From: Psammoneis japonica
Lineage: Eukaryota
Reading direction: 5' to 3'
Assembly (NCBI GenBank): GCA_008632985.1
Contig: QPGO01000237.1
Span: 1 to 64,000 of the forward strand
Length of the DNA stretch: 64,000 nt
Part shown: in pieces, positions 1 through 64,000 of the stretch
Position numbering within the stretch: position 1 is the first letter of the stretch
Layout: the number at the start of each line of letters is the position of its first letter
Notes under the pieces: model-generated
The model's input: only the letters and a program-made list of their open reading frames with translations
Database searches by the model: none
Told to the model about the DNA's origin: nothing
Translations under genes and position numbers: made by a program

Positions 1-1060
1 ACTCTAGAACAACAATGGAGACGTGATACCCCAATAAATTAAAGTCTATACCCCCATGATAAATTTTAAAGCTAGTTCTTCTTGTTGGCATACAATCTTT
101 AGCTGCTTTTTAGACTTGACAAAATGATCATCTGCCCTGGCTGTCACCCTCTAAGTTTGTTGCATTGGCTAACAAATTGGGCAAGTGAGCCACATATTTC
201 TAGCTTATAAACTACCTTGCAGCCAAAAGAAGCAATCTAAACCTCCAGAACAGCCATGATGCACTGGTCTGCCGAATCAAACTCCGCATCACCAAGTGGA
301 GGCGGGGAGAACCATTGTCAAAAATTCACTGTGACGGATCTGAGCTCTTGAGAGCTTATCCAGCTTTTGACACCATAGCCCCAAATCACCATATTTATTA
401 TGAAGTCAGCCTGATGCTGTGTCTGTGACTTTGCCTCGTTTTGGAATTGCCACGGCCATCGCATTGCAGAATTGACATTCTTGACGAGGAAAAGTGTTTC
501 TGGGATGCCTTACGACGACGGAGACCCTGCAGAACAAAAGAACAATGTAGAAAGAGACAACACATGTAAGTCAAACGGGCATTAATGTATAAAGCCTCAA
601 CGAAACACACAGCACGAATGGTGATACATAAGGTCGGTCGTGATGCAACAGAAGCGACGCTGTCAACGCGAACCTTCAGTGAGAATTTTCACCATCAGCC
701 ACCCACATGAACCTGTGTGCTCTCGAGCTCATCACATACCTTATGCTGTGACGTAAGACATTCCGTTGAGAGTACACTACAAAGTACCTCAGAAACAACC
801 GTATTTTTGAAATCGGCGAAACGCCATTGTCCGTGTTATTTTGGGTGTCATTTTGCGTCGCGAGCCAGAAAACACTCCCAAAAACTGTTCTACAGGGCAA
901 AATGTACTGAATCTACACAGATTTGGGTTGTACCAGGCCACGTAGAAAATGAACGGGCTGAGAACTGTGGTACGCCCACTTAATACTGCACCGCACGGTA
1001 CGACACCAGCACATGCTGTGCGGCACCGTAGAGAGAGCAGAGGCAGCGCAGGCGCCTGTT

Positions 1061-1264
1061 TGTTTTAGTCTGTCCGTTGTTGGGTGGACAAAGTGACTGA
1101 CGTGTTTGTCGGTTCGGTTCTCGGAAAGTAAGATTTTGTGATGATGTCTTTGACATTCTGAGGACACATTGGTAGAAGACCGAGAGATCCACTTGAGGAT
1201 CGTCTCACATTTTTGAACAGATTACGTTTCATTGCTGATTTGTTCTGTTGACACACTTTTGGCA
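1061..1264 (+). repeat. 5' LTR of element A
   Basis: TG...CA termini; diverged direct copy of 9591-9791. Confidence 0.85.
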
Positions 1265-1301
1265 CTTCATCAGAGTCACACCCTGACTTGCCCAAGCAAT
1301 C

Positions 1302-2906
1302 ATGGTGTTTGCTGCAGCACAGACCACCTCGTTCTTCGAGGATGACAACCAAATGGGTCTGCCCAATGCAACTCAGTTGCAACCAGTGGTCGAACGTCTT
1401 GAGCAAGTTACAGACCTTGCTGACTTCGATGAAGATGGTCTCAATCAAGTTTTTGAGAACCTCAAATGCCCAGGGGGGGGGCACTGTCTCCCAGACCCCA
1501 ACCCTGGTGCAGCTGCTGGCGCTGTCATTCGGACACCAGCATTTGTCATTGGAGCCAAAAGCATGATGCATCTTGAGGTTGCCAGGCAGGCAGCACTGTG
1601 AGGCTGCTGGCTGCAAGCCATCTGCGGCCAACATGCATTGGAATCTGGTTCTCAAGAACTTCCAAGAGGCCTGGAAGGCACTCAAAGGCAGGAAGGACAA
1701 GGATGACCTGGAAGTCCCAAGGATCACCAAGTCACTGCCTGTTGTGAAGTGGACCAAAGCATTCCATGATCACCTGCAGCATGCAATCAGAGGTTGGGTC
1801 ACTCCACTCTCGCATGTCACCTGAGAGACCATCACAGTCGACCCGCGGCACCAGCACTTGCTGCAAATCAACTGCACTCAACAGCACATGGTTCCATTGA
1901 GGATGAGCTTGTGGCTCAGCCAAGCCATGCCCACCCACCATTTTGAGAAAAAACTCCTTGGGTGCACCATGCACTTGAAAAAGACACTCGCAGGACTTTG
2001 CATGCAGCCTCAGTCAAGCCCTTTCAGCGCAAGAAGGACAGAAGAGGGGCGTGGATTGCACTGACATTGCAGCATGCCGGCAAGGACAAGTGGGCAGCCA
2101 AACTCAAGAAGCAAGAGAATTTCATCCACACTCACAAGTGGAAAGCTCAATCAAACTTTTCTCTTGATCAGCTTGTTGCCCAGCATCGCAATGCCTTTGT
2201 CTCCATGCAACAGTGTGCAGACCATGTCACACACCAACTCCCAAACAAGTGTGCACATGTCACACATCTCCTGGATGCTGTCAAAATGTCCAATGTGCCT
2301 TGTCAGGCTGCCATGGCTTTAGTCCTCAGTGACACAGGACCAAATGGGAAATGAAGTGACTTCGAGGCCGCAGCCGCCCATCTTCTGCCCTGCGACCCTG
2401 TGGTGAAGAAGCACGCTGCAAAACATCCTCACACTGAAGTTTCTGCAATTGACTCCAGCACTGTCAAGTCTGGCATGGGCAGCATGGGCATGGAACTTTG
2501 GCACCACACTGTGACCAAATGCCAGAAACCAAACTCTGAACAGAAGGCTGAACTGAAGGAATGGCATGAGATTCAAGAGACTTTGTCTCTGAAGAAGGAC
2601 CTGAAGTCACCAGCTGTGGGGTGTGGCCGACACAAGAAGATCAAGAGAATGATTTCAGAAGCCATGGCCTCTGAGCCAGCTTCCCGTGGCAAGAAAGAGG
2701 AACACCCCAATCCTGAGTCCAACGACATAAAGGCCAGAGCCCACCTGCTCTCCCTTGTTCAGGTTGCATTGTCTGCTCCTCAGCCACTCCCCCCTCTGCC
2801 ACCTCCAACCCCCACTGCAGCCCCTGCTCAGGCAGCATTGGTCCAGTTCAAGCCACCCTCCATCTCATTGCAGTCCATTCTGCATCATGCCGGGGACAAG
2901 AAATGA
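1302..2906 (+). pseudogene. gag: copia gag pseudogene (element A), frameshifted
   Basis: Broken ORFs 1302-1601, 1573-1824, 1962-2354, 2400-2906 directly after the LTR and PBS; diatom copia gag-like motifs (EVPRITKSLPVVKW, HTHKWKAQSNFSL, DFEAAAAHLLPCDPV). Confidence 0.7.
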
Positions 2907-2924
2907 AAGGTGGGGATGGTGCTT

Positions 2925-4972
2925 CATTCCCATGGAAGTTCCGACACATGGCATCGCATGAAGGACCATTGCTGCGACCTCATGATCCATTGTGGAAAGG
3001 CTCAAGCTACAACATCATGCTTGAATGGGAGAATGGGGAGATCACGTCTGAACCCCTTGCCATCATTGCCAAGGACGATCCCATCACCTGTGCCATTTGT
3101 GCACACAAACACGGTTTGCTTGAGACTGGTGGCTGGAAACGTTTCCGGACTGTAGCTCTGCACCAGAAGAAGCTGTTCCGCATGGCCAATCAAGCCAAGT
3201 TGTTCTCCTTTCGTGCTGTGCCACAACACAAGTGCGGGCGTGAAGTGCCCCAGGACTGCAAGCATGCCTTGGCCCTTGATGAGCGCAATGGCAATCACAA
3301 GTGGGGAGACAGAACGGACCTCAAGATGACTCAGCTTGATGAGTGTGAGGTCTTCCATGACTGCGCACATTGCAAGGATTCCAGCACTCCACCAAGACAC
3401 AAGAAGATTTGGGTGCATCTCATCTGTGACATCAAACATGACAGACGGCACAAAGCAAGGCTTGTTGCCAATGGACACCTCACAGATTTGCCTGTGACAG
3501 TGTCTGTTCGTGAGCAGTGTCTCTCTGCGGCCTGTGAATGATGAACTTCCTAGCCGAACTCAATGAACTAAAGACTTGGGCTGCCAACATTGGGAATGCC
3601 TGTCTCAAAGCCATGATCAAGGAGAAACTGTACATTGCAGCAGGCCCCGAATTTGGTGAGCTGGAAGGACACATCCTTGTCATCCATAAGGCCTCACACG
3701 GGCTCTGCAGCTCTGGCCTTAGATGGCATGAACGCTTTGCCGATTGCTTGTGTGCTGAAGGCTTCTTCCCGTGCAAAGCCGAACCCGACATCTGGCTGTG
3801 TGGGAATGGTGACCACTGCCAGCACGTGGCAGTGTATGTGGATGACCTTGCCTTTGCCATGAAGGAACCCCAGGCTTTTGTGGACACTCTCATGGAGAAG
3901 CACAAGTTCAAGATCAAGGGCACTGGACTGTTGGAGTTCCATCTTGGTTGCGACTTCACCCACGATCCAGACGGCACCCTGTGCCTTGCCCCTGGCAAGT
4001 ACATTGAGGGCATGGTTGAAAACTGTGCATGCCTCTTTGGGGAGAAGCCTTGCACTGATGTGCTTTCACCCCTTGACAAGGGAGACCACCCTGAGCTTGA
4101 TGCCTCTGAATTACTCAAACTGGAGGGCATCCACCAATTCCAATCCTTGATTGGTTCCCTGCAATTGGCCGCATCTCTTGGTCGCATTGACATTGCTGCA
4201 GCTGTCATGTCCCTGTCTAGCTTCCATGCAGTGCCCCGTCAAGGCCACCTTGACCATGCCAAATGCATCTGCGGATTCCTCTCCAAGATGCATCATGGTG
4301 CCCTCTGAGTGCGCACCGAGGAGCCCAACTATTCGGACCTTCCCAAGCCTGTGTATGACTGGGCCCAATCTGTGCATGGGGAGGTAGAAGAGCTGCTCCC
4401 ACAAGATGCACCCGAGCCACTTGGCAAGTTCGTTCCCACGACACACTGCGTCGATGCAAACTTGTTCCATTGCATGCTCACCGGACGCTCTGTCACCGGC
4501 ATCCTTCATTTTCTCAATGAGTTTCCGGCTGATTGGTTCTCCAAGAAACAAGCAACAGTTGAGACTGCCATGCATGGATCTGAGTTTGTTGCCGCAAGGA
4601 CGTGCATTGAGCAGATCATTGATCTGCGCATCACTTTACATTGCCTTGGCATCCCCATTCATGAAACATGTTACATGTTCGGGGACAACAAGTTGGTTGT
4701 GGACAGTGCTACCATCCCGCACTCCAAGTTACACAAGTGACACACTGCCCTCTCATTCCATCATATGTGTGTGAGGCGATTGCTTCTGGTTTCCCCGAGT
4801 TTCATTTCATCGAAGGTTCCCGCAACCCTGCTGACATCCTCAGCAAGCACTGGGGTTACTCCCAGGTCTGGAACCTCCTTCATCCTCTAATGTTTTGGAA
4901 CTTCGATCCCGAGGCTTTCAACCAATCTGACCTTGAATCTATCGCTGTGGACCCCTCAAGCAAACTGGGGAG
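2925..4972 (+). pseudogene. pol: 3' half of an older family-B copia pol (chromo-like segment, RT, RNase H)
   Basis: Colinear with 21131-23160 on the minus strand (WKGSSYNIMLEWENGE, KARLVANG, VYVDDL, SKKQATVETA, NPADILSKHWG); most Tyr replaced by Cys/His; TGA stops. Confidence 0.92.
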
Positions 4973-5218
4973 TGACAGGATTTGAACAAGATTTTAGCTT
5001 GTCACACATGATTATGTGTGCTCTTAGTTCCGCGTGCGATGCGCGATGCAGTTTGCTTTCAAGCCACATGGCTCACAAGAACAACAACAGAAGTGCCAAT
5101 GTTAACGACACCAGTCTTTCAGCTCCTGCAACAGTCTCTGCATGGAGACTCATCGGCCATTTAGACAGCAGCAAGGAGTCATTGTTTTCTTCCACCCAGT
5201 CATTTTCAATTTCTGTCA
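4973..5218 (+). repeat. 3' LTR of the older family-B copia
   Basis: PPT GGGGAG then TGACAGGATTTGAAC...TTTCTGTCA; related to the element B LTRs. Confidence 0.85.
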
Positions 5219-5449
5219 GTCCGACAATGACTCAAGATTGCAGTCAACTGATGGTTGCAACTGGGAGGCGAGTGCACTGATGGAGCAATTGGCATTTGGT
5301 GGGGCATTGGCGGTGGCAGTGGTTGGCTAAGCAACAGGATTCTGGTTGGTGTCCTTTTCGGATGAAGTGGGCAGAGGTGCCAGAGAGCCAGCCCACACAA
5401 TGGAGGACACCTTGCACTCTTTCCTCCTCTTGGTGGAAGAGACAAACTT

Positions 5450-7000
5450 TGCCTTGGCTTCCCGGGAAAGGTGTGGATGCGTAAGATTGCGGACATGTGA
5501 TCGCAAATTACCAGGTTGTGGAACTTAACCAAATCAGTGTTCTTGCAGGAATGCTTGAAGGTGGAGTGGAGCTCACTTTCCACCAACTCTTTGCATTTTT
5601 GTGCCATGCCTTTTGCCCAGGCACGAGTGTCGATGCAAGTCTTGACATGTTCCAGATGCTTGGTGAGGATCTTCTTGGTGACCTTCCCATCCTTCAACCT
5701 CTGCTGCGCATTCATCAGGGTCAAAGGTCTGTCACAAAACAGCACAAACTGCTTCCTCTTTTCGCAGCCAGAAAAAACAATGGTGGACCAGCAACAAATG
5801 TTACAGCGCTCTTTGTCGATGTGAAGCAGAAAGCAACAGTCCATCATGGCAGCAGCAATGCTCAGGCATTGTGCAAAAAAATCCAACTTGGATGTGAAGC
5901 TGGTGATCCGCAGGAAGCAAGGGTCGTTGCCAAGTCGATTGTGCACTGTCAGCTCCCATAAATCTTCTGTGATTGCACAGAGATTTTTGCCAAATCAGGA
6001 AAGATTGGAGAAGGATTTGGCAAGCTTGCAGCACTCAAGAACATGCCTGCCATCTTTATGGTGAAAACACAACCAGCCACAACTTTTTACACAATGAAAG
6101 CCATCTTTGTGCCCAAGAGAATGGGCAACTGTGTCATTGACCATCAACACTTCCATGAAGAAATGGGAGGCTTGATTCTGGCAGTTACAATGAACAAAGG
6201 GGAGAGCCATGAGATCAGCAGAGGGAGTCCATTTAGAAGTCTCGAGAAAGTGCTGACAGATTTTTTTAAATTGAGCCTTGGTTGTGTGTGCACCACCAAC
6301 ACTGTTGGTGCATGCTTTGGCTTGGTCATCCAGCACAGAACCATCGCTTCCATCAAAAGAATCATCATCTCTGTTGTTTTCATCAGAAAAAGAAAAATCA
6401 CTGGCACAACCATCAAGGTCTCCACATGCAGATGGAATCCTGGCATGAGAATTGCCTTGGCTGGTCAAGTCATTGCCATCAGAGTCATCGTCTGAGCTGA
6501 CATTGAAGTCTGGAATGCCGCCAGGTGGGTTGTCCATCCCAGAAGACACTGATGACACAACATTGAATGTGGAGTTGCCCACTTCTTGATCAACAGGAGC
6601 ACCCTGCAAATCCGCCTTGGGCAAATTTGTGGAGAGTGCTGGAGAGTCACTGACATCAAAGACACACCATCAGAGAGGCTTGCTGCTGCATCAGAGGGTG
6701 ACAAAACATCAAGCAATGAACCGTCATGGTCCTGAGACGTGACAAAGCAAGCCGTGATGCTGGTCTCACATTTGGCACTGTCCTCAAATAAATCCAGGTG
6801 AGAAGAGAGACGTTGCTTTTGCTTGGGCATGACTTTGAGGTGGGGCATGATCGCAGCAGCGGAAGAGGCAAACCACCATGGTTGATCCTGGTAAAAACAG
6901 TGGAGGTGGAATGCTGCAAACTCCTTGTCACATCACTTTTGTGGTTCTGTGTTGATTCACCAAAAACAAAGGGGATTGGATCTGCAGATTACAAGTGGAA
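5450..7000 (-). pseudogene. Degenerate unknown ORF (acidic N-terminal half plus globular region), probably transposon-associated
   Basis: ORFs 5995-6624 and 5206-5946 are in the same frame, separated by a TGA; TA-depleted; no family recognised. Confidence 0.35.
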
Positions 7001-7267
7001 GGGACAAGTGCCCTGCTCACAGTTGGTCAGATAAATGGTGCAAATGGAACATCATGAGTCGATGGTGAGGATGGGGTTTGAGGGGGAAACAGAAAAAGGT
7101 GAAAATTTTGCTGAATGATTGACATTTGTCATGACAGAAATGCAGTGCTTTTGGCAAAAACGCCACACACAATGTGAAAACAAACATGTTTCAGTTGGAA
7201 TGAAATGCAATCATTCAGAGATCAGGGAGTGATGCAGCCATGTCACTTGGCATGTTGGCATTCATGT

Positions 7268-7397
7268 TGACAGAAATTGAAGATGACTGGTTGGAAATGA
7301 ACAACAACTTCTCACTGCTGTCTAAATGGCAGATGAGTCTCTGTGCAGAGACGGTCACAGGAGCTGAAAGACTGGTGTTGTTGACATCAAGTGCACA
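7268..7397 (-). repeat. Partial family-B LTR, inverted relative to 4973-5218
   Basis: TGACAGAAATTGAAGATGACTGG...CTGCTGTCTAAATGGCAGATGAGTCTC matches the reverse complement of 5110-5218. Confidence 0.8.
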
Positions 7398-7429
7398 TTG
7401 AATCACATGCATCTGGGAGCAATGAGTGC

Positions 7430-9400
7430 AAAATGCACCAATCAGGATGGATAAAATAAATAAAAATGTTGCACTCCCAATGAGTGAATGTCGATTTCAA
7501 TCTGGAGGGGTGTCAACCAATGTTTGTGTGCCTGCACATGCCACAAGATGGTGGAGTTCGACAACCTGTGACTCATGGCCCCTTCTGCAGGTCTCTGATG
7601 TGGATGATGAGCTGGCCTTCTGATGGTGGACACCTTGCACATTGCGCAAGCAAGATGTCACAGTGTCAGTGGTCAAGGCATGTGTGCGACGTGTCACACA
7701 CAAGTGGGGAGTCAACATTCCCAATGCCATTGAAGAAGCACTGGAACTCAATCACCAGAATGGCAACAAGCTGTGGGAGAATGCAGTTGCAAAGGAGATG
7801 TGCAATGTGGTTGTTGTGTGCAAGATTCTTGATGATGACACCCCAACTCCAGTCGGTTGGTCCAAGCAGTCTGGCCACTTGGTCTTTGATGTCAAGATGA
7901 CCATGGACAGGAGGCCAGATGGGTGCTTGTTGGACACAACACCTCCAGCACCAAGGGTTCCACATGTGCTGGGGCTGCATCCAGGGAGAGTGTCTAAATT
8001 GCACTGATGTGTGCTGCCCTGAACAACATTGATGTGATGGCAACCAACATCCAGAATGCGTGCTTGCAAGCTCTGTTATCTCAGAAGCACTGTGTCACAT
8101 GTGGCCCTGAATTTGGCATTGAGAATGTGGGCAAGCATGCTCTCATTTGCCATGCTTTGTATGGAGGCAAGTTGGCTGGGCATGACTTTGGGCATCACCT
8201 TCGTTGTGAGTGCATGTCATGCCTTGGATTCGAGCCTTGCAGGGCTGATCCTGATGCATGGATGCATGCAGCTTTTAAGGAAGATGGCACTGAGCACTGG
8301 GAGCATGTTGTGCATCTCGAACAATGCAGAAGATCCTGCGGAACAAGATTGGCAAGTGCTTTCTGCTGAAGAAGGCCTCAATTGGACCTCCCAGCTTGTG
8401 TCTGGGTGGCCACTTGCAAAAGGCAGAGCTTCAGAATGGAGTCAAGGCATGGGCTTTCAACTCTTCTCAGCACACCCAGGCAGTGGTCAAGAACATGGAG
8501 ACTTGCCTGGCATCGAAGGGCAAGAAGCTGCCAGCTGAGGCCACAACTCCTCTCAGCAGCTCATGTTGTCCTGAACTTGACACCAGCATGGAACTGTCAC
8601 TGGTGGATGCAGCCCACTGTCAGTTGCTCATTGGTGTCCTGCATTGGATGGTTGAGTTTGGGCACATCGACATCTGTCTTGAAGTGTCAATGTCCTTGCA
8701 CTTGGTGCTGCCATGAGAGGGACACCTCAAACAGGTGCACCATGTCTTCGTGCACCTCAGGAAGTGCCACAACATGGAGATGGTGTTTGATCCCAGTGAC
8801 CCTGTTGTTGATGAAGCACTGTTCACTCAACAGGACTGGACAACCTCTGAATTTGGCCTTGCTGCATGGGAGGAGATGCCTGCCAACATGCCTCAAGCCA
8901 GAGGTTGTGGCATGATCATACAAGCTTTTGTGGATGCGGACCATGCAGGCAACTCGATCACTCATCCTTTGTGTGCACTGGTTTTCTCATGTGTCTCAAC
9001 TCTTCCCCTGTGCACTGGATGTCTAAGAAGCAGACAAGCATCAAGATGAGCTCATTTGGGTCTGAGTTCACCAGCACGCAGCAATGCATGGAGCACATTT
9101 GTGGGCTTCGGCGCAAGCTGCGAATGATGGGAATTCCGGCCTTTGGACCAGCTTGTGTCATGGGGGACAACCAGTCTGTCCTGGCAAACACCTCCATTCC
9201 TGACTCAACATTGAAGAAGAAATGTCATGGTCTGACACACCACTTTGTCCGTGAGGGTGCAGCACATGACGAGTGGTAGATGGCACATGTCAACAACTGG
9301 AATCCCACCAATCTGCTGACCAAGGCACTTCCATCTGGGGAGAAACACAATCGGTTCATGGGAATGATGCTGCACTGTCTTGGTGGGAAGGTAGAGCAGG
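7430..9400 (+). pseudogene. pol: copia RT/RNase H pseudogene (element A)
   Basis: GHLVFDVKM, ATNIQNACLQA, ALYGGK, FVDADHAG, SKKQTSIKMSSFGSEF, GDNQSVL, HHFVREG motifs, fragmented. Confidence 0.9.
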
Positions 9401-9590
9401 CTGTGGTTGGCTGAACCACCTGCCAACACGGAGAGGGTTTTGTTTGGATTTCCCTGCCAGTGCCGTGGGTTTTTGTTTGGAGTTTCCCATTTGGTGGATG
9501 TTTGTTTGAAATTTACCATCACATGATGTGGATGAGTCCCTTTGTTGGCAATCTAGCTTGATGGCATGATCAAGTCTAGATTGAGGGGAG

Positions 9591-9791
9591 TGTTTTAGTC
9601 TGTCCGTTTTAGGACAGACAAAGTGACTGACGTGTTTGTTGGTTCGGTTCTTGGAAAGCAAGACTTTGTGATGATGTCTTTGACATTCTGAGGATGTCAG
9701 CAGAAGATCGAGAGATCAATTTGAGGATTGTTTCACAATTTGAATAGATCATGTTTTATCACTGACCTGTTCCACAGACACACTTTTGGCA
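9591..9791 (+). repeat. 3' LTR of element A
   Basis: Follows the PPT; direct repeat of 1061-1264. Confidence 0.85.
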
Positions 9792-10273
9792 ATTCTGCAC
9801 TTCATAATCACAGTGCTGTTGAAGACTGTAAATGCACAAATTGTGGGGGACACAAACACTGCAAAGAGATGCCATGGCCAGCATTCAAATCACAAGCACA
9901 CAGTTGGCATGTCAAACCATTGTCCATTTGTAACAGGAACTGACTGTCATCACGGTTGCCACTGTCAAGAACCAACCGTTGTCAAGGTCCCTGTTAGAAT
10001 CTCATGGATGAATGTTGCATGAAATCAGCCGAGAGTGACTGAACTGTTTGTCATGCAGAAATGATTTTTATGAAATCTTCTCCATGCTTGATGACTGTTT
10101 TCAATCAATTCTTGGTTCAGAGACTAGCTCTGAACCTCTCACAATGTCCAAAACACTCTTTTGTGCATGGCATTGACCTTTTCTAGTTTGCTCTAGCTAG
10201 CCTCACCATTCGGCACAGGATTGATCACCCTTCATTCCCTTTGGTTAGACCCACTTGAGTCTCATTTCCTGTC

Positions 10274-13200
10274 ATGGTTGCAATGCTCCCAGTTTGGTCC
10301 TTCAAGACCTCTTCCTCTGCCCCTGCTGCTTGCACCGCTCGTGCGATGCACGACTCCTCTCCGCCTTTGAGTGATGACCCCCAGGCCCATGGTTGGACAG
10401 CCATTGCTGCCAACAAGGCTGCTCTCCATGACATCAATTGCAATCAAGACACTGGAACATCCAACCAGCATGCTGGATTGCACTCGGCATCTTGCATGTC
10501 TGCTCATTGCATGAACACTCATGCACACCACTCATCTCCTTGCAAAGCTGCGTCTCCATGCACCGCTTGCCACTTTGGACCTGCAAAAGGTCTCACCAAG
10601 TCCAAGTCCAAGTCCAAGCCCCAGCCTTTTGCTTGGAAGCAGCACTCCCGCACTCCCAAGAACTCTGGTCCAAGTCATCATGATGACAAGGCCGTCCCTG
10701 ATGCCATCGAAGCCAACTGTCACACTCCAGGACCTTACATGCCGACTCATGATGAAATCCGTCATCACAAAGTCATCACAGACATGCACTCCACTCTCTT
10801 GAAATGTCTTGACATTGCTGTCAAGCACATCAACCTCTTCAATCATGATGTCAAGGGTCTCAACGTGCATCTCCATGCCGTCAGGGACCACAACACTCTC
10901 TTAGAATGCATTGTAGATGCAGTCCCCAACCCGGATGATCCTGAAAGTGTTAACAAGTTTTTTGATCTGGATCACAATGTCTGTGGCCATGCCATCAAAG
11001 ACATGATGACTGAAGCAGTTGAAGATGTTGCTGCCCCAGAAAAGCATGTTGATGCCATGGTCATGATTTGCAAAAAAGTTTCTGCAGGTCACTGTCCCAC
11101 CCCGCACACCCCCTCCAAAGGTCACGGAAACAATGGCCAACCTGATTCAAAACATCTCAAATGCAAGCAAATCAAGAAGCACTCATCACACAAGGTGTCT
11201 CCCAGCAAAGAGAACACTGCCCTTTGTTCCTGCTGTTGCTCTCATGGCATGTCTCAGACTGAGCCCTTCCCTCATCCACAAGTTGACTGCTGCTTTCACA
11301 AGGGACCCCATTTGCATTGCACTCACAACTCCTGTGCACCTTTGGATTGCACCCTCCATCCCCTGCCAACACCTGCACAGCTCCTCCACTGTTCTCACCC
11401 ATTCAAGTTGAAACTGTGAACTCTTCTGACTCTCAGTCAACCCATGAGCACTCAGATGCTGCCGCACCACTCTTTCCAGATGCCAACACCTCTTCCCACA
11501 TGACTGCAACTCGCCTTAATCATGCCCATGGACAACCAACAAGTTGAAGCACTGGCTGATTTACACTCATCTTACCCTTTGGAAACCACCGAACCTGAGA
11601 ACACGTGCTCACCTGCACCGAGTGCATCTGCACCTCCTCCCACATTGGTCGACACTGCTTTGAATGTCCAAACAACACTTGCAACCCCTGAACATCTCTC
11701 CAAAGTCCAAGAACCACTGCAACCTTTCTTTGATCATGAGAATGCAAGCCTTGACAACCTTCAATCTACTGTTGATGACCTCAAGTCTGTGTTCGAAGCC
11801 ACTCTCCACTGCTCCCCTCATTGCAAAGCTGCTGCGCTGGCTCTCAGCTAATTTTGCAAAATGATGCAACAAGCTGAAGTGCTGCACCTGGATCTGCTTT
11901 TTAATGTGGTCCTGACTCCATCCTCAGTGCTTAAGTCCACCTCACCTTCTTTCTCTGCCGCCTCAATCACCTCTGCAGGAAGTGTCGCTGGGTGGCACCC
12001 CAGGTGCAATGGCACATTCTTCCAAATCTCTGGCAAACTCCTTGATGAAACAGGCCTCCTGTTTGAAGTTCAGCACACTCAAGCACAACCAAAACCCATG
12101 CACCCATTGACAGCACTTCTGCTCCTTCCTGAACAAGCTGTGTGGTCTCTTTGCAGCTTTCCCAGAGTGCAAAGGCTTTGTGGACAATTTTCCCTCTGAG
12201 AGCCACTGTGCACTTTGCCACATGCAGCTGACAGCGCTCCATGCTCCCTTTCATGGACATGTGTCAATGCCACTTTTCTCAGGCAGATGTTGCCGATGGT
12301 GTCATTGACTCTAGCAAACAAGCTGTTCAAGAACTCCAACTTGGTTGTGCTCCCATCACCCAGGAGAACACATCCCATGCTCGAAACGACTGCCAACAAG
12401 TCTTCCATCATTCCACAGAGTCAGCCTCTGGCTTCATCCAATGCTTTGAAAAAAAAATGCCGGCACTGCAAGAATGCTGGCCTGCCTGTCAAGACAAATG
12501 CTGAACTGAGCATCCATTTCACAAAGCAAATGGGCAGCCATGCCCGCTGCAATGCTGCCATCAAACAATTCAAATCCAAGTTCTGGACTGCCAAACACGC
12601 ACCCCACACCACACCTCTTCACTTCAAGAACATTCGCTCTACCTTCTGTGACATTGACAAGCAAAATCACAATCAACAGCACTGTAAATGCCAATCTCAA
12701 GGTGCTCACCAAAACACCCCTGACAACCATGCTCCCTGGTTCCATGATCTTTCTGAGCAGTTCTTTGGCAACCACCACATGTCCATGATGCTTGGCTGCA
12801 ATCCATCCATTCTGAACTCAAAAACCTCATCATTGACAATGATGCTTTCACTCTCCATGAATGCCCACATCCAGATGACAAAGTCATTTTCACTGCTCTC
12901 ACCCTCCATGCCAAACAATGTTCTGATGGCTTTTTGGACAAACTCAAGGCATGACACTGCGCCTGTGGTGACCAACAACAATGTTCCCCTCCTGATGATG
13001 ACAACTGGTCTGCAAACGCATCATCCTGAGCCATCAAACCATTCCTTGTCTTTGCTGCCAATGCCAAGCAATGTGTCAAAAATGGTGATTTTGTTGGTGC
13101 ATGCCTTCAAGCTCTCGCTCGCAGCCATCTTTTTGTGTGCTTTGACCACATCTTAAAGGAACACTTCCCGGCGTTCCACTGCCACTCAAGAAGGGCATGC

Positions 13201-13645
13201 ATGGACACATCCACAGTGGTCTCTGGTGGTCCACCAAACTGTCCAAATTCTTGACATCCCAGGGATGCACTCCTTCCAAGGCTGACCCCACCTTCTTTGC
13301 CAAACACTTTTCTGATGGCTCATGTCTCAAACTCATTTTCTACACCAACAATCTCATCTATTTTGGATCTCACAACTGTGTGGAAAAGGATTTCGAGGAT
13401 CTCATCAAGTCGAGGTGTGCCATGTGACTTTCACTGGGGACATCACTTGGTTCCTGCAAATGCAAATTCACAGATGCAAGGATGGTTCCTTCTCTCTTGA
13501 CCAGCATCGATGTTGCCAAAACCTCCTCACACATGTTCTCACCCCCGACTCACCATGGGGCACCCCACAGTTTCAGGATGCTCCAGCTCCAACCCATTGT
13601 GTTCACTCCAGAAGGAACCATGCCCAGACCAAAGCTGAGACCAAG
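10274..13645 (+). pseudogene. Highly degenerate copia (element X), left part: gag-like region and RT N-terminal half
   Basis: RVT_2-like KGMHGH..SGLWW, SKADPTFF, IFYTNNL (degenerate Y-x-D-D), WFLQMQI, SLDQ in 13190-13645; the upstream gag assignment is less certain. Confidence 0.7.
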
Positions 13646-14016
13646 TGACCTGTGCAGAAACAGGGAACAAGTGCTCACAACATAGAGATTTTGGTGTTGT
13701 GAAAATCATGAGCTTATTTTACACAGAGCATGCGCATGTGTGACAGCAAGACATGCGGAGTTTGAGTCCTTTTGTGGAATCAGTCACACTCGGTGCTGTG
13801 CACATCCTACGCATGCCCTTCATGCAAGGTGAGTCACTTGTGCGATGGCCAGTCATGCCCGTCTCAGTCATGTGAATCTCCCGTAGACCATCGCAGGTCT
13901 CACACCAGGAGTCGCGTCATCTAGTGCATGCTTCTGCGGGATCAGTGTCGCTACAGACAGCCTATAGACACAGGAAAGTGGCATCATTGGCGGCCACGGC
14001 AGGGATGCCTGCTGCA
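13646..14016 (-). repeat. Putative 3' LTR of a minus-strand LTR element (E)
   Basis: TG...CA termini; minus-strand PPT TGGGGGCGAG at 14017-14026; its terminal ~60 bp recur at 54574-54634. Confidence 0.6.
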
Positions 14017-15129
14017 CTCGCCCCCATGACAAGGTCATACGAGTGACAGAAGGGTCCCACTGCTGGAAAAGGACATTTTTTGTTGTGTCCAAAGTGCCAG
14101 CATACATGCCTTATCACACATGAAGGATGTCATTGTCGTTGCCATTTCAGTGGACATTTTGCCACTTGTGGCCTCCAGAACATGGATGCTGCACAGTGCA
14201 TGCATGCTGCACTTGAACGGCAAGACATCGCTGTGTGCTCTAGAGTCTACCCTGGTCACTGTCATGCCATGTCGGCCATTTTTTATCAGATGCGGTTTGC
14301 TTCCAGTCATCGGTGTCAGCATGTTATGAATCCTCAGAGAGGCACACATTTTCGATGGCATGAAGTTCTCTGTTTACCTTTGCGTCATCACATGCCATGC
14401 GCTTTAACGTGCTTCTAATGGCTCGTTCAACAATGACGTCAAATTCCTCTACATTGCGTGCGTCAGTCATTTTCTGAGCTGACGTCACTTTGATTCGCTT
14501 GACTTGACGTTTCAATTCCCTGCACTCTTCAGCACTGGAGTGTTCTTGTGGACCCTTGTGGGTCATGGGTCTAGGGTTCTCATCCATTCATGCTTCAACA
14601 CTCAACTCAATCATGATTTGCCGGCCTGATCAGCTTCAACCCTCAATGCAGCCTGGAGGCCTGGGCTTTGATGCTTTGACGATGGGGTTGCGGGTGTTCT
14701 CGTCCACCAAGGTAAGAAACACTTTTGTGTCATTGTTGCACTTGTGATCTATGTCATGCCAAGACAACCAAGGCTTTTTCACCATGGACACCGCTGCAAA
14801 TTGGCACAGTGGCTCACAAACAGAAACATGAGGGATCAGTCTCTCAACGTGCAAGGAGCATCTGCACCAAGGAGAACAGAGACATTCTGGACGCGTTCTA
14901 TTCAATCAATTATTCAATGGTCTGTAATTCTCACTCTACTTTTGATTGTGTCCAGAATTGATGTTGGCAATCAGGAAAATGGGCATTTGTTGGATCCAGA
15001 GCAAGTTGGCAATGTGGACGACCCATTTGGCGTTGCTCTCGCGCATGCATTGGGTGGCATTTTTGCATGTCGCAATGTGGCTCAGATTTGGGCAGATGCA
15101 AATTCATCTGTTGGTGACATGACATGTGA

Positions 15130-16372
15130 GGAGGAGCATCATCCCATTGACTTTTCTCCTGTGCATCACTGACGAATCGATGATCACTCTGACAACTGTG
15201 CCAAACGAACGACTCGATTCGATGTGGAGGAGTTGAGAGTGTTGCATGATTTGTTTGAGCCACCCGACACAGTTCTTGTGCCATGTGCTCATGGGCATCA
15301 TTGCCAATTCACTGGTGAGGAATTGTTTTTGTTTTCCTTGACTGAGGTGGCACTTAGACTCGACAACACCGTGTTGGTGGATAACTGCTTTGGAGGCAGG
15401 GATTTGACTCGGTGGTCACATGGATGTCGGTGGTTTTTGATGTATCTTGATGACAGACATGCTCCTGTTGTTGGACAAGAAGCACTTCAGAGGTGGGTTG
15501 ATGATTTTCCATTGTTTGCCAGAGCAACAGAGTGCAAACTGAAGCAACAGACCACTTGGACTGACCCAGATGCTAATCAAGTATACAACATCCCCGGTCT
15601 TGTTTATCCACCAGGGGAATTCAACATTGTGGGCTTCATGGATTGTTCAATTTTTGAAACAAACACTCCTGGAACAGGGCCAGCTGATGACTGGGTAGAT
15701 GCTCCTCGGCGCCCCAACTCGGATGACATTCAGCGATCTGTTTGCACGGGCTACAAACATGTTCACGGAATTAAGACATTGTCCACAGTCTTTCCAAATG
15801 GCTTGTGCATTGCACGGGATCCTGCTTCAGCTTGTGGGCAAGTGCAAAGTTGTTTGTTCTGTGCTGCAATTGTTTGTCACATCAAACACAGGCACTTGTC
15901 GATTTGCGTTCGATTTTTGAGTTTCCCAGAGCTGACACCGATTTGCAGCACTTGTCTGCCATGAACCAGCACTTGGCAGACATGCAACAAGGACACTTTC
16001 AAGATGGTGTGCTGCATGCAGTGTGTGCAGACTGGGGATTTGCTCAGCAACAATGTGGGCTCCACGCGCATCAACCTGGCCACAACGGGGTGCTGCTGCT
16101 CACGCCCATGCAAATGCTCAAAAATTATCGGCTCAAGGTAGTGCGCATCACTGTGGAGTGGAGCTGTGGCATTGTGTCAAATGTGTTTCGTATGTGAAGG
16201 ACATTCTGCCCTTTCAAGCTTTGCCATGAAAGCCCGCATGCTTGCGAGCAGCTTAGTGTGTCTTTTCCACTGACAAACTGCTACACGTGCTTTCATCATA
16301 ACCAGATTGGAGCGATCGGCACTTTTGGTGTTGATCCTCCGTCAATTCAAAACTGCTTAAATTTACATTTTA
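15130..16372 (+). pseudogene. PIF/Harbinger (DDE_Tnp_4-type) transposase pseudogene
   Basis: GFMDCS...QRSVCTGYKHVHGIK..VFPNGL, AVCADWGF, RITVEWSCG motifs; likely intron near 15838-15930; N-terminus truncated. Confidence 0.85.
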
Positions 16373-16437
16373 GATGCAAACTTAGCACAGAATGTAGCTT
16401 CTTGTGTCTTTATGTCACAGATCTCCTGGCACTTCTG

Positions 16438-16752
16438 TGTGACATTTTAGAAAGACTGTGGACATTCCAAAGATGTCCAATCTTCTTAGAGTTTCTACAT
16501 GGCTGAGTCAGATGTCAGAAAGTTTCAATGCAAGTGTCAAACCTCCACCGTGACCCTTAGTGCACATTCTACGTGAGTGACATTCGAAGAATGTCTGTTT
16601 TCTGACGTGGCATCATCCAAGATCTTTTGGATCACAAAACAAGAGATTCACTTTTAGACCAGTTTTAGCTCATAATTTCAATTAAGCACGAGTTAGCAAG
16701 ACAACTCATTGCTAATTTACTGGCTTTTAGCACCTTGTGCTGATCGAAAGCA
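16438..16752 (+). repeat. 5' LTR of element C
   Basis: TGTGACATTTTAGAAAG...; direct repeat of 29697-30011; right end approximate. Confidence 0.88.
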
Positions 16753-16833
16753 GCTCCCACATGCTTCCTCTGCAACCTGCTTTGCAACTTTGATTTCAAG
16801 CCAGCTGTTGATCGAAACCTGAACCATTCGACA

Positions 16834-18313
16834 ATGGTTGCCACCTGCACTTCATCTGCTGCGGCTGGAACTCCTGCTTCAGCTCCTGCTGCAGCTCCTG
16901 CTGCTGCTCCTGCTGCCGCTCCGGCAGCCGCACCTGTGCCAGTGCCACCAATTTCACCGGTTCCACTGGTTCCACCAGTCCCTCCTGTGGGTGGTGGTGG
17001 AGGCGGTGGTGGAGGAGGTGTTCCACCAGTGCCTCCAGCACCTCCGGCACCTCCTGCAGCACCTGCTGTCAGACCCACATTTGCATTGACCCCGGGTCAG
17101 CACCGTCCAAACAACTGGATTGACTGCAGCACCTTGCAAGGTCTCAAGCTCTGGAATGCTGCTACGGCTCCACTACCTCACGAGTTCAATGGAGACTCTG
17201 AAGGTCTCAACAAGTCCTGTGAAGTTCTCAATGAATGAGCAGTAGAGTCAGGATGGAAGTCAGGAATGGGCAACATCATGTCGATCCCTGACAGCAACGG
17301 AGTCGCTCGAGATTTAATCACTGAGCATGGCAGACTTGCCATACAGAATGTGCGCGATCATGCTACAGCCTGCATGGCTGCTCAATCAAGGCAAGCCCAG
17401 AACCAAGTCCAGATGGCTGAGGCGATCTCTCAGACGCTAACTGTGAAAGCTGGAGACAAGATCATCACCGAGAGTGAGCAACACAAGATCAACGGTGTAC
17501 AAGTTGGCACACCATTCTTCAAACTGCTTGCTCAGAAGGCCATCGTGGATGCTCGCTTGACTGCTAACTACTTCCGCAAGAATTTGTCCAGCCTTGACTT
17601 GCTCATGTTCACCTGTGACTCGAACATCGAAGAGTTCAACAAGCAAGTCAAACTCAACTGTGAGACTTTGTGCTGGGGGAGAAGGCTGCGACGATTTGAT
17701 CATCAACCTGCTCAAAGGATACGCTGCCGCTATCAACCAAGCTTTTTTCAAGCACATGGCCGACATCAAACAGGAGCACGACGATGGTGAGGACTGCACT
17801 CCAGAACGAGTCATGAAACTAGCATTAGACAAGTGCACGAACCTTGATCGAGCTGACAAATGGGGAGCTCTCTCTCCCGAGCAAGAGCGGATCATTGCGC
17901 TCACTTCCGAAGTGGAGACCATCAAAGACCACAATCTCAAGCTGTCCAAGGCGCTCAAGAGTAGTCCCAACCAGTCCAAGGGAGGTGGAGGCAAGATGAA
18001 GACCAAAGGCAACAAAACCAAGAATCAAAAGCATGCCAAGAAACAGGATGAGGCCTGGAAGAAGACACTGCCAAAGGACAGTGATCCTACGAAAACCGTC
18101 AACAGTCACAAGCATCACCACAAGAGTCAGAATGGTCGCGACCACCATTGGTGCAAGTGTCACTCCCCATGGGTAGCTCATTTGCCTGATGACCCAGGAG
18201 ACAACGGTTGCCGTCTGCGCAAAGCTCAAGAAGCCGACACCGAATCCAAGACCAAGAAAACCTCCTGTGCCAACGCTCTCACCATCATCGAGGACCTTGA
18301 CTCTCAGGAATGA
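16834..18313 (+). pseudogene. gag: copia gag (element C) with Ala/Pro/Gly-rich N-terminus
   Basis: FALTPG, WNAATAPL, SNIEEFN, KWGALSPEQERIIAL and HWCKCH..WVAH..C knuckle; one stop and one frameshift. Confidence 0.8.
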
Positions 18314-18639
18314 CTGGTCCGGCGTGCATTCTGGACATGGGCCTTCTGCATGAAAGTTGTCTTCGCCGCCTTTGCGATGGCCCCAGTCATCACAAGTTTC
18401 GTGGACACGATGGGACCGCTGTTGGCACTCACCCTGTTTACGACGCTCAACCTGCCAGAGAACAAGTGGAAAAGAACATCTAAGTCAGTGATGACGTTGG
18501 GTGAGTGGATCATCTCACAGATCCCGGCTGACAATTTGACTGGATGCAAAACAAGGCGAAACAAGACTCGCCACTCACCACGATACCTCACTCCGAGCAA
18601 GAAAGGCCACCCTGCAAAAACAGCCTGTAAGAGAGCGCA

Positions 18640-20849
18640 GTGCGAAGTTGTCTTTCACAAGATGGTCTATGCTCACACCTCCACCATGACCACACACCAT
18701 TCAAACGAGAGTCGAGACCGGAACCAGCATCCTGCGACTCCGACTCCTTCATCATCAGTGTCGACAACCACGCCACATGCACTGTGTCCAATGACTGTTC
18801 CCACTTCATTGGCGCTCTTCATCACACGAATAAATGGATCAAGGGAGCAGGTGGGTGGTTAAACACAGAAGGGGAAGGTACACTCAAATGGTGCATTGAA
18901 GATGACGCTGGACAAGTGCACACAATCACCATCCACGACGCATTGCATGTTCCCAACTTACCCATTTGCCTCCTCTGCCCTCAGCAATGGAGCCAGCAAG
19001 CTCAGGATCATTGTCCTGAACCACACGGAACAACTTCCTGGAACTGAGATGACGGTCTCCTGCTCATGTGGGATCAAAGGAAGCACACGAGTCTGGTCCC
19101 TTGGACCAACAACTCCAATGTTGCATGCTTCCATTCTGCACCCAGTGCTGCCAACTGTCGGGTGTTCGCCGCCGCAGTCAATGCTGATGACGACATCGAG
19201 ACTGTCAAGCACGTAGCCTGTCAAACACACATGATGCCTGCAAACCACAAAAGTGACCCTGAGTCCACGGACGCTGTGAATGACAAAGACGCCCTCACAA
19301 GTCCTGACGAGACAGGTCCTGACGAGACCCAAGGTGCACGCAACAATGTTGATGAGGAAGTGCCACTGTTGTTCAAACCAACAGATGCTGCACACAGATC
19401 CGACTCACCTGATGAGAACCTCAGAGATCTGGCAACCCCAAAAGTCCAAACCAAACTGCCAGATCCCATCAATGTCATGCCTGACGATGATGCCCCAGCG
19501 GCCACCGACAACCAAGGTGAAATGTTGCATTGGCACCATCGCCTCGGACACCAATCATTCAAGATGATCAAGCTCCTAGCTGCATTGGGTGTCCTCCCAC
19601 AACGCCTCCTGAAGGTCAAGGAACCCAAATGTGCCAGTTGCCTCTACGGTGCCATGACCAAACGCCCTTGGCATGCCAAATCCAAATGGAAATCGAACAT
19701 GCATGTTGCTACAAAGCCAGGGGAGGTCACATTGGTTGATCAGCTCGAAAGCTCCACCCCAGGTTTCATCCCTCAACTCAAAGGCAGACCCACAAAGCAA
19801 AGACACAGAGTGGCAACAGTGTTTGTCGATCACTGCTCCAAACTCGGATGTGTGTTTCTGCAACGGTCACTCACCTCGGACGAAACGCTCAAAGCCAAAC
19901 ACGCATTTGAAGCCTTTGCAAGACGACATCATGTGCCAATCAAGCACTGCCACGCCGACAACGGCCGATTTGCAGACAACGCTTTCACACAAGATGTTGA
20001 GAAACAAGGTCAGACAATCTTGCACTGCAGTGTGAACGCCCACTTCCAAAATGGAATCGCTGAAAAGCGAATTCGTGACCTACAAGAACAGACTCGAAAG
20101 CAGCTCCTACACGCAAAAGCAAGGTGGCCATCGGCCATTGAGATCAATCTCTGGCCAAGTGCACTGCGCAATTCGAACAAGCTCAAGAACAACTCACCAA
20201 ACCATGAAGACGGAACTTCACCGATCGAACGATTCGCGTCCGTTGAGGCAGCTCCAAACCTCAAGCAGCACCATGCTTTCGGATGCCCGGTCTGTGCGCT
20301 GGACAATCATCTGCAAAGCAGTCAGAGCCTGCCTAAATGGAATCCAAGAGCAAGGTTAGGCCTGTGCTTGGGTCCATCTCCAAGGCACACAGGATCAGTT
20401 GGCCTGGTCCTAAATCTGGAAACCGGACTTACCTCGCCTCAATTTCACGTTCAACACGACGATTTCTTTGAGACTGTACGACCTTCGGCAGGGAATCCAC
20501 CAACATTCTCGCAATGGCAAACTGCATCAGGACTCAAGAAACAAAAGATGTCAAGATTTAATGTCTTCAAGCCACAAAGGGAAACAAGGGAGCCCAACTC
20601 CAGCACTGCATTGGCCAGCTCCGATGCCAGAACCGGAAATTCCACCACAACTTGACATTCAAGATTTCCTGACTGTTGATGATGAAACGTTCGAACCAAT
20701 GCAAGACTCTGCACCTGCAGACACTGAAGAGACGGCTCCAGAGCAAACAAGTGTTAGCAAATCAGGAAGAGTGCGCAGACCAACGCAACGGATGATGGAA
20801 AGTCAGGAACAATGAGCCGCCGGAATTGTGTCCCATCAAGCACCCCATT
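18640..20849 (+). pseudogene. pol: copia protease, GAG-pre-integrase and integrase (element C)
   Basis: ISVDNHAT protease motif, WHHRLGH...CASC, VDQLES, ADNGRF, QNGIAEKRI, FGCPV, SPQFHV. Confidence 0.92.
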
Positions 20850-20854
20850 GCGAG

Positions 20855-21130
20855 TGACAGAAATTGAAGGCAAATGGCAAGAATTCAAACAACAACTCCT
20901 TGCTGCTGTCTAAATGGCAGATGAGTCTCCGCTCAGAGACCGTTGCAGGAGCCGAGAGACGTGCAAGTCGGTATAATCGGGCTACTGTTGCCATTCTTGT
21001 GAGCCTTGTGGCTCGAAAGCAAACTACATCGCGCGTGAACGCGCGGAACTAAAGCACACAAAACTGTGCGCGGTAAACTAAACAGCGCGCAATGCTTCGC
21101 GCGCATCCAAATCCTGTTCAAATCCTGTCA
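20855..21130 (-). repeat. 3' LTR of element B
   Basis: Differs from the 5' LTR at 9 of 276 positions by manual alignment. Confidence 0.97.
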
Positions 21131-24100
21131 CTCCCCAGTTTGCTTGAGGAGCCACAGAAACAGATTCGACTTCGGATGGAATGAAGTTCCAGAACATGAG
21201 GGGTCGGAGAAGGTCCCAGATTTGGGAGTGACCCCAATGCTTGCTGAGAATGTCAGCAGGGTTGCGGGAGCCTTCGATGAAGTGGAACTCAAGGTAACCA
21301 GAGGCAATTGCCTCACGCACACGGTGGAACGATAGTGTGGTGTGTCGCTTGTGTAACTTGGAGTGCGGGATGGTGGCACTGTCTACAACCGACTTGTTGT
21401 CACCGAACATGTAACTGACATTACGGATCGGGACGCCAAGGTAGCGCAGGGTGATGCGCAGGTCGACAATCTGCTCAACACAATTCCTTGCGGCAACAAA
21501 TTCAGATCCGCAGGTTGCAGTCTCCACGGTGGCTTGTTTCTTGGAGAACCAATCAGCCGGGAATTTGTTGAGGAAGTGGAGCATTCCCATGACAGAGCGT
21601 CCGGTGAGCATGCAATGGTACAAGTTTGCATCGACGTAGTGGGTGGTAGTGACGAACTTGCCAAGGGGCGGTGGAGCGTCCTTCGGGATCATCTCTTCTG
21701 CTTCACCATACACGGAATGCATCCATTCGTAGGCCGGAGCAGGGAGATCCGAACAGTCGGGCTCTTCCGTGCGAACGCGGAGAGCACCATGTCGCATCTT
21801 GGAGAGGCACCCACAGACGTGTTTGGCACGATCCAAGTGGCCTTGACGGGGCGCAGCTCGGAAGCTAGAGAGTGACATGACGGCCGTGGTAATGTCAATT
21901 CGACCAAGGGACACTGCCCATTGGAGTGAACCAACAAGAGACTGGAACTTGTGAATGCCATCGGGTCCCAGCAGTTCGGAAGTGTCCAGTTCGGGGTGGT
22001 CACCCTTCTCTAGAGGTGACAGGGCGTTGGTGGCAGGTTTCTCCCCAAACAGTCGGGCGTAGCTGTCGACCATGCGCTCGATGTACTTGCGCGGAGACAG
22101 GCACAAGGTTCCGTCGGGGTCCCGGGAAAAGTCGCAACCCAGATGGAACTCAATGGGTCCCGCACCCTTGAGCTTGAACTTGTACTTTTCCGTGAGAGTG
22201 TCGACGAAAGATTGAGGGTCCTTCATGGCAATGGCGAGGTCATCCACATAAACGGCAATGTATTCATAGTGGTCGTCGTTCCTGCGCATCCAAATGTCGG
22301 GTTCGGCGCGGCAGGGGAAGAAGCCTTCAGCTCGCAGGCAGTCGGCGAAGCGCTCGTGCCAGCGGAGACCGGAGCTGCGGAGTCCATACAGTGCCTTGTG
22401 GATGACAAGGATGTGTCCTTCGAGTTTGCCAAATTCGGGTCCAGCTACAATGTAAAGCTTCTCCTTGGTGGTGGCTTCAAGGTGGGCATTGCCAATGTCG
22501 GTGGCCCATGTCTCCAGCTCGTTGAGTTCGGCCAGGAAAATCATCAGCCGAAGGCCACGAAGGGAGACTACTCCGGAGTGGACACTGTCGACAGGTACGT
22601 CCGTGAGGTGCCCGTCGGCTGCGAGTCGTGCCTTGTGGCGACCGTCGTGTTTCACGTCGTACACCAGGTGCACTCGGATCTTCTTGTGTCCCGCAGGAGG
22701 AGTGGAAGACTTGAAGGGCCCGCAGTCATGGAAGACTTCGTATTCGTCGAGTTGGTCCATCTCGAGATTAGTTGCGTCTCCCCACTTGCGGTTGCCGTTG
22801 CGTTCGTCTAGTGACATGGCGTGTTTGTAGTTCCGGGGAACTTCGTGTCCGTACTTGTAGCGAGGTGCAGTGCGGAAGGAGCGAAGCTTGGCTTGGTTGG
22901 CCATGCGAAACAGCTTCTTTTGGCGCCTCGCGATGGTGCGGAACCGCTTCCATCCATCCGTGTCGAGGAGTCCGTTCTCTCGTGCATAGATGGCACAGGT
23001 GACGGGGTCGTCCTTGGCGATGATGGCAAGAGGCTCGGACGTGATCTCCCACTTTCCCATTCAAGCATGATGTTGTAGCTTGAGCCTTTCCAGGTTGGGT
23101 CATGAGGCTTCAGAGGGCCTTCGTGTGACACGATGCGTCGAAATTTCCAAATGGTGGTGTCTTCGTCTTCTTGCTCAATGTGATTCATGATGTCATTGTA
23201 GGCAAGGACTTCCTCGTATTCGTCATTGTTGACAGAGCAGACGAACTTAGTGAGCTCGGGATTGCCGTTCACTTTCCATTCGTGGTCTTCGACGGCCTTG
23301 ACGATGCGAGCTCTGTGGCGTTGTCCGTCCTCTTGTGGCTGCATGAGGAAGGTACGTCCAATGATGTCTTGCGGATCGAAAACTGGCATCTTGGGTGTCC
23401 TGATCTCCCCATCAGGAGAATCGACGGGGTTGTCATCATGGCGAGATTTGATGATGGGCACAGGTGGCTCCCCATCAGGAGGATCAAGACGCAGGTTTCG
23501 AACGGCAGGATCGGGGGTGGCGGAGCGAACGTTGGACCGGCAGAGGATCTTCTGAGTCTCGTCAGATAGAATCTTGAAGGTCATCTGGTGGCCGACGTGC
23601 TCAGCAATGCCAACGAAGCGTCCACGCAACTCACGAGATTCGGACGGCCAATCGGAGTCATCGAGGTGGAAGTACACTGGTTCCCACCAGTGAAAGCGAA
23701 GCAATGGGCTGATGTCCGGGGTGGATCCAGTGAGAGTCTCGAGGGGCGTGCGCCAGTGGAGACGTGGGGACGCTGTATGGTTGAGCATGAAGCACACGTA
23801 CATGAGCGCCAGCAGCCATGTGTGGGCGGGCGAACCAAAGCGGTCCATGACAGTGTTCGCCATGCGCTTCACAGTCTGGTGTCGACGCTCGGCAAAGTTT
23901 TGGTGTTGCTGGTGAGGCTCACTTTGCCAGCTGGAGATGAAGAGGGCGCGTAGGATCCCGAGCACTTTGTTGCTGATCTCAACTTGAGCACGGTCGCTAA
24001 TGAGTTTGGATGGGGCACCACGTTCACGGATCTGATCCTCGAGTGTGTTGACAAACTCTTTGTCCGTCTTAGTGCCGTAGACGTCAGTGACGGTAGACTC

Positions 24101-26746
24101 GGTGCCAACAAACAGTTGGGCGCTGGTGCAACCAGAGTCGACGGCCGGGGTGTCGGCACAAACGGTGTCAGTGGCGACAGGCTCGTTGCGACGGTGCACA
24201 TTAAGGGCGGGGTTGGGTGATTTGAAGGCCTTGCGAAGGTGTGTACCGGCGGGCATGCGGGCGTACTGCGTGGTGCAGTCAAAAGTACGATGGACCGTGT
24301 CGGCAGGTAGGAAGCCAAAGTAAGGCCGAAGAGACTCGAAGGGGGGGTCCTTGGGCTGTACAGTGCGCTCCGGAGGTGGAACGTCATCGCCCTTGGGGTC
24401 AATCGCATGCAGATGACACTCGTAGAACACGTCGTCATTCGGAATGAGGTGATCATCGAGGGCGGACGCGTGATCGGCAGACAAGGAAGCGGACAAGATG
24501 GTCTCGTTGACAACGACACGGTGACGGTAGTTGCCGTATTCGTCAAATAGGTTGGCAGTGGGATCGTCCTGTAGGTCAGAGATCGCGTCGTACCACTGGT
24601 CATCGTCAGTGACAGAGTGATCGAGGACGGAAGGGTCCCATGTGTCATCACCGGTGAGGATGACGTGGGGCAGGGTGTCCCATTCGGCGTCAGTGTAAGG
24701 TCGCATGGCAACATAAGGCAGGCCAGCCTTGATGTCAATGGGGATGACATAGCCATCAGGAGTGGCAATACATTGCAAGCCGTTGGGCACCTTGACAGAG
24801 CGATCGTTGACATCCTGTTTGTACCATTCGAGCTGGCCGCAGGAATGGATGGTCTTGCCCTTTCCCGTGTGTGCGCACTGATGGAGGATGGCGATGACGG
24901 GACCACACTGGGTCTCAATGATGGCACCAGCGGTGACAATGGGGATGTCCACCAATTGATGATCGTCAATGCCCTGAACGTCGACTTGGCGAGAGGTGCG
25001 TGCGATGACGCGGACGTCATCGCCAGCAATGCCGCCGTTGGCCCCACGATCGACTAGAGCGCCAGTGCGTGTGGAGCGATGAGCAGAGGCAGAGTAAATG
25101 ACATTGTGGTTGTCAACGCGGCAGCAAGTGCGGCCGTTAAGTTCTGTGTCATCTGCAGAAGCTGGCGGGGTAGAGGAAGCGGCGGATGGCCCCGGTCGAC
25201 TGGCACTGGGGGCTTGGTTAGGAGACAACAGACGTTGCAGATCACCGGGTGGCAGTGGCTTGCGCTTGGTGAGGTGCGCCAGGACAGGATTATCCGAAAT
25301 GGCATCCACATGTGCAGCGGAGTCACCATAGTCAGCAGGAGTCGTGTTGGACAAGTTGACATCACCGTCACTCCCAAGGTGTTGGTCGTGAAGGTTGGCC
25401 GTAACAGACTCATGGTAGTCACTGGCTCGCGGGTTGCGGGGAGGCGGACGAGAGTGCTCAAGGATGATCGCCTTGGAGGAATCGGGCAACGAATCCCAGA
25501 GCCGTTGGTGGTCGGGAGGGAGACGTCTCCATTGGACACCGGTGAGGCTGGGACCACGGGTGTAGGCAGCATTGGCGTGAAGGACGTCAACGTCGCTGTC
25601 AATGTCGTAGAACACATCGTCGGACGGTTCCTCGGAGTGGACGTCGTGTGCGCATATGGCGCGTCGGGGAGCTCGAGGTGTCGTCTTGGGTTGGAACGTG
25701 CTGTCGTACTGAGCTGCCACGGAGAGGAGCAAGCCACAGCATTGATCGTATGTGAGGCTCTTGCCACTCTGCGTACGATGCTGATCAGCTTGGTTCTTGA
25801 CAGCACGGAGTTCCTCGACAGGGTGCACGGCATTCTCGAGCATGACGCGCTTCTGTCCTTCAGAGAAGTGGTCGCTGGCGGGGATGAGTGCCTCGTACTT
25901 GCACAACTGATCTTGCCAATGAAGGATGAACCCGTGGGTCGGACCTTTCCAAGTGCCATCACCAAGACGTGCGGTGGTGAGGTACGTGAGCAGGGTGGAG
26001 GACTCGACAGATGCACGGGTGGAGGCAAGCGCGCATTCAGACAAGGAGCGGCAGACGGTCTGTGCGTCAGAGGACCCCACATTTTCGCGAATGAGAGCCT
26101 TGCCCTTGTCGGTGAGAAGGATGCGTTCGAAGACGGCGAACATGCACTTTTGCTGTTCAGCAAAGAGCAGTTTGTCTTCGGGGCTGGTCGGTTTGTACGA
26201 CGAGTCTAGAATGCACTCGACGTCTTGGGCACGGGCTTGTGCCACAAGTGAGGTGTGCCAAGTGTGCCACTGCTTGTCGGATTTGAGAGCCGTGAAAGCG
26301 GTGGGATCACGCTTGATGCCTCGTTTGAAGTCTCGCACCGGGTCGCGTGCCTTGGTCGGGTTGGTGACATGTGGAGGTGCAAGGGGTGAGCTGCCGATGG
26401 ACAGAGAGGACATGTAGTCCGGGCTGAGGCGGCAGGCAAGGAACTCGTCATGCGTGAACAAAGAGGAGTCGTTGGCAACGTCAAGACCTTTGTGTGCTTT
26501 GACAATGTACAGGCTAACCAGTGCTGCTAACATGTTCTTATAACCACGGGGCAAAGGGATTACATTGGTGCCGTTGTCGTACTCAAGCGAGTCGATTTGG
26601 GACGGCATGAACGTGAATAGTTCCTGATACGAGTCCGTGCCGTCTTGGGCCAAAGCCAAACGAAGAGGACTCCCAGCACCTTGGGCAAGCACGGTTCCAA
26701 CAACGTGCTCGAAACCATCGGTTTGTTGCTGACGAGTGAGAACCAT
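21078..26746 (-). pseudogene. gag-pol: gag-pol polyprotein of element B with one frameshift near 23050
   Basis: ORFs 22808-26776 and 21078-23060; LVDRGANG protease, ATDT...ISDRA...QNFAERR integrase, YVDDL RT, YVDANL/ADILSK RNase H; 1-nt loss (GAAAGTGGGAG versus GAGAATGGGGAG in the paralogue at ~3028). Confidence 0.95.
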
Positions 26747-27685
26747 GGTGGACAAAAGTGGTGTCAGGACAATCAATTCTGGTTGGGAAGCGAAGGTAGA
26801 CTCGAAACTTGGGTGAGAATAGACTTGACTTGAAACAGACTTGACTTGAAATCTTGAACTATCTTAAAATCAGAAGTCGCCGGGCTTTGTTATCCCGTTC
26901 GTTGTTAAGTGCTAAACTTCCTATCCGGTCCGTAGAGTTGTGCCGGCACGTCTGAACCCGCAGCTAGTGGCGCTTTGGGTTGCTTACGAGTGGAGTAGCG
27001 GGTTGTAAACCCCTGCAGGTAAGCTGACTAGAGGTGGACAAGACCCCCGAACCGTTCTTATTTTATATCGGTTGGATTTCCCGATCAGGCTGGCCAGTTG
27101 ACGTAGGCGTTAGGCGCTGTGGACGAACGAACAAACGCGGGAAAGCACCCTCGCCCCAACGTAGGCTGTAATCACGGCTGCTTGCTCTCACAGTCATCCT
27201 CGTGGACCTAGCAGAACTGTAGAGCACCAGTAGTCCGGGGTAGATCAGGTACAATGGACTCGGTGTGCTTGTAGAGTGGTAGCAAAACCGTAGTCCGAAG
27301 AGTGGGTACAGGTTCTTGGCCGTGAAGATATGTATATATATATATGTCTTCAGCGACGAAGATCTCTGAATATGTAGGGTTCTTGACCGTTAACCGATGA
27401 ATAGGTATATCAAGGGATGAGGATCAAGGATAGACTTGGATATGACCGTTGAATGTATGTCTTCAGCGATCAAAGGTAGTATAATCAATCCAGATATCCA
27501 GCGGTAAGGAGACTTGACGGTGATGTTAACTTCCTGCCGATGCCCTGGTATCGAATGCGCGTAGACTTGCCGATGTATGTAGAATATATACGGAGGTCCA
27601 CGTAGAATTGAAATAGCGTCGTTGGTAAATCAACGACGACGATGGCGGTTGCTCAATGGGTTGACAATGAGCAAGACTGTTAATC

Positions 27686-27961
27686 TGACAGAAATTGAAG
27701 GCAAATGGCAAGAATTCAAACAATAACTCCTTACTGCTGTCTAAATAGCAGATGAGTCTCCGCTCAGAGACCGTTACAGGAGCCGAGAGACGTGTAAGTC
27801 GGTATAATCGGGCTACTGTTATTATTCTTGTGAGCCTTGTGGCTCGAAAGCAAACTACATCGCGCGTGAACGCGCGGAACTAAAGCACACAAAACTGTGC
27901 GCGGTAAACTAAACAGCGCGCGATGCTTCGCGCGCATCCAAATCCTGTTCAAATCCTGTCA
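27686..27961 (-). repeat. 5' LTR of element B
   Basis: Followed on the minus strand by the PBS-like GATTAACAGTCTTGC and a ~0.9-kb leader. Confidence 0.97.
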
Positions 27962-27966
27962 GCGAG

Positions 27967-29654
27967 CACTGTGACGCCATGCATGAAGACGACTGCAAAA
28001 CACAAGATGACATGGACTCACCATTTGCCTTTTTGGCAAGAACAGACCCAGACACCATGTGTTTTGACCAAGCTATGAATGAACTGGACCGAGACGAGTT
28101 TGTCAAGGCTTGCATCAAGGAAGTCAACCATCACATTGAACGCAAACACTGGAAACTGATTCCCATTGAAGAAGTTCCAGAGGGAGTCAACACACTCCCA
28201 GCGGTGTGGTCTGTGAAGAGAAAGAGAGACATCAAGACAAGAAAGGCACACAAGTGCAAGTCACGGCTCAATGTGCACGGTGGAAAACAAGAGCATGCGG
28301 TCAATTGTTTCCAAACTTACGCAGCAGTTGTCAATTGGAACACTGTGCGGTTCCTGCTGGTGCCATCCGTCCTGAATGGGTGGCATGCAAGACAAGTGGA
28401 CTTCGTTCTCATGCAACCTCATGCCGACATCAAATTTGACATGTGCACGGAGCTGCCAAAAGGTGTTGAAACCAAACCCGGCAATGGCAGAACCCATGCA
28501 TTGAATTCACTCAAGAACCTGCATGGACAGAAGCAAGCAGGGAGAATGTGGGGTGAGCACTTATGAGAAGGATTGTTGAGAATCGGATTTAAACAATCAG
28601 AAGTCGACGAATGCCTTCAACATCGAGGAAATGTTATTTTCATACATTGCGTCGACAGTGGCATTTTCGCATCACCAGACAAAGCTGCTGTTGACAAGGC
28701 AATCGAAGACATCCACAATGCGAACTTCAACATCGATGATCAAGGCAGTGTTGACAACTGCCTCGGTGTAAACATCGAAACACCACCTGTTGGCAGAATG
28801 AAACTGACGCAACTGCAGATGATCAAGCAAATGCTCGAGATGGTGAACTCACCTCACATCGTGTGCCGGACAAGCAGACTCCAGCAGCATCCTCCAAGAT
28901 GCTACATCAACATGAGAACAAAGAATCTTTTGACGGATCCTTTGACTGTCGCAGCATCATTGGCAAACTGAACTTTCTGGAAAAGAGCACTCCACCTGAT
29001 GTCACATGCGCTGTGCATCAAGTCGCGTGATTTTCCAGCAACCCCAAACAATCACACGGTGAGGCAGTGCTGTGGCTCTGTAAGTGCTTGCAGGCAACCA
29101 GACACGAAGGCATCATTCTGGACCCAAAGGAAGACAAGTCATTGGCAGTTTGTGCTGATGCTGACTTTGCAGGCAATTGGAACAAAATGACTGCCCCTTG
29201 CGACATTGGCACTTAAAAGTCCAGAACAGGGTACATCATCACCTGCACAGACTGCCCCACAGTTTGGACATCTAAGCTTCAGACACAAATCGCGCTAAGT
29301 GCGACAGAAGCCGAGTGTGTCGCTCTGTCCGAGAGTCTCCAAAGCGCCATTCCTGTCATCAATTTGATCAAGGAATTTCAAGAGCATGGATGCAAGGTAC
29401 CATCCAAGACTCCATTGGTTCATTGTAAGGCATTCGAAGACAATTCAGGCACATTGGAAATTGCAAGACTGCCCAAGATGAGACCAAGAACCAAGCATTT
29501 CAATGTGGTGCTACATCACTTCAAGGAACATGTTAGGAAGGGAATCATTTCCATTCTACCCATTGACACCACTGATCAAATTGCAGACATGGAGACCAAG
29601 CCAGTGCCTCAAAATGTGTTTGTTCGCCTTCAAAAGAAGCTCCTCAAGTGGTGA
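27967..29654 (+). pseudogene. pol: copia RT and RNase H (element C, resumes after element B)
   Basis: AVWSVKRKR, KSRLNVHG, QVDFV, LHGQKQAGR, CVDSG (degenerate YVDD), ADADFAG, FEDNSG, RTKH, QIADMETK. Confidence 0.92.
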
Positions 29655-29696
29655 ATTAGATCAAGTCACAGCTTTACCCGACACTTTCAAAGGGAG

Positions 29697-30011
29697 TGTG
29701 ACATTTTAGAAAGACTGTGGACATTCCAAAGACGTCCAATCTTCTTAGAGTTTCTACATGGCTGAGTCAGACATCAGAAAGTTTCAATGCAAGTGTCGAA
29801 CCTCCACCGTGACCCTTAGCACGTGTTCTACGTGAGTGACATTCGAAGAATGTCTGTTTTCTGACATGGCATCATCCAAGATCTTTTGGATCACAAAACA
29901 AGAGATTCACTTTTAGATTAGTTTTAGCTCATAATTTCAACTAAGCACAAGTTGGCAAGACAACTCATTGCCAATTTGCTGGCTTTTAGTGCCTTGCACT
30001 GATTGTCAGCA
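29697..30011 (+). repeat. 3' LTR of element C
   Basis: Follows the PPT; direct repeat of 16438-16752. Confidence 0.88.
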
Positions 30012-30069
30012 GTGTGTTCTACAGACAGGACCTGCATCCCAGGTAGAATCCCACATTCCATTGCCTGAA

Positions 30070-30930
30070 AACGCACTCTAGCAACTTGGTGCGCAACTGC
30101 ATTCGTTTGGACACATAAAAGAGAATTCTGATCTGCTCAAGGCATGGAAACAAAAATGCTGCCATCAGAAAGTACTCATTCTGAAGATGGCATCAACACT
30201 GTTTTTTGTTGCAAAACTCCAATTACTTCTGGAGTAACGCCCAGTTCATCAAAACGCACCAGCAATTTGGCGTGCAATTGCGGTGTTGTTTGGACACATA
30301 AAAGACTGTTCTGATCTGCTCAAGGTGTTGAAACAGAAATGCTGCCATTAAAAAGTGCTTGTTCTGTAGATGTCATTGACGCTGTTTGTCATTGCAAAAC
30401 TCCCATTGGTTCTGGAGCAACGCCCAGTTGATGAAAACGCACCAGGAATTTGGCGCGCAATTGCGGTGTCATTTGGATGTGTAAAACAGAATTCTGATCT
30501 GCTCAAGGCATGGAAACAAAAACACTGCCACAAGAAAGTACTCATTCTGCAGATGTCATTAACACTGTTCATTGTTGCAAAACTCCCATCACTTCTGGAG
30601 CAACCTTTGCCTGCAGTTCATGAAAACGGACTGGGAATTTTTGGCGCGCAATTGCGGTGTCATTTGGATGTGTAAAACAGAATTCTGATCTGCTCAAGGT
30701 GTGGAAACAAAAATGCTGCCATTAGAAAGCACTGGTTCTGCAGATGGCACAAACACTGTTTGTTGTTGCAAAACTCCCATTGCTTCTGCAGTGACGCCTG
30801 CCAGCAGTTCATGAAAACGGACTGGGAATTTTTGGCGCGCAATTTTGCGGTGGCATTCAGATGTGTAAAACAGAATTCTGATCTGCTCAAGTTATGGAAA
30901 CAAAAATGCCACCATTGGAAAGTGCTTGGC
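30070..30930. repeat. Tandem array of ~4.6 copies of a 183-193 bp unit
   Basis: TCTGATCTGCTCAAG recurs at 30127, 30310, 30493, 30684, 30877. Confidence 0.92.
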
Positions 30931-30978
30931 AACATGAAACATGCATCCTAATTTATGCCAAGCACAGCCTGATCTTTT

Positions 30979-32055
30979 TCAGGCCTGATCTTTAAAATGC
31001 TCATCTTGCAGCTGCTTGCAATGCTCTTGAAACCTTGAGACGTCGAGACCTGCATCCCTGCCCTGCAAGATCATTGTTGCTACGGATGCCATTGTGTCCA
31101 ACTGAAGCTTCCTCTTCTTGCACTTGTTGAGTTCTCCAATCTCCTCCCTGGATGGGAGGAAAGCCTTGATGTCACTCAAGACTTTGTCTGCCTTCTCTTG
31201 GGTTTTTTCCAAATCCAGCACATGGTCCTTCGACCTGGGCTCCCCCTGCACTTTTCCATCAGGTCTCTCAGAGGGAGTGACAGCAATGCTTGGGACTGGA
31301 TGCTCCTCACTGAATGGTTTTGGAGGTGTAAGTTTGAGTTTGGCTTTGCTTGAAGCATTCGCAGCAGCCACTTCCTCCTTCCTTGCTGTCGCTTCCGACC
31401 TGGATTCTTCGTCCTTTTCTATCAAATCTTTCTGCTCCTTCCACATGGCCAATGCAGAGATCTCACAAGGAGTGCGATGCCCTTCTTCCTTGTTTAAAGC
31501 ACGCTCACCCAACATGTCCATAATGCCCCAGCATTTTTGTTGAAAAGTGCGATGCGCAAACTCACCAGTTGGCTTGAAACAGCAGCGAGCAGGGCCATCA
31601 GGTCCATCACAGAACTCGTCTAGAACTGGCTGCCAGACTGACTTGGTGGTCGCATCTTGTGAAATGTGCTTGATGTGCAGATGCACTTTCTTTGCTTGCA
31701 TGACAAAGAGCAATTCGCACAACAAGCTCTCGTTCTCGGGTTGCAGCAACTTTGGAAGCTTTGGCTTTTTGGTCACTCCTTTCTCCTCGTTGATTAAGTC
31801 AACTGTTGCATCCTCTGTGAGATCAATTGAGAGATTCGTGATTTCCAAAAGAGTTGCTTCTTCCCCATTCAAAGTCATAGAAGGGGCTGGCCTGGACACA
31901 GAAATGATGCTGGCACCGGGGGTCGACTGTCCTGCTCCATCATTTGTGCCAGAACCACCAGATCTGGAAGCTTTCTTCAACTCTTCCAATGCCCATGCAA
32001 ACTTATGATGCTGTGGGTGTTCAGAAGACATGATGATGTGCTGCATGGATGCCAT
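30979..32055 (-). CDS. Probable Harbinger accessory (Myb/SANT-like DNA-binding plus coiled-coil) protein, TA-mutated
   Basis: Open 358-aa frame without Tyr; ESLLCELL...TKSVWQPV..F helical segment followed by charged coiled coil; convergent with the Harbinger transposase once element C is removed. Confidence 0.55.
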   Translation of the reverse strand: MASMQHIIMSSEHPQHHKFAWALEELKKASRSGGSGTNDGAGQSTPGASIISVSRPAPSMTLNGEEATLLEITNLSIDLTEDATVDLINEEKGVTKKPKLPKLLQPENESLLCELLFVMQAKKVHLHIKHISQDATTKSVWQPVLDEFCDGPDGPARCCFKPTGEFAHRTFQQKCWGIMDMLGERALNKEEGHRTPCEISALAMWKEQKDLIEKDEESRSEATARKEEVAAANASSKAKLKLTPPKPFSEEHPVPSIAVTPSERPDGKVQGEPRSKDHVLDLEKTQEKADKVLSDIKAFLPSREEIGELNKCKKRKLQLDTMASVATMILQGRDAGLDVSRFQEHCKQLQDEHFKDQA

Positions 32056-32389
32056 GGCTTGATTGTGATGCTTGTCATGACGATCAATTGATGTGTGTTT
32101 GTTGTTGTGATGGCGGCGATTTTCGCTTTCGTTGCGGAGTTCTCATTCCACCTGAAAGCGTTTCGCTACGTCAAAAATGCGCAGAATTTGTGCCAGAGGG
32201 AATGAATCCTCTTGCAGGTAAAACGGGTTATGATTCACCCCTGAACCTGCAAGAGGGAGCATTTTCTGAGGGTTTGCATGGCTCCTTGCAGGTCAGGTGA
32301 CATCAGGTGGCGCTAAGATGTTTGCACGGTGACGCACGGTGACATCCCAGTTCAAGAAACCCAGAAAAGATGAGCCCTCGAGGGTCAGT

Positions 32390-32983
32390 GAGAACACTCT
32401 GCTGTGATCACCTGAACCGTGGAGCATGCAGTTCCTGTTGCACGTCATGTCTGATGTCATTGAAGCTTGCTTCTTTGCCACTGATGTCAACTCGCTTGGC
32501 AGGCGACTCTCACGACTTGGTCGTTTACACGGAATTGGATTGTCCACTGCCTCTGCATCTTCAGGGTCATCTTCAGGGACATCTTCAGGGTCGTCTTCAG
32601 GTGAGGCAGAGGCCATGAGCTTGTCAGCAGTCTCAACTTCTTCAACATGCTCACAGAATGAGACAAATTCTGGAACAGTGTGTGCCAAGGGATTGAATCC
32701 TTGCAACTTCATCTGGTGCTGCCATGGCTGTGGAATGCCACATTCAAACAAATCAATCAAATCGTCTTCTGACATCGCTTGTGGTGCTGGTCCACCATCT
32801 TGCACAGGTGGAAATTTTGGAACATGCGCATTCATTTCCATGGCACAAGCAACACAGTCGCGCATTTTGATGTTTAACGGTTTTTGCATGAAACGCTTTA
32901 AACAGCATTTTTGTGTCAATGCAGCCCTTTCTGGGAAGACACTTTCAGTGACGGCTGCAACACAACATGCCAGTGACGCCGCT
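32390..32983 (-). pseudogene. gag: Gypsy-type gag (element Y), C-terminal part
   Basis: QK..LKRFMQKP, DLFECGIPQPWQ.QM..QGF, CMLHG..H knuckle; joins in frame to 38343-38590 across element D. Confidence 0.7.
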
Positions 32984-32988
32984 GTTTC

Positions 32989-35900
32989 TGCAAGGTCTAA
33001 CGAGATAAAGACTTGAGTGATGACAAAAGTTGTGAGAGAGAGACCAAGGCAACGAGGTCGCTTTCAGCGAAGCCCGTTGCAACGGCTCCTCTTACATCTA
33101 ACAGGATCATTAACACCACACATCAGAAAAATGGGGTGCGTGACACTGCACTCTTCCCTTCCATGATTCGAATCATGAGAATCATTCGGGACTCCAAAAT
33201 TTTAAAATTTCAATTCAAATTCCATGAGAGGAAACAAGGGAAACCCAAGTGTTGGGGAAAAAACCCTTAACCTCAAACTCGATGTGGTACGACGCGCCAA
33301 ATGTCAAGTCGTTCCACCAAATGAGGCACCCGTTGAACCGCAACAGCACCATTGACATGCACCTGAACAATGGGACAAGGGCCATGTGCTCAAGGTGCGA
33401 GCTTTGAAGGATCAACTGTCTTGACAAGTGCTTGATTGCCAACTTGAAAATCATGAGATCATCGTTTAGCATTTGCTCGGCGGAGATTCGCGTTGACAAT
33501 CACTTGTCGGTGTTCTTGAACAGTGGCAAGATCTGCTAGAACTGGTGGGTCTAAAATCATGTCATGGTGGAACACCATGGCACCGGGTGAAACCTTGAGA
33601 GCTCGGGATGCCACGCATTGCATGGCATGCATTGCTGTTGCCAAAGCATTGTCCACTGGTTGATTGGCCTGTTCGACGTTCTGTGGAGGATAAAGATGAA
33701 GTAAAGTGCATAAGACGTTGCCAATGGTTTGATGCATGCGTTCGCATGCCGCATTGGCTTGTGGATTTCTGGACGCAGTGGGTGCATCTTCCACTCCCGC
33801 CTGTTGCAACAACAGTTGAAAATGTTCTCCAATAAATTCTCTGCCATTGTCATGAATGCAATGATCAGGACGAGGATAATGAGACAACCAACAATTTTGA
33901 AATTGCTGGGAGATGTGTTCGGAGGTTTTGTTGTCCACACGGATGATTTCAGTGACATTCGAAACTGTGCCAATGCAAGTCAAAGCATTGAATTTGATCT
34001 CCTGGTCCTGAGTGTAAATCTTCCAGGGACCAATGAGGTGGACTGCAACTTCATTACATGGTGGCAAAGACGCTTCGCGTTCAGGTAGCTCCCACATCCA
34101 GGACCCAAAGTTTTCAAGCATTGACAATCAGCACAACGAAATTCTTCGCAGGTCCAACAAAGGACAGGATGACAAAAATGCATGCCAATGGTTGAATGCA
34201 TGCAATGCATTCCTGCATGTCCCAATGTCCTGTGATGCCATCGAATCATGTCAGGCAACAGAGCAGCAGGAATGCAGATTTTCCAGTCTGTTGGAGGAGC
34301 ATTGGGATGAGCTCAACAACAAATCACAGGATGTTGGTTCACACATTCAATCACGAATCGTTCCGGATGTTGTTGTCGCATGTTGTTCAATTCCACATCA
34401 ACAAATTGGCACTCTTGAATTCGTTGCACAGTTGTTGGGTTTTGCATTTCATCAAGTGAAGGACAGTTCAAAAACGATTCACACAGTTCCGGATCATCAA
34501 CAAAAGAGGAATGGAATTGAGAGGGTTCTTCTCGACAGCAAGTGAAATGCGACACACGCTCTGGGTTGTCAAGTTCTTCTTCATGAGGCAGCATTGCAGT
34601 GTCGATTGCTTTGAAATCTATCAGTTGCCTTTATTCGGAGCACACTTCCCTTCCATTGGAGGATCCATGCGTGGCAATCGTGAAAAGCAGTCTGCCAACA
34701 GGTTGTCCTTGCCATCAATGTGCTCAAAGGTTGGAGCAAAATCTTCCAAGAAGAGCCTCCACCTGAGCACTCGTTGAGAATTGAGCGTACGAAAGGTGAG
34801 ATTTTTATGATCAGTAAAAACAGTGCAATCAGCTCCAAGTAACATGGAATGGAATTCTTTGAAACACATTGCCACCGCGAGAAGTTCTTTCTCGATGGTT
34901 GAACAATTCTGCTGAGCTGAACTGAGTTTCCGTGACCAACATGCACTGGCTTTTGATCTTGCATGATTGCTGCCCCATTTGACAATCGGAGGAATCGGTG
35001 TAAATGTGGAAGGGCTTGTCATGATTCGGGTAGACCCAAAGGGTGTCATCCATCATCAAAGTCTTCACATCTTCAAAGGCTTTTTGACACTCTGGAGTCC
35101 ATTCCAATTTGCTCTTGCTGGTCAACTTGGTAAGTGGAGCAAGTGCATGAGAACGACAGGGCCACATGTTCCAACAGCAGGTTACCGCGCCGATAAAAGA
35201 TCGTAGTTGCATCACATTCTGAGGAGGTTGCATCTGCAATGCAGCATCAACCTGCTTCTTCCAAGGTCGAACTCCTGTGGGTGTGAGCCAATGGCCCAGA
35301 AAATCAGTCTCTTGGACGCACCACTCGCATTTGAGTGGATTGACCTTGAGATTATTTTCTTCCAGCCTGGACAATGACTTGTCAAGTCGACGCATGTGAG
35401 CATCAAACGAATCATCAAATTGAGCAATGTCATCAATGTGGGCCTCAACATCGAGTCTGTTTGCCGCTTTTTCAATGATGGCTTGAGCAACATCTGGTGA
35501 AGTCTTCAATCCCACAGCTAGTCTGCAATGCCAGAATTTTCCAAATGGAGTGACAATCGTACAAAGGTCCTTGGAGTCGTCGTCCAGCTCAACATGATAA
35601 TAAAACATGGTGAGGTCCAACTTGGTCAAAAATTTGTGCCCTGATCGTCAGTGTAAAACATCTTGAATAATCGGCAGAGGGTAAACTTTCCACTTAAGGA
35701 CCTTGTTCAACTCTCGAAAGTCAGATGCCCACCTCACTCGTCCATCTTTCTTGGGTGTTGCAAAGGTTCCTGCTGCCCATTCCGTTGGTCCCACTGGTTC
35801 TAGCACACCAACATCACAGAGATGTTGCAGCTCCTTCTTAAAAACCGCCTCATCTCATTTGGACGCTTCATGGGCTTTGGAATGAAAGGGAACAGCATTG

Positions 35901-38342
35901 GCATCAACTTCCAAGTGCACAGTCTCGTGTGGACATTTGCCGAGGGTTCCATCAAAAAGAGTTTCATGATTCTCAAGTGCGACTTGAAGTTTATCGCGTT
36001 GCTCCTGCGTCAAAGGAGTTTGCGATTGCACCACTTTTTCGGTTGACACTTTTTCATGCTTTGCATCCAACATGAAGGATTGACTTGATAATTCTTCATC
36101 AGTTTTGTCCTCCTCGTGATCGTCCAGCACATCAACCAATTCTGCACTTGGTTCCAATGATTAGATTGCTTCATCGGGATGCAGCATCCAACCATTTCAC
36201 AACTCCAAACCGGAAATCCAATGCCATGCCGGCTTTAGCCAAGAGTCTTGACCCAATGTCATGTCACACTTGCACGGCAAATCAAACACTTGAGCCACAA
36301 TTCCATCAACTTGCCCAGACTTGTCAAACTCAGGAAGCACCAAATCTTTCATGACAACACATCGGGAGGATTCATGTCATCTCCGGCTGCTGTCTGAAAG
36401 CTCAGTTGTCCCTCATCATTCACAGTTGGATTGGCTCCCTTGGGTAAAACTCGAGAATGCACAAGTGTGTCAGTGCCCCCTGAATCTAACAATGCACGCA
36501 ACACTCGCTTGCTCTCTTGATTTTGAATTGCAGCGCTGCCATTAACGTCGCAGGCACCACATTCAATGGTTCAGGAGTCACAGTTTTTGGGATTGGCACA
36601 GTGCACTCCAAGGCACTGCCCATTTCTTCTTCATTCACAGCACAGGATTCCATCAGGTCCCCCACACTTTCATCAACATTAAAACACATGTGTTCATCAC
36701 AATCACACGAAACATAAAAAAGATTGAGCGACATGCTCTGACTCGGGCACTTCCGTCCCTTGTCAATTACGCCAACTGCATTGGCCTTGAGGAAAATGAC
36801 CACCTTGGTTGCACCCATTTCCACCTCGCGTCTCACAAGGCCCTCCTTGACCAAAATGGTGTGACTCCATTTGCCAGCCACCAGGAGGAGCTGTTCCAGC
36901 CGGATTTCCACAGCCTTGGGCATCACCGTTAGCTTTGGTGCCATTTTGATTTTGACAATGAGATTCTCTGCCTTGGGAATTTTTAGATCCTTGGCAGTTG
37001 CCACATCCTCGGCCACCATAATTGCCTTGATTGCCACAGCTGCCATGTCCTCGACCTTGGAAGTTGCCACGACCTCCTCGGCCTTGTGAACCTCCACCTT
37101 GGAAGTTTCCACGGCCTCCACCTCGACCTCCACCACAACCTCCACAGTCTGTCCTTGGTCAACAGTTTTGGCCACCCGGATTCAGAATGCAATCCTTCCA
37201 TTTGTGGTCATGATTGGCATGCACTGGGCACCCAGACTCTGGTTCAGCTCGAGTGTCATTCCCTCGACTTCGCCCAGAAGCCTGAGAGGATGAAGCATTG
37301 CTCTTTTGCTTCTTGTCCTGTTTCTAGTTGCTGCTCTTGTCAGCAAAGGATTTCTCATTGTTCATGTGGCTGACAATCTCAGCAAGACTGTCGTCAGCTG
37401 TTGATCATCCTGCTCAAGCACACATCTCACGCCACGAACGAGGAAAGCTGTCGAAGATCATCATCTTCTTCTGAGCGTCATCAACTTGATGAGCATTTCC
37501 TGGCAAATTGTTAGAAAAGCGAATTAAGGTCTCCATGCAATCAGCATGTGCCTGCACTTCAGATTTGAACAGTTTCTTCAGGGTCAGTGAGCATTCAATC
37601 ATGGTGTCACGTGCCTCATTGTCACAATAAGACAGGTAAAACCGATTCATCTCTTGATCAAAATGCGCAACAGTTTTGTCAGCATCAGCGATGGCGTCAG
37701 TCAAATTCGCCCATTTGTCCTCAGCAGCATCGGTTGACACTTCTTTGAAATTATCAAACAATTCCTCACCAGCAGTGAACTCCATTTTCACGGCAATCTT
37801 ATGGAAACGATCCTTGACAAACAACAAAGCTTCAACACCATGGGTGCCATCAAAACGCGGACACTTTCGAGTGCGCGTGCTACCATCATCATACGACTGA
37901 TTCAATTTCACGTCCTCCAAATCAGAATGTTCGAATTTTGCCTCACAATCAATGCAGGTTCTTTTAACGAATCACTCATCATACAATGTGGAACACAATT
38001 GCGAAACAGTCCTCTCCAGGGACTCTACCTTTGACTCCAAATGCGTTGTTGTTGTGCTTGTTTCTGGTGGTCAATCGCCCAAGCTGCTGCTCTTGCTCGT
38101 AATTCTCTTTTCTCACGTTCAGTCAATCTGTTTGCATTGTTCCTGGTCTCCATCCAGTTCTTGAGTTGACTGTAATTACAGTGCAAGGTCTAACGAGATG
38201 AAGACTTGAGTGACAACAAAGTTGTGAGAGAGAGACCGAGGCAACGAGGTCACTTTCAGTGAAGCCCGTTACAACGGCTCCTCTTATGTCTAATGGGATC
38301 ATCAATGCCACACATCAGAAAAATAGGGTGCGCGACACTGCA
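32989..38342 (-). mobile_element. Ty3/gypsy LTR retrotransposon (element D), degenerate
   Basis: LTRs 32989-33150 and 38182-38342 with TGCA...TGCA ends; TSD GTTTC at 32984-32988 and 38343-38347; minus-strand PPT at 33151-33163; order gag-PR-RT-RH-IN. Confidence 0.95.
33270..37920 (-). pseudogene. gag-pol: gypsy gag-pol of element D
   Basis: KLDLTMFYY, HIDDI (degenerate YIDD), [59 protein letters not shown]. Confidence 0.92.
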
Positions 38343-38590
38343 GTTTCTGCGTTCTTGTTTGCCGCAGCATTGTCAAAGGCTGTGAGGGCTTCACCCTCTA
38401 ACAGCCTTCTCACAAGTAAAAATTTACCGGGTCCTGTCGCAATGTTTTGTCCAATGCAAATGTGGTCACAGTCCTTTAAGAAAAGGAGCCATTCTTCTGG
38501 TGCCTCCACTGAGAAGTGGGCAACCATAAGTTCACATGTGGGACCATCAGGGTCATTCAGATTTGTACGTAGTTTGTGTGTCTGATGTTG
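38343..38590 (-). pseudogene. gag: Gypsy-type gag (element Y), N-terminal part
   Basis: KLRTN..DPD, PEEWLLF, RRLLEGEALTAF; continues in frame at 32983. Confidence 0.7.
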
Positions 38591-38980
38591 GTTCTCTTTC
38601 AGAACCCTCTTGGCTGGAAAAATTCCGGAGAGAAGCACAAAAAACATGCCAGACCCTACACCACTGGTGGTGTAGAATGGTTCAGGGTGTACACAAATTT
38701 TGCATCACAGTGGTGCACGTTAATTTTGTGAAGTCTTCTACATGCGCAGATTGGCGTGAGCTCCGTACAAAAGCCTCAGAAATTGGAATTTTTGTGCCAT
38801 ACAATCTCAGCACGCAGTGGCGTAGAATTGACAAAAATTGCTCCATTGAGATGTCATATGTTGGGGACGTAGGTGTTGCGCCAACATCACTGCCTCCAAC
38901 ACCACTGCACACATTGATGGAACACGCAACACATCAACGCTATCGTTGCGTTGCCGTAAGCCACAAGTCATCGTTTCACT

Positions 38981-39606
38981 GTGGCGGAACCTCCAGATGA
39001 CACTGGCTCATTGTCAGGAGTTGACCGATGCATTCGTCGCATGTGTCGGTCAGACTGGTTTCTGTCTTTGGACGAGCACGGCATGGTGCACTTAAAAAGC
39101 CTCTGGAACTTGTGGACGGGAGGCAACAAAACACCACAAGGTGCTGGTTGGTGCGGCACTGGACAAGCACATCCACAAGCACTTTCCCAGGGCTATTTAC
39201 ACCATGTGACAAAGCCAGAGACACGAGCTAAGAAGCACAAGCAGGTTGGTCTTACTCAAATGACGATCTTAGGTGCTCCCATGCAAGCATCAAAGTGGGA
39301 TTCTGTCAGAATGAAGAAGGCCTCCAGTGAATTCGAGGTCCCATTTGGGACTCAAATGCTTTGCATCTTTCCTGATGTTTTTGACAGGGACCTCCTGATT
39401 AAAGAGGAAAAGTTCTGTTGTGAACGTATCGACGATAACGGGCGAAAAGTCATGGGCATCAAAAACCCCTGTCCTTGGTGCAGCAGTGACCAACATGTGA
39501 AGTTTGAGAACAAGACGGGCTACAAAAAAGACTCAACACATGCCGCAGCCGGATGCAAATGCAGAGTGCCCATGCTGTCTGCCATTGGAACCTGCAGCAG
39601 TGTCAC
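38981..39606 (+). pseudogene. N-terminal Cys-rich part of an unclassified DDE-type transposase (element H)
   Basis: PCPWC...GTCSSV; joins in frame (GTCSSVT-CAGN) to 53214 after removing element F. Confidence 0.6.
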
Positions 39607-40697
39607 CATCAGAGTGCACGACATCGTAACATCTGCATGCATGACAAAATTACATTGCCACATTATAAAATTTACTCATCCACACATGACGGTTTTTGTT
39701 GTTTAGTTAATTGTCAATCTCCTGCTGTTCTTCATGTTTGAACACAGATGCTTTTTAATTTTTATGCTCTGCCTTTTTCACAACAACCAACGATCTTTAA
39801 CGACAAGCCAAACATTGCAATTGCATGCAATGAAATTTTCATCATGTAAAGTGTGCACTAATTATTTAATCAACAACTGTGCTCCAATTAGCCTGTTCGT
39901 CCGCATCATCCTCTTCATTCCATGTGTCTTGTCCCCTCTCTTGCAAGAATTTCAAATGTGCCGCTGCCACGTTGGATGTTTCCTTGTCACCGTTCCAAAA
40001 AAGCCACACTGCATGTCTTGCATTTGGGTGAACATCATCGAGAGGAAGAGGTCCAAATGCAGAATCGTGTCACTGCTCCCCTCTTGACGTCGTGTCGTCT
40101 GCTTCTTTTTCTCTTTCTTCATTTTGCCCCTCCTATTTTTCTCTCCCTTCTTCCTCTTGGCACCACCTGTTTTCACCGTCTCCGGCATCTTTCCATCCGA
40201 ATCCTTCTTTTTCATCGATCCCGTCACCGTCGCCTTCATCGTGTGTCACTTTGTTTTGGATCCATGTTTCTGACTTCTCTCCATGCTATCTCCATTTCCG
40301 AATGTTTCTTTATGATTGTTCGCATGCGTCACTTGAAGGCACCCACGTGTTCTTCACGCACCTTAACGCGCATGTAGAAATCCATGTTGTTTTCCAGTGC
40401 ATGCACCCTTTCTCCTGATGCATGTTTGCACAATATTTTCTTCCATCAATTCTACACTCCGTGTTGCCCTTTCCCAGTGTAATCTCATGTGGGATTTCCC
40501 TGGGAGAAGTTACATGCACGTCTGGTGGGTTTTTGTGTTTAAAACTCCAAATCCCACCAGGCGCACATGTAACTTCTCCCACGCACCACTCTGGCACATT
40601 TCTGTAGAAACCAGAATTTTGTGACTGACGCACGACCAATCTGGTGAATGCAATGGCGGACCCACGACCACAACAATCAGAGCATTAGAAGAAAACC

Positions 40698-43600
40698 ATG
40701 TCAGATGAACTCCGTCCATCCACTGATGAGGATTTCCGTCGCCGTATGATGGAGACAGTTGATGGTTTTGTTCACGCTGACGCTGCTCGTTGTTCGGAGG
40801 AACAGATGGCAAAGGATGCAAAGGCTGCTGTGTCAAGATCGGCAGAAGCAATGGCAGAAGCCCGTCGTGCCGTTGTGGCTGCAACGAGAGACACACCATT
40901 CAGACAATGACTGTGTTGTTGCAGTGGAAAATTGCAGCCAAGCGGAAATGAGTTTCCAACGCTTTCTTCACGGTAACGCATTTGACACAAAAGAACTGGG
41001 GCTCCCAATCTCCTGCACTGTGCTCGAAGAACGAGTACAAACGAAAGTAGAATCAAGTGTGAAAAGTGAAAATTATGAGATTAAATTTTACTCTGTGATT
41101 TTTGGTTTCTCCAAACGAGTTCTCAATGGCCTGAAGCTTCTGCACTGCTTCTACAGACAAAAGGCCTTTCGGAGAATATGTTTGTGACAACAGATTGTCC
41201 GGATACGATTGCCATTGACACGTGAGATGTCAACATCGTTGCAATTCTCGACATCCGATCAACTCTGTGTGATCGTTCTGTCCTTTGTGCGCATCCACGA
41301 CTGTGGTGCGATTGACGTGTAAACAACATGTAATCATAAACATGTACACAACAGTTGCACACTGCATTTGCCTCCCTAATTGCACATTAGAGTCATTTGT
41401 TAAGTGGATCATTCGACGGACATTGACAGTGTCAACAATGTCTCCACGTTCACTGCATTGTGCCATTGGCAATGACTGTCATGTTGTTGTTTTATACAGG
41501 CCAGCACACACAGGGCCGTTTCATTTTCCAAATGTCTTTCGAGATTGTCATGGTTTGTCTCACGCTTTATGTGTGTGTGTGACGCTCTATTTGTGTGTGA
41601 GTGTGAACATGCTGCAGCATTGCGTCGAGTGTTCTCTCTGACATTATTTTGTTCATTTGGACACACGGACCAATTGTCCTGCTGTTCTTTCATGGTGTCG
41701 ATTGTACATGGCATTTTGCCCAGTGCTCGATGTGCGCACTTAATTGGCGTTCACTCACTTGCTTGTGGATTTCGTGCAGTTTGGCGGGCTCATTTTACAT
41801 GCCACATTGCTCTGCTGCACTGCCACGTTTCACAAGTGATGATTAACGATGGTCAAGGACAAGACCATTTCGTCTTGACATATTCGATCCTGTGAGGGTT
41901 GTGAATTTTCCATTGTGATTGTGGATTTTTTTGTATTTCAACCATCTATCAGTTGGATTTTAATCGTCATTTGGACGTTTCTTTCTGACATGCCGGTGTC
42001 ATTTTGTCATTCCGAAGGCACTGCTTTCGTGCACCAGTGGACAAATGTCCATTTTTCTTCTCTTTTTCTAGATCTTTGGCACATCTCGTGTGTCGACATG
42101 ATGTACATTTTAATGTCTTGCCTCGTACATTGTACAACACAACCGTACGGGTGTTGTGAGATTGTCTTTTGCCAGTGTGAAGTGGATGCTGTGGAGGTAG
42201 ACGGAAAGAATACAACCCTGGGTACAACTGCGTAGGGTCTAGTACTTCTTCTACAGGGTCACCAGGAAAGCACAGACACCGACTTCCGCTACATCAACCT
42301 GCAGCACCATCCAAGACGCGCAGCTGCGAAGACAACCAAAAAAGAAAACGATCGCAACAATGGCCTCCCTTGCGTCGCTGATATCTATGTCTATTTTTGC
42401 CGTATTTTCCCGTTTCTTTTCGCAGCATTCGGAGCTTTTATACAAGTGACATGATGGGCTAGTGGTGCTGGCGTTGAGTTCAATCCATCGAGGCGGATTT
42501 GTCGCTGAAGGTGCAGTGCAGAAATTGTGAGAATGCAGCATCAACATGACGGATTTTTGTGATGTACTATTGCACCTTTGGTGTTGTTTCTCACTTCTTG
42601 TCATCATTTTGACGTATGTGCCACAAGGTGTCCACGGGGCTTGGGTTTTTATGGTGCTGACTTTCTCTTCGGAACTTATCGTTGAATAATCAAAATTGAG
42701 CTGCCACTGGAATTTATGGTAAAGAGTTGGCGGCGGTGACATCTCAACATCCCTTGGGCCGATTTTCGCGATTCTTGTTTCATTGTCAATGGAAATTGTA
42801 CAAGGAATCCAAGAGGCTTGGTTTTGTTGTGCAAAATTCCATTCTGTGCAGATGGATTTATTGGATGCCGTGCGCACAGAAATGATGCTTCAATTGGAAG
42901 GGGCGCTCCAGCGATGTTGTGGATTGAACAAGGAAGAATGAAGCCCTAGACACACACTACATGTAACAAGAATATTAAATGTGAATGTTAAACATGGCAC
43001 GGGGTTTTTTACGTCAGTTGATCGTGTCGGGTTGCCTTGATTTGACAGAACATTCCACGGCACCAACCGGTTTGACATGTGGCTGGAAATCGGCTTCCTC
43101 CAGTGTTCCAACCAATTTGACCTTGCTTGCATGGGCAAGCTGTTGTCGCCTGGTTCGGGCGTTCCATGCGCCTTTAGACCCATCCACCACGACATCGTTG
43201 GGGGTTGTTTGAATGGCCTCTGGTTGGTGAAGTCTTGTTCACATTGACAAGTCACCCCGCCAAGAAATAACGTGAGTGCTGTCAAGGTTAGCTTGTAATA
43301 CTTTTTAGACGGCATGGTCTCGGTTGTATTGTTGCATAAATCTATCAAAAACGCGACGTACCATGCAACAACCCGGTTGTTTCGATACGGGAAAAATTCC
43401 CGTGCTTCCTCCACAAGAACACGGAAGATACGGTCGCTGAAGTGGGGTAACGGTCAGTACAATGTGTAGAATTCAACGGAGAAATACTACGGAATACAAC
43501 ATGGGTTGTATTCCCGGGATAATGTAATAGTACACCAATCTGTCACAGAGTTTTTTTCTAACCGTCCTTTAAAATAAGGCGATTTTATCCTTATGACATG

Positions 43601-46600
43601 AGCATTTTTTGATCTCGCTCGCCTCCACGAAAAGTGTCCGTATGATATGTCGCGTCCGACAATTTGGAAGGAAATGTCTTTATCCCGTTTTATCGGTAGG
43701 ACATTGTCGTAGGATTCAATTTTTTCATAGTAAGTCGGCTGATCGCGTCTATCGCGACGATGTTCGCCTTGCCCTCGCTGTATTTTAATTCGGGACTGAA
43801 GTTTTCTATTGTAAGTCGTCAACGTATGACTTTGTCCGTTGTGTCTAATGATCCGTATATATATAAATGTGTTGGCCAAACAGTATATTTCGGAAGTTTA
43901 TAAGTGTTTTCACTATGGACAGAAGTTCTTTTTTCCGTTGTAACGTATAATATTGAAATACGTGTATGATAACAATATAGTTTTTGATTTGATACGCTCC
44001 ATATTTTCGGAGACTTTTCGTTCCGTACTTGTACTTTGCCGTTTGACCTTTATTGAGGTGAATCTGGCTAGTATTGTACAGGAGATCGTTGAGACTACAT
44101 GTCTCGATAGTAGTAACGTATAACGACGAGATGTCGTAGTGTTCTTTACGTTTTTCTCATGTTGCGATTGCTTGAATCGCCTCCATTTTCTTTGTAATCG
44201 AATGCATATCGTTACGTATGGAAGTCTTGATAGTTTATTTCAAGTTAAATAGTGAAGGACTTTTGTTGTTAACCTTCTAAGCGACTGTTCTAGTCGTTTG
44301 AATGCCGTATTAAGCTGTCACTTGTACAGGTGATATTTTGAAGTCACCTTTTGTCAGGTATAAACGATCATATACAGTCGTTCTGACAACTTCAAACCTG
44401 TTATGAGTTCACTCATGTGTTGTTTAAAAATATCTGGGGCTCTATAGATTCTCATTGGAAGTCTATAGCACTCATTTTCTCCCTACGGCATGATTTTCGT
44501 GTGAGCACGACGTGTGCTTTTTTTATTTGACATGGTGGCATTCCATATTTGAATCAAATAGATTACATATATGAAACGTTCTTGCTTCAATAGTATTTCC
44601 TGAATATTGGGTAAAGGATACACCACGTGTATGAACCTTTTACTAAGCTTCTGAGTGTCGGATACGGTCGAACTCGACCTGTTTTCTTTAGACAATGAGT
44701 CTCAGAGCGACTTATTCAGAGTAATTTCATTTTTAAGACTTCAATCTTTCATAATAGGTCAAACTCCTTTTGATTGGACGCCTCCAAAGACTATGATAGG
44801 AGAAGGTTCTCACGCGTCGTGGAATCGCGTCAGATTTTCCACGATGAGATCCACTGATGCTTCCCATACATTCGTCTGAGGAACTTTTCAAAAAGATTTC
44901 AACCTCTTAAGAAGAAGATTGAGTTGGTTGTGTTCATTTGGGTTAGATGCATCGCCGTAGTTGTCACTTGATTAGGATCGATGGCGTGATAATGTGAGTC
45001 GAGGACCATTGGTTCCGTTATTAACTCTATTCACGGCGTCATATTTTTCAATGTGATAGGTTTTCAGCTTGAAAACATCGGCATCGAAGAGTGTATGAAC
45101 ATTCTTCATAGGTTATTTGCTTCTTCCCATTTGACTTCTTCATTTCCGTAGTGTAATATTATTACAAGACTGGACATTAGTCGCGTCCCATGATTATATT
45201 ACTCGACCTTGAAGAAGATTTCGTGTTATCGACATATACTGTTTGAATGTCAGTAAGTCTTAAATTTGCATAGTGAGAACTGAATTCGGTTTCTACTATC
45301 AGTCGTAAAGAGCTCACCCTGGTTTCCCAAGTTTTTTGGTGGCGGATATTTTGGTTCTCAACTTTCCACGATTTTGCGCATCATAAAAATCATGGGCTGA
45401 CGATGTTCTTTATCGAGAGAACACGTAGAAGCTTATTATTTTTTTTCTCAGAGAAGTAGTCATATAGACGGCGAGAATAGGACTCGTGTAACACACTATG
45501 ATGTTTTTTCTGGGTTTCCAGACGTCCTGTAACGCGGCATGCTCCTCGATCCGTGCAAATTTTTGATCGGACTCGATCGGTTCAATTTTTCTAAATTGAT
45601 AGTTTTGTTCGTTAAGCATTTTAGAGTCTTAATTTTTGCTCTTATTTTCTCGTTCCTTTGCCAAGGAACTTGCTTTGATGGTTTTTGTGAACTGCCTAGT
45701 TCACAGTTCAGTTCAATTCCTCTTTCACAGAGGCATTTCTGCTCTCGTCACGTTCGCGTGCGATTGCCATTTAGAGCATCACATTTTTTTTGGGTCTCTT
45801 TCAGAGCCACCCTTGCACTCTTTTGCTCTTTTTCTTGTTCAAGGAACTCGCTTTGAGCATTTTTTGAACTGCCTGATCAATCATGACGTCCAACTCTTTT
45901 TTTGCGAGCGGCATTTTCGTTGTCGCGACGACACGTGCGATTGCCATTTGAACTGCGCCGTTTTGGATCACATTCATAGTGTCCAAGGCATTCTTTTGCT
46001 AGTTCATTTTCAGAGTGGCATTGGTCCGTGATGCAGGCATTCTTTTTTCAAAGATTGGACCTTTTGCTCACTTTGGATTGTTCTGGCACCATGTGGGAGA
46101 CCATTTTTGGAACCAAATTTGGAACCTTTTTGATTTTGGAATCAACAGTGCTGTCAGAGCCTGATTTGATATGTTTTTTTTGTCATGGACGTCCTCGCCG
46201 ACCTCTAGACGACTCAAACCTCAATCAGCTCATCAAGGGCATGATCCAACAATCCAACATTTTGGACAGCAGGCTGATGCTGCCATCCTTGTGGTGCGAG
46301 TGACAGCTGATAGCTCACGGCTCGGTTTCCCGCTAGATTCAACTTAGAATCGATCGAAGGGTTGTGTGGACGCTCTTCATTGACCTCTTGGGTCGAATGG
46401 GCACTCTCTTGCTGCTGAGAGCCTTGGTTTCTTCAGATCATCTCGAAAAAAAATAATTCTGATTCTGAAGTGCAATTCCTCGGAGGACATGAGTTATGAG
46501 ACACTTGAGGTACTTTTGAACGGTTCCCTCTTGCTCTTTGGACTCAAGACTCATCGATTCGGTCTCAAAAAACTCTCCAACAGTCTCTCCTTTGCATGAC

Positions 46601-47864
46601 AGACGCATTTCTTGGATCTGATCGACTCGGAACTTGCATTCTCTGCAACCATAACTTGGTGTAGATTTTTTTTGACAATGCGGTGTACTTGTAGAGTCCT
46701 TGATCCTTGGATGCTTGGAATGGACCGCACTGGAACGAATCTTGTCATTTGCTAGACGAAAAACAGCGTTCCATCTTGAGGCACTGCTCGGATTGAGCTT
46801 CTTCCGCTCGGAAATCGATTCTAGCAGAACTGATGCGATTCGTCCCTGTTTATAGAAGAATTTACAAAGGCACATTAGTTAAAATTTTCATCTTCCGTGC
46901 TTTTTACCTTCTGTGGTGTGTATACACAATGCACTGTGCTCGAAGAACGAGTACAAACGAAAGTAGAATCAAGTGTGAAAAGTGAAAATTATGAGATTAA
47001 ATTTTACTCTGTGATTTTTGGTTTCTCCGAACGAGTTCTCAATGGCCTAAAGCTTCTGTACTGCTTCTACAGACAAAAGGCCTTTCGGAGAATACATTCG
47101 TGACAACAGATTGTCCGGATACGATTGCCATTGACACGTAAGATGTCAACATCGTCAATCGATCGTATTTGCAATTCTCGACATCCGATCAACTCTGTGT
47201 GATCGTTCTGTCCTTTGTACGCATCCACGACTGTGGTGCGATTGACACATGAACAACACATAATCACAAACATGCATGTAACAGTCGCATGCTGCACTCC
47301 GTTGCGCGACATCAAAAATCAGAATTAAGGCCACACATGCTGCACAGCTGTGACTCGACGTTGCTTCTGAGAAGCCTCAGGGCAAATTCTGACACAGACG
47401 CCACAAGAGTAGAGAGGGAGCAATCTGCGATTAACAGCATTGATGAATCCATCCACCACCGTGCCGTGCCACTCCTTCGAAGGCAACATCTAACACAGCC
47501 GCTGCACGTCCTGAAGGATGCAATCACGTTGCTCCACGAGGCCCTGGACGATTTGAGAAGGAAAGACGTTGCCTTGCAGCGACAGTGGGAAGCTTTGTAT
47601 GATCTGAGGCCAGGCACAGATCAAATGCGTGGAGGGATGTGGACCTCGATCCGGGCTGTGGACGAAGAAGCCGTGGCAAGAGAAAGGGTCCTGCAGTTGG
47701 CATTGCAAATCGAGGCACAATTGGTGGCTGTCAACCAGCCTGACCACAGCGCCGACTTTCAGCAGGCGATTGTGGCTGCCAGGGAACATTTCATGGCTAA
47801 TTCTGAAAGGATCAAATTCATCATGTTTGCAAGAAAGAGTTGGGAAATCACTGTGAGTGAATGA
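40698..47864 (+). pseudogene. Helical accessory ORF of element F, split by element G (40698-41013 plus 47301-47864)
   Basis: Rejoining at the CTCC TSD gives in-frame ELGLPIS-VARHQ. Confidence 0.55.
41014..47296 (-). mobile_element. Non-autonomous gypsy-derived LTR element (G)
   Basis: LTRs 41014-41366 and 46930-47296 with TGCA...TGCA ends; 4-bp TSD CTCC; decayed gypsy RT motif YPLPNIQEILLK near 44590. Confidence 0.85.
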
Positions 47865-50800
47865 CAGATTGACACGCGTGTCCCATTTTAGAAACAAATC
47901 TGACCAACACTTCCTTCTGTCCTGTGTAGCCCAAACAAACAGGGCCTTTTCTTGCGCTTCTACTGCTCCTGGACATTCTTCATAAACCAAAACATTGTCC
48001 CCAATTGCTTCGACAGGGACAACACGTAACTCAGGTGAGCACTGAGTCTTCTCAGGCGTTGAAAGCCAGTTGTTTCGTTTGTGATCAAGCTGCCAGCGAC
48101 TAACCAAGTCTGTGTGCTGACACCATTGCCTCACAGTTCTCTGGTCAGCTTGACAAGCAGTTGGATGGACCACTGCAAAAATCGATCCTGTGTCTTCCTG
48201 TTCGAAGAAACACAGCAAACGGGAGGGAAACTGTTGATCGCCCTTTCGTGTGCCAAAGGTCACATGGGCAAAGTCATGCCATGGTCCTTCGCTTTTGTAG
48301 TTGGGGTGCGCACCGTACATGTCCCTCCCGTTTGCATTGTAAAACTCTGTCTTACAAGTCAGGTGTGTATTTTCACTGTCTTCACCAACACAATCCTCCC
48401 ACTTTTCCGACATGAAGTTTAGTGACACAGGATGAACTTGGCAACGAGCATGCAAGCTGTTCCACTCAAACGTCACAGCGCCGATCCCTTGGTTGTAGGT
48501 GAGAGTGAACGTACTTCCTCCCAGCGTGTGATTGTCTGTCCTGACTCTTGATGATTCCTTTTTCCCAGTTGGCAAAATCCAACTGTTAGCTGAAATTGCG
48601 GCGTTGAGCCTCATTTGGTCCTCCACACACGACACGACCTGCTTCAGAAAACTGTCAAGGTTGCATTGTTGTGTGGTAGATGATGGCAGCTTGAGAAAGT
48701 CTTTCAAGAGACATTCCCCCAACCCTGCATCAAAGTTCATCGCATGTCGGTGACAACAAAGAAACACTGGGAGATGGAGTGTTTCATGAAGCTTTTGAAG
48801 CTTCCATCCGTGTCCTTCTGTTCGCGGGACGAATTGCACCATCCGGTCAATGAGGAGACAGATTTTCTTGTTTATTTTCTGAACAGATGAACTGGGAGTT
48901 GCGCTTGTGATGGGTGGATCGCCTGGCTTGCACCATGCGTGGAAGACAAGAAGGTCCTCGAGCAATTGAATGAATTGCCGGACGCTGCAGTTGAGTCTTT
49001 TTCCCTTGTGTTTTTTCTTTTTTTGGTTGTCGTCACCATCCTCAGCCTCACTCTCCTCTTTCTCATCCTCATTTTCGTCCCAGTCACCCTCTTCCAACTC
49101 CTCCGACCTTTCATCGTCAGAGTCCAAGTGCTCACTAGGTTGGCAGTGACTCTCAAAGTTCACTTTGGGTGTCTTGCGATTCTCTGGAACAATGGGTTCG
49201 TCTGCGTCCTCGTCAAGGAAGCATGACTCACGTGCGTTTTGTCCCTCACTGGTCAACAGGAGAAGGTAGAAAACAAAAGCCATTCCAGCCCAGTGGTGAG
49301 AGTTGAGGAAGGCAAGCGACCTTGCTCCTCCTTTGAAGTTTGTTCGCAAAAAGGATGCTTTGCAAGTTGACCGGTGATTGCTGAAAATCCTTTCCACTGT
49401 GCTGTCCACCTCACTTGTGACCACAGGTGTCATGCTGTCTACAAATGAATTGATTGCCCTTTTCAAGGTGCCGTTTTCAAAGAGATGCATCATGTCGCTT
49501 GCTGTCGCAAGGGTGACGCCGCATGGTTGTGCGCCAAAGTCTGCCTCAAAAAGACAGTTGGCAGGCACGTTGTGTTGCTTGAGGTAATGCAAGATGCCCA
49601 ACCAGTGCTTCCTTTCTTGGTCTGATCTGTTGTCGTCGTTGGCCTTAGTTTGCACTTGGTGGAGATCCAGTCCTTGGATGAACTCGCATTCAATCCATGG
49701 GTCGTCCAGTTTGTTGAAGCCAGTGAGGCAAAAACGACAGCAACGTTGACGACAGTTGTGACCTCTGCATCGTCCGACGAGACAGTCACCGCTTTTTGCA
49801 TCTCCTGTGATCAGAACGATCAGTGGGATTACGTGGAGGCATCGCATCTCATCCCCTCATCACACGCATGTTTTCATGCCTCCTTTTCTCATGACTTCCA
49901 AAAGTGGCTCCAAAATGACACGCAAGCAAGTGTGGCAGTCTCTCAACAAGGGTCCCTTCTCCGCCTTGCGATTGTTTGAGAGATTCCTTGCCGCAGATGA
50001 CGACATCTTTTCCAAATCCGGGAGACAACCAATTGGTTTCCAGACACTCTTGTCTGACCATTTGTTGAAGGCAACATGCGCAGAGGTCATGATCACTGGT
50101 TCTCCGCAGTGTGATCCCATCCCTTGTGTCCTGCCAGTCTTGTCGAGGTAAATGACATTGCACTCGAGAAATTGTTTCTCTGGGTCAGTCATCCATTCTT
50201 CGTAACTACGCCTGCACCACTCACCCGCCAAAAGGCACTTGTCATCCAGTCCCTTCGCTTTGTACTTCCCAAAAGGATTGTCTGGATCGGCCATGTTCTC
50301 TCTGCTGCACCACAGGTGAGGATCGAGCAAAAACTGTTCCCAAACCTTTGTGAAATCCCATCTTGGCACTGACACTCGTTTTGGCAAACCGGTTTTGAAA
50401 TTTTTGGTTTCTAGAGTGACAGGAATAGACTCGCTGGGTGGAAGAGGGAAATGATTAGTTAAGGTGCGCATCAACTCTTTTCTCCTTGGCAGAACTGTGC
50501 CAAGCTTGATGTTGCTGTCACCAGTGTGCCTCTCAATGAAATCAACAATGCAATCACACAATTCCAGGGGAGCACCACGTGTGTCCATGATCTTCTTGCA
50601 CAACTCTACGCAAGCTCCGTCAAGATTTGTCAAAGAGGGAGTGGAAGCCAAGGCCTCTTCTGCAGGAGTGTCACACCTGATCCCCCAACGTTGATCCTCA
50701 TCGTGAATGTCCTCTTCCTCCTCCATTGTCACGTCCAACACTGCAGCAAAGGATTGACCACCGCCAACATCCAAATCGTTCATTGCCAAAAGTTCAACTC

Positions 50801-51155
50801 CATGCATGTTGTGGTTTGATGAAATGGAGGACATGTCATCCATTCCGTGCGGTGCGTCATCCTGGGAGGGGAACAAGGGGCTGCTGCTCGGATCACTCAT
50901 TGAAGATCTTGGGAATCTGCTGCGAGCAGATCGCCTTGGATGGGATTCATCATCATCAGAGGACGAAGAGGAAGAACCACCGCTTTCTTCGGGTGGCCCC
51001 TCTATTGTGGCAGGAATGTCACTTTGATCTGGGATTAGATCTTGGGTTTGCAACTCTTGGGCAACTGAGTGACACGTCGGTGAGCATCTCCAATGGCAGG
51101 CCATTCGCAAAAAACTTTGGCCACAACCGGGACAGAGAAGAGGGTTTCCGTCCAT
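47860..51155 (-). pseudogene. Plavaka-type transposase
   Basis: N-terminal CPGC..H zinc finger; YLDKT, GDAKSGD..C, CRFC, DMMHLFENG, WKLQKLH..LH, NFDAGLGE, GPWHDFA; TGA (from CGA) at ~49860. Confidence 0.85.
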
Positions 51156-51607
51156 TGTTAATCAGACAACATTGACAGGGCCTTCATCAAGACTCACACT
51201 CGTCATCCTTGTCTTGTGGATGAGAAGGGAAAAGAAGAACAACACGCAAAAAATGGCGGGAAATTGGCAAACATTACATTGTGTTCCAGATTTGGATGAT
51301 TCTTGTGGGCAGGACGTGTCTGCATTTTGATTTTTTATCTGGCATTCACAATGAACATTGCACTTTTTATTTGCTGTCAAAATGCAGGACATTGTCTCCG
51401 TTGAAATGCAATGACAGCCATGTCAAAAAGCAAGTTGGACTGTTCGTTGTTACACGTGAACACATTTTCAAATTTCAATGTTGCTGACAATAATTTGTGC
51501 AATGTCATGGAGAAAAATAGAGTGCCTGGCTGTCTCAACACGACCCAAAAGACGGTTGCACTGTCAAACAGTGCCACTCCTCTCATTGTTGCCGTGAAAA
51601 GATCAAG

Positions 51608-52849
51608 ATGTCATCTCCAGCACCACCGGCAAAGAAGAGAAAGAAAAATGAGACTGTCAAGCCAATGAGCCCGAGACTTCAGGCAGTGTTGAAGAGAACA
51701 GGTACGCAGGCAGCGCATGGTGCATTGAAATCAGAAGTAGAGAAGGTGGCTAGAAATGATCTGTTTCCACAGGTGAAGTTTCTCAGTCCATCAGAATTGG
51801 CAAGCAATGGGAGCGTCTCAATGTTTGTCAAGAAACAGATTGCTGGTGGCAACATGGACACTTCAAATTGGTCAGGAACTTGGGAGGAATGGGCAAAAAA
51901 GGCGGTAAAAAGGCAAATTAACAATCGCAGAAACTCGGTGTGTTCGGCTGTTGGGGGCGGAGGCAATGGCCTGTAAGTCAAGTGACCAATGTGTGTGATT
52001 CGAGAGTTGCACGTGTCTCACAAGAAGATGATGGTGATGCTTCATCTATGTGGGCGTTGTCACCAAGGAAGAGGGAAAGGAAAAAGAAAAGAAACTCAAG
52101 GCGGCAGTCAGGAGGAAAAAGCAAGGCAGGAAAAAGTCAAGCCATGACAAGAATGAAGAGAATGACATCCCGTTTGTGCCGACATGGGATCCGTTTAGCC
52201 TGGGCACTATCACCGGCGGTAAACGAAGGAACAAGCAGGCATGCAAGTGGTTCTGTGATCACATGCTACCTCAAACCAAGCAAAAGCAGGCATGGAGCAG
52301 CACCGTCAAAACTGGGAATGCACAGGTCTCACAGTTGTTTACGGTCGGTGACGAAGCTTTGGCGCTGTCAGCCATGGAGAATTGTTGGCAGGTGTGGGCA
52401 CACAGGAACAAGGAGGAGGCGGTGGAAGAATTGGGTGAGGAAATGGAGCCCGAAGAAACAAGGCCTGCCCCTCGGCACACAAAGCCAAAGAAACAACGAG
52501 TGTCTGGGGGAGACGAAGGAATCAATCGGTTCAATGATTCATGCAAAGAGGTGATGAAAGATAGAGACTCCAAGGAGGGCAAGGAGTTTGAAAAGTGGCA
52601 TGCGGAGATCAAGAAAAAAGCGAGTACAAGAAGTCCGGAGAAGCAAAAAAGAAGAAGAAGACAGCACCGACCGGTGACATGGAGAAGGTGAAGGCAATGA
52701 ACAGCCTAATGGTGGAGAGCAGCAGGGACGACAACAGCAACGACGATGAGCAGGAGGAAGGGGCAAAAGGCAAAACGGACGATGGAGGAGACGAGTCCGA
52801 TGGAGACGAGTCCGATGATGATCGTTGGCTCAGTTTGAGAGAGTTGTAG
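51608..52849 (+). pseudogene. Plavaka accessory gene (charged/helical), probable intron from 51973
   Basis: Divergent from the transposase; LFPQVKFL, INNRRNS, TVGDEALAL..MENCW..W, EGINRFN; GTAAGT donor at 51973. Confidence 0.55.
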
Positions 52850-53213
52850 CAAGAAAATGTGTGCACAGTTAACATGGCACTCGGTCATTGCACTGCAGAC
52901 GTAAGGAGGGATTGACTTGGCCGATGAAATGATTTTCTTGTTTAAAACAATGTTTACGAAAATTAACAAACCAAGGATTGTGTGGCAATGCAATCACGCA
53001 TTGGCATGTGGCAACAAGGTGGAGGCAGAAACAGTGATGTGGACACAGTGAAAAATGGCATGCGCAATTCTTAATGAGTCATTGCAATGTTGGCACACCA
53101 AACTTGTGACCAGAGGTTGGCCTTTCATCACATGACAACAATTTTTTGCAACATTTTGATGAATTGTCATCATGTAAATCTGCACATTTTTTAACATTTC
53201 GTGCACTCTGATG

Positions 53214-54570
53214 ACTTGTGCTGGAAACCCCAAGAAGGCTGTGGGGGATGGTGCAGATCTCGCGAGCAGCCATGATTTCACGATGCACGAGGCGGAAATG
53301 TGTGCGCAGCATCTGTGGAAGCTCCGAGAACAATGCTCTGAATTTATTGAGACTGACGTGACAGATGGCAAGGATGGCGAAGTGTTTGTCACTAAGGAGC
53401 TTTGCAATGAGCTCTTGAAAGATGACACTGTTTTTTCTGACATGGCTCGAGACCTTGAGGAATCATTTGAGTGGAAAAGAACCAAGGCGACAAAGGCGCA
53501 TGTGGATTTTTTTGAGAATGAAGATGCAGATCAGCAGCAGTGGCCTGATTTTCAGACTGCATGATGCAACAAGAAATTTACACCACCGGATGAGAAGAAA
53601 CTCCGGACAGCATTTGACTGTTGTTTCGATGCAATGCTGCCTCATCTGAAGCGAGATTTGTTCAGTCGGTCGCCGGGCAAATGCATCAAGTGGGACGCAA
53701 CGTTTGACATGGCGAAAAAAAACTGTGAACGACCCTGATTCAGAGGAAGAGATCAATGCTCTTGCGATTCTTTTTGCCATGCATGGGCATGTGATGAGTT
53801 GGGCTTTTGCAAAATCAGAGAGCAACGACGTGTGCCAGAAATTGAATTATTTTCTCTGAAAGCACTGTGAACGGCTCGGTCACGATCATGTGGATGGGGC
53901 GGAATTTGCATGCTCAGACACCTGCTGTGGTGGTTGCAAGGACCATAAAGCCCATTGGTTTGCTCAGTGCTGGCCTTGTGCCGAGGAGGTGCCATTGAAA
54001 GACAACATGCACGGTCAGAAGAAAGTGTGAGAGTCAACCAGGGGGGCGGATCACGAGCTGCTCAGTGCATTCACAACGGCGTTTGCATCAAAAAGTCTCA
54101 AGTTTGACACAGTCAGCAGACACCACACCTTTGAGCTGTTCAAAAAGGAATCCAAGGAGGTGTCACACTCTAGAGAATTGGGAGTGCCGGTCATGTTGAA
54201 AAGGCAGAAGTGCAAGGACAAAACTTTGAACTGCACTCCAGACAAAGACACAATGGCAAGGGAAATTGAAGAATGTTGTGCTGACATTGAAAAGGCCCAG
54301 GAGAAGCTTTGTGCCAAAGAAACTTTAAAAGGAAATGGATGCTTGACGCACATTCTGAAGCCGGTGAAAGGGAAGCAACGGGGAACAAAGGCAGAGGTTG
54401 ACAACATGCTCACACACATTTGGAAAGGTTGCCACCAAGATCCTCTGCCTCCAGACCAAATGAGCTTTAGGATAGATCCAGACGACGAGCATTCCGACTT
54501 GGTGAGAATCCATTTGACTTTGCAGGGTGAGTCCTTCAACAAGCAAGCCAATCGTCTTGTGCATGACATC
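53214..54570 (+). pseudogene. Catalytic region of element H transposase
   Basis: KWDATFDMAKK, VMSWAF..SE, SDTCC, LKDNMH and GESFNKQANRL motifs in DDE-like spacing; superfamily not assigned. Confidence 0.55.
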
Positions 54571-54573
54571 GTG

Positions 54574-54634
54574 GACAGCCTGCAGATGCAGGAAAGTGGC
54601 ATCATTGGCGGCCACTGCAGGGATGCCTGCTGCA
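54574..54634 (-). repeat. Outer remnant of the 5' LTR of element E
   Basis: GACAGCC...CAGGAAAGTGGCATCATTGGCGGCCAC...GATGCCTGCTGCA matches 13956-14016 and ends at the same base. Confidence 0.65.
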
Positions 54635-54638
54635 CAAG

Positions 54639-55003
54639 GCCATCACCACCAAATGCCCTGGTCTGCACTTCCACTTGGCTGTCTGCTCCATCCTCTGCCT
54701 TGCCTGCAACACTCATGCCAACATCCTCTGGGCCACTTGCAAACTCACCAAGGCTTGCACTGCACAAGGTGTGAAAGACTTTGATGCACTCATTCATCTC
54801 TTTGGCTGTCTTTGGAAGCATCAAGACTTGGCAATCAAGTTTTACTCTGATCCGTTCGAGAGCCCCATGTTTGCAATTTGTGAAGTTCACAACATCAATT
54901 GTTCTGAACTTGTTGTTTTCAAAAATGCGAGCTGGCAAGACTGCCCGGACACCACAAGATCAACTGTTGGATTTATGATTTTCTTCAATGGGGCAATGGT
55001 GAA
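54639..55003 (+). pseudogene. pol: Right part of copia X (RT C-terminus and RNase H start)
   Basis: AVCSILCLACNTHANIL (degenerate GSLLYL..TRPDI), NASWQDCPDTTRSTVG; in frame with 13645. Confidence 0.8.
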
Positions 55004-55454
55004 TGACAGGATTTGAACAGGATTCAGGTGCGCGCAAAATGTCGCGCACTGTTTAGTTTACCACGCACAGTTTTGTGTGCTTTAGTTCCACGCGTTCGCG
55101 CGCGATGTAGTTTGCTTTCGAGCCACAAGGCTCACAAGAATGACAACAGTGGCCCGATTGTGTCAACTTGCACGTCTTTTGGCTCCTGTGATGGTCTCTG
55201 AGCGGAGACTCATCTGCTGTTTAGACAGCAGCAAGGAGTCATTGTTTGAATTCTTGCCATTTGCCTTCAATTTCTGTCAGATTAACAGTCTTGCTCATTG
55301 TCAACCCATTGAGCAACCGCCATCATCGTCGTTGATTTACCAACGACGCTTTTCAATTCTGCGTGGACCTCCGTGTATGTTCTACGTGCACATCGGCAAG
55401 TCTACGCGCATTTAACACCAGGCATCGGCTGGAATTTAACGTCACCGTCAAATC
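55004..55454 (+). repeat. Family-B 5' LTR (55004-55279) plus PBS and ~175 bp of leader, truncated
   Basis: Matches the reverse complement of 27961-27510. Confidence 0.92.
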
Positions 55455-55722
55455 TGGCTTGTCATGTGTAACTGCGAAATGGTCATTTGTGCAACTACGA
55501 ACCGTTGCAACAATTGACAAATTAAGACAAAATGGGTCATTTCGGTCATTGCACAAATGTTTGAAAATTTGGATAAGAAGAAACCAGGCATGAATGTAAG
55601 ATGAGTCATGTTTGTTTTGCGTGCAGAAACCACCAAAAATGATTTGTGATGATTTTGTGACCCAGTGAGCCAAACGCATCCGGCCGGGAAAAGAACCATC
55701 CCATGCTCCAAATGCTGTTCAA

Positions 55723-58341
55723 GTGGAGCAAGTCAAAAAGGGCGGCACGCCCAATTCTTCAACCAACACGGCATCTCGTTCGGCCGAAGCCGACGATTCT
55801 AGCCCTGCTCTTGATTCGCACCCTGGAGATTTGTTCCCCTCCTTCGCAGCCGCCCGACAATTTCTAGGCCCAGACGCTAAAGCCGACCGCAATGACAACA
55901 ATTTGAAGAAGAAGAAAGATCCTTCTGTTTCTGTGGTCAGCGAATTTAGCTGCAAAAAACCGGGTTGCAGCTTCAAAGCAAACATTGTCGCGGCACCGTC
56001 GACTGGCCCCTGCAAGTTGGAAGTGACATGTGGCCATGATGGTCACAATCCCCGAACTTGGCGGGAGCACATTCTCGCAAAAGGCTCAAGGGGTCTTCCT
56101 CCTGTGGTAAAACTGCATGTGCAGCTCATGATGGAAAGCGATCCGAACGCACCGCCGAAGGACACACAGAGAAAAACTGTGGACCACTTTTCAAATTCGG
56201 AAGATCCGTCTGCATCCGAGTTGTTCGAAATGCAGGATCTCCGCGACAAGGTTTCTAACAAGATTTGCCACTGCATCACACAGAGACAAAGAGAGGTGGC
56301 AACAACGGCACACCCTGCGTCCGAACACAAGACCTGGTTTCGTACTGTCGGAAATGGGGCTTGCGGATTCCAGAGGGTTTCAATGCAGAACCCGTTTCTT
56401 CGGAAGTCCACATGAAAGAAAAGGCCAAATGGCTGCACGCGAGGGGTGTAAGAGGCAAGCGTCAGAGCAAAAATGGGATGCCACACACGGACATGTTCTG
56501 CTTGCTCCAGCCGGATGACTTGCCCAGCAAAGTCAAGCAACGGTTGACCGAACTACAAGGCAAGTCGGAAGCCAGGTTCCGAAAAAGAAAAGGTCCGAAG
56601 GGTCCCTTCCTGGGAGCGAGGGACAACACGGTTGTTTTCTCCTCCCTCGGTCTGTTGCGAAACATCTGTGATTGTCGCAACCTGGAGTGCCGTGTGGTTG
56701 GCACAATAGATGGAACTCATGGAGTCGTCTGCAACGACTTTGTTCTCATCGCATTCGGCATGAGCGACTTTTCGAAACGAGAGAAAACTGGAAAGCATTA
56801 CTGCTCCAGCACGTTCAAGCCAATTTGCCACTGCTTGACCACCGGAGAGCACGAAGAAGGTGCCGTGTTGATGTTCTGTGCTTTGCAAAAGGCGGCGTCG
56901 GACTTGTTTGGGACAACCGACTTGGAGTTTGCAGGCGGACTTTGCTCGGATCACTCGAAAGCCTTCTCGAACGCTTTTAAGCTGTTGCACCCTGACAATC
57001 CCAGAGGCACGTGCTATCCTCACATTCTCCGAAAGTTCCGCACAGATTTCATGAGGCAAGGAAACGGACAATGCCAGAAGTACGTGAAGGACACGACTTT
57101 CCTGTCCAGAGTTGCCATCCATGAGGTGAGGATGCTCCACCGGTGCAAAACTGTAGAGTTGTTCCATGCCATGTCTGGCATGGTGCTCAAGTCATGGAGG
57201 AAGGCGGGCGAAACCAAATTGGCGGATGTGTTTGCAGAACAGTACATCAACGACGACGACTTCATGAACTGGCACTACACGTCTTTCGGGGAGCCCGGTT
57301 TGGTTCCACAGAACAACTCTCACGAGAGGCAAGTCGTTCGTTGTTGCCCAGGACAGTTTTGATCATTTAGGTCCATGCTCACACATGATGTTTCACAGGA
57401 TGAATCTCAAAATGAAGGGTTCGCAATCCATCAACGGCTTGATTCCCCTTGGCGTGACCCTCTCCCGTGCGCTGAATGCGTCCCTGCCATCCATGGTCCA
57501 CACCCACACACTAGAGCGGTCCACTGTTTCACGGAGGCATGGGATGTTGGACGAAGACAAAGCGCTGACCAACGATGTGTTGGTAGACATCGGCCGACTA
57601 GACACAAAATGCGACATTGCAACGTACGAAGGCGGGCATCTCGTCAACACTCAAGACTGCGTTGGGGACACAATTGACAAAACTCAAATCATGGACTGCC
57701 ACAACGCGTTGAAAGGGTTCCCCCATGGAGAATCTGCTTCGGACCACAAGTCGCTGCACAAACTGACCACTGGTTTGTGCAAAGTCACAGTGACAGAGTC
57801 GGCCGATGGTACGAAACTCTTCGTCGGAGACTGCGAAGAGTTCTACAAAACAATGAAGTGCCCACATGCCGCCATCCTGCAACATGCAGATGTCATCCAA
57901 TCACGGTCAACCAAGCTTCCCACCAGAAAACGCGCCCGCCAAGAGAGAATCGACCAAATGAAGATTGACACCAAAGCTCGCGAAGAAGAAGCATCCAAGA
58001 AGCGACGCAAGGCTACACCATCGAAGAATGGCCATGCCGGCCAAACGACTCCAGCAGTTAGACCACCCATCATTAGCCCCGCGGGATGGCCCATTGTTTT
58101 GTCTGCTCCTTCTGCTTTGTTTCAAACGTCGGCCATGCTGTTTCAACCGACTGCTCTGCAAGGCATCCCGTTAGATTATTCTGGAGCGTTCCCCGGGACC
58201 GTTCCACCGCCGTTGCCAACGCACAATGCATTTAGGTCCAACAAAGCCCACCTCGGGGAAAGTTGTTGCCTTTGTGTTGTTTATCAATGCAGAGTTCCGG
58301 GGTGTCTTTGTGCGTGTCACCATCAGCAGGAAAGAGCTTAA
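55723..58341 (+). pseudogene. Mutator-like (MULE) transposase with SWIM-type zinc finger
   Basis: C..C..H.H N-terminal finger; IDGTH, CSDHS, CYPH, and NNSHER-MN after splicing intron 57329-57398; C....KCPH SWIM motif; frameshift near 56330. Confidence 0.85.
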
Positions 58342-60559
58342 AGGGTTGGCACACCGGAGGAATGTCAACATGATTGTTTTTGTTGCCGGAGAAAGTGGCA
58401 GTGATGCAAACGCAAGCACTAGTGACAAATGTGTTTCACAATCAAACCATTGATGCCGGCGACCCGACATTGAGATCAGTTCAAATGGTTCCCCACAAAT
58501 CCATGAACATCTTTCGTCACAACAAGAGGAGGCAGCACGGATCCTTTTTCCTCCGACAAATGCCGCACGTACGCCGTTGGCTCTTTCTCGGCAACTGATT
58601 CTCGACACACCAACGCCACTGCTTTCATGCTGGAGATGTTTTCCTTCCGGTTCGTGAGCGGCAACACAAGCACAAATTCCCTTGTTCGCCAGAGATGCTT
58701 CCACAACCAAGAACGCCCATGGCCGTAGTTCGCATTAAAGAGCAAGTGCAACAAAAAAGCCGTTGACGCCTCCGCTTTGCTTTGGTGCGATGCACGGCAT
58801 TTACTTTTCAAACCTGCAGGAGGCAAACGATGATGATGAAGAGCATCCATTCCCCCAACAACTGTGCTTCGCCGAATGACATTGTAATCTATCGTACAGA
58901 GGCAACCACCATCTCTGGTTCACTGGACGTTCATCGCCGAGCGCAATTCCTTGTCGCTCTTCATTCCCAGGCAATCAACTGCCAGGAACCTCATGACATT
59001 GGGCAATGGAAGATGGTGGTTTTTGTTTAGCAAAGTCTGAACCACACCAATGGGATCCGAAATGATTTTGTCAGAGTGCAGTTTTGATTCTTCCAACTTG
59101 TTTCGTTCCTTGTCAGACGTCTTTGCTTTAACCGTAAACTCCAAGTTCTTCGTCGTGGACAACCTTGCAACAAAAGAACAGGATTTGGTGGATGCATTGA
59201 AGGCATCAACCCATTCCGGACGACAGTCATTATCGGACGCACTCGGTTGGGCAAAATTTTTCCTTACATGCTTTTCCGCAGGAGACAAGGCCGCAGGGTG
59301 CTGGACAATAATTGGGACTTTCCCTGGACCGCACTTGCACTCGAACAGATTGCAATTTGCAATGTAACTGTCACTGCCACCCGCGACAGTGTCGGGACTG
59401 TCCTTTGTGAACAAACACATGCACTCCTCGCCTTCCAGCGTTGTAATGTCTAGTTCCGCCGCAACGGCCGCAACCACCTGACACAGCTGATCCTTTCGTT
59501 CGAGGTTTATGCCCATCTGTCGGAATTTCTTTATGGATTGTTCGCTTCCGGGCAAATGCGAATCGACAATTCCCAGATCATGCTGCTTGTGGTTGCCAAC
59601 ATGGCAGAGGATCAACTTTTGGGTTTTCAACTTGTCACTGGATTGAAACGAATTAGAGACTTCGTTCACCAACTTTAGATGCTTCGTAGACGTCATCTCT
59701 TTGCCTCGATGCAAAGAGATGATTTGATAAAAGCTGCAAATGGATCTGTTTTGCGTTGCATCCAAAACTGGTTGACTGTTGGTGCTTTGGTGTCGAATGC
59801 CGCCAACCCCGGCAGATCCGTCAAGCTGGGCGTTGCCGTCTACACTGGGACAGTGCATTCCAAGCCACCATCGAAATCCATTGGAAAATCCATTTGGCAA
59901 CAGATTGGATCTAACTTTCCTCCATTCATCCAAATGCTGAGTTCCAAATCGACAAAAACGTTCCATGTTGTTTGTTTGAGTAGTTGCAGCAACACAAATG
60001 TCGGCAAGCAGGCATTCTGACATTCGTTGACGCTGCTCGTCATGCAAATGCATTGACATCTTGTCAACAATGTCAAACACCGGGGACAAGCCCACCAGGG
60101 GATTCAAGTGGATGCAGTCTCGGCGGCATCCTTCGGCAGGTGGACAATGTGTGGCAGGTGTGATTGTGCGATGCGGCAATGGCACGTTGTTGCAGCGATC
60201 GACGATCAGCTTGACAGCCTTCTCCATCTCCCACATTCGATGGCAGTGGTTCGTGTTGGATCCCTTCCAAAACACAGTCACCGGAAACAACACATTTGTG
60301 TGCAACACTTCACAACACATGGTTGTCCACACACTCATGATCGGACTCCATTTCTTGCAACCAAAGCCGTCTGGGTGATGGAGCAGGTGCTCGGTCAGTG
60401 TCATGCTGCAGTCCAATTTGAATGTCAGTGGAACAATCGACATGCACTCGGTGAATGCGTCTTCACGAATTTGTTGGGCAAAATCGTCAAGGCGCTTGGG
60501 GTACAATGATTCGTCGATGACTGGAATCCCGGGGAAAGCTTTTTCCCATGCATCCTTAA

Positions 60560-61006
60560 CACCACATCCACGGATTCACCAGGCAAAATTGGCAAAAGTC
60601 GGGTGTGGATAAAAGTGTGCATTTGGTCAAAATCGATTGTTGAGTGCAAATGGTGGTGTCTTTAGGGTCCCTTTAGTGAGCCGAACACGCACATTTCTCA
60701 TTTGACCATCACAGGTCTGTCTTGTGGGGGGTGTCAAAACGTCGTGCTTTGACGCGTCTCGAGGATTAATCGTCACATAATGCATTCAGCCATTGAGGCC
60801 ACACAAAATTGAAAATTCACACATTAAAGCACGACGTTTTGACGTCCCCCGTAAGACGACCTGTGATGGTCAGATAAGAAATGTGCATGATCAGCTCACT
60901 AAAGGGACCCTAAAGATACCACCATTTGCACTCAACAATCGATTTTGACCAAATGCACACTTTTTGCTGTACCCGAGTGTTGCCTGGTGAATCCGTGGAT
61001 GCGGTG
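60560..61006. mobile_element. Foldback MITE with ~190-bp TIRs and TTAA TSD (piggyBac-like)
   Basis: CACC...GGTG ends; arms ~60560-60752 and ~60824-61006; TTAA at 60556-60559 and 61007-61010. Confidence 0.9.
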
Positions 61007-62307
61007 TTAAACAACTGACCTAGCTTGGCCATTGGAGGTGCACAGCGCTTGGTGCCTTTGTTGAACTGGGGCACCGATGTGCCGTTTTCTCCTCTCACTC
61101 CATTGTGGTTGCCACTGGATCCAACCGTCACTTCACGATTTCCTCGTTCTCCGGTGACGGGCACCTGACATCGACCTGGACAACCGGGTTTCTCTCGAAG
61201 GCAAAAATCATGCCAAACTTGCTTTAGACCCAGTGAGCGGATGCAAGAACACCATTCATCGTCATCCACAACTGCCGCCACTCGTTGATTGCCACACACT
61301 ACGGAATGTGGTCGACCCGGTTCCAAAGTTTTTACATCGACACCCAGACAATTGGCCTCCGACAGGTGGCGAGTTCGGTCCTCGATTCTAACCTCACCGT
61401 GGGGATTGCAGTGAGGCTTGGTCATTGCAGCTAGTCCAGTGTGCCCACGTGGAAACAGCAAAGCCATGTCAGGATCTGGAAGAATGAAGTGCTCACCCGG
61501 ATGCTTCGCTTTGAGTGCAGTGGAGGGTGGGTCCTTGTTTCGCATCTGCATGGAAAACAGTGCTTTCCGAAAATGCGCTGTGTCTTCGTCGCAACAAGCA
61601 ACGGATGTGTCCTCACAGGTGACGTTGGGCTTTTCGGAGGAAGAGTAATTGATCACTTGGCAGCACCTTCTGAAATTTGCATCATGAGATTCCAACAGAG
61701 ATTGATGTCCCTGTCATTGGGCCTGCAACACAGGAGGTTCAGATTCTTCTGAGTCGGTAGAATCGTTGGAGTCGTCATCCACCTCCAGAGGATCAAATGT
61801 GCAAGACTCGTTGTCACCAAAAAAGGATGACCCGGCATGCACAGGAGGGCTAAACCGTCCTTCTAAAATGGGCGAGGAAGAGGCGGATGCAGAATTCTGG
61901 CGTTGGCTAGGTGGGCTGCCATTGCATCTGGTGGACAACGAGGAAATTGAGGTTGTAGACTCGCACCCAGAAGCAGACACATCAATTCGACAACTGCGCT
62001 TTGAACGGTGACTTGACGTAAAGGCACCAGAGGAAGATCGCTTGTTTCCAGCAGGAGGGGGTGGGAGGTCATGCCTTGACGGCAGAGTGTTCCTTAAAGT
62101 GCGTGTGTTGCAATTACGATGGCTCGGGACGGACCTGGCAGACCTGACAGGAGTAGATGTGGTCGATGGAACCGAACGAGAAGTGGCGGAGGAGCCACTG
62201 GATGATCAACCAGAAATGGTGGCATGTTGTTTTTGGACGTCGGGCTTCGGAGACTGATGGAAACGACGAGAACCATTCGTTGGGCCATCTAGCGACGGGG
62301 AGCCACC

Positions 62308-62850
62308 CCAGCGAGAACGACCATTGTGTCCTGTGGGATCAGTTGCTGTCACGGGAGAACCAGCGGCAGATGAGCCAGCGGACACAAGGGAAGCAGCAGC
62401 AGCATGCCCAGAAATGGCGGGAGCCACATGTTGGTTGCTCAAGCGGGAACGACCATTGTGTCCTGCAGGATTGGTCACCATCACGGGAGAGCCGGCGGCA
62501 GAAGAGCTGGCGGCCGCCAGGGAAGCAGCAGCAGCATGCCCAGAAATGGCGGGAGCCACGTGTCAGTCACTCAAGCGGGAATGACCATTGTGTCCTGTAG
62601 GACCAGTTGCTGTCACGGGAGAACCGGCGGCAGATGGGCCAGCGGATGCCAGGGAAGCAGCAGCAGCATGCCTGGAAATGGCGGGAGCCACGTGTCGGTC
62701 ACTCCAGCGAGAACGACGATGGGATGATGCAGAATCACCAGCTGTTGCGGGAAAATCATTGGCAGATGGGCCAGCAGAAGCAGTGGAACCAGCAGCAGCA
62801 GAACCAGCAGTTGCCTTGACTTGGTTGGGGTCACTCCAACGAGAACGACG
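62308..62850. repeat. In-frame 132-bp (44-aa) tandem repeat, ~3-4 copies
   Basis: GACCATTGTGTCCTG at 62319, 62451, 62583. Confidence 0.9.
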
Positions 62851-64000
62851 ATGAAGTGAGGGTGCTTTCGTGTTCGTCGAGGGGGAGCCAGCGGCAGACA
62901 GGCTTGTGCGGCCAAAAGAAGCAGCAGGACTTGAAACAAAAGCTGGACCCGGAGGTTGGTTCTTTAGCGGTTGGCCCCATCGAGAAAGCCGCTTGGAGTG
63001 ATTGACACGGGTGGGGGCACCACAGCAGTCACTCATTGCACTGCACCAAACGTCAAAACAGGAACAATGCAAAAAAATACAAAGAGAAAGGATTGGCAGA
63101 AACAAGAAAAAGAAATAGAATGGGCAAAGGAGAGAGCAACGAAAACAAGAAACAACAGAGAAAACAAAAAGAGAGAGCAAGCAAAAATGCAGGCAGCAAG
63201 AAAAAAGAGAGAACAAAGAAGAGAGAGGAAGCAAAAAAGACGAAACAAAGAAGAGAGAGGAAGCAAAAATACAGACAACAAGAAGCAAGAGGAAAGAAAG
63301 AAAGAAGAAAGAGCAAAAAATGACAGATGCAGAGCTGCAACGGCGCCAACCGCACAAAAGCATTGATGGCGCCGAATGGGAAAACACAGTGAAAAAAAAA
63401 AGGAAAGAAAGGCAACAATGAAAGAGGAGCAGTCCTTTTGGCAAAGGACCATTGGATGTGGTGCATCACACCTGAGTAGACTAGAAGAGAGAAGGAAACA
63501 ACAAACAACAAAAGCAACAAGAAAGGTCGAGTTGTGCAGATACGGTGTGCCGTGTGGATGCAGAGTGATGTTTTTCGTCTACGGCAAAACACTGCTGGTT
63601 CGTGGTAGTAGGTAGTACATGCAATCGCCAACGGAAAATCGCCAACGGACATCGCCAACGGAAACCATTATATTCATGAATGTTGTTTTAGGCGAACAAA
63701 AGCGTTAACATCCGTTAAAAGGATGTAAGCAAAATTATGTAGGAATATGTACCAGAAGAATAATTAAAGGAAAAAAATGTTCAGTATTATGACACTAAAA
63801 CAAAATAAAGATAATTATTTAAAAGATAAATTATCCATCATGAACATTTTTACACAAATTGTATAAATACACTGGCATTCCTCGCCAAAATGACCGTTGT
63901 CTAATCGGTTTTCGGGCATGTAGTCATTTTATACATTTTGTGTAACTAAGCCACCCGTGGATACACAGAATTAGCGTCTCCTTACCGCTGGATATCTGGA

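What the first reader, a model, noticed from the sequence alone, without database searches (positions are those of the whole stretch)
1061..63100. Repeat-targeted TpA to TpG/CpA hypermutation: a reverse-RIP-like genome defence
Seen: almost all transposon DNA here is stripped of TpA. Conserved Tyr codons become Cys (TGY) or His (CAY), for example YIDD>HIDD, YVDD>CVDS, NAYL>NAHL/NACL, YGSE>CGSE/HGSE, LVYD>LICD. Paralogous copies often show TG in one and CA in the other at the same site, as in the C LTRs TTAGCACCTTGTGC versus TTAGTGCCTTGCAC, which implies an ancestral TA (or CG). Both A>G and T>C occur on the same strand. DNA transposons (Harbinger, Plavaka, MULE) and MITE arms are hit as well as retroelements, so this acts on chromosomal dsDNA and is not reverse-transcription editing. 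Established: fungal RIP gives CpA>TpA, the opposite direction, and 5mC decay explains only CpG>TpG/CpA. Inference: a dedicated or methylation-coupled mutator inactivates repeats, either adenine deamination in TA context (TadA-like preference) or thymine modification causing T>C. I know of no described system with this spectrum.
Basis: partly seen in the sequence, partly recalled or inferred. Interest (0 to 1): 0.95.

Follow-up and report, generated by a model that had tools for sequence, protein, structure and literature searches.

The report
TpA-to-TpG/CpA hypermutation of transposon DNA
Nearly all the transposon DNA in this window has had its TA dinucleotides turned into TG or CA after insertion into the chromosome, a rare kind of targeted mutation so far reported only once, in a 2026 preprint on the alga Bigelowiella natans.

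Summary
TpA stands at 1153 observed against 4211 expected (O/E 0.27), and falls to 1 against 56 in 1501-2500. TG and CA rise to about 1.5.

The direction is TA to TG/CA. At Tyr columns conserved in external homologues, the window has Cys or His:
- degraded Copia: 15 of 24
- near-intact Copia: 6 of 27
- Plavaka-like transposase: 6 of 10
- MULE-like: 3 of 7
- Harbinger: 4 of 8 Tyr of its closest homologue

In three LTR pairs and one further repeat pair, 23 of 53 TA-class sites differ, against 15 of 58 CpG-class sites and 5 of 857 other sites. The change therefore happens on chromosomal DNA after insertion and hits both strands. CpG decay is a second, separate process in the same DNA.

Contigs of a public run reproduce depleted stretches without a single difference.

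The spectrum is no longer undescribed. A 2026 preprint measured TpA-only A:T>G:C hypermutation in integrated viruses of B. natans. The window seems to come from another, unidentified organism.

Repeat-targeting is not shown, because a very high-copy element keeps its TA. The enzyme is unknown.

The parts
1061..63100 (.). Span of TpA-depleted, TG/CA-enriched mobile DNA (with the exceptions listed below)
   Evidence: TA 1057 observed / 4052 expected = 0.26; TG 1.48, CA 1.53, CG 0.63; 1-kb profile
2717..5221 (+). Old, degraded Ty1/Copia copy (RVT_2), hit by both TpA loss and CpG decay
   Evidence: RVT_2 E 3.8e-12. 75% DNA identity to the young Copia. At columns conserved in 60 homologues: Tyr 24 -> 10 Cys, 5 His, 5 Tyr; Arg 32 -> 12 Arg, 7 His, 6 Cys, 3 stop. 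Of 43 TA in the young copy, 14 are TG and 9 are CA here.
7699..9324 (+). Further, very degraded Copia pol remnant
   Evidence: tblastn of the homologue consensus, E 2e-23 to 4e-12; NACL at 8055; TA O/E 0.07-0.20
15173..16194 (+). Harbinger/PIF-like DNA transposase remnant
   Evidence: DDE_Tnp_4 E 6.4e-4, below the Pfam cut-off. Of the 8 Tyr of homologue P0159, the window has 3 Cys, 1 His, 3 Tyr and 1 Asp (my count on the alignment).
18631..20854 (+). Older Copia (first half), split by the nested young Copia
   Evidence: gag_pre-integrs E 5.9e-9 and Pol_BBD E 6e-5; Tyr 0.2% of 535 aa; TA O/E 0.07-0.29
20855..27961 (-). Young, near-intact Copia with LTRs at 20855-21130 (3') and 27686-27961 (5'), and a GCGAG target-site duplication
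   Evidence: LTRs 96.7% identical; TSD read; RVT_2 E 5.5e-27. The 9 LTR differences are 7 TA (5' LTR) against TG/CA (3' LTR), 1 CpG-type and 1 other. Body 21131-26500: TA 0.34, CG 0.95. 5' part 26501-27685: TA 0.94.
27962..29000 (+). Older Copia (second half, RT) with the active-site motif reading CVDS
   Evidence: RVT_2 E 1.1e-13; CVDS at 28648-28659; TA O/E 0.12-0.19
32989..38342 (-). Ty3/Gypsy element with LTRs at 32989-33150 and 38182-38342; RT motif reads HIDD
   Evidence: RVT_1, RT_RNaseH and rve hits; HIDD at 35429-35440. LTR differences: 4 TA-type, 4 TG<>CA doubles, 4 CpG-type, 0 other.
41014..47296 (.). LTR element (LTRs 41014-41366 and 46930-47296) whose inner part is not depleted
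   Evidence: LTR differences: 8 TA-type, 5 doubles, 4 CpG-type, 0 other. Three X1 contigs join 41009 to 47297.
43001..45500 (-). Exception: a TE-derived, very high-copy segment with normal TpA and CpG
   Evidence: TA 0.80, CG 1.25; weak RT_RNaseH hit at 43845-44156, E 4.8e-5, just below the cut-off; summed contig depth 5443-9631 against about 35-67 for single-copy stretches
47490..51161 (-). Plavaka/KDZ-like DNA transposase (two ORFs)
   Evidence: Atlas neighbours carry PF18759, and so does homologue P0158. At 10 columns where the homologues' majority is Tyr, the window has 4 Cys, 2 His and 2 Tyr. Against P0154, its 18 Tyr become 6 Cys, 5 His and 5 Tyr, with none the other way.
53231..55031 (.). 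Depleted stretch reproduced exactly by contigs of a public run
   Evidence: X1 records 1-3 (467, 932 and 447 letters; depth 35-43) show 0 other letters and 0 gaps; TA O/E 0.09-0.24
56259..58341 (+). MULE-like DNA transposase remnant
   Evidence: 267 homologues at E<=0.001. 1 of the 6 tested carries PF10551 MULE. At 7 majority-Tyr columns the window has 3 Tyr, 2 Cys, 1 His and 1 Phe; in one of these columns all 38 homologues have Tyr and the window has Cys.

Best explanation
Shown: the mobile DNA in this window has undergone a context-specific A:T>G:C transition process confined to the palindromic dinucleotide TpA (TA>TG, and TA>CA on the other strand). It acts on integrated, double-stranded chromosomal copies of both retroelements and DNA transposons. 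It runs about two orders of magnitude faster than change at other sites and somewhat faster than CpG decay. It goes close to completion in old copies and is patchy within and between copies. This is the same kind of process that a 2026 preprint measured directly in mutation-accumulation lines of Bigelowiella natans, here seen as a long-term footprint on transposons in what appears to be another organism. 5mC-type CpG>TpG/CpA decay runs in the same DNA as a second, slower process.

Inferred: the change is enzymatic and directed at silenced foreign or mobile chromatin, not at sequence repetition as such. The step I think most likely is deamination of adenine to hypoxanthine (read as G) in 5'-TA by a polynucleotide deaminase of the ADAT2/TadA kind or another member of the deaminase superfamily. 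Inactivation of elements follows: Tyr>Cys/His, including the RT active-site Tyr, and Arg>stop from the CpG process.
For: Direction.
- At columns conserved in 60 external homologues, the degraded Copia has Cys or His at 15 of 24 Tyr. Of 401 conserved columns that are neither Tyr nor Arg, 336 are identical (Fisher p 1e-10).
- The Plavaka-like, MULE-like and Harbinger transposases show the same change: 6 of 10, 3 of 7 and 4 of 8.
- Against the closest Plavaka homologue, 11 Tyr became Cys/His and none went the other way.

After insertion, on DNA.
- In three LTR pairs and one repeat pair, 23 of 53 TA-class sites differ, against 15 of 58 CpG-class and 5 of 857 other sites. The odds ratio of TA-class against other sites is 131, p 2e-26.
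- A further 14 TG<>CA doubles could not be assigned.
- The three LTR pairs show 0 transversions.

Both strands. The 3' LTR has 4 TG and 3 CA. Against the young copy, the degraded copy has 14 TG and 9 CA.

Ancestral TA. At four LTR sites the five copies read TA, TG and CA side by side.

Independent of CpG decay. The young Copia has CG O/E 0.95-0.98 and 31 of 32 Arg kept, but TA 0.34 in its body.

Mass balance (inference). In 6001-13000, TA 0.11 and CG 0.21 go with TG 1.92 and CA 1.68. The closest relatives L003-L007 have TA 0.91-0.97, CG 0.86-1.09 and TG/CA 1.08-1.17.

Real bases. X1 contigs at depth 35-51 match depleted stretches with 0 differences. Of the 36 transitions listed among copies, 20 are TA<>TG/CA and 11 are CpG-type.

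Precedent. bioRxiv 10.64898/2026.01.13.699255 reports 230 of 231 de novo mutations in two integrated viral regions as A>G or T>C, all of these at TpA, at about 1000 times the background rate and in only some lines. Its low-TpA CDS are enriched for RT and DDE domains.
Against: - No single-copy host gene lies in the window and no genome is held, so specificity for mobile DNA rests on contrasts inside the window and on outside relatives.
- A very high-copy TE-derived segment (43001-45500) and the 5' 1.2 kb of the young Copia are not hit. The trigger is therefore neither repetition nor TE identity alone.
- Low TA in the body of the young Copia could be inherited from its master copy and need not have arisen after insertion.
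- The 14 TG<>CA doubles could descend from CG as well as from TA.
- The run that confirms the bases may be the sample the window was assembled from, and its platform is not on record.
- TpA is its own reverse complement, so sequence alone cannot tell an A>G enzyme from a T>C one. No deaminase or other candidate gene is in the window.
- 'Defence' as opposed to a by-product is not shown.
Confidence: 0.75

Rival explanations
1. Decay of an epigenetic base mark, not a dedicated mutator. Thymine in TpA (5-hydroxymethyl- or 5-formyluracil made by a TET/JBP dioxygenase) or adenine in TpA is modified in silenced repeats, and the modified base is now and then read or repaired as C (or G). TpA loss would then be to this mark what CpG loss is to 5mC.
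For: TpA and CpG depletion go together across 1-kb bins (Spearman 0.70), as expected if both marks sit on the same silenced DNA. In dinoflagellates 5hmU preferentially replaces T in TA and TC, is enriched at repeats and overlaps 5mC there (PMC11572971, Discussion passages seen). That 5-formyluracil mispairs with G is recalled, not checked here.
Against: TpC is not depleted (TC 1.11, GA 1.09), unlike the TA-and-TC preference cited for 5hmU. The young Copia shows TpA loss with no CpG loss. In B. natans the mutations came in bursts in some lines only, which fits a switched-on activity better than slow decay. No modification data exist for this organism.
Confidence: 0.2
2. RNA editing (ADAR- or ADAT-like, A>I after U) of retroelement transcripts, fixed by reverse transcription.
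For: The 5' U preference of ADARs matches TA (as cited in the preprint's Discussion). The 5' leader of the young Copia is spared while its body is depleted.
Against: DNA transposons are hit. The two LTRs of each of three elements differ at TA sites, which must be post-integration change. On the sense strand both TA>TG and TA>CA occur: Tyr>Cys and Tyr>His, 10 and 5 in the degraded copy, 2 and 4 in the young one.
Confidence: 0.02
3. Assembly or base-calling artefact: modified TpA is miscalled as TG on one strand's reads and as CA on the other's.
For: A palindromic modified site miscalled on either strand would give exactly a TG/CA mixture. The platform of the assembly and of the runs is not on record.
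Against: Logan contigs of run X1 (k-mer depth 35-51) match 53231-55031 and 59351-60000 with 0 differences, which noisy miscalled reads would not give. The depleted copies also carry indels and 23% divergence. Two unrelated metagenome contigs, L039 and L009, show the same Tyr>Cys/His signature. B. natans shows the process with Illumina data.
Confidence: 0.02
4. The opposite direction (RIP-like CpA/TpG>TpA in the few TA-bearing copies), or CpG decay alone with an ancestrally TA-poor composition.
For: At 7 sites the 5' LTR has TA where the 3' LTR and most older copies have TG or CA. Simple parsimony on that alignment alone would allow TG>TA.
Against: At those sites the copies carry both TG and CA, which are one step from TA but two from each other. 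Conserved Tyr codons of outside homologues polarise the change as TA>TG/CA. The older the copy, the less TA it has, which is the reverse of RIP. The family's outside relatives are not TA-poor.
Confidence: 0.01

Closest known systems
TpA-specific hypermutation of integrated NCLDV and virophage DNA in Bigelowiella natans (Mettrop et al., bioRxiv 10.64898/2026.01.13.699255, 2026; abstract, Results and Discussion read)
   Same: Almost only A:T>G:C transitions, only at TpA, giving TpG and CpA. Confined to foreign DNA. Orders of magnitude above background. Patchy or episodic. A long-term footprint of low TpA with high CpA+TpG, with RT and DDE domains enriched among low-TpA CDS. Enzyme unknown, ADAT2-like deaminase proposed.
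   Different: Here the targets are LTR retroelements and three kinds of DNA transposon, not integrated viruses. Depletion is near-saturated over tens of kilobases (O/E 0.02-0.2, against 0.45 for their NCLDV region). It is accompanied by CpG decay. It is seen only as a footprint, not as de novo events. The organism seems to be a different one: no protein above 72% identity to the window's Copia in the 5.8-billion-cluster search, and TE families at hundreds to thousands of copies. This is an inference; the organism was not identified.
Repeat-induced point mutation (RIP) of fungi
   Same: A DNA-level, dinucleotide-specific transition process that riddles mobile elements with missense and nonsense changes after integration.
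   Different: The direction is opposite: RIP makes CpA>TpA and enriches TpA (established knowledge; RIPCAL, PMC2621366, search listing and abstract only). RIP is triggered by duplication, whereas here a very high-copy segment is untouched and a stretch at single-copy depth is saturated.
5-methylcytosine decay (CpG>TpG/CpA) in methylated transposons
   Same: It is present in the same DNA: CG O/E 0.15-0.6 in old copies; Arg>His/Cys/stop at 16 of 32 conserved Arg. It yields the same products, TG and CA.
   Different: It cannot remove TpA or turn Tyr codons into Cys/His. TpA loss occurs without it in the young Copia.
ADAR and APOBEC editing of viruses and retroelements
   Same: Deaminase-driven hypermutation used against foreign nucleic acid. 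ADARs prefer a 5' U.
   Different: Those act on RNA or on single-stranded cDNA, give a change on one strand only, and APOBECs give C>U. Here integrated dsDNA, both strands and DNA transposons are affected.
5-hydroxymethyluracil on repeats of dinoflagellates (PMC11572971; passages of the Discussion seen)
   Same: A thymine modification with a stated preference for TpA, enriched on repeats and overlapping 5mC. It is a conceivable upstream step for T>C.
   Different: No mutational footprint is reported in the passages read. TpC is also preferred there but is not depleted here. The total contig size of run X1, 140.7 Mb, is far below dinoflagellate genome sizes (1-250 Gbp, abstract of PMC11453091).

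Membership tests
TpA hypermutation of foreign DNA (B. natans type) | Changes are almost only A:T>G:C transitions | tested here: met
   The three LTR pairs show 0 transversions. TA-class changes are 19, against 9 CpG-type, 9 doubles and 1 other. Polarised Tyr>Cys/His.
TpA hypermutation of foreign DNA (B. natans type) | Changes are confined to TpA, giving TpG and CpA | tested here: met
   23 of 53 TA-class sites differ against 5 of 857 sites outside TA and CG contexts. TA O/E is 0.27, with no depletion of the 12 dinucleotides other than TA, CG, TG and CA.
TpA hypermutation of foreign DNA (B. natans type) | Limited to foreign or mobile DNA, the rest of the genome being normal | tested here: inconclusive
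   All depleted DNA that could be annotated is TE-derived. However, no host gene lies in the window, no genome is held, and one high-copy TE segment is spared.
TpA hypermutation of foreign DNA (B. natans type) | A rate orders of magnitude above background, measured as de novo events | not testable with these tools
   Only a footprint is available. Per-site divergence in repeat pairs is 0.43 (TA-class) against 0.006 (other sites).
TpA hypermutation of foreign DNA (B. natans type) | Patchy or episodic action | tested here: met
   All 7 TA changes between the Copia LTRs lie in the 3' LTR (binomial p 0.016). The 5' 1.2 kb is spared (TA 0.94) against the body (0.34). The same 5' region is hit in another copy: 14 TA>TG/CA at 55004-55455 and none the other way.
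Fungal RIP | C:G>T:A at CpA, which enriches TpA | tested here: not met
   The direction is the reverse and TpA is depleted.
Fungal RIP | Triggered by sequence duplication | tested here: not met
   43336-45336 has depth 5443-9631 and normal TA. 53341-54007 has depth 66 and TA O/E about 0.1.
5mC-driven CpG decay | CpG loss with TpG/CpA gain in repeats | tested here: met
   CG O/E is 0.15-0.6 in old copies. CG>TG/CA at 87 of 155 CpGs of the young Copia when compared with the old copy. This co-occurs with the TpA loss but does not account for it.
ADAR/ADAT RNA editing fixed by reverse transcription | A>G on the sense strand of retroelements only | tested here: not met
   Both TG and CA occur on the sense strand. 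LTR pairs differ. DNA transposons are hit.
APOBEC-type cDNA editing | C>U on minus-strand cDNA (G>A on the sense strand) | tested here: not met
   The changes are A>G and T>C at TpA.

The most novel reading that the evidence does not exclude
TpA-directed editing of integrated DNA is a conserved enzymatic genome defence of several distant aquatic protist lineages, not a peculiarity of B. natans and its viruses. It is aimed by chromatin state or small RNAs and not by sequence homology. It silences retroelements and DNA transposons alike, outpaces 5mC decay, and relies on a DNA-acting adenine deaminase (or a TpA-specific thymine oxidase) that has not yet been identified. The two marine metagenome contigs with the same signature (L039, L009) would be further hosts.
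Probability: 0.4. Interest if true: 0.9.

Novelty: new member of a known kind. Interest (0 to 1): 0.75.

Why it matters
A mutator that raises GC, acts only at TpA and is aimed at foreign DNA has so far been reported once, in a single preprint on a single alga, with no enzyme known.

This window gives an independent case and extends the targets from integrated viruses to LTR retroelements and three kinds of DNA transposon. LTR pairs show that the process works on chromosomal DNA after insertion. It can run almost to completion, and it is not triggered by copy number.

If it is general, three things follow:
- It is a counterpart to RIP and to APOBEC/ADAR defences in protists.
- It biases transposon dating from LTR divergence.
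- It inflates open reading frames by erasing TAA and TAG.

It also points to a natural enzyme that edits A:T to G:C in double-stranded DNA in a defined context.

Tried and rejected
- Whole genome: none is held for this window, so no genome-wide TpA profile, no gene control and no search for deaminases or TET/JBP enzymes.
- Organism: not identified.
  - Rfam and tRNA scans found nothing.
  - No host gene was found in the TA-normal stretches.
  - Protein hits carry no taxon.
  - Atlas taxa are mixed: Oomycota, Haptophyta, Streptophyta, Chlorophyta, Basidiomycota.
  - Run names are coded.
- Expression: no RNA holder was listed for 40001-50000.
- Strand-coordinated patches: the variance of the TG-versus-CA imbalance in bins of 250, 500 and 1000 bases (1.50, 1.89, 2.56) is barely above that of 80 control loci (1.34, 1.63, 2.19), so there is no sign of long one-strand tracts.
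- Flanking preference: residual TA is rarest with a 5' A or a 3' T (2.5-2.8% against 4.5-6.5% for the other flanks; ATAT 3 left). The effect is about twofold, and native word usage could contribute.
- Earlier notes of this scan: none on this genome or on look-alike stretches. The word search gave only unrelated phage and bacterial notes.
- Literature: searches on TpA/hypermutation/transposable elements/A-to-G, TpA depletion terms, 5hmU/TpA/dinoflagellate and TpA/CpA/TpG/retrotransposon/adenine deamination/diatom found no other report of TA>TG/CA hypermutation. The Rhizoctonia paper PMC7884421 (passages) concerns ordinary RIP indices. The search on B. natans repeats gave nothing usable.
- bioRxiv supplements of the preprint (its lists of low-TpA clusters and CDS) are closed. 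They could show whether its clusters resemble this window.
- The inverted repeat 60556-61010 and the two tandem arrays carry many transversions and were not used as evidence.

Full report
WHAT IS THERE

The window is almost wholly mobile DNA. I could place the following elements:
- a degraded Ty1/Copia (2717-5221, +) and a more degraded Copia remnant (7699-9324)
- a Harbinger-like DDE_Tnp_4 remnant (15173-16194)
- an older Copia (18631-20854 and 27962 to about 29000) split by a young, near-intact Copia
- the young Copia itself (20855-27961, - strand; LTRs 96.7% identical; GCGAG target-site duplication read)
- a Ty3/Gypsy element (32989-38342)
- an LTR element (41014-47296)
- a Plavaka/KDZ-like transposase (47490-51161)
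- a MULE-like transposase (56259-58341)

No tRNA, Rfam family or recognisable host gene was found.

TpA occurs 1153 times against 4211 expected from base composition (O/E 0.27). CpG is at 0.64, and TpG and CpA are at 1.48 and 1.51. The other twelve dinucleotides lie between 0.87 and 1.18. In 1501-2500 there is one TpA against 56 expected. In 6001-13000, TA is 0.11, CG 0.21, TG 1.92 and CA 1.68.

As an outside yardstick I used 80 metagenome loci that encode relatives of the window's Copia. Of these, 78 have TA O/E of 0.43 or more, and the eight closest have 0.69-0.97. So the family is not TA-poor by descent.

A side effect is visible. TAA (347) and TAG (299) are rare beside TGA (1418), which is why 38 frames of 200 codons or more stand open.

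DIRECTION OF CHANGE

I polarised the changes with sequences from outside the window. A consensus of 60 homologues of the Copia pol served as reference. At columns where at least 70% of them agree, the results were:

| Copy | Conserved Tyr | Conserved Arg | Other columns identical |
|---|---|---|---|
| Degraded Copia | 24 -> 10 Cys, 5 His, 5 Tyr | 32 -> 12 Arg, 7 His, 6 Cys, 3 stop | 336 of 401 |
| Young Copia | 27 -> 4 His, 2 Cys, 17 Tyr | 31 of 32 kept | not counted apart |

For the degraded copy, Tyr against other columns gives Fisher p 1e-10.

The same test on DNA transposons:
- Plavaka-like: at 10 columns where the homologues' majority is Tyr, the window has 4 Cys and 2 His. Against the closest homologue, its 18 Tyr become 6 Cys and 5 His, and not one Cys or His of the homologue is a Tyr here.
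- MULE-like: 2 Cys and 1 His at 7 Tyr columns. In one of these columns all 38 homologues have Tyr.
- Harbinger: 3 Cys and 1 His at the 8 Tyr of its closest homologue (my count on the alignment).

Tyr codons are TAY, Cys TGY and His CAY. These are therefore TA>TG and TA>CA changes, seen on the sense strand in both forms.

THE CHANGE HAPPENS ON CHROMOSOMAL DNA AFTER INSERTION

LTRs are identical when an element integrates (established knowledge). In three LTR pairs and one further repeat pair:
- 23 of 53 TA-class sites differ
- 15 of 58 CpG-class sites differ
- 5 of 857 remaining sites differ
- the odds ratio of TA-class against other sites is 131, p 2e-26
- 14 further TG<>CA double differences could descend from TA or from CG and were left out

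The three LTR pairs show no transversion at all.

In the young Copia, 7 of 9 LTR differences set TA in the 5' LTR against TG (4) or CA (3) in the 3' LTR. At four of these sites the five aligned copies carry TA, TG and CA side by side. That is one step from TA but two steps between TG and CA.

Comparing the young Copia with the old one: of the young copy's 43 TpA, the old one has TG at 14 and CA at 9. Only 10 of the young copy's 345 TG/CA are TA in the old one.

TWO PROCESSES, NOT ONE

CpG decay is plainly present. Of the young Copia's 155 CpG, 87 are TG or CA in the old copy, and conserved Arg goes to His, Cys or stop. It tracks TpA loss across the window (Spearman 0.70).

But the young Copia has CpG O/E 0.95-0.98 with TA at 0.34 in its body. 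TpA loss therefore comes first and does not need CpG loss.

The TG/CA excess in the oldest DNA is about what the summed loss of TA and CG would give. This is an inference.

IS IT AN ARTEFACT?

A palindromic modified site miscalled on either strand would mimic the pattern, so I laid public data on 40001-60000. Logan contigs of run X1 (140.7 Mb in all) cover every bin.

Pieces at depth 35-51 match 53231-55031 and 59351-60000 with no difference. Among the many paralogous pieces, transitions outnumber transversions 407 to 74. Of the 36 transitions listed, 20 are TA<>TG/CA and 11 are CpG-type.

The run may be the sample the window was assembled from and its platform is not on record, so this is not a second platform. 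Even so, exact long matches at that depth speak against systematic miscalls.

Two unrelated metagenome contigs also carry the signature:
- L039: TA 0.06; of 14 conserved Tyr, 1 Cys and 6 His, with 13 of 16 Arg kept
- L009: TA 0.33; of 24 conserved Tyr, 2 Cys and 5 His, with 28 of 31 Arg kept

The other 78 loci do not show the paired signature of low TpA with Tyr>Cys/His while Arg and the other residues are kept.

WHAT AIMS IT

Copy number does not, as three stretches show:

| Stretch | What it is | X1 summed depth | TA O/E | CG O/E |
|---|---|---|---|---|
| 43001-45500 | TE-derived (weak RT_RNaseH hit); depth read over 43336-45336 | 5443-9631 | 0.80 | 1.25 |
| 53341-54007 | unannotated, single-copy depth | 66 | about 0.1 | 0.56-0.63 |
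| 56009-60000 | MULE-like and neighbours | 81-231 | 0.14-0.27 | 0.80-0.92 |

Single-copy depth in this run is about 35-67.

Action is also patchy within one element. All 7 LTR changes of the young Copia lie in its 3' LTR (p 0.016), and its 5' 1.2 kb keeps TA at 0.94. That region is not immune, however. In another copy (55004-55455) it carries 14 TA>TG/CA changes and none the other way.

I found no long one-strand tracts. There is only a mild preference for ATA/TAT.

COMPARISON WITH WHAT IS KNOWN

Four literature searches found one report of this spectrum: Mettrop et al., bioRxiv 10.64898/2026.01.13.699255. I read its abstract, Results and Discussion.

In B. natans mutation-accumulation lines:
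- 230 of 231 mutations in an integrated NCLDV and a virophage were A>G or T>C
- all of these GC-biased mutations were at TpA
- the rate was about 1000 times background
- the mutations arose in only some lines
- low-TpA CDS were enriched for RT and DDE domains
- an ADAT2-like deaminase was proposed

The present window shows the same process as a long-term footprint. Here it is on transposons, near saturation, and polarised by LTR pairs.

It is probably from another organism. No protein in the 5.8-billion-cluster search exceeds 72% identity to the window's Copia, and its TE families run to hundreds or thousands of copies. I could not identify the organism, and this remains an inference.

Fungal RIP runs the opposite way and is duplication-triggered. 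ADAR/APOBEC editing acts on RNA or cDNA and on one strand. 5mC decay explains only the CpG part.

A thymine mark is a live alternative for the chemistry. 5hmU prefers TA and TC and sits on repeats in dinoflagellates (PMC11572971, passages). However, TpC is not depleted here.

MECHANISM AND VERDICT

Shown: a TpA-confined A:T>G:C process on integrated DNA of retroelements and DNA transposons. It affects both strands, is about 75-130 times faster than change at other sites, is independent of CpG decay, and is patchy.

Inferred: it is enzymatic and aimed at silenced mobile chromatin. Adenine deamination at 5'-TA is the step I favour. Decay of a TpA-specific base mark is the main rival. TpA is its own reverse complement, so sequence cannot decide between them.

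'Repeat-targeted' and 'undescribed' are not supported. I rate it a new member of a very recently described kind, and of high interest because the kind rests on a single preprint and has no known enzyme.

Noticed in passing
window 43001-45500: A TE-derived segment (weak RT_RNaseH hit at 43845-44156, - strand) with GC 0.40, TA O/E 0.80 and CG O/E 1.25. It sits inside an otherwise depleted LTR element and is present at roughly 100-200 times single-copy depth in run X1. Either it spread very recently or it escapes both TpA and CpG decay.
   Followed up: partly
window 26501-27685 against 21131-26500: The 5' leader and gag start of the young Copia keep TA at O/E 0.94, while the rest of the element is at 0.34. 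All 7 TA-type LTR differences lie in the 3' LTR. Possible causes are patchy action, protection of the promoter-proximal part, or conversion from an unmutated copy.
   Followed up: partly
whole window: Loss of TAA and TAG (347 and 299, against 1418 TGA) leaves 38 open frames of 200 codons or more in all six frames, many of them opposite or overlapping real pol genes. Gene callers would over-predict here.
   Followed up: no
L039:1-1168 and L009:1-2561 (metagenome contigs): Two environmental Copia relatives, about 68% identical in DNA to the window's element, show the same signature: TA O/E 0.06 and 0.33, and Tyr>Cys/His at 7 of 14 and 7 of 24 conserved columns with Arg largely kept. The other 78 loci do not.
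   Followed up: partly
window 54675-55341: This LTR-like stretch (related to the Copia LTR and leader) has a summed contig depth of 163,894 in run X1 against about 35-67 for single-copy DNA. That suggests thousands of copies or solo LTRs of this family.
   Followed up: no
window 30066-30928 and 62301-62853: Two tandem arrays (offsets between matching stretches of about 183 and 132 bases by self-BLAST) with many TG<>CA double differences between units but also many transversions. They were not analysed further.
   Followed up: no
depleted bins, whole window: Residual TpA is rarest in the ATAT context (3 left). TA with a 5' A or a 3' T survives about half as often as with other flanks, a possible ATA/TAT preference of the process.
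   Followed up: partly
window 23048-23099: The young Copia's pol is read in two overlapping frames (ORFs 22808-26863 and 21078-23060), so a single frameshift separates the gag-integrase part from the RT part. The element is near-intact, not intact.
   Followed up: no

What the first reader, a model, noticed from the sequence alone, without database searches (positions are those of the whole stretch)
20855..27961. LTR pair of element B captures the mutator in action, and on one LTR only
Manual alignment of the two 276-bp LTRs gives 9 differences. Seven are TpA>TpG/CpA (20893, 20902, 20916, 20945, 20964, 20990, 20992), one is CpG>CpA (21091) and one is another T>C (20991). So 7 of 15 TpA sites changed versus 1 of about 21 CpG sites. 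The derived state appears to lie in the 3' LTR in every case, while the 5' LTR keeps TA. The copy at 55004 shows the third state at the AATAGC site (AACAGC versus AATGGC), which confirms polarity there. LTRs are identical at insertion, so the changes are post-insertional, and TpA loss outpaces CpG decay.
Basis: seen in the sequence. Interest (0 to 1): 0.85.

Follow-up and report, generated by a model that had tools for sequence, protein, structure and literature searches.

The report
TpA-eroding mutator caught on retrotransposon LTRs
The two end-repeats of a young copia-type retrotransposon differ almost only where TA in one has become TG or CA in the other, which records a TA-specific hypermutation that erodes mobile DNA in this genome and resembles a process described in 2026 in one marine alga.

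Summary
The 276-bp LTRs at 20855-21130 and 27686-27961 differ at the 9 listed sites: 7 TA versus TG/CA, one CG/CA and one T/C next to a TA.

- At 5 of the 7 TA sites, related LTR copies carry both TG and CA.
- In the element's coding region, 23 changes fit TA loss and 0 fit TA gain. 12 of 47 conserved tyrosines are Cys or His, against 44 of 2804 in 60 homologues.
- Contigs of a public run show most family copies decayed at sites where this copy keeps Tyr codons.

The rate is extreme. In four LTR pairs, 65 of 68 differing positions are TA- or CG-linked and there are no transversions. TA sites differ at 23 of 53, other columns at 3 of 850.

All 9 changes lie in the 3' LTR (the element is on the minus strand), p about 0.004-0.006 uncorrected. 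In the other LTR pairs of the window the TA changes fall on both LTRs, so no general rule is shown.

The signature matches the TpA-only hypermutation of integrated viruses reported for Bigelowiella natans (bioRxiv 10.64898/2026.01.13.699255). The enzyme is unknown. A real finding, and probably a new host and target for a known kind of process.

The parts
20850..20854 (.). left copy of the 5-bp target-site duplication GCGAG
   Evidence: read directly
20855..21130 (-). 3' LTR of element B (276 bp). It carries all 9 derived states: 7 TA>TG/CA, 1 CG>CA and 1 T>C next to a TA.
21131..21142 (-). purine-rich stretch on the minus strand directly upstream of the 3' LTR (polypurine-tract-like)
   Evidence: read. 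The label is an inference.
21078..23060 (-). ORF of 660 codons with a reverse transcriptase domain (RVT_2, E 5.5e-27)
23047..23047 (.). probable 1-bp deletion that splits gag-pol into two frames. An extra C follows this base in a large share of other family contigs.
   Evidence: table 4: X1 depth 18134 of 34216, X2 29.1 of 29.1, X3 38.9 of 44.6, X4 56.2 of 83.1
22808..26863 (-). ORF of 1351 codons (gag, protease and integrase part; P0001). First in-frame ATG at 26746.
26747..27685 (-). non-coding leader between the 5' LTR and gag. TA observed/expected is 0.62-1.16 and TG+CA about 1.0, so it is not eroded.
27686..27961 (-). 5' LTR of element B. It keeps all 15 TA and 21 CG and has no derived change.
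27962..27966 (.). right copy of the target-site duplication GCGAG
55004..55455 (+). older copy C of the same family: LTR 55004-55279 plus 176 bp of leader, about 90% identical. It has 5 TA left and serves as an outgroup.
4973..5187 (-). LTR fragment D of a related family (about 81% identical), used as an outgroup
7268..7372 (+). LTR fragment E of a related family (about 80% identical), used as an outgroup
16437..16744 (+). 5' LTR of host element A, a copia-type element on the plus strand into which element B inserted
29696..30003 (+). 3' LTR of element A. The pair has 21 differences, 19 of them TA- or CG-linked.
41014..41366 (.). first LTR of a further pair (partner at 46930-47296). 22 differences, all TA- or CG-linked.
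46930..47296 (.). second LTR of that pair
32989..33150 (.). first repeat of a further pair (partner at 38182-38342). 16 differences, all TA- or CG-linked.
38182..38342 (.). second repeat of that pair

Best explanation
Element B is a young Ty1/copia-type LTR retrotransposon on the minus strand, nested in an older copia element. After insertion its DNA was hit by a process that turns TpA into TpG or CpA. This is an A-to-G transition on one strand or the other of the self-complementary TA step. The process runs at least about 100 times faster than substitution at ordinary positions and somewhat faster than CpG decay.

The same process has eroded nearly the whole 64-kb window and most copies of this very abundant family.

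Shown here: the direction, the TA specificity, the excess over background, and that it acts after insertion.

Inferred: the agent is an enzymatic adenine deamination in DNA, by a TadA/ADAT-type deaminase or similar, directed at transposon or silent chromatin, as proposed for Bigelowiella natans. It probably acts in patches or episodes. So far it hit the 3' LTR (7 of 15 TA) and the coding region (about 20% of detectable TA opportunities) but not the 5' LTR and leader. I read the one-sidedness as patchiness or chance, not as a rule about 5' and 3' LTRs.
For: Direction
- At LTR columns 39, 48, 62, 91 and 138 the relatives A, C, D and E carry both TG and CA, while the 5' LTR has TA. Only TA connects all states by single steps.
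- Over 1027 columns conserved among 60 homologues, 23 replacements in element B fit TA loss, 0 fit TA gain, 14 fit CG loss and 4 fit CG gain. As fractions of nonsynonymous opportunities these are 23/114, 0/232, 14/280 and 4/276.
- At 47 conserved tyrosine columns, element B has 8 Cys and 4 His. The homologues have 44 Cys or His in 2804 cells (p = 3e-11).

Family-wide decay (run X1)
- 13211 contig pieces were laid on the element. Differing places: A>G 116, T>C 133, G>A 63, C>T 44, transversions 41.
- Of the 40 rows shown, 19 are TA in B against CA or TG elsewhere. One site shows both alternatives, at 24244/24245.
- At 12 Tyr codons kept by B the homologue majority is Tyr at 11.

Rate
- In four LTR pairs the 68 differing positions are 23 TA singles, 14 CG singles, 28 positions in 14 TG-versus-CA doublets, and 3 others.
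- All 3 others are T/C at the T next to a TA. There are no transversions.
- Fraction differing: TA sites 23/53, CG sites 14/57, other columns 3/850.

Composition
- Window TA observed/expected is 0.27, and TG and CA about 1.5.
- 54 of 64 1-kb windows have rho TpA <= 0.43. 31 of 64 also have rho CpA+TpG >= 1.52. The correlation is r = -0.76.

Precedent
- A mutation-accumulation experiment in B. natans found hypermutation only at TpA (TpA>TpG/CpA) in integrated viral DNA. It was episodic, and TpA-poor genes were enriched for reverse transcriptase domains (abstract, Results and Discussion read).
Against: - No enzyme or base modification was seen here. The deaminase is borrowed from the preprint's hypothesis.
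- No host gene lies in the window and no genome is held. Targeting of transposons, as opposed to a genome-wide bias, is therefore not shown.
- CpG decay runs alongside TA decay (r = 0.73 between TA and CG observed/expected). In element A CG sites differ more often than TA sites (5 of 8 against 4 of 14). 'TA faster than CG' is not uniform.
- The 14 doublets could descend from CG as well as from TA.
- Coding-region losses may in part predate insertion.
- The 7:0 split is only marginally significant after allowing for five pairs. The low TA of the coding part relative to the leader is confounded by coding constraints.
- The 7 LTR sites themselves were not among the 40 of about 400 rows that one search printed.
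Confidence: 0.72

Rival explanations
1. RIP-like reading. TG/CA is ancestral, and the 5' LTR gained TA by C-to-T changes at CpA/TpG, as in fungal repeat-induced point mutation.
For: - Copy C agrees with the 3' LTR at 4 of the 7 sites.
- At several internal sites 90-100% of the other family contig depth carries CA or TG where B has TA.
Against: - Relatives show both TG and CA at 5 of the 7 sites.
- 0 of 232 TA-gain opportunities were used in the coding region, and there are no stop codons in 1351 + 660 codons.
- At the high-share sites B's Tyr is the residue conserved in homologues.
- The window is TA-poor, not TA-rich.
Confidence: 0.02
2. The mutator is real, but the one-sidedness comes from ectopic gene conversion within a family of very many copies. 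Either the 3' LTR was overwritten by a decayed copy, or the 5' LTR and leader were refreshed from a young copy.
For: - The family is extremely abundant. Summed contig depth is about 1e5, against about 35 on the unique flank.
- 8 of the 9 differences lie within LTR columns 39-138.
- The intact target-site duplication is compatible with conversion.
- The 5' LTR plus leader form a TA-rich block of about 1.3 kb.
Against: - No donor was identified.
- Within columns 39-138, 4 TA sites are unchanged. 7/11 against 0/4 in the rest of the LTR is not significant (my count).
- The only non-TA, non-CG change in the tract is one T>C next to a TA, so nothing marks a foreign donor.
Confidence: 0.15
3. Assembly or polishing artefact. 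Reads from thousands of decayed copies pulled the sequence of one LTR towards family-majority states.
For: The family is highly repeated, and most copies carry TG or CA.
Against: - The other LTR pairs and the coding region show the same signature with independent polarity tests.
- The TG-versus-CA doublets and the three-state sites are not what majority polishing produces.
- A run contig matches the right junction at 27939-28120 without any difference (table 8).
Confidence: 0.04
4. Same direction, different chemistry. TA is lost because T (a hydroxymethyl-uracil-type modification) or A (N6-methyl-A) in the TA step is modified and mispairs or is misrepaired. No dedicated adenine deaminase is involved.
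For: - TA is self-complementary, and both strands are hit about equally: 4 A>G and 3 T>C in the LTR.
- That is how a symmetric dinucleotide mark such as CpG methylation behaves.
- TA and CG decay go together across the window.
Against: - No data on base modification exist here.
- The idea rests on general knowledge only.
- The purine-TA-pyrimidine pattern of the doublets is neutral between the two chemistries.
Confidence: 0.12

Closest known systems
TpA-restricted hypermutation of integrated giant-virus and virophage DNA in Bigelowiella natans (Mettrop et al., bioRxiv 10.64898/2026.01.13.699255; abstract, Results and Discussion read)
   Same: - Only A>G and T>C, at TpA, giving TpG or CpA.
- Acts on integrated foreign or mobile DNA, at a rate orders of magnitude above background.
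- Leaves a long-term footprint of low TpA with high CpA+TpG.
- Patchy or episodic.
[quoted passage not shown]
   Different: - Here the targets are LTR retrotransposons of a hugely amplified copia family, whose nearest protein clusters are diatom ones.
- The preprint's main text has no occurrence of LTR, copia, retrotransposon or diatom.
- Erosion here covers almost a whole 64-kb window.
- CpG decay accompanies it.
- The evidence here is comparative, not a mutation-accumulation experiment.
Repeat-induced point mutation (RIP) of ascomycete fungi
   Same: A mutational process that riddles repeated or mobile DNA with transitions in a fixed dinucleotide context and inactivates it.
   Different: - RIP makes C>T at CpA and so enriches TpA.
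- Here TpA is destroyed and CpA/TpG enriched, which is the mirror image.
- This process cannot create stop codons, so long ORFs persist.
- Dependence on duplication was not tested.
CpG methylation-deamination decay of transposons
   Same: A self-complementary dinucleotide decays to TG or CA on either strand. It also operates here (14 of 57 CG sites differ between LTRs).
   Different: It cannot account for TA loss. In element B TA sites changed 7 of 15 against CG 1 of 21.
ADAR and TadA/ADAT2 adenosine deaminases (review PMC10661471, Table 1; passages read)
   Same: A-to-I reads as A-to-G. Both enzyme types take an A preceded by U.
   Different: - ADAR acts on double-stranded RNA, and the table gives its motif as 5'UAG. 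RNA editing cannot make two integrated LTRs differ.
- A 3' G is not favoured here (2 of 26 events; 4 of 45).
- The table gives 5'ACG for TadA/ADAT2. That fits the weak preference for a 3' C better.
- No such gene was examined here.
Diatom copia-like (CoDi) retrotransposons (Maumus et al. 2009, PMC2806351; search listing and two passages seen)
   Same: A Ty1/copia-type element. Its integrase region is nearest to diatom protein clusters.
   Different: - Membership of a named CoDi group was not tested.
- The terms RIP, point mutation and dinucleotide do not occur in that paper's main text.

Membership tests
Ty1/copia LTR retrotransposon | direct LTRs with TG..CA termini, flanked by a 5-bp target-site duplication | tested here: met
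   276-bp LTRs, 96.7% identical, with GCGAG on both sides
Ty1/copia LTR retrotransposon | RVT_2-type reverse transcriptase encoded downstream of the integrase | tested here: met
   RVT_2 E 5.5e-27 in the ORF at 21078-23060(-). The upstream ORF is nearest to 'integrase catalytic domain' clusters at 0.98, although Pfam itself found no family in it.
TpA-restricted hypermutation (B. natans type) | changes are A>G/T>C at TpA, giving TpG/CpA | tested here: met
   7 of 9 LTR differences. 23 TA singles plus up to 14 doublets among 68 differing positions in four LTR pairs. 23 TA-loss against 0 TA-gain replacements.
TpA-restricted hypermutation (B. natans type) | rate far above the local background | tested here: met
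   TA sites differ at 23 of 53, other columns at 3 of 850. This is a relative rate only, with no per-generation figure.
TpA-restricted hypermutation (B. natans type) | long-term footprint: TpA depleted with CpA+TpG enriched | tested here: met
   54 of 64 1-kb windows have rho TpA <= 0.43. 31 of 64 also have rho CpA+TpG >= 1.52.
TpA-restricted hypermutation (B. natans type) | confined to foreign or mobile DNA while host DNA mutates normally | not testable with these tools
   No recognisable host gene in the window and no genome held. Uneroded patches at 26.7-28.0 kb and 43-46 kb show only that the effect is uneven.
TpA-restricted hypermutation (B. natans type) | episodic activity (only some lines) | not testable with these tools
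   This needs mutation-accumulation lines or population data.
Fungal RIP | C>T at CpA, giving TpA enrichment and many stop codons | tested here: not met
   TA observed/expected 0.27. 0 of 232 TA-gain opportunities used. ORFs of 1351 and 660 codons are open.
ADAR-type editing | 3' G preference and action on RNA | tested here: not met
   The base after the edited A is G in 2 of 26 events and 4 of 45 strand-sites. LTR differences arising after integration need a change in DNA (established mechanism of LTR synthesis).
TadA/ADAT2-type deamination | A preceded by U/T and followed by C (5'ACG) | tested here: inconclusive
   - The base after the edited A is C in 19 of 26 events, against 129 of 348 in the background (p = 6e-4).
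- Doublets have a purine 5' flank in 14/14 and a pyrimidine 3' flank in 12/14.
- Against this, B's own Tyr losses are TAC 7/35 and TAT 3/10 (p = 0.67), and the LTR singles give p = 0.26.

The most novel reading that the evidence does not exclude
A mirror image of fungal RIP operates in a diatom-like alga. A DNA adenine-editing defence with TadA/ADAT-like context (T-A-pyrimidine) erases TpA from LTR retrotransposons in sub-element patches, and here it spared the 5' LTR and leader.

Because it never creates stop codons, it leaves thousands of dead elements with intact-looking ORFs. It also makes LTR-divergence dating meaningless in such genomes.

If the host is a stramenopile, the process described in a rhizarian would be widespread among marine algae. 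LTR pairs would then be a ready-made natural assay for it in any assembly.
Probability: 0.3. Interest if true: 0.8.

Novelty: new member of a known kind. Interest (0 to 1): 0.62.

Why it matters
LTR pairs are identical at birth, so they work as a built-in mutation-accumulation experiment. Here they show almost no ordinary substitutions (3 of 850 columns), while 43% of TA sites and 25% of CG sites differ.

That gives sequence-level evidence, independent of the single 2026 preprint, that TpA-directed hypermutation of mobile DNA exists, probably in a second algal lineage and on retrotransposons.

There are practical consequences:
- LTR-based insertion dating is invalid in such genomes.
- Family consensus sequences are biased towards decayed states.
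- Gene finders will call long 'intact' ORFs in dead elements.
- The context data (a pyrimidine after the edited A) give a first handle for choosing between deaminase candidates.

Tried and rejected
- Whole genome: none is held for this window.
- Earlier scan notes: none by place, words or sequence.
- Sequencing runs: 4 listed, all from one sample and one study, kept as contigs. No RNA holder is listed.
- Laying the runs printed only 40 of about 400 differing places. None of the seven LTR sites was among them, and the 3' LTR itself was not in the laid stretch.
- Metagenome scan with a 20-nt LTR pattern: 4 loci, only 21-25-nt chance matches, no family copies.
- Naming the host from homologue clusters: no organism names. 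The only taxon hint is the Atlas (diatom clusters).
- Pfam on 12 other long ORFs of the window: hits only in the two parts of element A. No host gene was found at 40.5-47.5 kb.
- TA gradient along element B as evidence for a regional mutator: rejected as confounded. The TA-rich part is the non-coding leader and the TA-poor part is coding. TA-loss events are spread over the whole coding region, 21230-26053.
- Clustering of changes within the LTR: 7 of 11 TA sites in columns 39-138 against 0 of 4 beyond, not significant.
- A strict T-A-C motif: supported by the laid-contig events but not by B's own Tyr codons, so kept only as tentative.
- Literature: searches found no report of TpA-specific decay of diatom transposons. 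bioRxiv supplements of the preprint (mutation tables) are closed and could bear on the sequence context.
Full report
**What is there**

The stretch 20855-27961 is a complete LTR retrotransposon. It has two 276-bp LTRs with TG..CA termini. A 5-bp target-site duplication GCGAG lies at 20850-20854 and 27962-27966.

Its ORFs are on the minus strand:
- 22808-26863, 1351 codons. The integrase region matches 797 database proteins at E <= 0.001, the best at 63-64% identity.
- 21078-23060, 660 codons, with RVT_2 at E 5.5e-27.

The nearest protein-atlas clusters are integrase fragments whose few taxon labels are mostly diatom (score 0.98).

The two frames meet near 23047. There, a large share of other family contigs carry one extra base, so this copy probably has a 1-bp deletion (table 4).

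The element sits inside an older copia element on the plus strand. That element has LTRs at 16437-16744 and 29696-30003, a gag_pre-integrase hit at 19048-20655 and RVT_2 at 27913-28566.

By the element's own orientation, 27686-27961 is the 5' LTR and 20855-21130 the 3' LTR.

**The observation**

The LTRs differ at exactly the nine positions listed.
- Seven are TA in the 5' LTR against TG (4) or CA (3) in the 3' LTR.
- One is CG (5' LTR) against CA.
- One is T/C at the T just before a TA.
- TA counts are 15 and 8. CG counts are 21 and 20.
- 7 of 15 TA against 1 of 21 CG gives Fisher p = 0.0047.

**Direction**

Four independent lines say TA is ancestral.

1. LTR relatives. I aligned the two LTRs with copy C (55004-55279, reverse complement, 90% identical) and two fragments of a related family, D (4973-5187) and E (7268-7372).
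   - At columns 39, 48, 62, 91 and 138 the non-TA copies carry both TG and CA.
   - Only TA, or much less plausibly CG with double hits in the 5' LTR at every site, joins these states by single steps.
   - Column 136 shows only TG, and column 110 only CA.
   - C, and D where alignable, agree with the 5' LTR at the T/C and CG/CA sites. So all nine changes are derived in the 3' LTR.

2. Protein outgroups. I aligned both ORF fragments, unjoined, to the first 60 full-length homologues (1700-2000 residues) of the 120 listed.
   - 1027 columns have at least 60% agreement among homologues, and element B is identical at 885.
   - The single-step replacements are 23 TA loss (one of them ambiguous with a transversion), 0 TA gain, 14 CG loss and 4 CG gain. 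A further 42 are multi-step and about 59 are other changes.
   - Against the remaining nonsynonymous opportunities these are 23/114, 0/232, 14/280 and 4/276. TA loss against CG loss gives p = 1e-5.
   - At 47 columns with conserved Tyr, B has 29 Tyr, 8 Cys, 4 His, 5 Phe and 1 Trp.
   - The 60 homologues together have 44 Cys or His in 2804 cells, and never more than 3 each (p = 3e-11).

3. Other family copies. I laid the contigs of four runs of one sample on 21131-28300 at 85% likeness.
   - Run X1 gave 13211 pieces. Summed depth is near 1e5, against about 35 on the unique flank, so the family is very abundant.
   - Differing places are A>G 116, T>C 133, G>A 63, C>T 44 and transversions 41.
   - Only 40 rows were printed. 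Of these, 19 are TA in B against CA or TG elsewhere, 3 are the reverse, 2 are CG>CA and 3 are transversions.
   - At 24244/24245 both CA (share 0.43) and TG (0.30) occur.
   - Read as codons, 15 of the 19 rows are nonsynonymous. B's residue equals the homologue majority at 14 of them and the alternative at 0.
   - 12 of these are Tyr codons, with a Tyr majority at 11.
   - At some of them 90-100% of the other depth is Cys. A plain family majority would therefore point the wrong way.

4. Older LTR pairs. They show 14 adjacent TG-versus-CA doublets. A pair identical at birth can reach that state only if both copies changed from TA or from CG.

**Rate**

The four LTR pairs are B, A, 41014/46930 and 32989/38182. 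Together they differ at 68 positions:
- 23 TA singles
- 14 CG singles
- 28 positions in the 14 doublets
- 3 others, all T/C at the T adjacent to a TA
- 0 transversions

TA sites differ at 23 of 53, CG sites at 14 of 57, and all other columns at 3 of 850. Nearly all LTR divergence in this window is therefore TA or CG decay.

The window as a whole is eroded:
- TA observed/expected is 0.27, CG is 0.64, and TG and CA are about 1.5.
- Old segments reach TA 0.1-0.2 with TG/CA up to 2.0.
- 54 of 64 1-kb windows have rho TpA <= 0.43. 31 of 64 also have rho CpA+TpG >= 1.52. These are the cut-offs of the B. natans study.
- The correlation between TA and CA+TG is r = -0.76.

By the genetic code, A>G or T>C at TA cannot make a stop codon. 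That explains the long ORFs in dead copies and in all six frames.

**One LTR only**

For this pair the split is real: 7 TA changes against 0 (p = 0.0063), or 9 against 0 overall (p = 0.0039). Both figures are uncorrected for choosing one of five pairs.

It is not a rule here.
- TA-keeping sites split 3:1 in element A (5' LTR to 3' LTR).
- They split 3:5, 2:2 and 3:2 in three pairs of unknown orientation.

Against the coding-region loss of about 20%, the two LTRs deviate in opposite directions:
- The chance of 0 losses in 15 sites at that rate is about 0.035 by my arithmetic.
- The chance of 7 or more in 15 is a few percent by my estimate.

The 5' LTR and the 940-bp leader form an uneroded block. 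TA observed/expected is 0.62-1.16 and TG+CA about 1.0. In the 176 bp shared with copy C, B keeps TA at 5 sites that C lost, with no reverse case.

The contrast with the coding part is confounded by coding constraints. Patchy or episodic action, ectopic gene conversion in a very large family, or chance all remain open. Both strands were hit in the 3' LTR (4 A>G, 3 T>C), so one processive single-strand event is not enough.

**Context**

- The base after the edited A is C in 19 of 26 events (7 LTR plus 19 laid-contig rows), against 129 of 348 TA strand-sites of the element (p = 6e-4).
- The 14 doublets have a purine before the TA in 14 of 14 and a pyrimidine after it in 12 of 14. That puts a pyrimidine after the A on both strands.
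- Against this, B's own Tyr losses do not differ between TAC (7/35) and TAT (3/10).
- LTR singles show only a trend: C 9/50, T 3/25, A 7/69, G 4/45; p = 0.26.

I call a T-A-pyrimidine preference tentative. A review table gives 5'UAG for ADAR1/2 and 5'ACG for TadA/ADAT2 (passages). The data lean away from ADAR.

**What is known**

A 2026 preprint reports, from mutation-accumulation lines of Bigelowiella natans, hypermutation of about 6e-7 per site per generation in two integrated viral regions (bioRxiv 10.64898/2026.01.13.699255).
- The changes are only TpA>TpG/CpA.
- The NCLDV region mutated in 11 of 15 lines.
- TpA-poor genes were enriched for reverse transcriptase and DDE domains.
- An ADAT2-like deaminase is proposed (supplements closed).
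- Its main text has no occurrence of LTR, copia, retrotransposon or diatom.

Five literature searches and passages of the diatom copia paper PMC2806351 gave no report of such decay in diatom transposons.

That study counted 124 clusters of at least three consecutive 1-kb windows, and it singled out a whole-scaffold cluster of only 4360 bp. The present organism, with a nearly fully eroded 64-kb window and a family at very high copy number, is therefore probably a different one. I could not verify this.

**Verdict**

It is best filed as a new instance of a recently described kind of process, in a new target class and probably a new host lineage. It adds detail on rate, context and sub-element unevenness. 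The enzyme, the targeting rule and the meaning of the LTR asymmetry remain open.

Noticed in passing
window 16437-30003: Host element A is a copia-type element on the plus strand, split by the insertion of element B. Its LTRs differ at 21 positions, 19 of them TA- or CG-linked. Its exact ends and target-site duplication were not resolved.
   Followed up: partly
window 41014-47296: An LTR pair encloses an interior with GC 40-44%, no recognisable ORF or Pfam hit, and TA observed/expected 0.58-0.81 with CG about 1.2-1.3. It is an uneroded island, although its LTRs differ at 22 TA- or CG-linked positions. It may be a non-autonomous element or a spared patch.
   Followed up: partly
window 25058-26209 (+) and many others: Long stop-free frames occur on both strands and in several frames of the same DNA, for example 383 codons antisense to pol. 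This is expected when TA, and hence TAA and TAG, is rare. Gene finders would over-call here.
   Followed up: no
window 47490-49856 (-): An ORF of 788 codons with no Pfam family, and a 433-codon ORF directly after it at 49860-51161. Possibly a decayed mobile-element protein.
   Followed up: no
window 30116-30923 and 62310-62800: Tandem arrays of period 183 (4.3 copies, 82% matches) and period 132 (3.1-3.7 copies). The first lies just outside the 3' LTR of element A.
   Followed up: no
LTR pairs at 20991, and elA alignment columns 222 and 245: The only three LTR differences outside TA/CG steps are all T/C at the T immediately 5' of a TA. On the other strand that is the A right after a TA, which suggests occasional editing of the neighbouring A.
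   Followed up: partly
window 60556-60750 / 60826-61010: An inverted repeat of about 195 bp, 86% identical, with arms 75 bp apart.
   Followed up: no
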